Shown piece by piece: positions 1-64,000 of a stretch of 64,000 bases of DNA. Position 1 is the first letter of the stretch. Each line of letters opens with the position of its first letter. The stretch is taken from contig CP120456.1 in the NCBI GenBank assembly GCA_034226945.1, forward strand, positions 992,001 through 1,056,000, read 5' to 3'. Source of the DNA: Picochlorum sp. SENEW3. Lineage: Eukaryota. Position numbers and translations under genes: made by a program. A model generated the notes under the pieces. That model made no database searches, was not told the origin of the DNA, and saw nothing but the letters and a program-made list of their open reading frames with translations.

Positions 1-416
1 TGATGGCCGTGGACTGGATCCAGCCATGACTCCCCAGTCGGCCAATTTCAAATTGTGCAGTTGACCTCATAGACTCTGTAAGGCTCCAAAAGAGAAGATA
101 GGGCTATGAGAAGCCACTGCATCTATACATGCTCGAATAGATCGCGGTTGGCAGAGGTCTGACTGTGATGTTGACCAGACCAGCCTTGGGGAGATGCCCC
201 ACACGGAGCCATACGGTGATTTTTGACTTCAAACTTCGCAAAGGGTATCTAAATTACATATACATTGTAGAAACATTACAGAACTAGAGATTTGAAGGCA
301 TTTGAATGCCCTATCGTCGATTTTATTTTTTCGAGCTTTTCTCATTTTTCGAGCGCCTACCGACTGGATTCTGAGAATCACCTAGACGGGAACCACGGAA
401 TCAATTAAGAGCGGCC

Positions 417-495
417 TAATGCGATTTACCTAACGAAATTTAAAATTTTTCCTGTATATAAACAATAATTGATCAAAGATCGTAGTGTTTCTGAA
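417..495. repeat. 79-bp repeat, exact inverted copy of 37726-37804
   Basis: TAATGCGATTTACC...CGTAGTGTTTCTGAA is the exact reverse complement of 37726-37804. It includes one MITE TIR plus about 40 bp of its flank. Confidence 0.95.
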
Positions 496-841
496 TTTTT
501 TATTTTCCAGTCTTACATGCCCGGTGGTGATGCATAGTGAAAGATGAGCACAATCCTCAAATTCGGATTGAGGGGCTCGATTCCTTGAAAGAGCCTTTAC
601 TCATCCCCACCACCATCACCTCGTTTAGGCCAAGGTGTAATAATTGATGGATTGCAAACAATTGACTCAAACCATTCGTTCCAGTGATGGAAGGGAAGAA
701 GTGGAATCCACACACGACGAGGCGAGCCTGGAAGTGTGCTTTGGAGGCACTGGGAAGATTTTGCCCACTGGCAGCCCATGAACCTCTGGGCCATGCTTCT
801 TATTCCATCGCTGAGAGAATGTTTGAATAGCTACCTATTGG

Positions 842-3800
842 CTAATGGATGCTTCCTACAAGTTGCACCCCTGGTGGTGGTTTGGGGAACCAGCTGTTGG
901 TGGTGGTGTTCCAGGCTATAATTGGGAGGGAGGCGTACTCTGGCTTGCCTTGAGGCATTTTCTTAGCGTGGAGATGGAGGAGGTTCCAGAAGGTCTGAAC
1001 GGCGATGCTCTTTCCTTTGCTGACAATGGTATCTGTTTGGGGGACTGGGCCCTCTGTATGGTACTTCAATTTGTACATGTAGCGTCTGCCTCTGTCAATG
1101 GCATACACCGCGCTGACGCAGATGAAGAGCCATATGCTTTTTGGCACATGCTGAGGTGGTGTTCCTGTCCATACGAGGAACTGCACTTTTTCTGCATGGA
1201 TGGACTCGCCCGACAGCTGGCCGTACACGGCTGCTGCCACAGGGCAGTGCTTGAAGTGGTGAAGGATGTCGGGTGTCTCGCACATGCCACATGCGCATGG
1301 CTTCGACCCTGACGAGCGGATGAAACCGCCCATGGACGCATGCCAGAACGGCTCCTTCCACGTATTGTCCATCGGGAGCTTCCAGAGGTGGTGGTGGATC
1401 AGGGGGCTGCCCGGAGCCTGTGTGGCTCCGCAGAGGGCATACAGCCATCTGTAATAGGCATCGGCCCTCTCGAACTGCCCCTCCATCGATAACAAGCGAG
1501 TGACCATCTTCACTGTATACTTCTTCATCGGGTGGGCTTTTTGGCCGATGGTCCAGTGGTAGTCGTCCCTGTACCAAGTCTGTTGCTCTGGCTGGGTCCT
1601 GTTTGCCTGGATGGTCTCGATGCACGCTGGGATCGAGACCAGATATGCTTGTCCCTCGACGATGGTCGTCATTGGCGGCAATGCGCACTCGCGCAAGCAC
1701 TGGGTGGAGGTAATATGAGCATCATGTGGGTGTAGAAGGAAGGCATTCCACACCAGCTGCGACCACAGTTGCGATGTGCCCACGCGTAGCAGCCGCAAGC
1801 ACCATTTTGCTTGTCTTGCTTCGGTATGCGCTGCAAAGTTGAGGCAGCCTAGACCTCCTTCTTGTGGTGGGTCCGACATTCGTGTCGTACTCCAGCAGCG
1901 AGCATTATCAGGCAGCAGTTCTCGTGTGAGCTTGGTGATCTCTCTCAGGACCTCTTGTGGCACTCTGGTGAATTCTGCAGCATACAAGATTCTCGAAATG
2001 ACAAAGGTGTTCCACAATCGGAACTTTCCAAAACAGGAGATCCTGTTAGCTTTGATGACCTTGGCTGTCGTTGCCATGCTGTTCAGTTTGCTGTCCCAGT
2101 CGACCGTCGGTGGTGCGGTCCCATGGTGCACGGTGATACCCAGCACCTTGGCCTCTGTCACCAATTGGAATCCCTCCAGTGCACGAGGCAGTGTGGAGGG
2201 TATCCTGCCGATGGCCAGCAGGTGTGTCTTATCTCGATTCAATCGTTGTCCAGTAGCCTGATGAAATATGTTCATGCAGGCCCTGAACGTCTTGACCTGC
2301 TCTTGACTGCCGAGAAACACTTTGCTATCATCTGCATATTGGCTCAACTTTAGAGTCACGGTGGTGGGCTTGCATGCATCGAATGCTCGTCCCCCATTGT
2401 GGCATTTGGCCACTCTATATGGACACTGGAGTGTGATGCCGATGTCCGTGGCATCAATGAGAGGTGGAGCATGTACCCAATGAGGAGGTAGAGGATGGGT
2501 GAGGCCGGACAGCCCTGTCGGATCCCCGCGTGGAACTGCTTGTATGACGATATGTGGTTATCGGCATACACACGGTTCCTAGTATGCTTCATGATACCTT
2601 GTATCCAGGCCATAAGGAAGCCTGGCATTCGGAGTTCTCTGCAAATCTGTAACAGAAAACCCCGGTCAATGGTATCATATGCTTTTTGGAAGTCACACAG
2701 ACCCACCAATGCCCATTTGTTTTCGTGTGTCAAGAGGTGTGGCACCGCATCTTGAATCCATATATTCTGCGCTGAGTGTCGTCCAGGGAGAAAGGCCGTT
2801 TGTGTCTCAGGGATGAGCTTACTCATGGGCAGAGTCAGCCGATTCTTGAGCACAAAGGTGAAGATTCTGTAGTCCACATTCAGCAGCGTGATTGGTCTAT
2901 ATTTTTTTGGGTCCGGGCTCACCTCACCTTTTGGTATGGGTCTGATGATGCCATCGAAGAAATTTGCTGGTGCTTCCCCTGTTTGGATCATCTCGGTGTA
3001 TAGCTTGGCCAAGAATGGGGCAAGCACCCCTTTCAAGGCAGCATACACCGACAGTCGAATACCATCTTCTCCTGGGGCTGTTGTGCTGTTCATCTGCTTG
3101 ATCGCTCTCAAAACCTCGGATGGATGAATTTCATCCGTGGTGTGCAAGTCTTCGAAGATCCCTTTGGCTTCCTCTGGAATGAGGTCCAGGAGCTGTCGTT
3201 GGGCAGCCCTGCACGTCTGCGGCTGTGAGGAGATTTTAGAATACTCCGTCACAAAGGCTTCGAGGTTCCCTTGTATCGATCTCGAGCTCTTTCCCTGGTC
3301 TTGCATCAGAGGCGGGGTGGGCACCGTTTTCTTCGCGTTGGAGAGGTACATGTGTAGAGACTTGTCAAGATGGTCATTTTTCAGCTGCACCTTGGGTCCT
3401 GTCGAATTCATACATGCCAGCTGCGATGCCAGCTTGTCTCTCTCATATCCGCTGAGTTCATCGCGGTTTGTTTCCAGTCGCTTGAGCTTGTTCTTGATGT
3501 CGATTTCGTACTTTGTCGAGTACCAATTTGCCACGACCGCTATTTTCCTTTTGATGACAGGCCAATACCTTATGGGGCCACCTTCTTGTATATTTGGGTC
3601 CAGTGCGTCAAAAAACTCTTGGAGTTCTTTGATCGCTTCTGACAGATGCTGAGTGCTCAGTCTAAATGAACATTTGACTCTGGGGAGTTTGACCTTTGGC
3701 CTTTCCAACGTGACAGTGGGGCTGATATTCCTTCCTTGCAGGTCCAGTATAATGGGGCGATGGTCAGATTTGAGTCCAGAACTGTTCGTCTGCAAAACAC

Positions 3801-4509
3801 GTGCTGTACGAATGTATGGAGATAGGTCATGCGAGGAGTAGAATCGATCGAGTCGGGTGCCTACTCGCCCGTATTGGGTATTTTTGTACGCTGTAAAGCT
3901 CCGAGACCTTTGCAGTTCTGGGCCTTTACATTCTGCGAGCATCTGCATCCTGTCTTGCCATCGTGTCGCCACCCATTGCTCTGTTCGGTTGTGTTGCCTG
4001 CGAGAGGAAGAGGTATCTGCCACCAGATCTTCCACAAAATTCCAGTCTCCCGCCCATAAGATGCTCCGGTGCTCTTCCAAAGATGTTGTCGCCAGACCGT
4101 GGAGGTGCTGCTCAATAAGGTCGTAGGTGTGCATGTGGTTGTTGGGCATGTACGCACATCCGAGTTGGATGTGGTGCCCCGCCCACTTCATATGCACTCC
4201 TAGGAATCGACCTTCTGCTGTCTTATGGACTTGCTGTTGGATATGGATCCTGCCACGTTTGGGCCCTTGGGATTTGACCCAGATTGCCACTCCTCCAGAT
4301 TTGCATTTCACTCTTGCTTTGTTATGCCAGTAGCATTCCCATCCTATATTGTTTAGCCTGTATTGATATCCTAATTCCTCATGGGGTCTGAGATGTGTTT
4401 CTTGTAAAAGGACAGCATCAATGCTGTGTGATGTTATTAGTGTTAGAAGGCTGTTGAACTTCACTTCAGACAGCCCATTCATGTTCATTGAGAGGACCCT
4501 AATAAACAT
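842..4509 (-). CDS. LINE ORF2: AP endonuclease + reverse transcriptase + C-terminal zinc motif, one frameshift near 2455
   Basis: APE motifs NMNGL, LQETH, GDWN, RLDRFY, SDH. RT motifs PGEDG, YRPITLLNVDY, DFQKAYD, GIRQGCPASP, QYADD. C-terminal CACG..H...C. ORFs 2356..4509 and 842..2413 join by a 1-bp shift. Confidence 0.93.
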
Positions 4510-4513
4510 GTGA

Positions 4514-5893
4514 TTAATTTTGTTTGGGTGTGCGGGATCTCCGGGCCCTCAGCTTTTTGGTCGGAGATGCCTGTGTCCCTATGGTGAAGGTACCTGGTGA
4601 CCTATTTCGTCCTCTCGCCAGCTTGGTCCTGGTGTCATGACCGATGTCAATCTGCTCCTCTTCTCCATGTTGCTCCTCCTGTCCCAGCTGCTGCTCCTCT
4701 CCAGATTGTTGTTCCTCCTGTCCCAGCTGCTGCTCCTGCTCTCCACGTTGCTGCTCTGCTCCCGTCTGTTGCTGCTGCTCCGCTAGCTGATCCTCCTGGC
4801 CAGGTTGTGGTTCCTCTCCATGTTGTTGCTCTGCTTCCGTATGCTGCTCCTCTCCCAACTGTTGCTCCTCCTCCTCAAGCTGTTCCTCCTGTCCAGACTG
4901 CTGCTCCTCTCCAGGCTGTTGCTCTGCTCCCGACTGCTGTTCCTCCTGTCCAGGTTGCTGTTCTTCTCCCGCCCGGGTCTCCGAAGTTTGCTGAGTAGCA
5001 CCGAGAGGGTGCACCTTGTTGGGCACGTCCCCCTCATTGGCTGGGGCTACGTTTTCCTTAGCTGCCACCCCTTTGTGGGGCGATCTGCCTGTCGTAAGCA
5101 CTGTTTGGTAGGATGGTGGTTTAAATATGTACTGCATCTGTACTGGCTCGCTGCGCATCATGGTTTCTTCTGGGTTATATGGGAAGAGAGTAAGATCCCT
5201 CATGCCCGTCTGTTCTCTCTTTGCAAGGATTTGTTTCGCCATAGGTTTTGGCGTCTCCACTTCAATGATCCATTCGTCGAATTGGGACAAGGCTGTGTTC
5301 CGATTCACATATGAGGATCCCTCCAGAGTCCGCCCTTTGGGGACTGCAGAGTGCACATTCAACTTGAAATGCTCTCGAAGCATTTGGATGAGCTGGCTGG
5401 GGTTGGCATGTACCGGCACACCTTGGAGGACGAAACTTCGCACGATAGGTGTTCGTGGGAAGATGATATCCACAGGGTGCGTGATGGTATCCTCACCTGT
5501 GCCAGATGGCGACCAGGTGATGGAGAGCTTGTTGTCTGGCAAGGTCGCCAGGTACGCCTCAAGCTCTTGCAGAAACGCGGTATCTGCATGAATTTTGTGA
5601 GTGAAGGTTAGAATATTTGATTTTCTGTATGGAATAAAGTAGAACGTCCCATTCACAAGATACGGGGACTTCGGTTGGTCGCTGTCATTTTCAAAAACCA
5701 TCGCGTCGTAAAGGGCGGCGTACACCGCTCTCTCGTAGTTCATAGCTGCCTGTTTAACCCAGGCAGTATCTGGTTCACCTGAATGGAGTTCCATACTGAA
5801 ACGGATCTCGGTATGAACGTATTTCTTCCCTGTCTCAGCCCAAGATTGCTGAAACAGCTTCCAGGCTTCGAGGCCTGCGGAGTCTAGGCCCAT
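4514..5893 (-). CDS. LINE ORF1 protein with Q/E-rich repeat and basic C-terminus
   Basis: 459-aa ORF directly upstream of ORF2. Shares LxGVP and W(I/L)I motifs with ORF1 of LINE-C. Confidence 0.8.
   Translation of the reverse strand: MGLDSAGLEAWKLFQQSWAETGKKYVHTEIRFSMELHSGEPDTAWVKQAAMNYERAVYAALYDAMVFENDSDQPKSPYLVNGTFYFIPYRKSNILTFTHKIHADTAFLQELEAYLATLPDNKLSITWSPSGTGEDTITHPVDIIFPRTPIVRSFVLQGVPVHANPSQLIQMLREHFKLNVHSAVPKGRTLEGSSYVNRNTALSQFDEWIIEVETPKPMAKQILAKREQTGMRDLTLFPYNPEETMMRSEPVQMQYIFKPPSYQTVLTTGRSPHKGVAAKENVAPANEGDVPNKVHPLGATQQTSETRAGEEQQPGQEEQQSGAEQQPGEEQQSGQEEQLEEEEQQLGEEQHTEAEQQHGEEPQPGQEDQLAEQQQQTGAEQQRGEQEQQLGQEEQQSGEEQQLGQEEQHGEEEQIDIGHDTRTKLARGRNRSPGTFTIGTQASPTKKLRARRSRTPKQN
4650..4970. 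repeat. Coding minisatellite of 18/21-bp units encoding G(E/Q/A)E(E)QQ repeats
   Basis: Tandem CTGCTGCTCCTC/TCCAG-type units inside LINE-A ORF1. Confidence 0.85.
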
Positions 5894-5961
5894 TTGATGT
5901 TGTTATGATGTCCAACAATCAATTTCTAAGGAAAAGACAACAAGAATTCTTTCACCATCAT

Positions 5962-6234
5962 GGCTATTATGCAAGAATCGGTGCCTTGTGGTGGCCTCCC
6001 GAATTTCCTTAATAAGTACCACAGGTCGACGTCGACGTCCAGGCTTCTCAAGATTTTCACACAACCCAATTTACTCAGAGGCCCATAACTTTTCGAATAT
6101 CGCACCAAATCTCCCCATTTTTGTTTCAATAGACATATTTTCTTACCATCGTTCCGGTGAACCGATCGAAATAATAAAATACGCCCCTCAGGAAAATATG
6201 GGATTTAAGGAGGCCACCACATTTTCTGTGAGTG
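5962..6234 (+). repeat. Orphan 3' end of the CACTA-like family (terminus ...TTTCTGTGAGTG)
   Basis: Direct copy of about 48233-48499 and a closer inverted copy of 53451-53694. Confidence 0.9.
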
Positions 6235-6419
6235 AGGCCCGGATGGTCTGTCATCTACGCTCTTCCATACCTCGTTGATGCCCTTGCACTCTATTATTTT
6301 ACCATGTCTTTGTTTTATTTCTTTTTCACTCAAGATCTCGTAGAAATCACTTTCACTATTCTCTAGGGGAGAGGAGTGTCCCGCCTCGTCGTCCCCTGAA
6401 GATCCCATTCCTCGAGAAA

Positions 6420-7417
6420 GGGCAAGGTGTGCCTCCCTGCAGGCTCAAGTAGCACAGCTAGAGGGTGAGTTGTCCAGGAACAGGGCCCATGCCCAAAAGG
6501 TGGTCGAGCTGGCTTCGCCCTTGGTCATCACATCGCAGCATGCAATCGATACATGGCAAGAGAAGGCCCGTTACCTGCAACAGTGCATCCTTGGGCTTGG
6601 ATCCTTTTTTGAAGAGGAGGCAGAAGCGGTTGACCACACCCCTGCAGTTGGAGTGGACGAGCCAGCCATGGACGAAGCATCGGGGGCCTTGCTCGACCAC
6701 ATTGAGATATGCAGTTTCTACGGGACGTCAGTAGTGGGGACAGAGCAAGCTAATGCTGTCAGCACGAAAGGGTTAGAGTTCATGCAGCAACGTGATGGGG
6801 ACAGGGCCACAGTGGACCAAACCATCCATCTCTTCAACATCAAGGTGGGCGAACACGCAGTGATGGACAAATATGGACGTCGAATCTCGAATGGATTCTG
6901 TGTACTGCAATACGATCTGCAAAGGTGTCTGAGGAAAGCGTTTGGTGACCCTGCTGTGAAGAATTTTGGGAACCATACACAGAAGACAAACAAGTTTGTG
7001 TTGCCAAAGGCAGTACTGGTATCGAAACTCACAGATGCGGCCGTCGGTGAACTTACATCAAAGAAAATAATCATGAGGAATAAGCCGAACCAGGAATTCT
7101 GTTTCATTCCGTATGCAGATGTTGAGCATGTCCTTACCAAGTTTGCCCAGCACAACTGCAGGCAGCAGCAGACCACAGCAAGGCTCCTCCTCCTGCAGTC
7201 GATGCTTGACAAGTTCTATCGACGCTATTGCTGTGGTGAGGAGGTTGTTGAAGGCCAGGGCGAGGCCGTGCCAGGGGATGGAGGCCAAGCGTGGTCTGTT
7301 GAGAGAACTGATGCTGTGTCCTGCCTGCCAGAACCTTCACACGCACCTGAGGACGGCCAACCGTTCCTCCTCTGCTTTCTTTTCTGCTCGATATTCATTC
7401 GTTTTAGCTTGTGGTAA
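6420..7417 (+). CDS. KDZ-associated accessory protein, 5'-truncated, function unknown
   Basis: Homologous to 62959..64000: DKYGRRISNGFCVLQYDL vs DKHKRRISPGYYVLQHEL; KAVLVSKL vs KAVLISKL; PNQEFCFIP vs PNQEYSFVP. Confidence 0.75.
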
Positions 7418-9747
7418 TTCCAATGACACATGAATGACTTCAGGAGCGTCATGAACGATTTCTGTGACATTCTGCTCATCATGGCCTTCAGGTTCTTCAA
7501 GGGTGAGTTGTTCTGCTCTGCAACTTGCGTGTTTAACGCCTGTAACCACTTGTCCTCGTACCCTTTAATCATATATCCAAGACTGCATGCTTTGTGGTTC
7601 CTCCAATGGAAGCCATCCACGAAGAATTTGGTGTGCATGAAGAACAATGGTGCCCTGCTCAAGCAATAGTCCTGCAAGTTGCATGCATTGTCGTAAATGA
7701 CGTATTCCGGGGCTTTTCTGAGATACTGTGTCATGAATGCAAATGGTTTTTTCCTCCCTTCTGCTTCTTTGATGATGAAGGATGCATACACAAAACCATG
7801 CTCACACAGGATGGTGAACACCCCTCCTGTCCTGTCCCCAGGCTTGCAGCACGGGTGCTCACACGCATCTTTCCTCCCGTCAACGCTCTCTTCCTCTTTC
7901 ATCGAGTCTGCCTGATATTGGGGCTTGGATCGGACGCGCTGCAGGCGCGTCAGGATGCCAGAATGTAGGTATGATCCATCCAGAATTGATGGTCCCTGAG
8001 GTGGGACACCACTCCCAAGCTCGCTTTCCAGCGTGTATCTATCATGAAAAGCATTTGTACTCTCGATTCGCGTCACTAATTCATTCAGAAGATTGCCCCA
8101 TTCCGCCGGAATGTGTACGCAAGAGTCCCCAGGCCGCTTGATGATCAACAGCAGTTTGAACAGGGGTGGGGCCTCCTTGCTCAGCTGCGACAGCACATCA
8201 CTCGGAACCGTGCGGCTCTCCAAACATTCCTTGAGTAAAATACAACATCTCAACGTGATGTAGGATACAGCGGGGGACTCGGAGGCGAGGCAAAAGATGA
8301 AGTCTGCCAGGCTGGTAAGCCTCTCTGAGGAGTCCCAGGCTTTGGCTTTAGCAAACGCCCATTGCAGGAAGGAATCCACATTCCAAAGGGTTCCAAGTTG
8401 TCTTAAATGTCGTCCTTTATCCCTCCAAAATCCCTCCAGACCAGCAGCGTCGCGAGCCTTCCTGATCCGCTTCTGGAACTGCAGCAACAGCCTGGCAAGG
8501 GAAAGCCTAGCTTTCCTTGTTCTTCTGGCCTTGTCTACATTGAGGAACGACCTATCCCTTTTGCCCCGAAGCTTTGGAACACTATTACCGTTCTCATCGG
8601 TGGCCGTGATGCTGTCGGCGAAGCAAGCTCTGGACCTGATGCTCATGCTTGTCCCATCCATGATCAGCACCTTTGGGGAGTATTTGCAGCAAGGGCACAT
8701 CATCTGGTTCTCTAGCTCCACCAGTCTATCCCCATCGTCGTATTTCATTGCCCACGATGTGCATTTACCGAACTGGATTGCAGCATTACGAAAGAGTGTG
8801 GCATTCATAAAGAGCTTTTCCAGTGGGGCCCCAGGTACCCCATCCTCACCAAACGACTGCTTCCCACTGTATCTGCTGCATAAATCCGCGCACTGGCTTT
8901 CCAAAGACTGACCACCCTTTAGCACAGATGCATTATAGGCATCTTGCATCATTTGAAGCTCTATAATCATCGTGTTCGAAGCTCTCCACAGGCCATCCTG
9001 AACCCCCATGTATGGCACTTCACACTCTGCCCTTCTGTTGGGGCATACCCACTTGTATACCGATCTCTTGTGCACTGCATCATATCGCGTGGGATTCAGG
9101 AATACTAAGGCGTCTTGGCAGTCCAGTACGAGCCTAGTCCTCATAGTCCTGCTGGCAGCAGCATTGTCTAGATGGCTTTGGAGGCTTCAGTTCTGCAAGC
9201 CAAAGTATCGTTCGCCGCTAGGATGCTCCCAGGCGCTCAAACCTGCGTGATATATCCTCTGAATACTTTCAAGCACACTGCCATGCATCGGCATCTATTC
9301 GTGCCTCTTCTGGGTGGTTCTCCACATACCACTCTGCTGAGCCAGGCCTGCTGTCTATCACATACACCTCCTGGCTGCCATTGCCTCGTGCATTCTGTGC
9401 CACGGCACCTTCTTGGTTCATAGAACATATTTTCGGAACATGACGACAGCTGCGATTGTCTCGAGAACACAAGGAGCACCGCCAACCAGCCCGGTCCACT
9501 TTAAGAAAGCCCCCATCATAGTAGTATGCCACAAAGGTCCCATCCCTCCTAGTTACTTGTACCACGTCATGCGCCGCCCCAAATGTGCCAGACTTTAAGG
9601 TATCATAGTGCTTTCTCGAGTCTATACACACCCATGATAAGGATTCTCGATGCTCCATGTGCTCGTGCCTGCAGAGTCGCTGCACAGGTGGGTATTTGAC
9701 CTGTCTCAGCATGTCCTCATACAACTCTAGAGAACCAGGCCTTAAAA
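7225..9747 (-). pseudogene. KDZ transposase copy 1 (5'-truncated, frameshifts near 9140-9290, in-frame deletion near 9613)
   Basis: Motifs CPCC..IMDGT, GGVFTILCEHG, YDNAC, VDGFHWRNH, NTQVAEQNN. Colinear with 59648..62899. Confidence 0.85.
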
Positions 9748-10003
9748 GCCTTGTGTGTGAGCACAGAAACACCCGTCACCTCCTCGTTGAAGAGGGCACA
9801 TGAATGTACTTCTACGAAAGCTTTGACGTCCTCGCAAATCCAAGAGTAGCAGTGCTCTAATGGCGAGTATGGGCGATTGAACGAGTTGGTCAGAGTAATT
9901 CCTCTCTCCAGTTTCTTGACGGTCTTCTTGGCGTAGGCTCTCATACTCCTGCTATCGGGATCACTGGTTTTCTTGTTGCCGTGGTCATCCCACAAATATT
10001 TGA
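9748..10003 (-). pseudogene. ~255-bp internal fragment of a CACTA-type transposase
   Basis: Near-identical inverted copy of about 46808-47063 (GNKKTSDPDSRSMR...HSCALFNEEVTGVSVLT). Confidence 0.92.
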
Positions 10004-10190
10004 CGCTGATTTAGTGTCAGATTTGGGAAATTTGGACCAACTGCTGGCTACGATCCCCTTCTTGCTGACAATTTGAACATCTTCTTCCCCTGTCCTTTCT
10101 TTGGAGGGCCGGTCGTTTGCTACAGACTCACGCATCATTAGTCAGGCAATGAAGCTCAAATTGAATCATGAGAACGCAAGTTGATTATTA

Positions 10191-11336
10191 TTAGTCACGA
10201 AGTTGGAAGCCAAAGTCTCCATATGACTCAATGGAAACATCTGTTTGAGGATAGTACATGCCCCCATTCTTCCTAGCCTCTCCTTCTCTTTCTTCTTCTA
10301 CTTTCGTGTATTCAATTAGATTTTCTTCTGGGATCTCGCCTTTTACCCTTGCACCGGCATACAGGAATAGAGTCGTTTCGGGATGCTTCATTGTGAAATG
10401 ATAATCTTCTTGAACAAGAAAATCTAAGATATCAGACTTCTGTTCCATCTGTGAATCATAAAACTGATGATTGTGTGTCAGGATTAAGTATGCGATGGCG
10501 CCTCCAAGATTTTGCTTCCACTCCCAGGAAAAATACCTCTCAATATGAGTCTGTATCAGTTCACTGTGTATCGCCTCCGATGGATCTGCTTTTATCATTG
10601 TAGGGATATGTGGGTATTTAAAATTTTGACGAATTTGTTCTGGTAGCTGCAAATTCACTGCCTGTGCTTTGGCCCACAATTTCTTGGGGTATTGATTTCT
10701 ATGAGGTCCTACATAATCCATATTCACAAACAGGCAAGAGCCACATCTGTTCGCTATTTTCCTGAGAAATCTATCTATATATGCCACGTGGTGCAAAGCA
10801 GCAAAATTTAAAATGAGATCCCAATCGCCTTGAGGGAGAGGGTCTTGGCTATTTGCATCATGCAAATAGTACCTGATAGGTAAATTACCCTTTCTTGCTT
10901 CTTCTTCAGCCTCACTGAGGAGCTCAGCACTGATATCAATCCCTGTAGCTTCATCAATCACCCTATGTAAGAATAAATCTCGCTCTACCCAACCATTTCC
11001 GCAGTTTATAATCAGAGCATGATGAAATGGCCCTCGATTGCCAGACAACAAACTCTCCCACCATACAACAGACTCATTGCCAGTAGACATTCTATTGTTG
11101 TATTTCCTGACATGCTCGTAATCATTCCAATAAATACCGTGGTAATAAACGTTTTCATCGATTTCTGTCTTCAAAATATCAACAGGTGATAGAATATCTT
11201 TCCCTGGTGAGTTCAATCCCATTTGCAGGATTGTCAACCCGACGATGCTTGCAATTGTTAGGTTCCTCCTTGATCCCAAAAGATTTCTTAACGCGTTTTC
11301 ACGCCTAGTTCTCCCATTCCAAATAAAATATGACAT
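10191..11336 (-). CDS. Class I SAM-dependent methyltransferase with N-terminal membrane anchor
   Basis: Motif I ALIINCGNG, acidic GIDIS, DLILNFAALHHV. Hydrophobic segment LTIASIVGLTIL. Intact, intronless and AT-rich. Confidence 0.82.
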   Translation of the reverse strand: MSYFIWNGRTRRENALRNLLGSRRNLTIASIVGLTILQMGLNSPGKDILSPVDILKTEIDENVYYHGIYWNDYEHVRKYNNRMSTGNESVVWWESLLSGNRGPFHHALIINCGNGWVERDLFLHRVIDEATGIDISAELLSEAEEEARKGNLPIRYYLHDANSQDPLPQGDWDLILNFAALHHVAYIDRFLRKIANRCGSCLFVNMDYVGPHRNQYPKKLWAKAQAVNLQLPEQIRQNFKYPHIPTMIKADPSEAIHSELIQTHIERYFSWEWKQNLGGAIAYLILTHNHQFYDSQMEQKSDILDFLVQEDYHFTMKHPETTLFLYAGARVKGEIPEENLIEYTKVEEEREGEARKNGGMYYPQTDVSIESYGDFGFQLRD

Positions 11337-11375
11337 GTTGCAGCCAGTCTAGAACTCGGTTATTCGTGCACCTGT

Positions 11376-11472
11376 TCTTCGTAAAGAGGGTTCGCCCTCT
11401 TTACGAAGATATTGAGCTTTTGGTCCTACTATAGATCGTCGACGATCTCACTATAGATTCCTCTCTATAGTG
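11376..11472. other. Cluster of three palindromes or hairpins upstream of the methyltransferase
   Basis: Perfect 15-bp stem with TTCG loop at 11376-11409; 16-bp palindrome AGATCGTCGACGATCT at 11433-11448; CACTATAG-n8-CTATAGTG at 11449-11472. Confidence 0.9.
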
Positions 11473-11632
11473 GAGGTATGGAAGAGGCCTTAAACTAGGC
11501 CCCGTCGAATCGCACCTTGAAACTCTTCGTATCCCCTAGTACCATCTGGGGATTGGTTCGCAGTTCAGCGAAACAATAGCAGGTGATAAATTACGCCGCG
11601 TCGATTGTAAAAATAGAACACTTATGTATAAT

Positions 11633-11963
11633 TATATTTTTTTTTTAATAGGGATTATTACACAGTCGAAAAATATGACGAATTTCCTCCAAATCATACA
11701 AGCCCCACAGGAGGAAATCCCTAAATAAAATGTTGAGAAATTTATCAAGGGATAAAAAACCTCCTGACCTGTACCTTGTCCATTGGACATACTTCTCTGT
11801 AGTGTTTTGTTTGAGCCAGTGTAGCATAGTGAATGAAACAGATTTCCTCGACCGTCTGTATGACGACTGCTCCAGGTTGTGAATTTTTACTCTTGGTACC
11901 ACTAAACCGTACAGGAGCAGTAGGACCGTCATACTTCCAGCAAATCTGACTTTAGTCTCTCTT
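11633..11963 (-). repeat. ~330-bp dispersed repeat, copy 1
   Basis: Direct copy of 32188-32519, about 92% identical by eye. A-rich end on the minus strand. Confidence 0.95.
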
Positions 11964-12343
11964 CAATGCATCAGTCACACCCTTGTCAGGGACAGACTAG
12001 TTACTCCCAATCTCGTCGTTTTCCCTCCTCGTTGTTGCATACTTGTTGCAGCTGGTCCTGACCCGCGAGTTGTGTTCACAGAATGGTGTTGGTCATTCTT
12101 GGGCTACTCGGCGTTTGTTCCGGCGTCTTGTAAGCAATGGTTCTGTAAAATTAAAGCATACCTGTCAAGGTTATCAGAGTGTGGCATGCTCCAACCTTGT
12201 CGGGCGTGTTTCCCGCGTGGGTTGTATCACTCGAGCGTTAACAACGCACGGGTCGCTCAGACCCACACGAGGCCACAGGGGAGGTCCAAAAGACCTTGCA
12301 GAAATTGTACCAAAGGTTTTTTTAATTATTTATTATATACATA

Positions 12344-14037
12344 CTAGTTTGACCCGTTTGGCAAATGCCAAACTCCATGGCCCAAGGCCATGGGTCTTTT
12401 GCAGGCATCGCTTCGCTCGCCTGTCAGGTCGGTCGCCCGAAGGGCTCCCTCTGTCGCTGCGCGGCTGTGTCGGTTAGATGGAACGTTAACGTTTATACAT
12501 AGACATGATGACGGTGTGCCGCCGAAGATCATAAAAGAAGGCTGGTATCGCTTCGCTCTCCAGCCCAATCGCAGGCCTGGCGGCCTTGCAATAACAAATA
12601 GGCCTCGCTCCGCTCGGCCAACTCAATGTAACCAGTGTCACACATAACCAGAGACATGCCAGGCTCCCTGGCATTTGGGCAGCTGGAAAAACCTGGCATC
12701 GCCCTCTTCCAGCCAGTTCGCAGGCCTCACGCTCTCGAACATACATCAAAATAAAGCAAACAGGATACAGGCCTCGCGTCGCTCGCCAAAACGGATAAAG
12801 ACCCCGTCCGTTCGCTGTAAAGGACTAAGACTGCAGTATATTGAATGGAGAAACAAATAAAGGAGGGACATGTTCCAGAGTGTGGCAGACAAAGCTGGTG
12901 ACGATGTCTTCCCTCTCAGTGTAAGAAGGAAGTTGTGTCCTCCGGCCTCGTCAGGATCCCTTAAACCGGGGCCTCACTGCGTTCGGCACGGGCGGGATCC
13001 TTCCTCACCCATCGGCCACCTGGATGTTGCTGTCGAGTGCCTGTGGAGGGCGTTCGCAAGCACACAGTTGCAAACTGGTAAGGAATCCTTGTTCCAAGTT
13101 CCTGGCATGACCAGGCACCATCCCAGCGCGTCCGAGGTGGGTTTGGTAATACTGCATGACCATGCAGACAGTGTCTTCGAGGAAAACAGCTGACATTGCT
13201 TTGCTCGCGAACCACTGGCATGGAAGGACACAAACATTGCTGCAGTATGAGTGAAAAAAAAATGAATGGCATCGCTGCGCCCGCCATCACTATCGCTCGC
13301 CTGAAGGCATTGCAATCAAATATGTGGAGAATATATATAGCTCGCTGTGCTCGGCCAAGAGAATTGTAGTTTCTGCCATCAGCCATGGAAAAATGGAAGG
13401 ATCAGCATGAAGTAAGGAACTGCCTAATGGTTGGTAGCAGAATGTGTATATGCAATACATACTGATAAGGCTCGCTGCGCTCGCCCACAAAAACCATTAT
13501 AATACTTCCTCAGCCATGCACCTTTGGAGGATGCTGTCAACTTCACTGCCTCCTATCCCGTCGGAGATCGATGCTTGATTAAGTAAGTTGACCCTTCGAA
13601 ATTCCACTGTCTCATCGCATTCCGGTGGAAAGACCCGTGCACACAACGGGATGTTGACATCGTATTTGAAGAGAACCGCTAGCATTTCTTTGCTCGCCAG
13701 CCAAACCGATGCCATGGAATAACACAAACATGGCCTGCTCCCATGCATAGAAAAACTAAAATGGCATCGCTGCGCTCGCCATAACTATCGCTAACCTGAA
13801 GGTATCGCGATCAAATAGATATAGAACTATAGGCCTTGCTGCGCTCGGCCAAAAGCATCATCGCCTCTGGCATTCACCCATGGGTAGAATGAAGGAGCAA
13901 AGATGGAATTCAGGAGCAGCATAAAGAAAAAAGGGCGGATCTGTTGTAGACCGATGCCTGGTGCTTGCTGGCAGAATGTATCTATATGCGATACATGCAT
14001 AATAAGGCTCGTATTCTGTCGATGTTTATATGTATGA
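12344..14037 (-). mobile_element. Probable non-autonomous Helitron-like element; 3' end supported, 5' end tentative
   Basis: Minus strand reads hairpin GTTTGGCA-TT-TGCCAAAC, 8 nt, then CTAG|T at 12344. Internal CGCT(G/T)CGCTCG array. Candidate A|TC start at 14037. Confidence 0.55.
13195..14012. repeat. Diverged direct duplication, about 13195-13475 vs 13680-14012
   Basis: Shared blocks ATGGCATCGCTGCGC.CGCCAT.ACTATCGCT..CCTGAAGG, GCTCGGCCAA, GGTAGCAGAATGT-like and TAAGGCTCG in the same order. Confidence 0.75.
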
Positions 14038-15430
14038 TATTACATCAACGCCCCCGGGGTTTACTTTAGAAAGTCGACCACTCGAAATTCAACCCTGTAA
14101 TCCCATATTGGGGGAATGATGCACCCAGGCACCCAATGTCTGATCAATCCTACCCAGGCCATCGAATACGTCCACTTTGCAACTATAATTTTGAAATCCC
14201 AGTCTACCGCGTTCTTCAAGATGATCACGACTTCAAACCCCCGGGTATATGTCTCACATGACCCCAGCCTCTGTACATTATCCAGGACTTTATAGGCAGG
14301 CTGCAACACCTAACCTGTCCTAAAGATTCATTCCAATTACGCCACTTGAGCGATGGCGCACTCTCTCGGGGACATAGTACCAATTCGGTGGATCTATTCG
14401 TTGTCCATACCACATATGTACAGGGCCGCTGCGTTGTTTCTCCATCCTGTGGTCCAAGTTGTCGAATCCGTCTCCTATTCCCGCGCAGTATTGTGTAACA
14501 TGCACCCTTGACAGGTACATGCCATTTATCACTGTTTTACGTCGTGTTGTGCACCCCAGAGATGAAGGATAAAGGGAGGCAAAATCGCTCGAGATGGATT
14601 TTACCAGCTGCTTCTCAGAGGCCTTTGCTATACAGAACGATCCTCTGAATCAGGTATCCTGCTGACAGTATCGTAGTCGTGGGTTCACCTCGTCATGAGA
14701 ATGACTTCAAAAGATGGAAGATGCGTCACATGGCTCCAACCGAACTCCCTAATCCACACTGTGCGTCTTTTTTCACCGGCAAGTTGCACTGGTCCAACAT
14801 CTTGCTGCAGGCAGGAGTCGCCAAGGGGACGTGAGCGATGGCACGTCAGTTCCCTCATCGCAATCATACCGATCACATGATCACATACGGAGACATTGGC
14901 AGTGTCCCGTTTGCAGGGCACGGCCCGGTGTCCCTTTTGGGAAGAAATGTGCGGAATTTGTTGTCGTCACTTCACCGGAGAGGCGTCTTGTCCCAGGGCA
15001 ACAGCGGTCAAAATGCCCATTTTGCGACGAAACATCCTTTCACATTGGAGTTTGCCGTCGTAAGGACTGCAGGAAGTCAAGCATGGAGACAGAAGGGACC
15101 GTGGAACAACGCTCGAAATCGACACTCTCGCTCGGTCAGCAGGCCCCGCCAATGGGTGCCGTTACACCGATGTTGTGGCTGGGCCGAAATTTGCCGAAAT
15201 TTTCTCGCTGGATCAGGCCCTAAAGAAGCCCGAACATGGCAGAGAATGGTGTCTGTCAAAAAATAGAAGGTTTGTTGGGCAAGAGAGCACGCGAGGGGGC
15301 TCTCAGGCGCGGACCCACGGCGTCAAAGTGGGCAAATTCGGCGAATTCGCCATGTTTGACGCAAAATTGCACCGTGTTCCCGTGCGCGTTTGCATCCTTT
15401 ATAGGCACCAAAAGTTATTATTTTATGTGT

Positions 15431-15476
15431 AGATTTCGTTTCCGAAAATCGGCCGAAGTTTTTTTTTATAGTAGTG
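15431..15476 (-). repeat. Possible orphan CACTA terminus (CACTACTATAAAAAAAAA)
   Basis: CACTA followed by an A-run resembles EnSpm TIRs. No partner found in the window. Confidence 0.3.
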
Positions 15477-15827
15477 TAGGGATATTGTGAAAATTCACGG
15501 TTGGGAGAAACTCTCGTCACAGACGGATTCTCGGACGAATGGGGCACGGTGGCAGTGAACACGAGTGTTCCCATCACCAATCGAGGATGGAGGCGGCATT
15601 TTTGGGCTCATGTGGCGTCACCCCGCGAGCGATATTCTCCGCGATATTCTCCATAACACTTAGATATGTTAAATACTATACGATTGTGCCAACGGAGCGT
15701 TGATAATTGCTGGCCGTGAAAAGTCGTCGAGCGAGACGACTGGGAACCCTTTTCCTTGGCAGCCCAAATGGCCATTAATATCGCAGATGTCCGGTCGTGT
15801 CCATTGTTGGATAGGGCCATTATTAAA

Positions 15828-18800
15828 TTACATACTCTCCACCTTTCTCAGATATCCTGACGAGAAAATAACGTATTTTTTAATCTTATCGTCTGCATTC
15901 TCGAAGTCTATGACCCTGAATCCTTGCCCGGTGACATCATCAGGCTGCAAGCACTTTAAGTTGGGTTCATTGTGTGTGACGCCAGTCCTCTGTGAAAGAT
16001 GTGGGTGCCTCTCCACATGTATCATCTCATCAACGATCAAGAAAATTTCATCCGTCTCATTTTGGTACTGTAAGGATACAGAATCAGCAGTGAGTGATTA
16101 ATTGACGGGCCATGCCATTCCAGTTACCCAACGCACCTCCAGTTTGATAATCTCCTGCAACACTCCTATCTTGTTACCATAGAAAACAACTCTATCTTCA
16201 GATTTCAGCCCATCCTTGATTGAGAAACGTGTCTGATTGATTTGGAAGGCTTTATATCTTGTAACATCACCGCGAATCCCTTCCAGAATTTTCCTCTGCC
16301 TACCAGAATACTTCATCCTTTCAGCAACCGACATTCTGTCCCCAAATGTCCACAGGCAGAAATGCCTGGACTGGCACTGCAATTTTTGATACTCTTCCCA
16401 CTTTGACTCAATGTATCTTTTGATCAAGTGCATCTCAGATGTCGAAATATTCGCCATCTGCACCCTGGAAATGGGTTCGTGGAGAAGGATGTCATCCTGG
16501 AATTTTGGGTCTAGACTGGCCTGTGCTTCTTCCTCCGAGAGTAGACCGATTAGGGTCTCCATTGAATAATCGCGCATGATTCGTTCAAATATTGTAGCTG
16601 TAGGGTGTGCAGGATTCAGGTTCATGCCCTTAAGGTCTCCCAAGTAGGACTCCAGGGGATAGCTGTGGTATCCTGAAATGGGTCCAAAGTCCTTGACCTG
16701 CCTGCTCAAATGACCGATATTGTGAACACATAAAGGGAGACAGTGGTGAGGTAAGCGATTCTCAAGTGCAACAAGTGCCCGCCATATATCCCGGCCCAAA
16801 GCATCAACCCTTGTGAGATCAACTACAGGAGCAAGCAATCTGTTCAGTAGTGAGAGAAGCTTGTCTAATGCTTTCACCAGATCTCTGTCCACTCCACCGA
16901 TGTAAAGGACATAGCTAAATAGTCCAGATAGTAGGAATTGCTTCATCGGAGCTGACTCTCCCGTATTCTTGACGCCAATATCCTTTTGGCGAGTGACTGG
17001 GCCTTCAATTTCATTGTCTGCTTGCTGTGTTTTCCTGAACAGTCTAGAAGGCTGTATGCAGAGTCTCGATGGTGTCGAGACATTTTTCAACACCTTTATG
17101 GCTGTAGTATTATTTAATGGGCAGTCAGTATCTGTATTGAAAGTCCACGGTGGACGGGACCTCGGAAGCTTGTCTTTGCCTTTCGAATCTTGGTGCACGC
17201 TTAGGTGAAGGTGTGATTCCATGTTCAGGAAGCCTTTCTTGAATAGAAGCTTCCTCGTCGCAGGATTTTCTTTCTCTCCTTCCACGAGTTTTTCCAGATG
17301 TGATCCGAAATTTTTCATCGTGTGCATGAAGCATAGCAGATGACACCTGGACGAGTCCCAGTATGGCAAACGCTCAAACACTGACTCCCCAAGGACACCA
17401 GATGCTAGTCCTGGGAACTCGTTGCGAAGCGCTGGATCCATACTTCTCCGTGCCCTTATAAAATCATGATCTTTCTCTATCCACACGGGTGCGAATTCTC
17501 CACGTAAACTGTCTCCAGGTTCTAGGTTCCCTTTACTCAAGTAACACTGGGATGAGCCTGTGTTCTCCTCCCGCTGCACTGTGCACTTAATACATGCATC
17601 CTTTGCCCCCGCTTCATCGAGCATGGATGTTTTCTTCGTTGCTCGACCATCTTGCATCGTACAGATCAAGGCAGCTCTGTACTTTTCTCCATTAAGGACG
17701 AAACCATTCATCAAGTGATGGAACTCGTCAACAATTTGTCCAAGATACCTTTGCCACCCTTCTGCGTTGGGCTCCGTTGGCCCATCAATAAGTTGCAGCA
17801 GCTGAAGATTTTTCGAATCCATTCTTATATCAGCGGGGAGATTGAAACAAACTAGGACCACCGCACCAGCGGTGTAGGATGCCTGAGACACCCTGAAGCC
17901 ATCAACAAACAAGCCAAACAGTAAAGGAGTGTAGCCATCGCTTGTAGTAAAAAAGGAGGGATATTTTCTCCTCATATCCTTCACAAATTTAGCCGACCAT
18001 ATATCTGTGCATCTTGTGCTGGATTGTCGACCATTGCGAGCGGATAATTGCACCTCAGTCCTAAATTGACCGTTCTGCAGCAACCTTCTGATGGCATCCT
18101 TGACAGAACAGTATCGTATGCAGATGTTCCTTGCTAGACGACAAGAGCCATAATCGCATGTGTCATGCGGTTCCTTCGTGGCTCTGGAACTGTCATGATG
18201 CTCCCGGCACGTAAAACGTTTCTGGTACCCTGGGTGCAGAATTCTCAACATCTTCCTCATCTTTCTGTGGTCAGGGACCACAGGCACGTTAAATAATTGA
18301 TTCCACGACTGCATTCTCTCAAGTTCTTCATTGATATGTGACATCGGAGTGGTGTTTTTTATCCACGCACCCAGCGCTTGGATGAAATACTTTCTTGGCA
18401 CTGGATGCTGCACGAGGTCAGCAAGATCCTCCTTCACTCGTACCAACGGAGAGATACTGTCAGTTTGGTCTATTCTGTCATCTTCTCTAATAATCGTAGA
18501 TGAAGGGACTTGACTTCCGTTCATGTGCTCCTCTCGAGTCGTATCCGTGGCACCACTGGGACAGGGAGAGGCTCCGTACTCATCCATATCAAAGTCATAA
18601 CCTCCATCTTCGTCAGTAGCCACCACAGGAACTTCATCCCCATCTAGCCCTCTCAGTCTCTTCCTGTTTTTTAATACCATTTGGGCATGCAAAATCTCTT
18701 CTCTTGTCAACTGTCTATACTTGTAAACCCACGTAGGGTTGGTTGGTTCAACATACTCAACCTGAGATGATGCATGATTCACCCTCTGCCTCTTCAAATG

Positions 18801-19001
18801 CGCTCGATACGTAGAGTATTGTATCAGACAAGAAGAATCACATTTCGAATGTCCACAGTTGCAGTGTGTGTACTTGGTTTCCCTGTAATACCCCCCCTTG
18901 TACTCGATTACTCCTTTCACATTCCTGAGAATCTTGCCTCTCCGACAAGGATAGATTTCATCGCTCTTCAAAGCATCTTCATTATTGTTATTGTCAGACA
19001 T
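15828..19001 (-). CDS. CACTA/EnSpm-type transposase (Transposase_21/DUF4218-like) with a 69-bp intron at 16068-16136
   Basis: Motifs LFVDGF, NLPADIR, GPTEP, QDGRA, CIKC, CFMHTMKN, HNIGHL..QVKDFGP...SYPLE. A phase-0 GTGCGT..TTACAG intron joins ORF 16098..19001 in frame to 15828..16040. Confidence 0.88.
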
Positions 19002-19005
19002 GTTA

Positions 19006-19626
19006 GGCCGTCGAGAATTAATCTTCCTGTACGCGTCGTCCGCCCGCTCGTTTCATTTTCCACTGACCCCTAGATTTAAGAATCGGCCATAACTCCCCAT
19101 CCGTGGCGAATTAGATCGAACGGATGCCACCACACGATAGAGCTCATCAAGAGGAGTCGATTGGCGGTCTCGTTGGGGCGAAACTCCATCATGAGTCATC
19201 GTGACCCTCCAAAGACCACTTGGACCGGCGATGTCAAGGCGGGCTGATTCCAAATTTTAAGAATTCGGTGAACGCGTCATTTGCTCTCCCACCATCATCG
19301 TAAGTCATCTAATACTGCTACTTTATAGTTTTGAAGCTATATAGTGCATGTACAGCCCTGGCAGCTTGCCTATTCAGCATCAGTTCCATTGGAGGTCAGG
19401 GACACAGCTGGAAACGGAGCCTAGTGGCACTTTCCGAGTGTTTCAAGTCGAGGAAGGATCTTAAGCATCATATGATCTCATTGGAGACTTATATCTGAAC
19501 TTTCAGGGTCCCAAGAGGCATTTAACGCAATTATTAGATTTTGTGGTTTTCTTAAAAATCCCCGCCCGCCCGCGCGTTTCTACAGAATTTGCTCGACGCG
19601 TACAGGAAGATTAATTCTCGACGGCC
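19006..19626. mobile_element. PIF/Harbinger (Tourist)-like MITE
   Basis: Perfect 33-bp inverted repeats GGCCGTCGAGAATTAATCTTCCTGTACGCGTCG at 19006-19038 and 19594-19626, with TTA on both sides. Confidence 0.8.
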
Positions 19627-19825
19627 TTATATATAATTATTAAAAATAAAGTATCGGACCGGTTTTGACGCAGACGTGTCTATTCCCTTGAATGAGATTC
19701 AAACGTGGTTTGAAATAGATCTGTTGTTACGGGAGATGCACGCGCATGCAGAATTGATGACACTGACATTCCTGCGTGCTTATTAACATATATCAACTCA
19801 TATATGTGTAATAATAGTCTTAAAC

Positions 19826-21625
19826 ATGGTAGTTGCTGCCTATGGCGTACGAAGAACTCGTGCGCCAACGGAATGTCCACTGAGTGTAACGGTCAATAAG
19901 TTGGTCCTTTCGTGTAAAGATTATGAGGATGAGAGGTCTCTAAAGATTGCAATAGATACATTCTTTATCTCCTCGACGTATAGTATCCAGACTATCCGGG
20001 AAGAGATATTGAGGCAATTCGCTCCACCTGCAGAACTTGACCAAGTTGCCTACCGTCTCCTCCGTCTTCTACCCACGCCGGATGATGTCACAGAAAGCAT
20101 CTGCAGAGAAAATGAAGTTGTAGATGAAGCAACTGAAAGCATGTCGAAGGGAGATAGATCGCAGGTGAGGGGTTGACTGAATGCTCATACTTTTGATTGT
20201 GCTAGCAGTTCGTAGATGAGATTGTTGTCTTCCATGAAGGATCGATTGTATCAAGAGATGATCATGTTTCTGGGGCGACACCGGCCATACAATACTGAAA
20301 CGAAAAATCTGGAGCCGAAAGATCCAACAAAAATAGTGAGAGAGTACCAAGCCCAAATTGTGGGCAATGCTGGTTTCTCTTTAGAAGATCACCAAGCATT
20401 CCACAACTTGTTGAAGCATGCAGACTCCTTCAGGCGGCGTTTGAATCCCATCTACCGGGCAGGAAGAGAGAAAACACCTGCCACGACGTATTACAAGGAA
20501 TACAGTAGGTGTTTCGAGATTTCAGACCCTGTTGGCATCAAGTTAATGCAAAGAAATGCTGACAAATCTGGGGAAATGGAAGCGGACAATCTACCCGATT
20601 CTCACATTCCTTTTGGCACAAGAATGTTCATGATAGATTGTACTGAGAACGACACAGGGGAGAAGATTTTTCATAAATTGGGAGTATGTGCCTCTGCATG
20701 TACGTTGGTCGACTACATATGTATCTGCCTTAAATTCTCAGGAATGCGAGTATATAATTTATGCAGGCTCTTTCAATGGGTCCCAAGACAGTCCATGCTC
20801 TTGTAGTGGAGATCAAGGAGCATGTGTTTTGGTTGAACAGGTGTTTGAGGACCCCTATTCTCCTGTGAATGAGATTGTTTCACCCCATGCCGACGATGAG
20901 ATTTCAATTCCATGTCGTCCACCCACCTCACCCCCAGCTGGTACCTATACAAAGTACGTGACATTATATGTTATATCTTGGGCATTGGTATCACCAAAAT
21001 TGGATGCAAGTACTATTGGTGCAGCTGGCCCACACATTTCCTTGTGAAAAAAATCACAACAATCCATGAGCAGTATGAGCAAGATGCAGAGATGCTGAGG
21101 ATACTAGATCGCGACTGTCAAGAGAATGTAAGACCTGTGTTTAAAGTGGAGGACAGGTTACAGCAACTGAGGGAGTTTGTAAAGTTCAAAAAAGAACAAG
21201 CTGGGGTGGATGAGAACTCCCCGTATCAATGCCCAAGGCCCATTATCTCTGGAGCAGGCCTAGAATCTCACTGTGGCAAATGGCTGAGTTCACTCATACA
21301 TCAAGCGATCAAAGGTAACGAAAAAGGGAGAATGAAGGCCATCCGGCTATTGAACAACGAGGTATCCATTATCATGGGGAGAGACATCAATTCGAATTGG
21401 TTTGTGAAAGAGCAGTCCAAGAGGGGTAGGAAGAAGAAATCAGAAATCTGTCCCGAACCATCAGCAGATCATATTACAGTAAAAAAGAAGAGGGGGAGGA
21501 AGCGGAAGAAATCAAGACATGACAGGAAAGCTCTTTCGGAGTTACCCGTTGATGTCTACCAGCAGGTGAAAACTACAAAGAACTCGGGCCGCGCAGTCAA
21601 TGTCCCATCGAGGCTTCGAGATTAG
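19826..21625 (+). CDS. Hypothetical protein split by probable intron(s) or frameshifts; likely CACTA accessory gene
   Basis: Consecutive + ORFs at 19826, 20216, 20688 and 20912. CAG|GTGAGG donor at 20165. Cys-rich middle and KRGRK-type basic motifs. Divergent from the transposase. Confidence 0.5.
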
Positions 21626-21830
21626 TTTAAACTGCGCATATCTTTGATGAATTGATCAATACTCAATTAGTCTACTCGAGTGATGTAAAAAGACTCCCCA
21701 GTATGGTAACTGTCGCGGCATCATATTTGAATCCACCTGTTTCAAACCTGACGCATGGAGGGGTCGTTGTTATTTATCGGTCAACGCAGGGCACTTACTG
21801 CGTTCCAAAAGTATTAAAATAAACTTTTGT

Positions 21831-23131
21831 TTGACGCAATATATCTATCAACTTATAGGGCAAATGCCATCTGACAGTGGAGGCACTGGCGTAGTGCCAA
21901 CACGCAGCACATCTCCGGGTTGCACAGAGAGAGACATCCCGATAGGAGACGAGAATATCGATCCATCACAAAGCAAGGACAATATTGATTTAGTCCAGAG
22001 AAAAATTATCGAGGATATCGTCGACAGATTCTGTCCTAGAGTTGTCCAGGACTCTGCTAAGAGGGAAGGAGAGTGGGGCATGTTTGCCACGCCAGAAGCC
22101 ACGAATGAGGCTTCAAAAGATGCATATGAAAAAATCCCTTACATCAAGATGACCATAGAGATTGTGACGCGGGCTGAACAAGAGCCATGGCAAACCGCGC
22201 GGTTTGGCCAAAGTACGATCCCATTGAAGGACAGAAAGCAGCAAAAAGGTACTCTGCATTTCAAACAAAATAGCAATACATATATGTGCGTAGTTCCCCT
22301 GGTATCAACAAGCATCTTGTCTTCAGGTATATATATTTATCGAATAGTAGAATCAGGAGAGCAGTAAAAAGAAAAGCAGACTGGAATAGCACTGTTGCTT
22401 TAAAATCCCTCCATGACTCTGCGCTGGCTTGGAGATCTACTTGGGCAGAGCCAGAGAATCAAGATGCATGGCTTGCGACAGTTGCTGCATGGGATAATGA
22501 CCCAAAAATAATTCACTCCAGAGCCGCAAGAGAGCATCTTGCAAGTATATTCAGCGACGCGAATGACCAAGCAGAGCAAGAGAAGCTGGGAGCCCCAAAT
22601 CTTGACTCTATTGAGGACTGTGTCAGGACAGTCAAGGAATGGAACACCATCCATCCAGGAGGCAATACCTGGGCAGATGTGCATAACAATTTACTGTTTT
22701 CTTTGATGATAAATTATGTCCCTCGCATTAGGAGCACCAGGACATTTCTAGACCTTGCTAATCATGAACAAGCACAAACAGCGTGGCCAGACGTTCACGA
22801 GGGGGTGAATTCTGGACCGAGGTCTCACCATAGTATGACAAAAACTCTGCGTAATAAATGGGGTGTGATCGGTGGTTGGCTTCTAGGCGCGAAGACAAAA
22901 GGCAAGCAGTTCAACTTTGATCTATCATCACAGATAAAAGCCCTGCAATTGATGAAAGAGGGCAAGATACCTTGGCCCACAAAATCAGTGAAACGTCCCA
23001 CGTGCTCTAATGCCTTACATCGATTATTAGATGACAGAATACAGGAAAAAGATCAGTCGTTGAAGCAGACTATGCCACTGCACGAGACAAATGAGCCTGG
23101 AATATCTTCTCAGGGGCACATGGCTCTTTGA
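21831..23131 (+). CDS. Hypothetical protein in two overlapping ORFs
   Basis: 178-aa and 281-aa ORFs with protein-like composition. No motif recognised. Confidence 0.45.
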
Positions 23132-24193
23132 AAAGGTCGAGAGGTTCTAGAAACTCACTATCATCATCTGAGCACCACAAATGGTTATGACGGCAGCAGA
23201 CCAGCCATTTACACGCGTGAACAGGGACCGACGATGGAAACCTTGCTTGGCTCATGATGATCATGAGGAGTCCTGGTCGATCAAAGTGCAAGACGCTACC
23301 GACTCTGCCCATATTAATAATTAAATGGTGAAGTATGTAAGAAATTTAATAATAATTGAAAAGGAATCATTCGGGCTATGACATTATGGCGCTGGAGATA
23401 GGTGAGTTCTTTCCCGTCTCGTCCAGTGGTAGTTCGTTGAAACGTTTACCCCATTCCTTGTTGTGCAGGAAACCTTCCCCGTCGAACTATTCCATCTAGG
23501 TAAGTTATATCATCATTTTACTGCAGACAATGGATAAACTGGCATGCGGATAGCCGCTGCGTGGTGACTCAATAGTTGACGGTTGGAACGGTGATACTCG
23601 TAGAGGCATAGACGACTGATAGCAACGTCTCACCGCCTTCTTGAATATTCTAGTCTTATTTACTGTAACAGGAATGCATAGCAATTGGTGTACGCGATTG
23701 GATGCGCGAGCATCCAAATCGCGCGAGCACCGAAGAAATAGTCACAAAGAGCGCTCAGCTCCAATAGGGGTATCAATGAGCGATAGTCCCGTCTTCATGT
23801 CACAACACAACCCTTAAACAAGGTACTGGTCGCGACTGGCGCAGGGATCACAACGGGCGGCTGAGCCGATAGTGGTCACAACGAGCCCTGTTGGCCCAAA
23901 GAGTGGTCACACTTTGGCACCGCGACCCTGAAAATCCGAGGATCTCAAACCGTGACCATTTCTTACCAAAAGCGCACGAAAGTGAATCTAAAATTTCATA
24001 GAGTAAAAGTATGTATTCAGCGAGATGATGCAGCCCGCGATTATTGGCGAATTTGGTGCACGGTTCGAAGAGGTTTAATAAGGAACCAATCCCCAGATGG
24101 TACTAGGGATCGTGATATCACGTCCTTTTATCATTTCTCCATGGATCTTTGGGATGAGCAGGCTACCCAGACAAGTGGGACCTTCTTTGCAAT

Positions 24194-25510
24194 ATGTATC
24201 TGGGGCCACCGTCAATGGAAGACAAGGCGGCGGCCCAGGCACTGCTAGTGTATGTGAGACAACACCACGGTTATGAATTCTTGTACTGTTCTTCAAAGGT
24301 GCAGTATTTTTGGAATGAGGAAAGATTCCAGGACAATACTGATGACGCGCACACATGTAAAATGTGCTTGGATCATGGCGACGAGATTTCCAGAATCTAT
24401 AACGTGTCTTCGAAAATGTTTTCTGGGCACAGGAAGATCAAAAACATATGTGGCATACTCAGAGGTCTCACCATTGATAGAGATGCCTGTAGGAAGATGA
24501 ATCAGAACACCAAGCTTTTAGGTTTCGATGACGGCGTTCTCGAACTTGACACTGGGACATTCAGGCCCCAAAAGTACAGTGATTATATCTCCATGAGCGT
24601 GGGATACAACTACCCCACAACCAGAGACCCCGCAGCCGAAGCCAAAGTGATGGAATTCTTCAGACAAGTGCATCCAGATCCCACCGTACGCAAGTTCGTT
24701 TTATACCGATTGGCGTCATGCTTGGAGGGTTTTAACACGGAGGAAAAGGGGCCAATGTGGACGGGTCCTTCAGGTGCCAATGGGAAGAGCAAGTTGGCAG
24801 AACTGATGTTGTCAGTGATGGGAGATTACGGAGGAACCTTGGAAAGCTCGCAGTTGACCACTGCCAGATCATCAGGTGCAGCCAACAGTCAATTAGCGTC
24901 GGTGATGTTTTGTAGGTTCCTTTTGGTGGAGGAGCCAGATACCATGTGCAAAGCATGGAACTGGGAAAAGTTCAAGGAGATTACTGGTCGAGCTGAGGTG
25001 CAAGTGAGAGAATTGTACGAGCGATCCATTAGTATGAGGCCACACTTCACCCCCATCTTAATCTTCAATTCTGTGCCAGATACGTGTAAAAAAGTTGACC
25101 AAGCCGTTGAGAGACGTTTGGAGGTGATCAGCTTTGAAAGTGAGTTTGTCAATGAGCCCAAGTTGCCACATCAGTTTCCAATTGACATGCATCTCTCTGA
25201 TGCGTTTGCCTGTTGGAAAATACACTTGTTCAATATCCTGTACCACGACTTCTATAAGAAACATGTACTCACAAATCGTCCCATCCAGCTACCAGCTCGG
25301 TGCAAAGAGGCAGCGGACTCAATCTTGGACAATGGGCAGGTGGTACGCAAATGGTTTGAAGATAGAATTGTCCAGGACCCAGGAGGTTTTTTCACGCTGA
25401 ATGCCGCTAAACACGACTTTTATAGTTGGATAGATGCTAGTGGGTATCGCTGCGATGGTATCCCTCTCAGGGATCTGAAGAAGCAATTGTGTGGACTGAT
25501 GAACAGGGAA
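24194..25510 (+). pseudogene. D5-like SF3 primase-helicase (NCLDV/Polinton-like), C-terminus cut at the LINE junction
   Basis: D5_N-like LLGFDDGVLELDTGTFRP, Walker A GPSGANGKS, Walker B FLLVEE, sensor ILIFN, Arg finger AVERRL. Confidence 0.88.
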
Positions 25511-28500
25511 GATCCGTCGTCGAATATCATCCAAGCTATAACTGCACGCCACCACGATGAGACCCCAAGTGTCCGAGGGGTATGGAAGATGTGATGGAGG
25601 CTGATTGGTCCAAATGGAGTGCAACACCTGGGTGACTGGAATGCCAAGACCTGTGGCAAGGTGCTGATATAGGCTACAAGCAATGCTGCATTCCGTGGTA
25701 TAATAATGGTTTCTACCTGGTGTGACATTTGAGTGGCCACAAACACATGCTTTTTCTTTCTGCGTCTTCTGAGCATTCACCTGAGTATCCATGAGGATCT
25801 CCCAGAAAGGGAGTTTATAGATAGAGGGGAGCTGAAGCTGTTGCAAAGGCTTGAAGATTCTGTGGAGTGGTCTAGGCACACTCGCTATGATCTCAAGCCA
25901 GCCCCGGAGGCGTCTGCGTCGGTGCTGTCTATCTACTCGTGTGAACAAGGTAGTGCCTTGCTTCACTGTATATGTATCTAACGTCATAGTGCATTTAGGG
26001 TGTATCTGCCATCCTAGTTCGCCTTGAAGGCCATTCATGACATATGTTCCTGTCTCCTGATTCTGGAGAATGGCCCTCTGAAGATCTGCGAGATGGTATG
26101 CATATATGCTAGATGTAAATAATAGGGTAGGTGGCTCGTACCGTAAATAAGCAGGCTCGTGATGGTAAACTATGGGCTGTAGCTCAAAATTGGGAACAGC
26201 CGGGATGCCTCTCTGTAGAAGGTGGATGGGCAAACAGGCAGGTATGCCTGTATGCTGACCATCCTGCATCTTCAAAAAGATATTCCACGCTAATTGAACC
26301 CATGATTTCTCGGCGCCAGCTGTGAATAAAAGAATATACCACTTCAAATCACGCGCAGATAGGTGGGCCTGAAGGGGTAAACAGCCAAGGCCTCCTTCTT
26401 TTGGATTGGCTGCAAACGCTGTGCTTCTCCAAAAGTTGCTCTGGAGGAGTTGGCGTATGGCTGTCCAGACTTCCTTTACTTGTGCTTGAGTGGGCTTCAC
26501 AACTTCTGCATAGTATAAATCTTTAAAAAGCAGGTATGTCGAGATAATTCTAAATTTGCTAAATGGTGATAAATGTCTTGCTTTGACTTTGCGAATGGCT
26601 GTTTTCAGTTTGGCGACTCGAGTGTCCCAGTCTATGGCAAAGGCGCCTGTATGTGCCAGGACCTGGAAACCTAGGATTGTTGCTTTACTCACCACCTGGA
26701 GCCCTGCGATTGTCCGGGGGTGTTCTGCCGGCTGTCCAATGGGGAGGAGCAATGTTTTGGTCATATTCAGGACCTGTCCAGTGCCTCGTCCAAATCGATG
26801 CATGATGTTGATGAATCGTGAGACATCCGCGTAACTACTTAATGGTACCGTGTTGTCATCTGCATATTGTAATGTAGGAATATAGAGCTCATGAGGGCAT
26901 TGCTGTAGTCCTCCGTGAAGATAGTGTTGCATCTTGTGTGTCATAGGCAGTCTGATGCCAATTCTGTGTGTTTCTAGCCATCTGGCGAGGATATGGCCGA
27001 TCAAAAGGTACAAATATGGAGAGACAGGATCGCCCTGGCGTACGCCTGCTTCAAATTTTCTGCGTTTGGAAAATGCTCCATTATAGTAGACCTGACTATA
27101 CGTATTCTCCAGCAAGACTGCGATCCAGTGTTGGAGTGAGGGAGGCATCTGCAAGCATTGGCAAATTTTCATGAGAAATCGTCGATCAACCTTATCATAT
27201 ACTTTGGAAAAATCGTAAACCGCTAGGAAGGCTGATTTCTGCTCAAGTTGCAAGTGCTGTGGAATGAGTTGGAGAGGCCACACTTTGTCCATAGGGCTCC
27301 GTCCTGGCAGAAAGGCTGTCTGTGTGGGGCTGATCAACTGCTGCAACGGTCCTTTCAATTTCGCAAGAAGTATCTGAGTAAAAATTCGATAATCTGTGTT
27401 GAGTAGGGTGATGGGTCGATAATTGATCGCCTGACATCTGGGTCCTTTTTTGTAAACAGGGATGATGAGACCCTCCAGAAAGGACTGAGGCATGTCGTGC
27501 AAGAGACCAGTGAAGATTTTGGCCAATATCGGGGCCAAGGAATCCTTCAAAAGCCGATACGTGACAATATTAATGCCATCTAGGCCTGCTGCCGTGGGCT
27601 TCATTCGTTTGATGGCATTCCTGACATCTTGTTCTGTGATCACGTGGGGGAAATCCTGTGCTGGAAAAACTGTTCGATCTGCTGGCGTGAGGGAGTGTAG
27701 GATTTCCTCCTGAATCTCTTCTGATAATATGTCCTGTTGTGATATGTCGGCATAGTGGTCAATGAGGATATTTGCACAGGCCGTCGAGTCCCCTTGTAAC
27801 TGCTGGTGGCGATCTTGAAGTCTGTCATCGGTGGTGGAATATCTGTATGGGGTCAACGGCATGGCATGACTTTCTGTGTCTGCATCCCATTGTTGTTCAG
27901 CATTCGGCTGGTGATCTACATGAGCGTAGCGATGTTGGAGCTGATGACTGGTGAAAGCGCTCATGGCTGCTTCTTGCTCTCGAAGTTGTCTGGCAGCCTC
28001 CAGTTCTTTACCTCGAAATTTCCGTTGTGCACTGTACGACAGGCGCGCAATGGTGCCTTTGATGTCAAGCCATGTCTGATAACTGATCGTATCTTGTCTG
28101 GCAAGGGGGCGAAAGCGCTGAGAACATTCATCACGGAAATTCTGCAATATGCTGGCATCGTTTCTAAATTGAGTTGGGATGCGTCTTCTGTAGGCCTTCT
28201 GCTTCGGGGTGGTTATCGGAGTCTGGCGCCTGAGCGACACGATAACCGCCGCGTGATCTGTGTGGACCACCGAAGATTCAATTGACTGCACTGTGATGGA
28301 TTTCAGAAGTGGTTCCAGTTGCTTTGAACCATAGAATCTGTCTAATCTGCTCTTGGTGACGCAACGTGGGTCTTGCTGTGTCACGTGCTCGTGTGTGTAG
28401 GCAGCTCGGTCCCTGAGGGTATTGCTGCCGAAGTCGCATATATCTGTGCTTTCAAACGCAGTGGCCCATAATTTGGCTGTGCGTCTGTATGGATGTGCTC

Positions 28501-29023
28501 TGTGGAGGTTGGTCGTTGTATCACGTTGATGTGAGACAAAATTATAGTCACCTCCCCAGAGAACCGGTTGGCTGTTCTCCAGTTGTTGTTTCAGGATGCG
28601 AATGCATGGCTGTATATCCGAATCTCGTGCTGAGCCTGTATTAGGAAAATATACCGAGCTAATACGCACGTCTAATCCAGGTCCTTTGAAACGGCCTGTC
28701 AGTACCCTGCTTGGGAGATCATGCATGATGGGGCTAAATGCATAAGACTGCTCTAGTAGTCGTCTCCTGACTAAAATGGCCACTCCTTGCCGAGGTCTTG
28801 CCTTATTGGTTGTCTGGCTTAATGCACTGCCCCAGTAACATTGCCAAGGGTGGAGGGATTGTTCAATCTGACGTATGGGATGATCATCTGTGAGCAGATG
28901 GGTCTCCTGCAATAGTACGATATCAATATGTAATCTTTCCAGTTCCACGTGTAAAGCTAATGCTTTGTCAACATTGAGACCATTAACGTTGAGGCTATAG
29001 ATCCTGAGTGTCTGTGGCGTCAT
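25319..29023 (-). CDS. LINE ORF2 (APE + RT + zinc motif); last ~60 aa are read-through into antisense D5 sequence
   Basis: Motifs NVNGL, LQETH, GDYN, RLDRFY, TDH, YRPITLLNTDY, GVRQGDPVSP, QYADD, CVCGH. Confidence 0.93.
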   Translation of the reverse strand: MTPQTLRIYSLNVNGLNVDKALALHVELERLHIDIVLLQETHLLTDDHPIRQIEQSLHPWQCYWGSALSQTTNKARPRQGVAILVRRRLLEQSYAFSPIMHDLPSRVLTGRFKGPGLDVRISSVYFPNTGSARDSDIQPCIRILKQQLENSQPVLWGGDYNFVSHQRDTTTNLHRAHPYRRTAKLWATAFESTDICDFGSNTLRDRAAYTHEHVTQQDPRCVTKSRLDRFYGSKQLEPLLKSITVQSIESSVVHTDHAAVIVSLRRQTPITTPKQKAYRRRIPTQFRNDASILQNFRDECSQRFRPLARQDTISYQTWLDIKGTIARLSYSAQRKFRGKELEAARQLREQEAAMSAFTSHQLQHRYAHVDHQPNAEQQWDADTESHAMPLTPYRYSTTDDRLQDRHQQLQGDSTACANILIDHYADISQQDILSEEIQEEILHSLTPADRTVFPAQDFPHVITEQDVRNAIKRMKPTAAGLDGINIVTYRLLKDSLAPILAKIFTGLLHDMPQSFLEGLIIPVYKKGPRCQAINYRPITLLNTDYRIFTQILLAKLKGPLQQLISPTQTAFLPGRSPMDKVWPLQLIPQHLQLEQKSAFLAVYDFSKVYDKVDRRFLMKICQCLQMPPSLQHWIAVLLENTYSQVYYNGAFSKRRKFEAGVRQGDPVSPYLYLLIGHILARWLETHRIGIRLPMTHKMQHYLHGGLQQCPHELYIPTLQYADDNTVPLSSYADVSRFINIMHRFGRGTGQVLNMTKTLLLPIGQPAEHPRTIAGLQVVSKATILGFQVLAHTGAFAIDWDTRVAKLKTAIRKVKARHLSPFSKFRIISTYLLFKDLYYAEVVKPTQAQVKEVWTAIRQLLQSNFWRSTAFAANPKEGGLGCLPLQAHLSARDLKWYILLFTAGAEKSWVQLAWNIFLKMQDGQHTGIPACLPIHLLQRGIPAVPNFELQPIVYHHEPAYLRYEPPTLLFTSSIYAYHLADLQRAILQNQETGTYVMNGLQGELGWQIHPKCTMTLDTYTVKQGTTLFTRVDRQHRRRRLRGWLEIIASVPRPLHRIFKPLQQLQLPSIYKLPFWEILMDTQVNAQKTQKEKACVCGHSNVTPGRNHYYTTECSIACSLYQHLATGLGIPVTQVLHSIWTNQPPSHLPYPSDTWGLIVVACSYSLDDIRRRIFPVHQSTQLLLQIPERDTIAAIPTSIYPTIKVVFSGIQREKTSWVLDNSIFKPFAYHLPIVQD

Positions 29024-30085
29024 CTTGATGGGCTATATGTTGATGTATGTCTGGGGTCAAAGAGCATCCATGATCTCAGGATTTTGCTCCAGGCAGGCTG
29101 CAATTTCTTGGAGCTCCTGTGCATGGATAGCATCATCCTGAAGCAGCGACGGTTCTGGTGGCTGTATAGGGATGGGTGCTGTCTGCGGCGGAGATTTTCT
29201 TTCTATCGCTGGGCTGGGTCTCCGTCTGTCCATACCTCGTTGTGAGGTGTTAGAAAAGAGCACAGTGCGAGAACGCTTCGTAGGAGTACTCGGGTACATC
29301 GCCTGGTTGGTCATTAGAGCCTGCCGATAGTTCTTTGAACCATTCTTGAACTCTGCATACTCTGCTTTGGCGACGGCAAGTGCCTGGAGTCCAGACGTAT
29401 GCGGTTGTTGTCTGTCCAAGGCTGTTCTGCAGAAGAGATGAATGTTCAGAGTCCGGTCACCAAACATAAATCTGATGGGCTCAATTTTCTTGAGATTCTC
29501 CACCTCCAATGTGGCAATCCATGTGTTGGTAGGCAACTCAATCTCACCACATTTTTCAGTGCTTTGAATGATTTGGGTGGGCTGGAAACCATTAGCTTGA
29601 AGGGCTGCTTTAGCGTAGTCTGGGTCCAGGATTGGGGTGGAATCTGTTTCGTCATTGATATCCATAAAATACTCCTGTTTACGTGGACGATTAGGCCACA
29701 CAAGTTCAACCACATGCTCATGATCATTGATTTCCAGGGATATCGTATCATCTGGTGCAAGAGCATCAACAAGTTCGACCACCTCTTCAAATGTGGCAAA
29801 CGTACATTGAAGGATGGCTCGATAGTTGACCTTTTTGCCCCCAATGAAGGCCGTGGAGTAAAACCAGCGGGATTCTCTGGGCATGCCAACAATTTTTCCT
29901 TTCGGCAAATGCTCGGTAAGGAACTTCACGCACCTGATCTTGAACTGGGACATCTGTTCCGTCACATAGGCGTTCGCATCGTGGTCATAATTCCAATATT
30001 TCTGGGGATTGGCAATCTCCATGCGAAGGTGGAACCTGAACACGCGACTGGTCTCAGTTGGAGCAGGGATGGCTGGGTTTGACAT
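25510..30085 (-). mobile_element. L1/Tx1-like LINE-B, 3'-truncated
   Basis: Uninterrupted ORF1 and ORF2. Similarity to the other two LINE ORF2s stops at DDIRRR near 25510. Confidence 0.9.
29057..30085 (-). CDS. LINE ORF1 protein
   Basis: 342-aa ORF ending 33 nt upstream of ORF2. Confidence 0.78.
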   Translation of the reverse strand: MSNPAIPAPTETSRVFRFHLRMEIANPQKYWNYDHDANAYVTEQMSQFKIRCVKFLTEHLPKGKIVGMPRESRWFYSTAFIGGKKVNYRAILQCTFATFEEVVELVDALAPDDTISLEINDHEHVVELVWPNRPRKQEYFMDINDETDSTPILDPDYAKAALQANGFQPTQIIQSTEKCGEIELPTNTWIATLEVENLKKIEPIRFMFGDRTLNIHLFCRTALDRQQPHTSGLQALAVAKAEYAEFKNGSKNYRQALMTNQAMYPSTPTKRSRTVLFSNTSQRGMDRRRPSPAIERKSPPQTAPIPIQPPEPSLLQDDAIHAQELQEIAACLEQNPEIMDAL

Positions 30086-30209
30086 TCTCGATGTTTCTGG
30101 TATCGGAACGATGTGATAAACGCAAACAGAGCGATGTTTGATAGACTTTGTGTCTTAAAGCTTTTTATAGATTTTCTTACATGGTCATTTAGTCTTGGAT
30201 TTGGTCCCA

Positions 30210-30480
30210 TCCATCCTACCCCTGGAGTTGGTTGCATGGCTCAAACTCAGCTCCACCTTCTGATGTCTCATTCTCCTGCATTTCATCATCTGAGTCATGT
30301 AGTGATATCTCACTATCATCCTCATCCGTTTCCATTACCTCAGAAAGGTCGTCAGAAGGCTCGACATCTGGATTGAAGTCTGAGTTGACCGTGCCTTTGA
30401 AAGGATCAAATCACATCATGTCCAATCCCTCCACAGGCCCTGGAGCCATGTTATCAACCTGGAAGCCTCAATATTCAGGT
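30210..30480 (-). pseudogene. Decayed acidic C-terminal tail of a pogo-like transposase paralog
   Basis: DEDDSEISLHDSDDEMQENETSEGGAEFEPCN aligns with EDEIEYSIHDTDDESQNEEPSEGDHAYDPSN of 40218..42164. Contains in-frame TGA stops. Confidence 0.55.
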
Positions 30481-30625
30481 TGAGTGCCTTCAATTCATCT
30501 GAGCAGGGCTGTAGCCCCTTCCTTCAATCTTGGGTCTGAAACTTTGGACAAAATCTCAACTTGTGCGCATTTTCGGCGATTGAATTTCTTTTTGATTCGC
30601 AGATAATTAGGATCAGTACAGTATA

Positions 30626-30732
30626 TGGAATTGCTGGAGCGAAGGTTTGGGGTGCATTCAATTTTTTTGACTTGGCCGGATTTGGTCCACTTCAAAGGGG
30701 GCCGTCCCTACGGTTATCACGGCCAACCTGTG
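30626..30732. repeat. ~107-bp repeat, inverted copy of 59333-59439
   Basis: Shared TGGAATTGC.GGAGC.AAGGTTTGGGGTGCATTCAAT...GGCCGTCCCTACGGTTATCACGGCC with few mismatches. Confidence 0.92.
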
Positions 30733-30940
30733 TGAAGGATCCCGATCCCGCTAGCGGGAACGCCGCCGAGTTTCGGGGTTTTGGCCATCGGGCGCCACCC
30801 TCAAATATGGCGGTGATCCCGCTTGTAAGCGGGAATGCTGCAGCAAGTGGTACTTTGGAAATTCTATGGAATTCGTGAGATCTCGTGAACCTTCACCCTT
30901 ACGGGAAAATTCAGAAGAATGGGCATGTATTCTCTACCTC

Positions 30941-32062
30941 TTATACATTCGTGGTTTCGTTGTTGAAGTCCTCGTATCGTTTTTGAATGTATGTATATAG
31001 CTCTTTATTCCGGTCATACTGATGAAGTAAGCTGGGAAAATGACGAGATCCCTCTGGAATCACCAGACCACTCCTCAGAATCGCATATGGAGAGCCCAAA
31101 CCCAGTGTAAATATAGGAGATTCCCAGTTGTTGGCCACATGATAATCCAACGTGGTATTTCTAAGAATCCCAAGCCAAATAATGAAGTTAAAGACTCCTT
31201 GATCAGCCCCGTGAGTACTAGTGCACTCAGATCCCAATGTATTTATGGTATCATCCACAATCGTGAGAAAATCTACCAGTGCCAGAGCTTTGCCTGCAAA
31301 CGCTCCAGAGCAAATCACATGACAATGGTCACACCTTTCAAGTGCCTGTAGAGCTTCCGAACCAAAGCAAACCGATATCCACCTGTGATTCCAACGAGCT
31401 CGATCTCTTGAGTCTTCGCAGAACGTAACCTCGCCACCTTTGCTTCCTTCCTTGGAGAAGAGCAAATCTGACTCTGTTAGGTAGCGTTTACTTAAAGGAT
31501 GACTGAAGAATGGGGTTTGAATGACTGCATCGCGTGCATCTGTGATTAGTATTCTATCATCAGACAAGATGCTTCCTTCTGCAATTGCCCTTGCTAAGAA
31601 ATCCTGATAGACCTTTAATCTATGTAAATGAGGAGTGCTTCTGGCAGGCACTTTAACAAATATATATCTCACTGTCCGACAGCGATCTTTGACTGTTTCA
31701 TTCTTGCTTCCAAATATCACTATATTAGTACACGGAGAAAAGAGAGACCAAGAATTCATAAGTGGTCTGGCACGTTCCTCCATATTGTAGGCAAAGGTCA
31801 ACATGTGTGTCTTTTGAGAAATTAAATGAGCAAATTTATCTCTGTGTATGTCTGACACTATACCGGTATATATGTATATGGGATATGAACATATCGATAG
31901 TGACACTAGGGCCGCCATGGTAACTAATATAACTTGTCCCCTCCATGGCCACGTGGATGCACCGGTGCAGGTACTTGAGAGCCGTGCACGGCTCGTTTCA
32001 TGTGGAAAGCTTGTGAACATTGCCACCCTAATTACACTTTCAACAAACGGGCATCTCCACAT
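30941..32062 (-). CDS. Putative GT-A-fold glycosyltransferase, type II membrane protein
   Basis: TM segment VILVTMAALVSLSICSYPIYIY. Motifs ILITDARD, ICSGAFAG, ADQGVFN, LLHQYDR. Intact and intronless. The first ATG is near 32020. Confidence 0.7.
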   Translation of the reverse strand: MWRCPFVESVIRVAMFTSFPHETSRARLSSTCTGASTWPWRGQVILVTMAALVSLSICSYPIYIYTGIVSDIHRDKFAHLISQKTHMLTFAYNMEERARPLMNSWSLFSPCTNIVIFGSKNETVKDRCRTVRYIFVKVPARSTPHLHRLKVYQDFLARAIAEGSILSDDRILITDARDAVIQTPFFSHPLSKRYLTESDLLFSKEGSKGGEVTFCEDSRDRARWNHRWISVCFGSEALQALERCDHCHVICSGAFAGKALALVDFLTIVDDTINTLGSECTSTHGADQGVFNFIIWLGILRNTTLDYHVANNWESPIFTLGLGSPYAILRSGLVIPEGSRHFPSLLHQYDRNKELYTYIQKRYEDFNNETTNV

Positions 32063-32187
32063 TCCAAACTCCTGTCAAATTAAAAAAAAAATTACCGTAG
32101 CGACCAAAAAAAATACGGACCTTGTCCGGTTGGAATCTCTATTTACGGGCCCTTTATGGGGAAAGAACCATGACCTAGGTACCTAGG

Positions 32188-32519
32188 TATTTTATTTTTT
32201 TATAGGGGATTATTACACAGTCGAGAAATATGACGAATATCTTCCAAATCATACAAGCCCCACAGGAGGAAATCCCTAAATAAAATGTTGAGGAATTTAT
32301 AAAGGGATACAAAACCTCCTGACCTGTACATTGTCCATTGGACATACTCCTCTGTAGTGTTTTGTTTGAGCGAGTGTAGCATAGTGAATGAAACAGATTT
32401 CCTCGACCTTCCATATGACGACTGCTCCAGGTTGTGAAATTTTTACCATGGGTACCACTAAACCGTACAGGAGCAGTTGGGCCGTCATACTTCAGGCAAA
32501 TCTGACTATAGTCTCTCTT
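32188..32519 (-). repeat. ~330-bp dispersed repeat, copy 2
   Basis: Direct copy of 11633-11963. Abuts the palindrome ACCTAGGTACCTAGGT at 32173-32188. Confidence 0.95.
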
Positions 32520-32562
32520 GGAATGCTGATGTTTGTCCTGGAAGTGGCAAGCGCTTCCTTGT

Positions 32563-35500
32563 TCACTGCACGAGTGTCACTGATCTGTTTCTAGTCAGGG
32601 TCCATATCAGGGGTTTCTGTAACACCCAGCGATTGTTAGCAGGTTGCCATTTCAGGAATGGCAACTCTTTCATTGTTGGCGATGGTGGAGGGAAGCTGGC
32701 TTTCGTTGTTTCAGCAGTTCCCAGAAGTACTGCTCTGCTGTGTGGCTGGCCTTTCTGATGATATCCTGTGGCTGTGGTGGATGTTCTGTGGTGGAGTGGT
32801 GGAGGAGTCTGTAGGCTGTTTTACGGCCCACATCCAAAGCATTGATGGTAATAATACTAATCTCAGTCCATATGGCATCGTCCACATCCTTTGGAGATGT
32901 GTTGCTCCATATGTTGTGAAGAAGGAGTTGGAAATGGCTGTTTGTTCCAGCAAGCATGCTTTCTGGTTTGAGGAGGCTGTAGACATGTTTGGCAATAGGG
33001 CATTCTCGGGCATAATGGTCCATTGATGCCTTCGAATGTCCACATGCACAGTCCTTGCGCCTCTCCGCTGGGAGATGACTCACGAGGAGCCCTCCTGAGT
33101 TTATATGCCATATGATCGCCTTCCACGGGTTGGGCACCCGTGCTCTCCACCATTTTCTGATGTTTCCCAGCATCTTACCGAACCTGGGCCGTATCTCGCT
33201 CACAGTGTGTATCCAAGCAATCTGATTGTTGGTCGCTTGCTGCCATTTGACTGGGTCTGGCGAGTTGATGGTGATCAGGCGAGTGCCATCTTTCACCGTA
33301 TACTTGTGGAGTGGCAACTGGTTTCCTTTGTAGCGATGCCAGCAGTAGTTCCACTGTCTTTCTTCTGTTGGATTCCTGAATACTGAGTTGATCAGCGAGT
33401 GCAATGAGATCTCGTTGTCCTCGCTGTATTCCATGAGAGCCGGGTGGACTCCCGGTAACTCACACGGCTGGGTGAGGAGCCTGAGAGCCATGATCTTTGT
33501 TGGCCTGTTGGTTCTTCTGTAGTGTGCTGTGGCATTCCATACCAGCGTGGACCAGACGGTGGTGGTGCCTAACACGAGAGCTGATGAGCCATTTATATTG
33601 ACGGGCCTTGATATGTTCCCGAAAGGGGAGCATGCCCAGGCCGCCAAGATCGGCTCTAGACTGTATTGCTTCGTTTTTCCAGCATGGTGCATCTGGTGGT
33701 AAAAGCTTCCTTGCCATCTTATGGATGCCATCGACTATGGATGGCGGTGTATAGATAAATTCTGCAGCATAGAGTACTTTGGAGGTGACAAATTTGTTGA
33801 AGAGGTCAAATTTTGCAAAGATGGACAGTCCTGTCATACGCTTGATTTTATCCGTGAGCTGCTGGAGTTGGGACATTTTGCTTTGCCAATGGTATGTCGG
33901 AGCGTCAATTCCGCAGTGTAGTGTCACACCTAGGATTTTTGCTTCTGTTGTGACCTTGAAGTCATCGATCTGTTGCTTGTGATGCAGGGTCTTGAGGGCG
34001 CCTATGGGCAAGAGTTTGGTCTTCTCCTTGTTCAAGTGCTGCCCTGTTGCCTCAGCGAACAGCGCCATAATCTGTTTAAAGCGCGGGATCTGATCTTCTT
34101 CGAGAATGAGTTTGCTGTCGTCAGCAAACTGGAAAAGGCATAAGCTTCAAGGCTGTATCTGACTGTGTTGGGTCTGTCTGGAGTGGACATGGTATTGTTA
34201 TGCCCAGTTCTGAGTGTTGTACCAGGCGAGCTAGCATAAATCCAATTAACAGGTAGAGTAGTGGGGACGCTGGGCATCCCTGTCTCAGCCCTGCATGAAA
34301 TTGTCTGTAGTCTGAAAAGCAATGGTTTGCATATACCTTACTGGTTGTCTCCTGGAGCATGAGTTGAATCCATCTCACCAGGTAGTCTGGCATCTGGAGT
34401 GTATGGCATATCTGAAACAGAAAGCTTCTATCAATCGTGTCATAGGCTTTGCGAAAGTCGCATAGGGCGATCAATGCTTCTCTGTTGTCTCTGTGTAGGA
34501 GTAGGGGGATGGTCTGTACTGCCCATATGTTTTCTGCTGACTGTCTTCCAGGCAGGAAGGCTGTCTGCGTTGCTGGAATCAAGTTCTGGAGGCTCAAAGT
34601 CATTCTCTCCTTCAGGATAAACCCGAAGATTCTGTAGTCCACATTGAGTAGGGTGATGGGTCTATAATTGGTGGGATCTGTCAGGGTTCCTCCCTTTTCA
34701 ATGGCTCTGATCGTGCCATGATGAAATTTGGCTGGCATCTCGTTCCTTGCGATGATGGCGGAAAATAGTGTGGCCAAGATCGGACACATCCATTTGCTAA
34801 ACTTTCTGTAGTGGATAATCTGCAACCCATCATCTCCAGGACAGGAGTTGCGGATTTTCCTGATGGCTTTGGCGACTTCCTGTGGCTGATTGTCTCTGAG
34901 GGGTTACAAAAGGTCGGGAAGACAGTGCGATCTTCCTCCGCAATCAAATCGATCAGTTCCTGCTGGGCTTCCTGATTTGTTTGCGGAGGCTTTGATACCT
35001 CTGCAATCGTGTTGGCAAGGCAATTTGCGATGCCTTTGGGACTGGTATAAGTATACCGTGACTTTGGGTCAGTCAAGCTTCCAATGCAGTTGCTCCCCTT
35101 GGGTCTCATCAGCAGCTGATAAGAGAGTTTATCCATTGCGTCATTTGGAATACACGTGTGTGAATCCGATCGATTTGCCTGTTGCCCTTGCTGCAGCTGT
35201 CGTTTGCAATCTTTGATGTGTCGGTCAATGCCCTGTTCCTCGGCTTGATGTAAAGCCAGCTTCAGTGCTTCAATTGCTTGGTTCGAGGCCTGGTTCCATA
35301 TTTTCCCCAGTTGGCGTTTAATATGTGGATACTGCTCGAGTATCATCCGATGTCTGTCAGTGTCCGGCAGAGACCCTTGGGTTTCCTCCGAGAGCCAAAC
35401 ACCACCCTGGAATGAGGAGAGGAAAGCCTCGAATGCGTTCCTCGCCTCCTTCATTGCAAGTGGGTGGCATTTTGCTGCGGTTTTAATCCTTTTCATGTAT

Positions 35501-37680
35501 TCTTTCTGCACGGGTGCAGCATCTTTATGGGGCAATTTCCGATGATGCTCATGATGACTGGCTTATGGTCTGATACTATTCCGTGGCTGTGGATCTCTAT
35601 CGTTTTGATAGGTTGTGTGATATATCTGGTCATGTCTGACGAGGCATAGAAGCGGTCCAGGCGGCTATGAATAGTTCCTTCCATGGTTCCATGGTGTTGT
35701 GTGTACATGTGTTTCTGTCTCAGTGTCTCCTGTTGGCATTCTGTGATCGAGTTCCCTACAGTTTCTTTCCAGTACCTGATGAGGTATTGTTCTTGTTTGT
35801 TGTTGATTCTCTTTGTGGAGGTGGTATCCAGTGTCTGGTCTTCAACAAAATTCCAGTCTCCAGCATAAATGATTCCCTGTGTTCTCTGTGTATCTTTCTT
35901 GATGTGGTTGATCAGAGCCGTGCTGATCGTCCAGTGGTTGGAGGTGGAGGTGGTAGGCATATACACATTTCCTATTCTTAGTTTATGTCCCGACCAGTCC
36001 AGTGAAAGACTGATCATGCGGCCCATGCCTTTCCTTGTCACTGTGCTGGGGTGGAGGTGAATTGGTGCTCTGCCTTGCCGATAGGTTCGGATCCAAATTG
36101 CTGTACCTCGAGCTCTGCCGTGTTGGCGATCATTGTGCCAAAATGTTTTCCATTCTGCTTGTGTGTTTCTATCGAGTAGGTCTGTAAAGTTGTGTTCGTC
36201 TGTGTTTCCTTTGAGATGGGTTTCCTGTATCAGGGCAATATCAATCCTGTGATCTTCTAACAGCTTCATCATGGCACTGTATTTGTTTGGGGTCAAGCCT
36301 CTTACGTTGAATGTCATGAAGTTCAAGCCGTTCATCATCATGGATAATGATTTACTTGCGGATGGCATGCGCCTTCTTCTGAGGCGATGCCGTTGGTGAG
36401 GGGCCTGTGGCTAGCTTCTTTTTTGGTGAGCCTTGCTGCTCCCTCTTTTTGGTCGAGGCTCTTGTGATCCTCCTCTGGCTCTCCTCCCCTATCAGGTCCT
36501 GCAGATTGTTGTGTGCTTCTTCAGAGTTGTCCAGGCCTGACGTCGCTGTGTTGCTCGCCACAGTGCGTGTCTCTGCAGACACCACATCCTCTGAGTCCTC
36601 TGTGTTGCCGGCTTCCCTTGGTCCCTCTTCCCTCTGTGTCATAAGCTTCATTCGTTCCATCCTGTTGGTTGGCGGCGGTGTGCTGTGGGTCGACAAGGTT
36701 GTCGTGTTCTTCGGTGTTGGGTGCCTCCTGTTGGTCCTCCTCCATCTGTTGTGCTGGCTGGGGTGCTGATGTGTCCTGTGTTTCTGTGTGTGCTTCTTGT
36801 GTCTGGTTTACTTGGGCTGCGAATTCCTCGCTTGTGATGTTCACGAAATCGTCGGTTTGGATTTCGTTGTTCTCCACCATGGCGGCATACTGTACTTCTC
36901 TCACTGGGTAGTTGGCCAGGGTTGGTACTGTGTCCAATGAGACATGTGGGCGGCGGGGTCTGAGTACCTGCCACTCCAGTGCAGGTCCTGTTGGGCCCAC
37001 TGGGATGGTGCCATTCTGTCCTGGCCTGTTGTCCTTGTAGGTGATGAGCCATTCTGTTGCATGGAGGTATTCTGGCATTTCTCCGGCGTTCCTCGTATGG
37101 CTGCGAGGTGCGCATGTCATTATCTCCGCTTCTTTCGAGATGTTACCTTTGTTTGCCAAGTGTTGCATGATACTTCCCAAGAACTGTTGAAGCAGCTCCG
37201 GTGTCGAGTTGGGACACCCCGTAAGATGGCTTGTTGCGTCTGTGTCTGAGTTTCATACTGTACAGTCACCGGGAACTGTTTGTCTTCATGTTCAAAGAAC
37301 ATCCAGGACCCGTCATTGACGATTTTTCCGAAATGTGGCTGAAATTCCCGCAGCACCCACATATTCCAGAAAATCCTCAGTGTCTTTGTTTTGGTGGCAT
37401 AGTGGTGGCCGATCTTCTCCTCCGTGAACATCATCTTGTGGGGATCTTCAATGTTATCTTGCAATAAAGGTTGATTTCCGTAGGCTTGCAACCCTTGTTC
37501 GAGGTGCAAGATGATGGATCGGTCGATTCGCAATTTCAAATTTTGAATGTACGAACGTTCCGGTTCTCCATTCTCGCACTGCAGGGTGGTGGTGAAAGTC
37601 ACTCTTGCTGACTTTGTTGCTTTTTCTGCTTCTCGCAGAGCCTCCATAAAGTTCTGGAGGTTGGCGACAGCCGTGGCCAT
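32563..37680 (-). mobile_element. L1/Tx1-like LINE-C, full ORF1 + ORF2 with several frameshifts
   Basis: ORF1 about 36352-37680 and ORF2 about 32563-36341. Motifs NVRGL, IQETH, GDWN, RLDRFY, SDH, GLRQGCPASP, QFADD and CACGH are spread over successive frames. Confidence 0.9.
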
Positions 37681-37725
37681 CGTCGCAGGTTGCCTCTCGA
37701 TGAGGAGTATGAGCTTCTCGTTATG

Positions 37726-37804
37726 TTCAGAAACACTACGATCTTTGATCAATTATTGTTTATATACAGGAAAAATTTTAAATTTCGTTAGGTAAATCGC
37801 ATTA
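37726..37804. repeat. 79-bp repeat, exact inverted copy of 417-495
   Basis: Direct base-by-base comparison. Confidence 0.95.
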
Positions 37805-38293
37805 AAACGAATTTAGATTAAAATGAGCACATATTCTGGGGAGTAGCCAACGAAAATTGAATAAAAGTTCCAATTTTTTTGGCAATTCCCCTGCTTGACA
37901 GTCTTTGCCTATCCAGCAACCCTTTTGACCGATGATATTGATCGACTCATTGATCTTCTTCTTTTCCCATCAAATGTCCCTCTTGACAGGCAAATCGACT
38001 GCGACTTGCGAGTCATAAACTGCTGACTGGGGTTGCCCCTGAGCATGCTACACATCCATACCCTGCCACTCAATGATCCAGAGGATTCACAGAGCTCAAA
38101 TCTCTTAGATCCTGTATGAAATGCCCTTGTTAGGTCAACCAGAACAGAGGCTGACGAAAATTGAATAAAAGAAACAAGGCATTTGAAGCTGACCAACGAA
38201 ATTTGATTAATATGAAGGGGCAAAATTTCCTCGCGCTTCGCACGACGAAATTCAATATTTTAATCAATAAAACGAAATTAAAAAATTTTCCTG
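37767..38293. mobile_element. Tc1/mariner-type MITE, 527 bp
   Basis: TIRs CAGGAAAAATTTTAAATTTCGTT and CAGGAAAATTTTTTAATTTCGTT (21/23), flanked by TATATA on both sides. Confidence 0.78.
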
Positions 38294-38309
38294 TATATAC
38301 GTATAATTA

Positions 38310-39742
38310 CAGCAGTCCGAAAAAAGATAACCCAAATTCACCGGGAACGCCTTCATGAAGTGGAGGTATTTCATTTTTGTGATCACTCAACGCGCCATAT
38401 CTCCCTACCCAGCGAGAATTAGACCCTCTAGTCTCTGCCACAGGCCTCTACAGGCTCCAATCTATCCATCCGTTCCCAGAAATGGACATTCCATGAGATT
38501 TCAACAATTGCATCCTGTCTGGTTCAGTCAGACATCACCAGATGTGGTGATGCATCATGAAACCGGTACATCTCTGTATTGATCATTCTTTTATTGATTT
38601 AAATGGTCTAAAAGTCAAGATACACTATCTAGATCGCTCATACATAGTTCTGGAGGTGATTTTCTCTGTGCTGCATTTTCAAAATTCTGGTGGCATTTTC
38701 AAATGGCATCTGCGAAGATGAGGCGCAGTGAATCTGATTCACGTCGCAAGAATATATATAAAAAGCAAGATAATCTGTTATAGAAGATTCGAAGACTTGG
38801 CAGGAATTATATGATGAGGAAGAGAGAAATGAGATCTGTTTCATGCAAAACAAAGGCACGTGGTCTACCATTGATATTATTATGGTCCAGTGGTTCAAAA
38901 AGCATTTCATTCCACGTGTTCATGTGGCACAAGCAAAGAGGCGATCATAAGAAGAAATCGTATCCAATAAATATGTCGTTAGAAAAGAAGAGGAGGGATG
39001 TAGATGAGTCCAACCCACTGGTGGACAATACTTCAAGGGAAAATTCAGCTGCTTTTCAATTGAAGGCTGTTGTGATCGAGGGGGTCATAAATACATACAA
39101 GGTAATTCCAGAAATACAAATTGAATAAGGATGGACAAAGGCTGGCAAGTATGTATAGGAGGATAATGACAAGCCTCATGATGGTTCTGGCTATTACTTA
39201 GCATGGGCACCCAAATTGATGCTAAAACTCGATATGCCGCAGGAACATTGTTTCACCAAAGGTATGAGTGGTGGTATATCGGGCATTATAGGGAATTTAC
39301 GATTCATTCCCAAGGCTGGAAGGAAGAAGAAACAGACCAAAGAGAAAGGTAGACCTGGATCCTGAAGCTATGGAGGAAAGCGTTGAAGAGATTGAGGCAC
39401 CCACTCAACAGTTTTCAGAATATGTTACTCGGACTGTGTCCAGATGAATTCTTTGATGAAGAGGCCGCTTATGATGTGATAGTTGACCCCATTTCTGATT
39501 GAAGCACTTGACTGGTAGGGGGTTGGTGGGCCCATATGGCATCTCACACCCAATGACGGCCCCATATCGACTCGAAATCACTGAAATCGATATAAGATCC
39601 CATCGTATGACTTCTACTGGGTCTACCTCGTTAAGAAACCTACGATTTGATGCAAATAAAGGAATTTTGTGATTTGGGTTATTTCATTTTGGACCACCGG
39701 CACCACCAATAAAAACCAGAGGTATCTTTTCTCGGACTACTG
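38310..39742 (+). mobile_element. Degenerate pogo-like DNA transposon
   Basis: TA-flanked TIRs CAGCAGTCCGAAAAAAGATA and CAGTAGTCCGAGAAAAGATA (18/20). An inner TIR-like copy lies near 39669-39695. Relic peptides DVVMHHETG and NKGTWSTID..WFKKHFIP. Confidence 0.78.
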
Positions 39743-39802
39743 TATATATAAGGGCGGATCAACTCGATTGTGGGATTTCTAGTGCAATGGGACATACGAT
39801 AC

Positions 39803-39952
39803 GGCCCTCCCAGATAGATCTCGCAGGGCCGGATTTGGACCCTCCAAAATCGGCCATTCTGAGCCCCCCAAATGAGGCCCTCCCAGCTGCAGCCGGGAAT
39901 GCCTCATTTCCGCCAACGCCAAAATCGGCCCAAATGAGGGCCTCCCGGATAG
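39803..39952. repeat. GC-rich spacer module with internal direct repeats; inverted copy at 53319-53407
   Basis: CCTCCCAGATAGATCTCGCAGG.CCGGATTTGGACCCTCCAAAATCGGCCATT.TGAGCCCCCCAAATGAGG shared. AAAATCGGCC and CAAATGAGG.CCTCCC each occur twice. Confidence 0.88.
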
Positions 39953-40217
39953 GGAGTTCAAATTTCGAATCGCGGGTAAAATATCCGTACGCTGCAAAGC
40001 ATCGCGACAGATAGATATTATCGGTGATTACTATCATATACTGTACCGCCGCTAACTCTTCGTGATTTCAGGATTTTCCCTCCTTTTCTTGTCCTGCAAA
40101 GTTTTCGAGTGCCAAAATTGGATTTCTCGCCGATCTGAGGTGGAAACAGTGTGCAATAGATTACAATAGATGTAAATAAACCCCTTAGATGCTGTAGACG
40201 TCCAAAGATAGACGTGG

Positions 40218-42164
40218 TTATGATCGATTGCTTGATCTGGTTCCAGACCTCCTTCCCCTGGGATGATTGGATGGGTCATAGGCATGGTCTCCTTCTGATG
40301 GCTCTTCATTCTGGCTCTCATCGTCTGTATCATGTATAGAATACTCGATTTCATCCTCGCTTGTTGTATCTTTGTCCTCAAGCACTTGGAGTGGTGCATC
40401 ACAAGGCACAGCATCCGGGAAGACATTGACTCTGTTTGTCTCTGGGTCCATCGGGAAAAGAAGGCCATTCTCAAACAATCTCAGGGCTTCTTCTTGAACT
40501 TCAATATCCCAAGCATCTAATATAGTGCAATCGAGCCAAGCTTTCTGGACTAGACTTGTCTCGATCTGCTGCCATGCTTTATAGGTGCAGTCAATGGCAT
40601 CCTCTCTTTTCACCTTGGGTTTTGTGCTCTTTTCGATCTGCACAATCTGTTCAGCCAGTCTATCGTCCTGTGCGCTCTTTGATATCAAATCTGCAATCTT
40701 CTTGCCATATTCAAAGCTGTACACCGCTTTAGTTTTGGTCTTGAGAGCTGAATTGATAGACACATCGAGAGGCTGAAGCTTGTGTGTCATGTTCGGAGGC
40801 AGGAATCTTAGTTTCACTTTCCCTTTAAATTTCTCTTCCACTGCGCTTTTAAACTCTGCGGTTGTATGCACTTTCCAGTTGTCTAGGAGAAGCAAAAGTT
40901 GATTGCATGTTGGCTCACCTTTGGCTCTTTTCTCTGCCCACCTTTTTTCAGCATGAGGCAAGATGACATGTTCTATTAAATCCAAGTTGCTATCTGGTGT
41001 CGACCAATGCGTGTCTGTTTGATTGTATATACATCCTGGGTATTTTTCTTTTAGGTTTCTGAAGTTTGTTTGACTGTCTGGAATTGACCTGAAGCATTTC
41101 TTCATGGTCCTTTTATCAAACTCTGTACCCTGGAAAATGAACTGGAGTGGGAGCTTCGCACCAGATGCTGAGACAACAGGCACAAGAGTGAGCTGGTTTT
41201 TCTCTGGTTTCTGTTTCACAACAACATTCCTTGAACCTTTCTTCGCCTTTGTTCTTTTGGACCGAGCAGTGAGTGGACATCCTGTTTGGTCCATGTTGTA
41301 AACGTCTTCTTTTGAGTAGCCTCTTGTTTTGACTATGTATGCCATCTGATACTTGAATCTAACCATTTGCTCTTTCCAGTCATCCGGTTCTTTGTATGTT
41401 TCTTGAGTTTTGCTTCTCATGGATAAGCCCAGTTGTCTGCATAAATCATTTACCCAAGTCCTGCTCACCTTGAAACTTCCATCATCTAGTTTGCCACCCT
41501 CCCCATGTTTCCTGATCAATGCCTGTATTTGAGGTATCAACGTAGTAGAATTCACTGTTTCAGACAAAACATGAGTGCTTAAGCCGGTTGAATTATGCTC
41601 CTCTGGCAGCAAATCTTTAATATGCTGAACAATAGCCTCCCTTGTCTCAGGTTTCAGGACACACTGTCTCCCAGGCCTTCTGCCAACCTTCTCCTTTGCT
41701 TTAATCCAAGAGCGTACATTTGCTTCATTTAAGTTTCTATAGTATTTAGGAAATGCACCCCCATTGATCGATCCACGATGCTTAGCAAAATATTTGACAG
41801 TGGCTGCTACAGGATTTTTGGTTGCCTTGCCCTTGAAGTCCTGAAGCTTTTCAAGGATCACTTTCTTGTCGGTCAATGTCCACTTTATATATTGTTTCTT
41901 CTGAAAGACTTGTGCCTCATCAATATTCTGATCTATCGCAGCCAGTGCATCCTGTAAAGGATCTTGCACATTCAAATTTTCTACTTCCTGAGCCAAAGCT
42001 TCCGCGTCACTTCTCTTCTTCTTTGGCCGGCCTCTTTTCCTCGAGCAATCTGACACAATTTCACGTTTATTAGTATTATTCTTTGATGCATTGCGTAACA
42101 TAGCAAGTGCCCTTTCGGCTGCAGTAGGAGCCGTTCGTTGTTGCTGTCGTTGTGAGTCAACCAT
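40218..42164 (-). CDS. pogo/Tigger-family DDE_1 transposase, intact ORF
   Basis: Motifs FKVSRTWV, VYNMDQTG, ASGAKLP, LLLLDNWKVH, FLPPNMTHKLQPLDVSIN. No TIRs located. Confidence 0.92.
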   Translation of the reverse strand: MVDSQRQQQRTAPTAAERALAMLRNASKNNTNKREIVSDCSRKRGRPKKKRSDAEALAQEVENLNVQDPLQDALAAIDQNIDEAQVFQKKQYIKWTLTDKKVILEKLQDFKGKATKNPVAATVKYFAKHRGSINGGAFPKYYRNLNEANVRSWIKAKEKVGRRPGRQCVLKPETREAIVQHIKDLLPEEHNSTGLSTHVLSETVNSTTLIPQIQALIRKHGEGGKLDDGSFKVSRTWVNDLCRQLGLSMRSKTQETYKEPDDWKEQMVRFKYQMAYIVKTRGYSKEDVYNMDQTGCPLTARSKRTKAKKGSRNVVVKQKPEKNQLTLVPVVSASGAKLPLQFIFQGTEFDKRTMKKCFRSIPDSQTNFRNLKEKYPGCIYNQTDTHWSTPDSNLDLIEHVILPHAEKRWAEKRAKGEPTCNQLLLLLDNWKVHTTAEFKSAVEEKFKGKVKLRFLPPNMTHKLQPLDVSINSALKTKTKAVYSFEYGKKIADLISKSAQDDRLAEQIVQIEKSTKPKVKREDAIDCTYKAWQQIETSLVQKAWLDCTILDAWDIEVQEEALRLFENGLLFPMDPETNRVNVFPDAVPCDAPLQVLEDKDTTSEDEIEYSIHDTDDESQNEEPSEGDHAYDPSNHPRGRRSGTRSSNRS

Positions 42165-43342
42165 CGCTATCTTTAGCCTTTTCTATACCGCTTGCGCTAT
42201 TATTACATTTCAATGATCTCAATATTCATTTATAATAATCTTCAAGTGCGATTTGGATGAGACAATTGCGCAATCAAGGCTATGCGCCGATGTCAGAAAT
42301 TCAAAATTCAAGTGATGCAGTTTCTCCTGCCATCTGGACGGTCTCAGCCAGTTTTGTGAGGAAGGAGCCGAGCGAGGGACCCCCGCTGCACATTTAAAGC
42401 TCCATTGGGCCACTACAGCACATGTGCACTTACAGAAAGGATGGCAGTCCCCTTGATTTTGGGTCGCTGATTTCGTCGCGCACAGGGCGTTATATATTCC
42501 CGCTCGTATATATTATTGATCAGTATTACAAATAGAGTATCTCGTGAAAATTTGACGCCAAATGGTTCGCGCAATCGGGAGTTCGCCTCTCGGAGGGATG
42601 TGCAGATGCGCTTGAAACTGAGCGTCTAAAAGGTGTGCTCTCGGCGCAACAACGCCGTTCCCAGGACACAATATCAACTTTTAAGTATAAATGCAACTTT
42701 TTAGAGCGGTGGGGATGTATGAAACGGTCGCAGTACGGAGGATCGAGTCTTGATCATTTGGGTCTCTTTAAGTGCCTGCAGCGGATTTGCCCCAAATTTT
42801 CGCAGCCGGATTGTATTTAATATATCTAATTACGACAGATCGTTGCTCGCCCCCTCCGGGGCTGCTCGATTTTTTAATTCTTTTTACACGATACTTTACA
42901 ATTCGATTGATTCATTGCTTTTCCACCAATGATCACCCCTTGTTGTGCCACTGTAGGCACTGGGGCGACCATTGGGGAAAAACCGTTAACCGTCTGTTGC
43001 CAGACGGCGAGTCCTCTCCATGCCACGTCTATTCACACCTGCACCACACATACTTGTCAGTTCTTACCTTTATTAATTGTTTGGCGACGTGATTGGAGGG
43101 ACTCTATACCTGCAGGCACATATACAAGGGTGGTCGTTAGTGATGGAAGGTCGTTGGTCACGCTGCGAGCGAGCCGCTCTGCTACGAATTTGGAACTTAC
43201 ATGAGAGTAAATTGTTCATTTATTGATATTGTATCATTCTGAGGCTGTATGGGCAGTGCTAAATATTTGCTTGGAAAAAACTATACCCGTCCAACCCAAC
43301 CGCCCGGCTCACTTGTGCATCTCCAGGGTGCCATGATGTGGG

Positions 43343-44621
43343 TCAATTCTCTTTGTCTTGTGCATCCTCGAGAGGCCTCCGTCGCCTGGATGTCCCTGTG
43401 ATGTATGTTTTAGCGTATTCGTTGCCGTAATCCTGCGTTCGTCGCTGCTTCACACCACGCTTTGCCCCTGGACGTCTGCTCTTCAGTTGCTCCACCTCCT
43501 TCTGGAGTTCGGCCATCTGTTTCTTGAGGATATCCCTTTCTGTCTTCGCATCCTCGTATAATTTGTCTTTCTTTTCCATTGATCGCTTTGGCTCATTGTA
43601 CTTTTCCTGGACATGTTTGACACTGTCCAGTGCTTGCTTGTGTATTTGTTCAGACATGAGAGCTTTAGCCTTCCCGTCGAATTCAGGATGTTCTTCTTTG
43701 ACTTTGTGCAGATCGTCGACGATGAGCGAATTTATCTCATTTCCAGAATTTTTCGTGGCCCCTGTAAAGATGAAGGAATACTTGTCCCGAGAATACCATG
43801 CAGGAGCTTTTGTAACACGAAGGGTCTCAGATGCTGCAAGTTCTCTTGGGTGGAAAACCTCTTGTCGCCTTCTGCCGCATGGTTCAGTCCATCTAGATAC
43901 TCTCCAATGCAATCGATAAGATATCTCCCAAATTGAAGGTACCAGTGACGATCTGCATCCATGTTTTTTCGGACACCGTCTCTGACATGTCTGTTGTGAT
44001 TATTCCGGTGATTTGGCTTCAGGTATGCCATGAGTTTATCCCCTGTGTATGATGCCGAAACCTTGGCCAGTTCTCCACATTCTAGCATGACTTTTTCTTT
44101 GCATACTTCAAAAGGAGTTCATGCGCTATGGGCATGCCTTTTTTCTGTGGCATGTATGCTTGGCATTGTTCAAAGTCACCATTGACAGGAGCCCTGGCCC
44201 AGTACTTCATGCAGGCCTCGCGGGCGTGCTTCTGTATATGCTTGTCCTCAACAAACAGAGACTCCGAGTTGTCATCGATTGAAATCTCGCTACTCTCGTC
44301 AATATCTACGGGAGAAGAGTTGGCAACTTCACCAGGAGGGTCTGCCTCGCACCAGTGTAAAAGATGTGTGACGTCGGGTTTCAGACAATGTGGGCTAACT
44401 CGTACTCCAAAATGCTCTATAATGATATCATTTCTAATGCCCTCTCGCTCTCTGAATGCAGTTGTCTGCTCATAGAGTTCATCGTCAGTCAACCCTGCTT
44501 CGGTGGCCTGGAGTTCCAAGCACGGCCCTTCCCCGGATTTATGCTTTATTCGTACTCTAGGCATAAGTTTTCGAACACAATGTGCATTATACGACTGCAA
44601 AGACTGACTGTCAGCGTGCAA
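43343..44621 (-). CDS. Accessory protein of about 425 aa with C-terminal coiled coil, two homopolymer frameshifts
   Basis: ORFs 44082..44621, 43732..44088 and 43343..43912 join if one A is added near 44099 and one near 43863. Confidence 0.65.
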
Positions 44622-44764
44622 TTGATAGACAATTGAAAGTCAGATTTTGAATTTCAAATTTTTGGCTTGCGAACAATTGCGACGGACGAGGGGCTCATAT
44701 GCTCTAAATTTTACTCTCACGATTACAAATCGTAATATAGTATATACATTTATGATATACCACA

Positions 44765-47700
44765 ATGGACGGTGTTGAAACGCAACGAAACCCCGAGCAA
44801 GGATCTCAAAGGTCAAAACGGAGGAGGGTAGCACGCAAGAAAATAACAGAGCTATGGAATGACTTTTACCAAGCGTGTCTTCGTCTCAAAGCCCCATATG
44901 GACCCATGGTAGACTCGTTGCATGCAGAAAGCGAGCAGAGACATTGCAGGGTATACTGTCCATACGGGGAGACGTGTGGATATTCTGGGAAGCCACTGTG
45001 CTTCGAAAATATGCTGTTCATGGACGTCACCGGAGATGTAGACAGGAGAAAAGTGCTTGATCACGTGCGTAACAAACATCCACATATTGCAGCGAGGTTT
45101 GGTGTGGAGAAGAAAGGGGAGGGCCACCCAAGGAGTCTTGAAGATGATGCCATAGTCCAACTAGATCCACATGTGTCCACTACTCTCCTCCCTTATGACC
45201 GAGACGAAGTTCTAACCATTCGCTCCTGTGAAGATTCTGATGAAGCAGTGGAATCATCCGATGAGGGCAGCGTGTGCACCGAGGTGAGGAGACACATGTC
45301 ATGCTTCCTGATTCTGGTTCTTGTTGTTCTGAAGAGTGAAAGCTATCTTCCTGCAGGACCTTGAGGACAGCGACGCTTCGAGTGATGAGCATGAGCCAAA
45401 TGTTGAGAATGCACCTGGTGAACGCTTTCGGTGCACTCAGGGGTCGCATTTCCAAACCTTTCTAATGGCAATGTTGGGTAAGGAACGTGGTGATGGGCTG
45501 GATCAGCCACAAGAAGATGAAGACGAGGAAGACGAGGCACCCTGCACTTTGCTTCAGCTCACATCTGCGCTCCTCGAAATAGAACTAAAGCATGCTGTAT
45601 CAAAAGAGCTCATGCAGGATATCTTGAGCGTAGTTCGGATGGGGAGGAGCAACCGTGACAGGATGATCATTCCACCATCCATCCACCTTCTGAGGAAGGC
45701 CATGGATGTTCCAGACCTTCAGGCTGTCGAATACCATAAGTGTCCCTGCGGATACATCTACAATAATGTCGTCCCGTTCAAAGATAGGGACATGGGTGAA
45801 GAATGTGGAGCAGGGTGTGGTAGGAAGAGGTTCACGGCAGACAGGGGTGGGAGCCCAAGACCCATGCAGCACTTTTATTACTTTGGGGTCCGAGACTGTA
45901 TGCAGAGTCTGTTCGCTTCGCGCAAATTTCGAGAATCAAGAAACAGAAGCATCGAAAGCGGTCGCGCAGGAAACACGGTGTACACATCCGAGTGGTTCAA
46001 ATGGATCAAGGAGAGGGAAAGCACAGCAGGCGACGACACGACTAGTATCTGGTCGATCGGCGTGGATGGATCCCAGCCTTTTGGAAGGAAAGCACATTCT
46101 TGTACTCTGATTGTATTAAAGTGTGAAGATATGGTCCCTGAAGGCCGATATCTCAGCTGCAACACCAGATTATTGGGAATTATCCCAGGCCCAAAAGAAC
46201 CCAAAAAACCTCAACCCCTTCTTATGTTTTATTGGTGAAGAGTTTGAGCGCCTCCGCTCATCTCCTATGGAATATCAATATGATGGAGTGGACGAAGATG
46301 GTCATGTGGTGAGACATTCTGGAGTTCATCGACCCATACTGGGATTCATTCATGCAGATGCTAAGGCCAGAGAAAAAATCCACATGTGTGCTCCGGGGAA
46401 CGCCATCAAAGGGTGCTACTTTTGCTGGCAGCGGGCCTCAGAAGCCATAACTAGCAGAAACGGCAAATCATACAAGAGAAGACTACTCACAGGCTACGAG
46501 GAGGAGGATCCTGTCACACATATCAATGGAATCACCAAGGAAGAGTTCCAGTTGTCCCGCTGTGACGATGATGCAATTCAGCAGCAGTCCGTGATTGGAC
46601 ACGCTGACCTGGAAGATATATTGAATATTATGAAAACTGTGATGCCCCATGGCATATACGACGGATCGAGCACGCAAGAATGGCAGGATCGGCTTGGGAT
46701 TCATGACTATGCAAAAGTGTTTCATGCCGTGCCTACGTTGCACGTCAAGCACGGGATACCAGCTCCTCTATACCATCTGATTCTCTTAGGCATAACGAAA
46801 AACTTTATCAAATACTTGTGGGATGGCCACGGCAACAAGAAAACCAGTGATCCCGATAGCAGGAGTATGAGAGTCTACAGCAAGAAGACCGTCAAGAAAT
46901 TGGAGAGAGGAATTACTCTGAACAACTCGTTCAATCGTCCATACTCGCCATTAGAGCACTGCTACTCTTGGATTTGCGAAGAAGTCAAAGTTTTTGTAGA
47001 AGTACATTCATGTGCCCTGTTCAACGAGGAGGTGACCGGTGTTTCTGTGCTCACACCCAAGGCCATGGAAGCTTGGGCACATTTGAGGCAGTTTGTCATG
47101 CATCACCTGAGCCACGCTGAAGCCGCCCGGCTCGAGCCATCTCAAGCCCTCTGGCATCTACACCAGTTCTCAAGGATATGTCAGGAAGAGAAGGCATACG
47201 AATTGCTGACGCCCAACCTCCATACAGCCAACTGCCTCCTGCATCACCAGGAGGCCTTCGTGGGCCCACTGCACCAGTTGTCAGAGCTGTGGGTTGAACG
47301 GGCTATGCGGGCCGTCTCCTCGACGAGTTGTATTAATACGCCTGAGGCAACATTAGCAAAACGGTATCTTATCAGATCGGCATTGGAGAAAGCCAAGCAC
47401 AAGATTGGGTCAGCCGACCAGAGTGCCATCCCAGTGTATGCCCCGAAGCAACACCGAAAGGCTGCGGGCACCATGTACGACGCCCATCCAAGCACCACGT
47501 ATGCTCTTCAAGGGAAAGGAGTAGAGCGGAGTACGACGAAATGCATCGAAGCTAGAGATGCATCGAAGCAGCAGAGGGATAAGCTGAGGGAGTCCATCGA
47601 GAAGAAGAAGTTGAACCTCATCAGAGAGTTTCACACAAAGCACCAGGACGAGAGACCGAGGGAGCCGCAGAGAGATATCAAATTGTACAGTCATTTTTCT

Positions 47701-48182
47701 TGCAACGTCTTGGTAGATGGCAAAGGCTGTTGTGTGAAAACATTCTATGACAGGCGTGATACGAAGAGGCGGTCACACTTTGTCTTGCTGAGGGACAAGG
47801 ATTCTGAGGCTCACCATGTTGGGGTGGTGTATGAATTTGTCCGCGTATTCAGTCCCCGGAATCCAGATGAAGTGGAACGATACGCGATTTGCGGGATATA
47901 TGAGACAGAAAAATGGATTACCATGGAACCACTGTGTACATGGTGAAGGAGTTCACAGGAGAGAGGCTGTGGAGGCATGACGAACGTGTGTTCAGCGTGC
48001 CGATCGACGATATCGTCTGCCAAGTTTCTAGTTTTCAAATGTCAAAAGATGGTTGGGAGGGAGAATGGCCCCACTACAAGCTTGTGGAGGACGGCCACAA
48101 GAAAGAAATGGACAAAATGCTTGCCTTCTTCCCAACCCGAGGTTCCACCTTCGCAGCAGCGGACAGTATCGATATCGAATGA
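44765..48182 (+). CDS. CACTA-type transposase with a 73-bp intron (45284-45356) and two A-run frameshifts (near 46205 and 47911)
   Basis: Motifs IGVDGSQPF, GIIPGPKEP, HADAKAR, GCYFC, YHLILLG, TPNLH, GPL...SELWVER. GAG|GTGAGG..CTGCAG|GAC intron keeps the frame. Confidence 0.85.
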
Positions 48183-48698
48183 CAATAAACGTGTAAAGTA
48201 TAAAAATTATCCAGGTAACAGCAGTGAATTGAGGCTACTGTGGAAGATCTGGTGCCTTGTGATCGACACCAAAAGTTCCTTAATTAGTACCATGGGCGGT
48301 CGACCTGACTTCTCAAAATTTTCACACAAGCCATTTTACACAGGGCCCCATAACTTTTCGAATATCGCACCAAATTTCCCCATTTTTGTTTCAATAGACA
48401 TATTTTCTTACCCTCGTTTCGATGGCGTCGTCGAAATAATAAAATACGCCCCTCAGGAAAATTTGGGATTTAAGGAGGCCACCATCCTTTCTGTAAGTGA
48501 CAACGAAGTGGAGCAAGACATCGTTCTGATCGCGATTCAGTGCCCCCCGGTTATTTTCACTTATCCTTCAAAATTTTCGTGGATTCGGCATTTGAATTTC
48601 TTTTTGATTCGAAAATATTTGGCGGCGGTACAGTAATCGTTTTTAAGATTCGCCATGACTGAACATGTAGAAGAGACGGGGATCGAGCGCCCCAGTTC

Positions 48699-51600
48699 AT
48701 GGTCAGAGACGTCTCTGGGTCGACCCAAGATAGGCAACTCAGGGATCTTTGTATCGTTCCCTGGAATGTTCGTGACTCTAACAACGCTATATTTGAAGTT
48801 CTCGAAACAGATCTGTACTCTGAGCTCATGAGTTGCAGATTGGAAGTGGCAGATATTTTCACCATTTCTATGAAGCCATATTACAGACGGTTGCGGCAGG
48901 CGCACAAGCACCACAAGCCGATTTCAGCATTCACAAACGACAATTTGCACGTTTATCTGAGGTGGTTCTTGAAGGACAAGGCGGGGATCGCTGTGCCCAA
49001 TGGGAACGACTTTGTCTCACTGAGTGAACTGCCAGAGTATGTCTTGTGCTCTCATGGATTTGTGCCACATGAGAAGTATCCATACATTGTTGCGCGCCCA
49101 TCAGCAATAATTCTTCCAAAGGCTGGTATATCAAATGAGGACCGAGTCATCCCGATAGATATTTACGAGCTGAGCGACGGAGTAGGGCCAGAGGCGCTTC
49201 CAAAGCACTGCAAGGATCTCATGATGTTGAGACTGCATCTTATGCAGGTCTCGGAACTCTTGCAGGTAGACTCGGGCGTTCCACCCTGGGGATTGGTCAT
49301 GTTTATATCCAAGGACAAGCTCGAGAATGCCGTGGTTTTCGAAGTGACCCTAGGTGACTCGGAGAGAGAAATGCATGAATACCTGGAGGTTCTGTCGGAG
49401 CACTACTTGGGTGAAGTACTGGACAAAGTCTCCAAGCCATATTTGGGTGCGCGAGAGCATGGTTTGGATATTGATGCTTGTGATGAACATCAATTGTGCA
49501 ACCTGTGCTCTCCGGGCTGCCCAAATGCAACGAAGCTGCGAGATCCATACCAGAATATTTCAGGATATGGTCCAGGAGTGAGTCTTGTGTATCTGAAAAA
49601 TTGTGAGTGGGGGAGGATTGAGCATGTTCGCTATGACGTTGGGATACAAAAAGAAAATGGAAAATTGGTGGTTCGGTATCCCTTGGAAGATGGGTGTAAG
49701 GTCAGAGACGCCTACGACAGAGCACTTGATTTTGAGAATTTGGTGGACCCATCAGGGCAGCTTGAGCCATTGCCTGCTAATAGTACTTTTGTCGATAAAG
49801 GGGGAAATATAACACACCTGCCCTCTCACAGTTATATTGTGAAACAATATGCCGTGAGGTGGAAAGAGAATGGTGTATACAAAAGGAAGAATGTATATTA
49901 CACAGATGCAGAACTGAACAATGCATTGTACCTACCACACTATTCGAGGGCAGTGTATCCTTCTGAGGTGGATCAAGAAGTCCTCACAATAGGTTTCAAT
50001 AAAGACGAAAAACAGAATAAAGCAGGGATACAAAATGGCGTGTGGGGCAAGGTGGTAGCAGTGCAGCAGAAAGAGGGAAAAGTTGTCAAGGTAAAGGTGC
50101 TCCTCGAGAATGAAGGACGCCATGCTCGCTGTACAGGAAAAACTCTCCAAACTGGCTGGTTGAAAGTCGAAAAATTCCTCGTTCTCGACGAGGAAAAGTA
50201 CATGATGCAACATGAGTGCATCCCTGAACAGAGTCAAGACGATTTGTACATATTCGACTTTGCACATGATGTGCCAGAGGATCAGCTGCAAAAGGATCTG
50301 GCAACTCGACTCGCAGAAATAAAGGCATTATTTGAGATTGCGGAATGCTGCCCCCTCAACCACCGCAAAGAGCATCTGAGGAGGCCTGATCAAATACATG
50401 TCGGCCTTGCCAAACAATTCTACAAGGAGCAGAAAGGCATTGTGGCAAGCACCGCTGGGACTTCATTGGACCAGTTCAAGACAGACCTGCTGGAGGAAAG
50501 GTTGCACTATCAGAAGTTGCAAAAACCTTGCATTATTTTGAATTTGGAATGCCATCGGGGCAAGCAACGCAGGGTCCTGACCACAAAGAGGATTTCAAAA
50601 AAAGTCGATTGCGGCTACAAAGTCCGTATTACGTATTACCAAAGCGATCCTGGGCGCATCTATGCTGTGAAATCATGTGGCCACACAAATCACGATCCCA
50701 GAGTTTTCAGTCTTGGAGAAGCTGTTCCCGATAATCTCCATGCAGCATTGGAAACCTTGTTTAAAGAGAGAGATCACTCACCAAAGCAGGCATTCATGCA
50801 TCTTAGCCGATGGGGCAGGGCGCACTTCTCTTTGAACGATGAGGAAATGAGTTGGCTTACTTTGTCAGCCTGTAAGAAGGCAAGAAGACAATTTCTGAGC
50901 AGCGAAAATGCAGCATTGCTTCGAAATGACCGAGAGTCCTGCAGGAAACTGATGGACAACAATGCAGACACGTTCCTGTACCTAGTGGATGAACCTGGGA
51001 ACTGGCAGATGGCCTTCATGACTAAAGAACAACGAGAGGTGCTTCGGGTATGCAGCAAAATGATTTTTATTGACGCATGCCACTCTCTGAACAAAAAAGG
51101 AGACATCACGCTGACCATGATGGTGAGAGATCCATATGGCAATGGATTCCCAGTGGCCTATTGTGTGTGCTCTGGAGGAGAAACGGCTGCCAAGTGGAGG
51201 GAATTCTTGAAGGCTGTCATTGAGGCGTGTGATCTTGACCCAGAAACTATCACATTTATGTTGGACAAGTCTACGGCGTGCATTGCAGCATTGAAATCCC
51301 TGAAATATCGATATGTTCTCTGCATCTTCCATGTCATGCAAGCCTGGGGCCGACACCTCAGGAGTGCTGACAGCCCTGTGAGAGAAGACAGTTGTCGCAA
51401 CGCAGTGCTCAAGTATGTTCGAAAGCTAAGTCTGATGACACTCGATCAGGCATTTGACCGCGAAGAGGCCTCATTCAGGGAGTTTCTCCAGCGCATTGAT
51501 AGCAGTGGCAAACTCCTTGCTTACTACAATCAGGAATGGTCACACATTGACGATACCTGGAGCAGACATGGCAGGCGAGATCTTCGCGACATGAAATCTG

Positions 51601-52967
51601 ATACAAACAACCTTCTCGAGAGGTTTTTCAGGAGCGTGAAGCGCGACTATTTACGTGGAATGAGGGCCAAGAGAAGGGACCTGCTGATTCAAACGCTGAT
51701 AAACAAAGCCACTGACTACCACATCGAAGTTCTGAAATCGAAGCTCGCAAATCGGGATGTTTCCCAAAGAGAACTGCTACAGAGACAATACGATGAGGCT
51801 GTTGCTTACTTTCGAACACACATTCGTCCAGTTGTCCTCCCAGAAACGCCAGGTTCACTTGTCTCTACTTCCTTTGGCGATGACCGAGTTCTGAGAATGC
51901 TGTGCAAAGATGGCTTGGTGCATTACTCTTGCCTGGGAGACTTAAGCTGCACATGCGACGCGAATGACGACGATATTTGCACGCACATCCAGGCACTGAT
52001 GCATGGAGACAATGGAGAATGCCATCTGAACCTGGATCACATCATGGGTGCTGCAGACATTGTCCGAAGAGGACTTCAGCACGAGAATCCTGCGCCAGTC
52101 CAGAAAATGAGAGAAGATAGAACGAGCGACGAGCCCGTGGATGTCTACGAGTGCTGGCCAATCAGCTTTTATGTCACTGGAGAATTTCCAGCAAAAGATT
52201 CAAACAAGAGACGCCTCCCATATTTTGTCAATGCCAGTGACAATATTTGCACATGCCATTGCTACAACCTGCTGTCTATATGTCCACATCTCATAGGGCT
52301 TGGATGTTCAAGCGAAGATGATTTGAGGGAAATCCTGAACCAGATGCAAGGCTCCCTCTCCATCAAGAAAAATAACGAGGTCAATGAGGAATGGATCACG
52401 GCCCTGCAGGCGCAGTTGGAATTGGCACCTCACACACAAGACGACATTGCCTTGCCTAGAAGGGACGACGCATCGCGCACTAGTCAAAGGAGACACGCCA
52501 GTGGCCTCCTTTCTGACGCCATCAAAAGTATGAAAAGAGATTTTGATGCCATGGATGATCACGTGCAAATGCAATGGTTGAACGACTTCATGTTACCTGC
52601 CGTGAATCAAATCAAAGTCTTCAAGGAGAGGCACGCTGCGAGCTCAAACAATAATTCCAGCCACGTCTCAGGATCGCGGGCATTTGATTGCCGGGAAAAT
52701 CGGTTTGTGACTCAGGTCAGGTTCTCTCGCCAGAGCTCCTCTGCCCCCAACTCGGAGAACGCACTCTTCTCTGATGGTCTTGAATATCTAGCTCAGTTTA
52801 CAAGAAACACCGAAGAGGAAGAGTCGGTGGACATTGATGCCACTCCATGCCCACCACCTGCTGGCCAGATTCCTCCCAATCCAGGAACTCAACCTCGGGG
52901 GACACATGTTGAGGCTACCCTCCGTAGTATCAGGGAAAATCTGCGTGACAACACCACTCGTCAATGA
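48699..52967 (+). CDS. 1422-aa MULE transposase with two SWIM fingers and a long N-terminal extension
   Basis: Motifs IFIDACH, GFPVAY, FMLDKS, LCIFHVMQAW, TNNLLERF; SWIM-like CTC..CTH and CTC..CPH. True start may be the ATG at 48655 with a frameshift. Confidence 0.88.
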   Translation: MVRDVSGSTQDRQLRDLCIVPWNVRDSNNAIFEVLETDLYSELMSCRLEVADIFTISMKPYYRRLRQAHKHHKPISAFTNDNLHVYLRWFLKDKAGIAVPNGNDFVSLSELPEYVLCSHGFVPHEKYPYIVARPSAIILPKAGISNEDRVIPIDIYELSDGVGPEALPKHCKDLMMLRLHLMQVSELLQVDSGVPPWGLVMFISKDKLENAVVFEVTLGDSEREMHEYLEVLSEHYLGEVLDKVSKPYLGAREHGLDIDACDEHQLCNLCSPGCPNATKLRDPYQNISGYGPGVSLVYLKNCEWGRIEHVRYDVGIQKENGKLVVRYPLEDGCKVRDAYDRALDFENLVDPSGQLEPLPANSTFVDKGGNITHLPSHSYIVKQYAVRWKENGVYKRKNVYYTDAELNNALYLPHYSRAVYPSEVDQEVLTIGFNKDEKQNKAGIQNGVWGKVVAVQQKEGKVVKVKVLLENEGRHARCTGKTLQTGWLKVEKFLVLDEEKYMMQHECIPEQSQDDLYIFDFAHDVPEDQLQKDLATRLAEIKALFEIAECCPLNHRKEHLRRPDQIHVGLAKQFYKEQKGIVASTAGTSLDQFKTDLLEERLHYQKLQKPCIILNLECHRGKQRRVLTTKRISKKVDCGYKVRITYYQSDPGRIYAVKSCGHTNHDPRVFSLGEAVPDNLHAALETLFKERDHSPKQAFMHLSRWGRAHFSLNDEEMSWLTLSACKKARRQFLSSENAALLRNDRESCRKLMDNNADTFLYLVDEPGNWQMAFMTKEQREVLRVCSKMIFIDACHSLNKKGDITLTMMVRDPYGNGFPVAYCVCSGGETAAKWREFLKAVIEACDLDPETITFMLDKSTACIAALKSLKYRYVLCIFHVMQAWGRHLRSADSPVREDSCRNAVLKYVRKLSLMTLDQAFDREEASFREFLQRIDSSGKLLAYYNQEWSHIDDTWSRHGRRDLRDMKSDTNNLLERFFRSVKRDYLRGMRAKRRDLLIQTLINKATDYHIEVLKSKLANRDVSQRELLQRQYDEAVAYFRTHIRPVVLPETPGSLVSTSFGDDRVLRMLCKDGLVHYSCLGDLSCTCDANDDDICTHIQALMHGDNGECHLNLDHIMGAADIVRRGLQHENPAPVQKMREDRTSDEPVDVYECWPISFYVTGEFPAKDSNKRRLPYFVNASDNICTCHCYNLLSICPHLIGLGCSSEDDLREILNQMQGSLSIKKNNEVNEEWITALQAQLELAPHTQDDIALPRRDDASRTSQRRHASGLLSDAIKSMKRDFDAMDDHVQMQWLNDFMLPAVNQIKVFKERHAASSNNNSSHVSGSRAFDCRENRFVTQVRFSRQSSSAPNSENALFSDGLEYLAQFTRNTEEEESVDIDATPCPPPAGQIPPNPGTQPRGTHVEATLRSIRENLRDNTTRQ

Positions 52968-53318
52968 TGTGAAACGTGTAAAACATGCCTGTTGGTATTC
53001 AGGACCTGGTGGTCCTCAGACTCGCTGGCTTGGTCCAAGAAATTCGACTCGTTCGTTCGCATCAGGGGCTCTAAAAATATAATGAATCACTGCTATGTAA
53101 CACAATCACGCACTGTTCCCGATAATCTTGCAGAGAATGGGTGGGAACCCTGTTTCGCGATCAACAACACCATCGCGCTGTCGACGCGATGCGCTGGGCT
53201 ACTCAGCCCACGGGTGGATATAAACATTATTTGATGATCTATTGTTTGTTACAATTGATACTACGTCAAGGATAGCAGGTTTTGTTGGCCAAGTAGCGTC
53301 GAGGGATTGTTGACGGTT

Positions 53319-53429
53319 ACTATCCGGGAATCCCTCATTTGGGGGGCTCAAAATGGCCGATTTTGGAGGGTCCAAATCCGGGCCTGCGAGATCTATCTGG
53401 GAGGCCCGGATGGTCTGTCACCTACGCTC
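53319..53429. repeat. Spacer module, inverted copy of 39803-39952; its distal 28 bp also occur at 6235-6262
   Basis: Direct comparison; 53402-53429 matches 6235-6262 at 27/28. Confidence 0.88.
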
Positions 53430-53450
53430 CCCGATCGTAGATGATCAATG

Positions 53451-53694
53451 CACTCACAGAAAATGTGGTGGCCTCCTTAAATCCCAAATTTTCCTGAGGG
53501 GCGTATTTTATTATTTCGACGCGTTCACCGGTAAGATGGTAAGAAAATATGTCTATTGAAACAAAAATGGGGAGATTTGGTGCGATATTCGAAAAGTTAT
53601 GGGCCTCTGAGTAAATTGGGTTGTGTGAAAATTTTGAGAAGCCTGGACGTCGACCTGTGATACTTATTAAGGAAATTCCGGAGGCCACCACAAG
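53451..53694 (-). repeat. Orphan inverted 3' end of the CACTA-like family (CACTCACAGAAAA...)
   Basis: Reverse complement of 5986-6234 and of 48256-48499. Confidence 0.9.
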
Positions 53695-54441
53695 TGTGGC
53701 AGCGTACATTGCCAGTCGTGGCCTGGATTTCCTTCACAGGTTACACAACGTACTGCCAAGACACTCTCGTGTCGTTGCCAAACAACACAGAGCGTTCAAC
53801 CTCCTTGACACGCAGTGAGGTTCGATAGAAGAGGATGGAGTAGAATACCAACCAATGTACAGAGGGTTCTCTCTTCCTTCACAAGATAGTTACGGGCCTA
53901 TAGGGGGGAACAACTTCAGGTAGGGATTTTGCAGGATAAATCGAAGATTCCCGAAATTGACGTTTACGTCCCATCCAGCGATACTATAGACCGACTCAAA
54001 CAATCATTTTCAAAAAAAATTGGGAGATTTCTCCATCACGATGAGCAACAAGTATTGATGATATGAGTGCCTTCTCGACATTTGCGACATTCATTATTTC
54101 ATGTAATCAGTTATTCGACATTTCCAGGGTGGTTAGACCCTCCCTAGGTACCAGCATCACCTCTTTCGTCACCCTAACCGTCGACCGGATTCGACGTCAC
54201 CGCTTTTGTGACGCCTTTGCTTTGTAAGTGCGCATATATTGTTCAAATCGATTGATTATATTATTATATATACTTTTGATGTCCAGGAGGTATCTGTGGA
54301 GTTGTTTCTAGTGGTTATCTGCCGCGCGTGGTTGCGCGATGTTAGTTGGCCGCAGATCCTTACATTGTAGCCTGTGTTTGGGACGATAGCCAACAAAAAG
54401 ACTTTTGGTGTTGAATTGAGACATTTTAGCACCCCGCAAGT

Positions 54442-56715
54442 ATGGGTACGCACAGCTGTGTCGATTCCGATGGATTGGTGGAGCCCATTGCTCCAGGGCA
54501 GCTAGAAAACCTCATGAAAGGCAAAATAATTCGGAGAACTGTGCTGAAATGCGAGAGATCTAAATGTACACGCCCTTCAAAGCGTAAGAAAAGAAGCAGA
54601 AACGTGTCAAAGAAAGACATTTCGTGTCCCCACAGGGTTGAACTGCTAGTTTTCCAAGACCACCCAGGGGAGGTGTATGCAATCGAGACAGCGCCTCATA
54701 GCGGGCACGGGAGGGAGGAGCCACGGTACCAACCCTTGACTGAAAATTTGAAGCAGTATATTCAAGAGCAAGCCTTGTTGAATATTGGGCCCAAGACAAT
54801 CATTTCAAATGTTCTAAAGCTGGCTTCGGAGAGCAAGTACCGCAGGTTTTCATTCGATGAAACAAGGATATTGACGACAAACAAGGTCGATAACTTCATT
54901 CGACGTGTGAGAAACTCCCGGATGGTTCACTCGGATGACGCAGTTGCCCTTGATTTGATGGCGATGGACCCAAAGAATATTATTGTTCATTACGACAGGC
55001 AAGCTGATCAGATAGTGCTGGTCCTTTGCTCCGATTTCCAGGCTGCCATGCTCGACAAATTTGGTGATGCAGTCTTTCTTGACACTGTACATGGCCAAAC
55101 AAATAAAGGATTGTATCAGTTGACCATGCTCGTGGTGTCCGAGACGGGGAAAGGGGTCCCAGTTGCATACTGCCTTTCAAACTTTGAAAAGGCAGAACAT
55201 TGGTCCTTGTTGGTCGAAAAAGCTTTCAATAAAACAAAAAGAAAGCCGAAAGACTCAATATTTATGTCGGATGATTGTGTGAAAATAAAAAAATGCATCG
55301 GAGACATGAAAGGGAAGCATTTATTGTGCTGGTTCCACATGATGCAAGCCATTGACCGGCGCTTGAGCTCCTATGGAGGTGCTACCAAGAGGAAAAGAGA
55401 CCAAGACATTGTAAAGGCTGCTAGGAGTGCGATCAAGTATAAAATAAGAGACTTGCAAAGAGCTCCTGATTTCGAGATGTACAAGAAGAAAGTACAGGAA
55501 TTCTACCAATGGCTGCTGAATGACGAACGGATACATCAGGCAATGGGTCGTCGGCACACTAAATTGCCGTTTGGTGACTACTTTACCGCGAAAGAAGACT
55601 TCAAAGTATATTTTGAGAGTACTTGGGATGGAGTAGGTAGTAAAAGGGCGCCGATGTGGGCCAGATTTGGCAGGATTCATGCGAATGAAGATCCCATTTG
55701 CTGGCATGCCCATGACACAAACAACATGATTGAGAGCTATTTCTGCCAACAGAAGCACTTTCTTTCAAAAAGTGTGCGGACTCAAAGAGTCTCTAGCCAT
55801 GTCCAGTTCCTCAACAACACTGTCATTCCCTGGTATATTCACGACCGACAACAAATGGTTGATGGAATAATCATGTCTCGTCAACAAAAGGAGACGCATA
55901 CGATGGACTGGACAATTAACTGGCTGCGGCAATCACGGGACCGAATGAGTATCATAGACCCTGGTATTGGTTTAGGAAGGGCAATCGATCCCTGTGATCG
56001 CGAAGAGAGATATATATTTTGCTTGGCTGATATGTCATGTACATGTCCGGGCCCACATGCAATGCCATGCATACATCTTGAAGCGGCGTCGGCGTCGATG
56101 GGAGTGACAGTTTCCATGTTAAAGCATGCCGCAAAAATGATCAAAGAAGATGATCTTATCAGCCGCACAGGTAAAGTAGTCGAAGGGCTGCACAAATGCA
56201 AGAAAATCTCGAGTTTTTTATGTGCACAGAAGGTGCAAGCATGGTTCAAACAGGACAAGAGCGAGGACCGATTTTTCTGCGAGTGCTTTTTGTTCAGAAA
56301 CGTCGGAGTGTGCTCACACCTGATCGCAGTCGAAGATTATATTGAAATTGAGGGACTGGAAGGCGATGAGGAACTCCTGAAACCTGGGGTGGTGAAGGCA
56401 TTCCGGCCATCGTGTCTGATGGACGTTGAGAATGATCCTTCCAAACGCTTTGATACCGAGTTGCACCCACACATTACAGACCAGTCGTTTTCTTCAAATG
56501 CTACTTTCTATGAAGACTATATAAGGGAGGTCAGACGATTGCTATCAAATGCAGATTCAGATGCTGATTTGGCATACGTTAAGATGGGTTTTGACACCTT
56601 GATCAACTTCTTAGCTCAGCGGTTTGCCCCAGACATTCCATCAGGGTGGGATAAAATAGATCCATGTCATCGAAGGCAACCTACTGATAGAAAGCACAAA
56701 CCATTGTTCAAATAG
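54442..56715 (+). CDS. MULE transposase with SWIM fingers
   Basis: Motifs VFLDTVHG, GVPVAY, FMSDD, LCWFHMMQA, TNNMIESY; CTC..CIH and CEC..CSH. Confidence 0.9.
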   Translation: MGTHSCVDSDGLVEPIAPGQLENLMKGKIIRRTVLKCERSKCTRPSKRKKRSRNVSKKDISCPHRVELLVFQDHPGEVYAIETAPHSGHGREEPRYQPLTENLKQYIQEQALLNIGPKTIISNVLKLASESKYRRFSFDETRILTTNKVDNFIRRVRNSRMVHSDDAVALDLMAMDPKNIIVHYDRQADQIVLVLCSDFQAAMLDKFGDAVFLDTVHGQTNKGLYQLTMLVVSETGKGVPVAYCLSNFEKAEHWSLLVEKAFNKTKRKPKDSIFMSDDCVKIKKCIGDMKGKHLLCWFHMMQAIDRRLSSYGGATKRKRDQDIVKAARSAIKYKIRDLQRAPDFEMYKKKVQEFYQWLLNDERIHQAMGRRHTKLPFGDYFTAKEDFKVYFESTWDGVGSKRAPMWARFGRIHANEDPICWHAHDTNNMIESYFCQQKHFLSKSVRTQRVSSHVQFLNNTVIPWYIHDRQQMVDGIIMSRQQKETHTMDWTINWLRQSRDRMSIIDPGIGLGRAIDPCDREERYIFCLADMSCTCPGPHAMPCIHLEAASASMGVTVSMLKHAAKMIKEDDLISRTGKVVEGLHKCKKISSFLCAQKVQAWFKQDKSEDRFFCECFLFRNVGVCSHLIAVEDYIEIEGLEGDEELLKPGVVKAFRPSCLMDVENDPSKRFDTELHPHITDQSFSSNATFYEDYIREVRRLLSNADSDADLAYVKMGFDTLINFLAQRFAPDIPSGWDKIDPCHRRQPTDRKHKPLFK

Positions 56716-59093
56716 TGTGAATAGACTCTGATGACCCGCTAACAGCAGTTTTGAAATTCTCATGTTCTCGGAGGGCTTCAGATGACTCTTCCAGCCCCGT
56801 CGCCAACATAAGCAGCGCATTTCGTAGACTTTGAATGTTTTGGGGCGATACTGATACTCGGCTGATAGTCTCCTCAGCCCAAGACAGCGTCAGTGCAGCA
56901 GGTGGGCTCGTTCCAAATTCGGTTGCCAGACCTTCCATGAAGAATACTGTGAAGGGCCCACAACTATGGCTATCTTGCTGCTGCTGGGCTTTCTCACTCT
57001 GATGTATTTTTATTCTCTCATCATGTCCACTCAGTGTCTGGACGAGACTTTTGATGAATCCTCCTGTGTCAGATGTCAGCGTGTCCTTGCCCATACCTTG
57101 GGAATCCACATGCAAGACGAATAGATCTGCTGGTGCAAATGGATTCCCTACAACAGCAAGACTCCAATGAATATTACTAGTATTTAAAGGAACCAAAAGC
57201 ATTCTTGGCTTTGATTCGTATAGGCCCTCCCGCCGGGCATAGAAGCTCCAGAGTTTCATTTGTTGCTCAGCAGATTTCCCTAGCATAGCCGCTGTACTGA
57301 AACTTGGAACAGCATGTACCCCACTTGTTCTCTCTGGATATCTGAAGTTCAAATAAGAGACAAATATATCCACTGCATCATTGCCGAACCACCTTTGCAT
57401 ATCTTGGTAGTTTATGATGAACGTGTCCCTCACATCTTTACCAGTGAATTTGAATGCTTTGTCGCTCGACATGAACTGCATCTGCAGTCTCTTGTCATGG
57501 ACAAAATTGCACATCCGTCCATGCGAGTCGCCGATTTCTATCCCCTCTTCTTCTTCGCTTTCTCTACCAGAATCGCTAGACGCCGTAATATAGACAGAAC
57601 TATCTGTAGCAAGTTCCAGTACATGAGGTGCATCCCTGGCTTTCTTCTCATATGTCCTCATATCCACTATATAATGAGAACGAAACCGTTTTCCGAGGGT
57701 TTTCTTTAACCATGCATGCTCATCTACTTTTGGTGGAACTCTGAGCCTCAGGGCATACAGCGAACCGTATCCTGCGTGCTCCTTCTGTGTCTCTTGCTGG
57801 CTCGCTTTTTCCACGACATGCAAGAATTGCCGATGGACCCTAAATGTAGCCCCAGAAGCGTCCTCCACCCTGACCCGGTTGTCATCAGCAGGGCTACAAT
57901 CCACAACTTTAACTATCTTACCGTAACGATCCGCCACAGTCCCTCCAGAAATGGCCACCAGGTCACCATCATGGGTTGGGGGGACTATCTTCAGAATTGG
58001 AACCAGACGCAAATTAGCCTTCTTACAGGGATAATTTCGACCATTTCCGTCGGTCCCATTCCAATCAACGTATATATTGTCATTTTCCATTTTAATCACC
58101 TTCCCAAAGCATCCGGGAAACGGACGATGACCCTTGACATCAAACACAACAGAACCTATTTTGAATTTCTTTTTTGGCTGTTGCCATGTTTTTAGCTCTC
58201 CAAACCCTCGCAAAGTCGATGACCGTCTCAAACAGTTATAGACCTCGTCAGTATATGTACAGGCAGCAAGATGTATTCCTCTTTTCATTGCAGGGTCATA
58301 GTCAAACTCCTCTTCATAATGGATAGCGCCTGACGAGTCTGCCAGATACAGTAAAGCTACAGGATGGGGAAAGAGATCTGCTAGACATTCTTTCATAATG
58401 TGCATCAAACATTGCATCTGCAGTGACGGTATCCAACAATATGAGGACATTTCAGCGACAAGAATCACATCGAGAGGCACTAACCTTTCTCTTCACTGCT
58501 GCCAGTGCTTTTGATTCAGGTGTCTTAACTGGTAAGCCTGGAGCGACAATTTTCGAATTGATCCATTCAGGTCCATCAAGAATCTCACAATGGATCAATA
58601 TGGATTTTCCTTGTACCATAATCGGAGGCACATCCGGTGTGGCCGTTATCCATGGATAATTCGACAGGGAAAATACCCCAGATGTTTGTCCATCACTCCT
58701 GCAAAAGCTATCCAAAAGCTGCTCCCGAACAGTTGGAGAGTCCGTAAAATACGTACAACGACTCCTCAAAGCATCTTCATACACTTTCGAGAGAATCGCA
58801 AGGGCGTCTTCTCCGGGAATGGGGCATTCCCCCTTGTTTTTCATCCTTTGAACTGCTGAACGACCTAGACACCGCTGCGTGGTCGCAACTTGTCGATCCG
58901 GGAAGTATGCGAGTAAATCGTCCACTGATATTGCCTTTTGATGTATTTGTTGCCATAAATAGCTGTATTTATCGACATCAAGACATGTTTCGGGTGATTT
59001 ATTCCGCAACAAACGTTTGATCAGTTTGTCGTCGAAGTGCGCGGCAAAGTTCGACCAAGGGTCGTCCATAGAGCTCTCAACGAGTGTATCCAT
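56708..59093 (-). CDS. YqaJ-like nuclease remnant + KOW/SH3-like segments + Ulp1 (C48) protease, one frameshift near 58485
   Basis: Ulp1 motifs WFGND, VPLNTSNIHWSL, VDS, QQQDSHSCG. N-terminal GVFSLSNYPWITATPD and LQMQCLM resemble YqaJ motifs. Confidence 0.78.
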
Positions 59094-59332
59094 ATCTAGA
59101 CATACCCAGACAATGATGACGTATTACATGTAGACCGTAGACAAACTGTTTGCGAACCAACCAGTTGCACCATGGAGGGTGGTTTTAGCCAATCTGGCCA
59201 AAAAAAAAAATCTGATGTCAATGTTTACTATGCAAGACATCGCTGGACCGGTCACAAAGATCGGTTTCGGCTATCTTCGACTTATCCTGCAAAATCCCTA
59301 CCTGTCATGGTTCTATGTGGGTACTTCTACGT

Positions 59333-59439
59333 CACAGGCCGGCCGTGATAACCGTAGGGACGGCCCCCTTTGAAGGGGACCAAATCCGGCCAAGTCAAAA
59401 ATATTGAATGCACCCCAAACCTTGGCTCCGGCAATTCCA
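59333..59439. repeat. ~107-bp repeat, inverted copy of 30626-30732; candidate left end of KDZ copy 2
   Basis: Direct comparison. Lies about 200 bp upstream of the KDZ ORF. Confidence 0.88.
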
Positions 59440-59647
59440 ATTTATATATTATGTTTAAATAAGTCATTTTGGCGGCAGTCATGGGTCGGTCAGCCCGTGG
59501 CCGAGTCAACCTTGGCACATTTCCCGAGATGGTTGAGTTTGAGAGGGGCCGAAAACGTAGCCAGAGGTGCGTATGGTGGTTCTCCCCCGTGTTTCATGGA
59601 ATTAAATTCAAATTTCAGCGGCATTCTGTCGGAGTACAGCCCGAATC

Positions 59648-62600
59648 ATGCCCTGTAGAGGCGGAACTCGATGTTGTGTTTCAACCTGGGCTGACTTTTG
59701 CACCATGTTTTTGGCTCTGTGCAGCGAATTGGAGGCTATTCAGAGCGACATGCTCGCTATATGTGATCATATAGGCGATTTGGTGGGTAGTTTTGGAGCC
59801 ACATCGGCGTTCATGGCGTGGATTGGGCCTGACTTGTCCCTGCATATGGTGAGGACTGGAAACATTCATGCCTCTGAAAACAGTGACTTCTGGCCCATGT
59901 TGACTGAATCGTTCAGGTCTGAATGCAACAAGATATCTGGTATGAGCACCTGCGTGCTGAATGCGAGGTTGGTTCGCCTGCTATTGTTCCAGGGGTGCAG
60001 TCCTAATGCTGCTGTGGTCAAGGCCGGATGGAACAACAAGAAGACGTGTATACAGAGGAGGATGGAGCGAGTGAGGGGACTAACAGAGTCTCCTGTATAC
60101 ATATCAGTGTCTGGAAAGTATGGCTTCACGTGGAAGCATCCCCAAGGCTCCACAGAGCTCGACAGGCTGGATGACTTCTTCCACCACCACTCCATGGGGA
60201 TGAAGTTCAGGGCCATGAGCAGCTTGCCAGGACCCGTTTCCCCGCAGATCAAGCGACGTCAAGCCCCTGAGAATCGACGAGCGCCTAACTATTCGAGGAA
60301 ACGATTGAAGACGTGGGATGGGGAGCCTTTGTTGAGGCCAGGATCTCTGGAGTGGTATGAAGACCAGTTGAGGAATCCTCTGGTTGTTCCTGTGCAGCCC
60401 TTGTGCAGGCACGAGGGTGCACCCGGCTGTCATTCACTATCTTGGGCATGTGTGGACTCCAGAGCATACGGTAGGCTTGGGGCGACCTTGCATCACGGGC
60501 TGCTAGTCAAGGTTACTTGCCCAGACAGCAGGGGGGTGAACCTGGAATGCACCTGTGACACTTTTACCGCTGGCACGCGAGAGAACGGTGACTGTGTGCA
60601 TGTACAATATATTTCCAAGCACCTAGAGACCTTCAAAAAGTGTAGGTTTGGGAGAGCGTGCGATGTGATTCAAATCCAGTTGAAGAACAAAGAATGTGTG
60701 GGGTACTACCATGACAATGCCTTTGTCAAGCTAGACACAGTAGGCTGGCGATGCAGCCTGTGCCGAGACTGTCGCAGATGTAGACATGTGCGTACGATGA
60801 ATGGAGTGGACCAAGAGAGCGCTGTCGCGCTCTTGGAGAACCAGGGCATGGCAGAGCCTGACCTTGTTCCATCCCCACATCCAGGCACATTGGACTGGTA
60901 CCTGGAAACTCAGCCTGAGGAGGCGCAGATTACCACGCCGCTGGGTGAAGATATTAGGGAGTCTATACAAAGGATTCATCACGCCGGACTCGCGGCGTGG
61001 ACGCATCCCAAGCCAGGTGGCAAGCATTTTCCTGCCCTCACAGGTCTGAGGCCACCAAAGCCCAGGAACCTCTGCCATTGCCAGCAGGAGTACGATGAGG
61101 TCACGGGCCTCCAACTCGACTATCAATCTGTTCGAGTATTTTTGAATCCTTCAAGATATGACTGCATCCACGAAAGGCCCGTGTATCGATGGGTGTGCCC
61201 AAATAGGAAGCCTGAATGCACTGTTCCCTACACTGGGGTGCATGATGGTCTCTGGAGGGTGTCTTCCACGATGGTGGTGGAGCTGCAGATGATGTATGAT
61301 GCCTATAACTCTGCCCTGCTGTTGGGTGCGCAGTCGTTGGAGAGTCAGTGCGATGAGCTGCGCAGGAAGTACCATGGGAGTTTTGTGTTTGACAGTGAGG
61401 GGTGCCCCAGACTGGATGAATCTGTTCAGCCATTCATGGATGCCACCAAGTTTCGAACCGCTGCGATCCAATTCGGAAAGAGAGCATCCTGGAAGATGGT
61501 ATGGAGGACTGGGCACGAAGAGCGGGCCCTTGATAACCCCATGATGTGCCCATGCTGCATGGACTCACCCAGGGTGCTGATCATGGATGGGACGTCCATG
61601 AGCATCAGGTCCAAGGGATGCTTCGCTCAAAGCATCACCAAATCAGATGATACTGGAAAAGAGGTCCCCAAAAGGTGGGGAAAGAGACAGAGGGCGTTCG
61701 TGAATGTGGTGGCAGGAGTGAGGACAAAGCAACACAGGGCAGAGCTGGTGAGATTGCTGGATCAGTTCCAAAAGTGGATCCGAAGGCTCGGAGACCCTTC
61801 AACAGAGTCCCCAATGTTTACCAAGAGATCTAGACTACTTGAATTGGGTAGGGCATGGAGCTTGGACTCATTCCTGAAGTGGGCACACACCAATGCAAGA
61901 GCATGGTCCGCTCAACCGAAACGGTTGGCCCTGGCAGACTTCGTGCGCTGCCTCGCGAGCGAATCCCCGGTGGTGTCGTATATCTCGATGAAGAATGTAT
62001 CCCATATAAAAGAATGGGTAAAGGATGGCTCGCAGATCTCGAGTGGGGTGATGCAGGACCTGATGAAACACTCCCCATACCTGTGCAAATTGCTACAGAC
62101 AGTGAGCCACTCACAGGGGCACGTCCGAGTTCCCCCCGAGTGGAAACCCCTGCTGACAGAATTGTTTACAAGAATAAAGGATGGCACTACATTTCCTAGC
62201 GGGTATAGCATGGAGAGGGAGCTTGGGAGTGGTGTTGAGGAGGACCAGGAGAACCAGGTGCCTGTACTGGATGGGTCATACCTGCAAACGGGCATACTGA
62301 CTGGCCTTCCTCGCCTTCGGCGAAAACCACACTACGCGACCGACAAAAGTAGAGAGGATGAGAAGAAAGAGGGGTCGGATAAGTGCGACCATGCGTTCTA
62401 CAAGCCAGGTGACAGAACAGGAGGGGTGTTCACCATCCTGTGTGAGCATGGGTTTGTATATGCCTCGTTCATCATCAAAGAAGCAGAGGGGAGGAACGAA
62501 CCGTTTACATTCATGACATGTTATCTTAAAAAGGCTCCAGAGTACGTGATCTACGACAATGCATGCAATTTGCAGGACTATTGCTTGAGCAGAGCTCCCC

Positions 62601-62899
62601 TGTTCTTCATGCACACCAAATTCTTCGTGGATGCGTTCCATTGGGTCAACCATAAGGCGTGCAGCCTTGGATATAGTATCAAAGCACACGAAGACTCGTG
62701 GCTCAAGCTCGTCAACACCCAAGTAGCTGAGCAGAACAATGCAGCCCTGAAGAACCTAAAGTCCATGATGTCCAGGATGTCTCAGAAGTCGTTCATGACG
62801 CTCCTCAAGTCGTTCATGTGCTATCGGAACTTTCGAAAACTAGAAAAGCTGAATGCGGAGGAGGAGAGGAGGCGGAGACGGAACGGGCTCCATTCCTGA
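59648..62899 (+). CDS. KDZ transposase copy 2, intact 1083 aa, with SWIM-like and Cys-cluster domains
   Basis: Motifs CTC..CVH, CSLC..CRH, CPCC..IMDGT, GGVFTILCEHG, YDNAC, VDAFHWVNH, NTQVAEQNN. Confidence 0.88.
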   Translation: MPCRGGTRCCVSTWADFCTMFLALCSELEAIQSDMLAICDHIGDLVGSFGATSAFMAWIGPDLSLHMVRTGNIHASENSDFWPMLTESFRSECNKISGMSTCVLNARLVRLLLFQGCSPNAAVVKAGWNNKKTCIQRRMERVRGLTESPVYISVSGKYGFTWKHPQGSTELDRLDDFFHHHSMGMKFRAMSSLPGPVSPQIKRRQAPENRRAPNYSRKRLKTWDGEPLLRPGSLEWYEDQLRNPLVVPVQPLCRHEGAPGCHSLSWACVDSRAYGRLGATLHHGLLVKVTCPDSRGVNLECTCDTFTAGTRENGDCVHVQYISKHLETFKKCRFGRACDVIQIQLKNKECVGYYHDNAFVKLDTVGWRCSLCRDCRRCRHVRTMNGVDQESAVALLENQGMAEPDLVPSPHPGTLDWYLETQPEEAQITTPLGEDIRESIQRIHHAGLAAWTHPKPGGKHFPALTGLRPPKPRNLCHCQQEYDEVTGLQLDYQSVRVFLNPSRYDCIHERPVYRWVCPNRKPECTVPYTGVHDGLWRVSSTMVVELQMMYDAYNSALLLGAQSLESQCDELRRKYHGSFVFDSEGCPRLDESVQPFMDATKFRTAAIQFGKRASWKMVWRTGHEERALDNPMMCPCCMDSPRVLIMDGTSMSIRSKGCFAQSITKSDDTGKEVPKRWGKRQRAFVNVVAGVRTKQHRAELVRLLDQFQKWIRRLGDPSTESPMFTKRSRLLELGRAWSLDSFLKWAHTNARAWSAQPKRLALADFVRCLASESPVVSYISMKNVSHIKEWVKDGSQISSGVMQDLMKHSPYLCKLLQTVSHSQGHVRVPPEWKPLLTELFTRIKDGTTFPSGYSMERELGSGVEEDQENQVPVLDGSYLQTGILTGLPRLRRKPHYATDKSREDEKKEGSDKCDHAFYKPGDRTGGVFTILCEHGFVYASFIIKEAEGRNEPFTFMTCYLKKAPEYVIYDNACNLQDYCLSRAPLFFMHTKFFVDAFHWVNHKACSLGYSIKAHEDSWLKLVNTQVAEQNNAALKNLKSMMSRMSQKSFMTLLKSFMCYRNFRKLEKLNAEEERRRRRNGLHS

Positions 62900-62958
62900 G
62901 GGCAAGTATGCTGCCCAGTGCATGAGCTCATGGGGGGTTGCCATGCTGGCCTGCTCTC

Positions 62959-64000
62959 TCATGCCCCCGAGGAGCAAGAGCCCGCTTTCTCGACAACATA
63001 ATGCCCACGAGGATATTCAATCTGGTTTGCTTGCCCCGCTCTCGTGAGATCGCGGAAAAGGTGCAGGAGACGGTCCAGCCTCTCCCTGGTACTCTTGCCT
63101 GCACAGTGCTTCTCTCGAAATGCCTCCACCACCATGCTCGCATCAACCATGGGCACAAAGCTGTATTCCTGATTTGGACGGCCTTCGTCAGATACAATGC
63201 CTTTGCTTCGAAGCGTTTGTATGACCTCTGGGAGCAGTTTGGAGATCAGGACGGCTTTGCTCACAGAAAATTTGCACTGGGATGTCTTTGTGAAATTCCC
63301 AAAGTTAGAAATCTTCTTATTGACCGTGCTCTGTAATAATTCACTCAATTCATGCTGCAAAACGTAATATCCAGGAGAAATCCGCCGCTTGTGCTTATCC
63401 AAGAGATGTTGCCCCCCTGTCTGTACAGAGTATACATGGATCACATGCTCAAACACTCTCTGTTCGCCATCTAGTGCTCTTTCGAAGCCGCTCGGCGTTC
63501 CTTCGATCGAAAGGCTGTCGTACATTGATTCTGAATCCCTTTCGATGGCTTGGGATGGAAGGGGCTCCCTTTCTGGAGGGTTGAGGGCAGGGTCTGCCCC
63601 TTCGCTTGCAGCCTCCAACTCCCCATGCCCACCATACTCTCTCAGTATGTTCATGTACCCTGCTATCTGCGATTGCGCGTCTTGGCACTTACTCACCATG
63701 TTGGTAAAGTCTCTCAATAATGGAGCAGAGTCTTAAACAACCGTGTCGACTAGCTCCCTCATGTTGCTCAACTTGCCTTGCAACTCGCTCACTGTCCCCT
63801 CCAGCTCACCCACCTTGGTGCCCAAAACTGCACATTCATCCCGTGCATTGGAGGCTTCCCGGCGCCAGTGGGTGTAATCCACGTAGAGAGACATGATAAG
63901 ACCATGCACCTGGTCATCGACCTTTACTCTGGAGCTCAATTCCCCCTTTTCCAGCAATGGGTACCTTTGGGCAGGCTCCTCGAAGCGCTTTTTGAAAAGT
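62959..64000 (-). pseudogene. KDZ accessory protein with coiled-coil N-terminal part and one in-frame TAA at 63733-63735; runs off the window
   Basis: ORFs 63733..63957 and 62959..63717 share a frame. Homologous to 6420..7417. Confidence 0.72.

Follow-up and report, generated by a model that had tools for sequence, protein, structure and literature searches.

The 330-bp repeat that precedes a methyltransferase gene and a glycosyltransferase (GT) gene in the window, a 64,000-nucleotide stretch of the Picochlorum sp. SENEW3 genome, is the 3' terminus of an L1-like LINE and ends in poly(A). The copy before the methyltransferase gene is the end of a 704-bp non-coding SINE-like element that has the LINE tail in common. 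In addition, across this gene-dense genome, LINEs of this clade tend to end just before gene starts, in the orientation of the gene. As a whole, the arrangement is likely explained by independent LINE and 704-bp insertions, the tendency of such LINEs to end up upstream of starts, and an island rich in glycan genes. The features of the window are collected in Table 1.

Table 1. Coordinates of the features of the window.
Feature	Position	Strand	Description
Second LINE family	496..5893	-	Different 3' UTR; independent test of position
Methyltransferase ORF	10191..11336	-	381 aa; class I SAM methyltransferase; single copy; weak N-terminal anchor
Methyltransferase spacer	11337..11634	-	Hairpin-rich (z -4.4); holds palindrome 11433-11448; unlike GT spacer
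Repeat copy A	11635..11963	-	LINE-type 3' tail with poly(A), SINE-like element
SINE-like element head, 375 bp	11964..12338	-	
D5-primase-like ORF	24194-25594		Intact non-TE exception among window ORFs
Third LINE family	25508..30085	-	Intact 1234-aa ORF2 frame
GT ORF	30941..32062	-	373 aa; GT-A-fold glycosyltransferase-like (predicted); N-terminal anchor; conserved D-x-R-D motif
GT-side palindrome	32173..32188		16 bp; 8-bp palindrome doubled, at LINE poly(A) junction
Repeat copy B	32188..32519	-	Last 330 bp of LINE 3' UTR; A tail
Full LINE, 5.6 kb	32188-37825	-	3' end = copy B; 5' end at 37825
LINE ORF2	32670..36368	-	Endonuclease, reverse transcriptase, C-terminal Cys/His motif; in pieces in the assembly
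LINE ORF1 region and AT-rich 5' UTR	36521..37825	-	

The two repeat copies align with 92.8% identity across 332 bp, and the distance from the match to the ATG is 301 bp for the methyltransferase and 126 bp for the GT, which confirms the ~92% identity and the 125-300 bp spacing originally noted. A genome-wide search returned 38 matches, 26 of them within two islands, on 2 of 14 contigs. The near-full copies (n=20) agree with one another, have unrelated flanks and carry A tails ending at one common point. Four further LINE copies of 5.5-5.6 kb show 99.8-99.9% identity. Since upstream identity among copies breaks off at differing points (518, 570, 989 and 1500+ bp), LINE copies are 5'-truncated. 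Copy B contains a TGTAA motif at 32217-32213 and folds better than shuffled sequence (z -2.9). In ORF2, an Exo_endo_phos domain (35496-36368) stands N-terminal to RVT_1 (34124-34789). A CxC...H...C motif is found in the last ORF2 piece and also in the D family, a related LINE whose ORF2 matches human L1 ORF2p (E 3e-30) better than R2 (7e-15) in a PDB ranking. ORF1 is present and has no Pfam match. Clear target-site duplications are missing at the junctions inspected by eye (n=19): 2-7 bp repeats occur at some of them and none at copy B. The LINE family that ends in the repeat was probably active recently. In the third LINE family of the window, the family's 3' end is missing where the D5-like ORF begins.

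The SINE-like element is present in three full copies, whose heads are 100% identical, whose 5' ends coincide within 2 bp and whose tail is 93% identical to that of the LINE; a fourth copy is rearranged, with an inverted 5' piece. Such an organization follows the general pattern of LINE/SINE pairs, in which the SINE tail is common to the partner LINE. ARAGORN detected no tRNA in the element (0) and Rfam gave no real match. Judged by the box consensus, position 64 of the element has a candidate A-box-like motif, and a candidate, degenerate B-like one is at 103.

Both host genes are on the minus strand, as originally proposed, and are predicted from single ORFs to be intronless. The methyltransferase assignment is supported by a Pfam match to Methyltransf_11 (E 6e-11); its substrate may be a glycan. 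The GT has no Pfam match of its own, and its 81-member alignment gave single weak GT matches only. Nevertheless, the expected GT-A-like fold is borne out by the AlphaFold model (pLDDT 88.6), which Foldseek matches to GT-A enzymes, with GT6 alpha-1,3-galactosyltransferase at E 8e-11, TM about 0.5 and 11-14% identity. The GT has one weak paralogue, on C7. The closest homologues elsewhere are at 82% for the methyltransferase and 78% for the GT, the latter with a different N-terminus. Other parts of the original description stand in part. AT-richness is clear for the methyltransferase (40.7% GC) and marginal for the GT (43.1%), as compared to 46.7 +/- 1.9% in the flank, where not one of 89 ORFs has a GC content <=42%. 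N-terminal anchoring is strong for the GT (KD19 2.08, from residue 44) and weak for the methyltransferase (KD19 1.27, from residue 26), whose database gene call P0001 (343 aa) starts downstream of the hydrophobic segment and omits it. Across the 28 scanned ORFs, these are the only two intact non-TE genes with the exception of the D5-primase-like ORF.

The window is part of one of two ~230-kb transposon islands inside 1.1-1.2 Mb contigs; the island on C6 was read within 600-800 kb. Glycosyltransferases, methyltransferases, an epimerase and sugar transporters make up 16/21 of the island host genes versus 5/65, and half of the Methyltransf_24 matches genome-wide (4/8) are in islands. Glycan/methyl genes are not more frequent per kb, with 3.7 per 100 kb in islands versus 3.2 in the flank. 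Island host genes are low in GC and foreign-looking; at the scale of 10-kb windows, GC ranges over 42-51% in the island and 44-47% in the flank. Four of the 16 island glycan/methyl genes have a tail <=500 bp from their start.

Outside the islands, an ORF on the same strand starts within 300 bp downstream of the LINE 3' end at 12 of 15 sites of this clade. The first test had given 11/14, against 34% of 3000 random draws (p 0.0009), and 3/13 in the mirror direction (p 0.007); draws were taken from the intergenic bases of a single 154-kb flank, and the first ATG of each ORF, rather than a mapped TSS, was taken as the gene start. The fifteenth site belongs to a family found later, with its 3' end 75 bp before a Pex19 gene. 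One site of the third family, on C3, is doubtful, and without it the count is 11/15 (p 0.002). The exceptions are a site at C9:33.8 kb, which faces a gene end, and two sites whose first ATG is 460 and 595 bp away. We dropped a pattern match at C6:550.7 kb (2 mismatches, inside an antisense ORF, A tail absent) and did not count a subtelomeric family (L166, L169) that has no clear 3' end in the stretch examined. In tandem spacers, all LINE sites (5/5) face the downstream gene. Tail-to-start spacers vary from 6 to 460 bp. A distant LINE family, from a second clade, is found ahead of tRNA genes and shares their orientation; the window contains no tRNA genes. An A-rich sense strand as the cause of the orientation was ruled out, as A does not outnumber T in front of the ATGs of 44 genes (1870 A vs 1953 T). 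The alternative named in the original prediction, a LINE 3' UTR inserted by chance, is right as to the LINE 3' end and not quite right as to chance, given the non-random position upstream of gene starts.

It is possible, though not probable, that the tail inserts without preference and that purifying selection alone produced the pattern, coding and antisense insertions having been lost and spacers being longer on the promoter side. Surviving insertions are all that is visible, and several of the outside matches are old fragments of 35-100 bp. Counting Pfam-supported neighbours alone, 8/15 sites comply, which is not significant with the same null (p 0.10). Many island copies are inserted inside other transposons in either orientation; among the near-full ones, 8/20 lie within or next to other transposons, and 2 point toward gene ends. 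However, the null was already restricted to intergenic bases and stays within 34-36% when drawn from AT-rich ones too. Young, near-identical copies also follow the pattern, at 126, 30, 43 and 256 bp upstream of starts. Moreover, the same starts were struck repeatedly, with tails stacked at 26 and 68 bp before a GT2 gene and at 6 and 178 bp before a gene at C6:724.6 kb, both in islands. Finally, because the genome contains the tRNA-upstream clade, position-specific insertion does exist here.

In the explanation by independent insertions, the methyltransferase and the GT would already have been in place before the elements arrived. The full LINE would have inserted 126 bp before the GT start via target-primed reverse transcription, and the 704-bp element, non-autonomous and moved by the enzymes of the LINE, would have inserted 301 bp before the methyltransferase start independently of the LINE event. 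The upstream position may result from insertion into open promoter/TSS regions, followed by filtering by selection. Any gene struck here was likely to be of the glycan/methyl type, because nearly all island host genes are. The share of such genes behind the short elements and the outside sites nonetheless exceeds what this explanation needs: 3/3 full-length SINE-like elements, one of them outside the islands, precede glycan/methyl genes, and GTs account for 2/13 of the neighbours outside (p 0.01-0.06). No site without the insertion was observed, and no contig of the sequencing runs joins across the LINE. Run X6 covers the GT homologue and not the LINE, and is uninformative on this point; X1 and X2 are not independent, since they come from one sample, possibly the source.

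We consider it rather unlikely that this L1-like clade actively targets Pol II starts in sense, as a Pol II counterpart of TRE5 beside the clade found ahead of tRNA genes, and that its repeated landings on promoters in the islands switch or tune surface-glycan genes and so vary the cell surface, virus receptors included, in an alga that is not one of the Mamiellales. Slightly less likely still is a co-opted promoter, in which an insertion, with the TATA-like CCCTATAAAA of its tail, would insulate and drive or tune the downstream glycan gene and be kept for cell-surface change. The tail does end in this motif, right behind the TGTAA poly(A)-signal-like motif, and tail fragments of 40-46 bp are kept 6-33 bp before a GT8 gene, a GT2 gene and another anchored gene. 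The full short elements, all before glycan/methyl genes (3/3), are also consistent with it, and the low-GC, foreign-looking island genes might be devoid of native promoters. On the other hand, 12/16 island glycan/methyl genes lack a tail from any of these families <=500 bp from their start, and the second LINE family occupies the same upstream position without a TATA-like motif.

The original prediction also noted a perfect 16-bp palindrome in each spacer (11433-11448 and 32173-32188). Both are real, with neither sequence nor position in common. The window contains four such palindromes, compared to a mean of 0.95 per 64 kb under a first-order Markov null, which we did not use because real sequence holds more of them than this null predicts: there are 14 in the 154-kb flank and 32 in 200 kb of C6. 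Palindromes occur in 5 of about 28 distinct tail-downstream windows versus 5/56 upstream control regions (p 0.28, computed with 27 windows); two of the five are the discovery cases, and one further A/T run was dropped. As a signal they were rejected: the sequences differ, one is a doubled 8-mer, and the frequency is near that of controls. Palindromes play no part in the repeat/gene arrangement.

It is very improbable that repeat and palindrome form an exchange or expression site for swapped glycan-modifier cassettes, as first proposed from the two window copies, which both precede glycan-type genes: the genome-wide survey finds such genes behind only 5/20 near-full copies, and the mixed genes behind the repeat (GMC oxidoreductase, PLAC8, ABC transporter, Myb-like protein) refute this reading, most copies abutting transposons or non-glycan genes. 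The repeat is contiguous with LINE ORF2, truncated in 5' at random points and devoid of a fixed breakpoint; spacers are unrelated in length and sequence, palindromes are rare in the other downstream windows (3 of about 26) as in controls, and no site-specific recombinase is found among the scanned window ORFs (n=28). The methyltransferase and the GT are single-copy, hence there is no silent-copy archive. Integron- and VSG-like systems have a fixed breakpoint, a conserved palindromic site and one cargo class behind most copies; the 330-bp repeat shows none of these.

With the cassette refuted, the remaining findings are of modest follow-up value. If true, the choice of Pol II starts by a LINE clade would add a targeting mode to those known; we found no report of one in a search of mainly open-access literature. 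The available portions of PMC12458973, PMC6141220 and PMC7175516 contain nothing on a LINE/gene-start pattern. Likewise, we found no description of such glycan-gene islands: in the text available, one Picochlorum genome paper reports local repeat-rich regions, with 'glycosyltransferase' absent from its main text (PMC11092101), and PMC6141220 lists HGT glycosyltransferases and no outlier region. If a non-Mamiellales alga has the gene content of an outlier chromosome, islands of glycan genes would seem to be a recurrent feature of picoalgae. Picochlorum is grown for production and can be edited, which makes it suitable for testing a link to viruses.

The proposed likeness to the small outlier chromosomes of Mamiellales holds for gene content, the host being a trebouxiophyte. 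According to the portions available of PMC5082852 and PMC5498103, these chromosomes carry GTs, methyltransferases including FkbM, NAD epimerase, triose-phosphate-family sugar transporters, foreign-looking genes and transposons. As in Ostreococcus, few host-gene categories, namely GT, methyltransferase, epimerase and sugar transporter, dominate the Picochlorum islands. However, the Mamiellales outlier is a whole small low-GC chromosome, whereas the islands are regions of larger contigs with GC not lower, are dominated by transposons and equal the flank in glycan/methyl density per kb.

The window LINE resembles L1-clade LINEs in its endonuclease-RT-Cys/His ORF2, ORF1, A tail and 5' truncations, and the short non-coding element, which shares its last 330 bp with the LINE, recalls LINE/SINE pairs. 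Unlike typical L1/SINE pairs, target-site duplications are short or absent and the head of the short element matches no tRNA or Rfam family. Zepp/ZeppL elements of Coccomyxa and Chlamydomonas, as described in the part of PMC9940879 available, likewise form L1 clusters in green algae; these are nested, centromeric, 50-320 kb long and one per chromosome, whereas here the tail matches concentrate on two contigs and the islands mix many transposon classes with glycan genes. Position-choosing non-LTR elements are known for Pol III genes in Dictyostelium, where TRE5 is found 44-54 bp upstream of tRNA genes in opposite orientation (PMC5911963, in part). TRE5 and TRE3 are also L1-clade non-LTR elements, specific in position and orientation beside genes of a compact genome, but the window clade has the orientation of the protein-coding genes that it precedes and ends 6-460 bp before their starts, and the separate tRNA-upstream Picochlorum family also differs from TRE5 by its same orientation. 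Tf1 of Schizosaccharomyces pombe is known to target the promoters of protein-coding genes; from the part of PMC5371812 available, it is an LTR element whose integrase is tethered by Sap1, whereas the Picochlorum elements are non-LTR.

The 330-bp repeat is the 3′ end of a LINE. It has 38 matches in the genome (G000; 13.85 Mb, 14 contigs), 20 of them near full length, and all 20 share an end point with an A tail, about 13 bases past a TGTAA motif, a poly(A) signal in green algae. Their 3′ flanks are unrelated, apart from a tail-to-tail pair and two copies that share one site in a further LINE family. Upstream, four kinds of sequence are found. Eleven copies run on into the window LINE with differing 5′ cut points; a 92–94% variant has one full and one 3′-incomplete match; four copies make up an 80% family that has an ORF2 of its own; and four, including the one 5′ of the methyltransferase gene, belong to a non-coding 704-bp element. 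This element, a SINE-like partner of the LINE, has a single 5′ end common to three copies, an inverted piece in the fourth and a 7-bp repeat at its window junction; tRNA (ARAGORN) and Rfam searches did not find the origin of its head.

The window LINE and four further 5.5–5.6 kb copies are 99.8–99.9% identical, differing mainly by scattered single-base gaps. Short-read contigs from one sample show eight single-base differences from the window inside the LINE, which suggests that assembly errors probably broke the frames and that the family itself is probably intact. The depth of these contigs, which is not a copy count, climbs steeply to the LINE 3′ end, and this fits 5′ truncation.

Features discussed, in window coordinates unless a contig (C) or stretch (L) of G000 is named
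Feature	Location	Strand	Remark
Landings of second LINE family	417–495; C6:719.5 kb; C4:961.3 kb		In or beside AT-rich 5′ UTR of window LINE family
Methyltransferase	10191–11336	−	
Methyltransferase spacer	11337–11634		z −4.4; three neighbouring hairpins, the stem of one being perfect over 14 bp
Repeat copies	11635–11963; 32188–32519		
704-bp element	11635–12338		
D5-primase-like ORF (D5_N, DUF5906)	24194–25594		Overlaps cut LINE end
Comparable DUF5906 piece	C6:739 kb		
Glycosyltransferase (GT)	30941–32062	−	
GT stem and anchor	31807–32062	−	
Window LINE	32188–37825	−	
Islands	C4 ~950–1186 kb; C6 600–800 kb (stretch read)		Window at C4:992001–1056000
RT matches and repeats	C6:11–102 kb		Another cluster
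Tail fragment, 46 bp	C4:1111338 (L068:5314–6456)		In frame 5′ of GT8 ORF; would read as hydrophobic peptide
Distant non-LTR family	L167 (C12:878–881 kb); L172; L178–L187		
Permuted-looking tRNA genes	L167:2787–2890; C5:288 kb; C5:798 kb; C3:470 kb		3′ half ahead of 5′ half

The original prediction held that the repeat might be an exchangeable, cassette-like expression or insertion site behind which surface-glycan enzyme genes are placed. Re-measurement bore out its two genes, their strand, the repeat (92.8% over 332 bp), the spacers and both 16-bp palindromes; the cassette site itself is absent. Behind the 20 near-full copies lie five glycan/methyl gene starts (a GT-A, an epimerase about 0.9 kb away, a methyltransferase, a DXD-type GT on C9 and a GT8), five other gene starts, eight transposons and two gene ends. 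Tail-to-start distances vary from 6 to 460 bp, and 16-bp palindromes near tails are no commoner than background.

The methyltransferase, of class I SAM type, has one copy in the genome; one homologue stands at 82% and hundreds at 41–50%, those bearing names being bacterial. The GT family has no Pfam model but 421 relatives at E ≤ 0.001, with conserved D-x-R-D, C-x-G, DQ and HQYDR motifs; as proposed, the predicted structure of the window protein resembles GT-A glycosyltransferases. A homologue elsewhere retains the catalytic part at about 90%, and divergence begins at window 31807 toward the N-terminus. The stem and anchor are wholly unlike those of P0121, a protein homologue, and those found on a metagenome contig, a hint of rapid change at the 5′ end. 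Among the 28 window ORFs scanned, Pfam matches are to LINE endonuclease/RT, KDZ, CACTA-type, DDE, MULE, Ulp1, D5-like primase and methyltransferase. The D5-primase-like ORF and the C6 DUF5906 piece are a putative remnant of a viral or Polinton-like element.

The window lies in one of two islands where LINEs, LTR elements, Helitrons, KDZ, MULE and others replace housekeeping genes. These islands (about 3% of the genome) hold 26 of the 38 tail matches and 4 of the 8 Methyltransf_24 matches. From 334 ORFs, 129 with matches to window transposons were set aside, leaving 116 from the islands and 89 from a 154-kb control flank to be scanned. The island gene content is of glycan/methyl type. By hand counts, a family or fold could be assigned to 21 island host genes, and 16 of these fall in the GT/methyl/sugar class (six GTs, six methyltransferases, one epimerase, one sulfotransferase and two transporters of sugar-nucleotide type); among flank ORFs with annotation the share is 5 of 65. 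Further anchored island ORFs, lacking a Pfam match, were left out of the count. The island glycan/methyl genes have a GC of 39–45%, most encode an N-terminal hydrophobic segment, and 4 of the 16 have a tail within 500 bp of the start. Several GT/methyltransferase anchors (L074, L089, L099, L135, P0121) end in I-Y-I-Y-R-E-R-like runs, which look as if translated from (TA)n/(GA)n microsatellites. An in-frame tail fragment read as a hydrophobic peptide occurs on C3 (L018), as on C4. A 215-bp repeat (L002, L021, L024, L027), probably a further small mobile element, separates LINE tails from the starts of two island genes.

Surviving LINE copies are positionally biased. For all 14 LINE ends (three families) outside the islands, their mirror sides and 3000 draws from the flank's non-ORF bases, we scored whether the first downstream feature was a same-strand ATG ORF of at least 100 aa, at most 300 bp away. 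This was the case for 11/14 ends, 3/13 mirror sides and 34% of draws. A related family, examined later, ends 75 bp 5′ of a Pex19 gene, giving 12/15 (p 0.0004); the count is 11/15 (p 0.002) without a doubtful C3 site and 8/15 (p 0.10) with Pfam-supported neighbours only. Thirteen neighbours were scanned; ten have Pfam matches, with mixed functions, and two are GTs. Inside the islands, tails lie repeatedly 5′ of the same starts, and the LINE's own 5′ UTR carries them as well. The four start-associated families share 30–72% ORF2 identity among themselves and 21–26% with two other families. We read this pattern as promoter-proximal, orientation-biased insertion, though selection may account for part or all of it. 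The LINEs may target their insertion; LINE and SINE-like insertion would postdate placement of the genes, and could affect expression or virus resistance.

One of the two distant families (23 tail matches, stacked in tandem) ends 50–110 bp 5′ of tRNA-Asp, -Phe, -Glu and -Asn genes in the same orientation. The association comprises four cases by ARAGORN over 18 loci, overlapping and stacked copies among them, and four more, permuted-looking by eye, that escape both ARAGORN and Rfam in place. Permuted tRNA genes are described from red algae, prasinophytes and Auxenochlorella (PMC12636532). The distant family resembles TRE5, a tRNA-associated element, here in a green alga.

The likeness to Mamiellales outlier chromosomes held in part. 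The islands differ in their regional GC, which is not low, and in a per-kb density of glycan/methyl genes no higher than the flank's. The host is a trebouxiophyte: a flank-encoded proteasome subunit is identical to a protein labelled Picochlorum, and its Chlorella and Micractinium counterparts stand at 54–57%. The inventory of GTs, methyltransferases, epimerase, sulfotransferase and transporters nevertheless matches the gene inventory tabulated for those chromosomes (PMC5082852).
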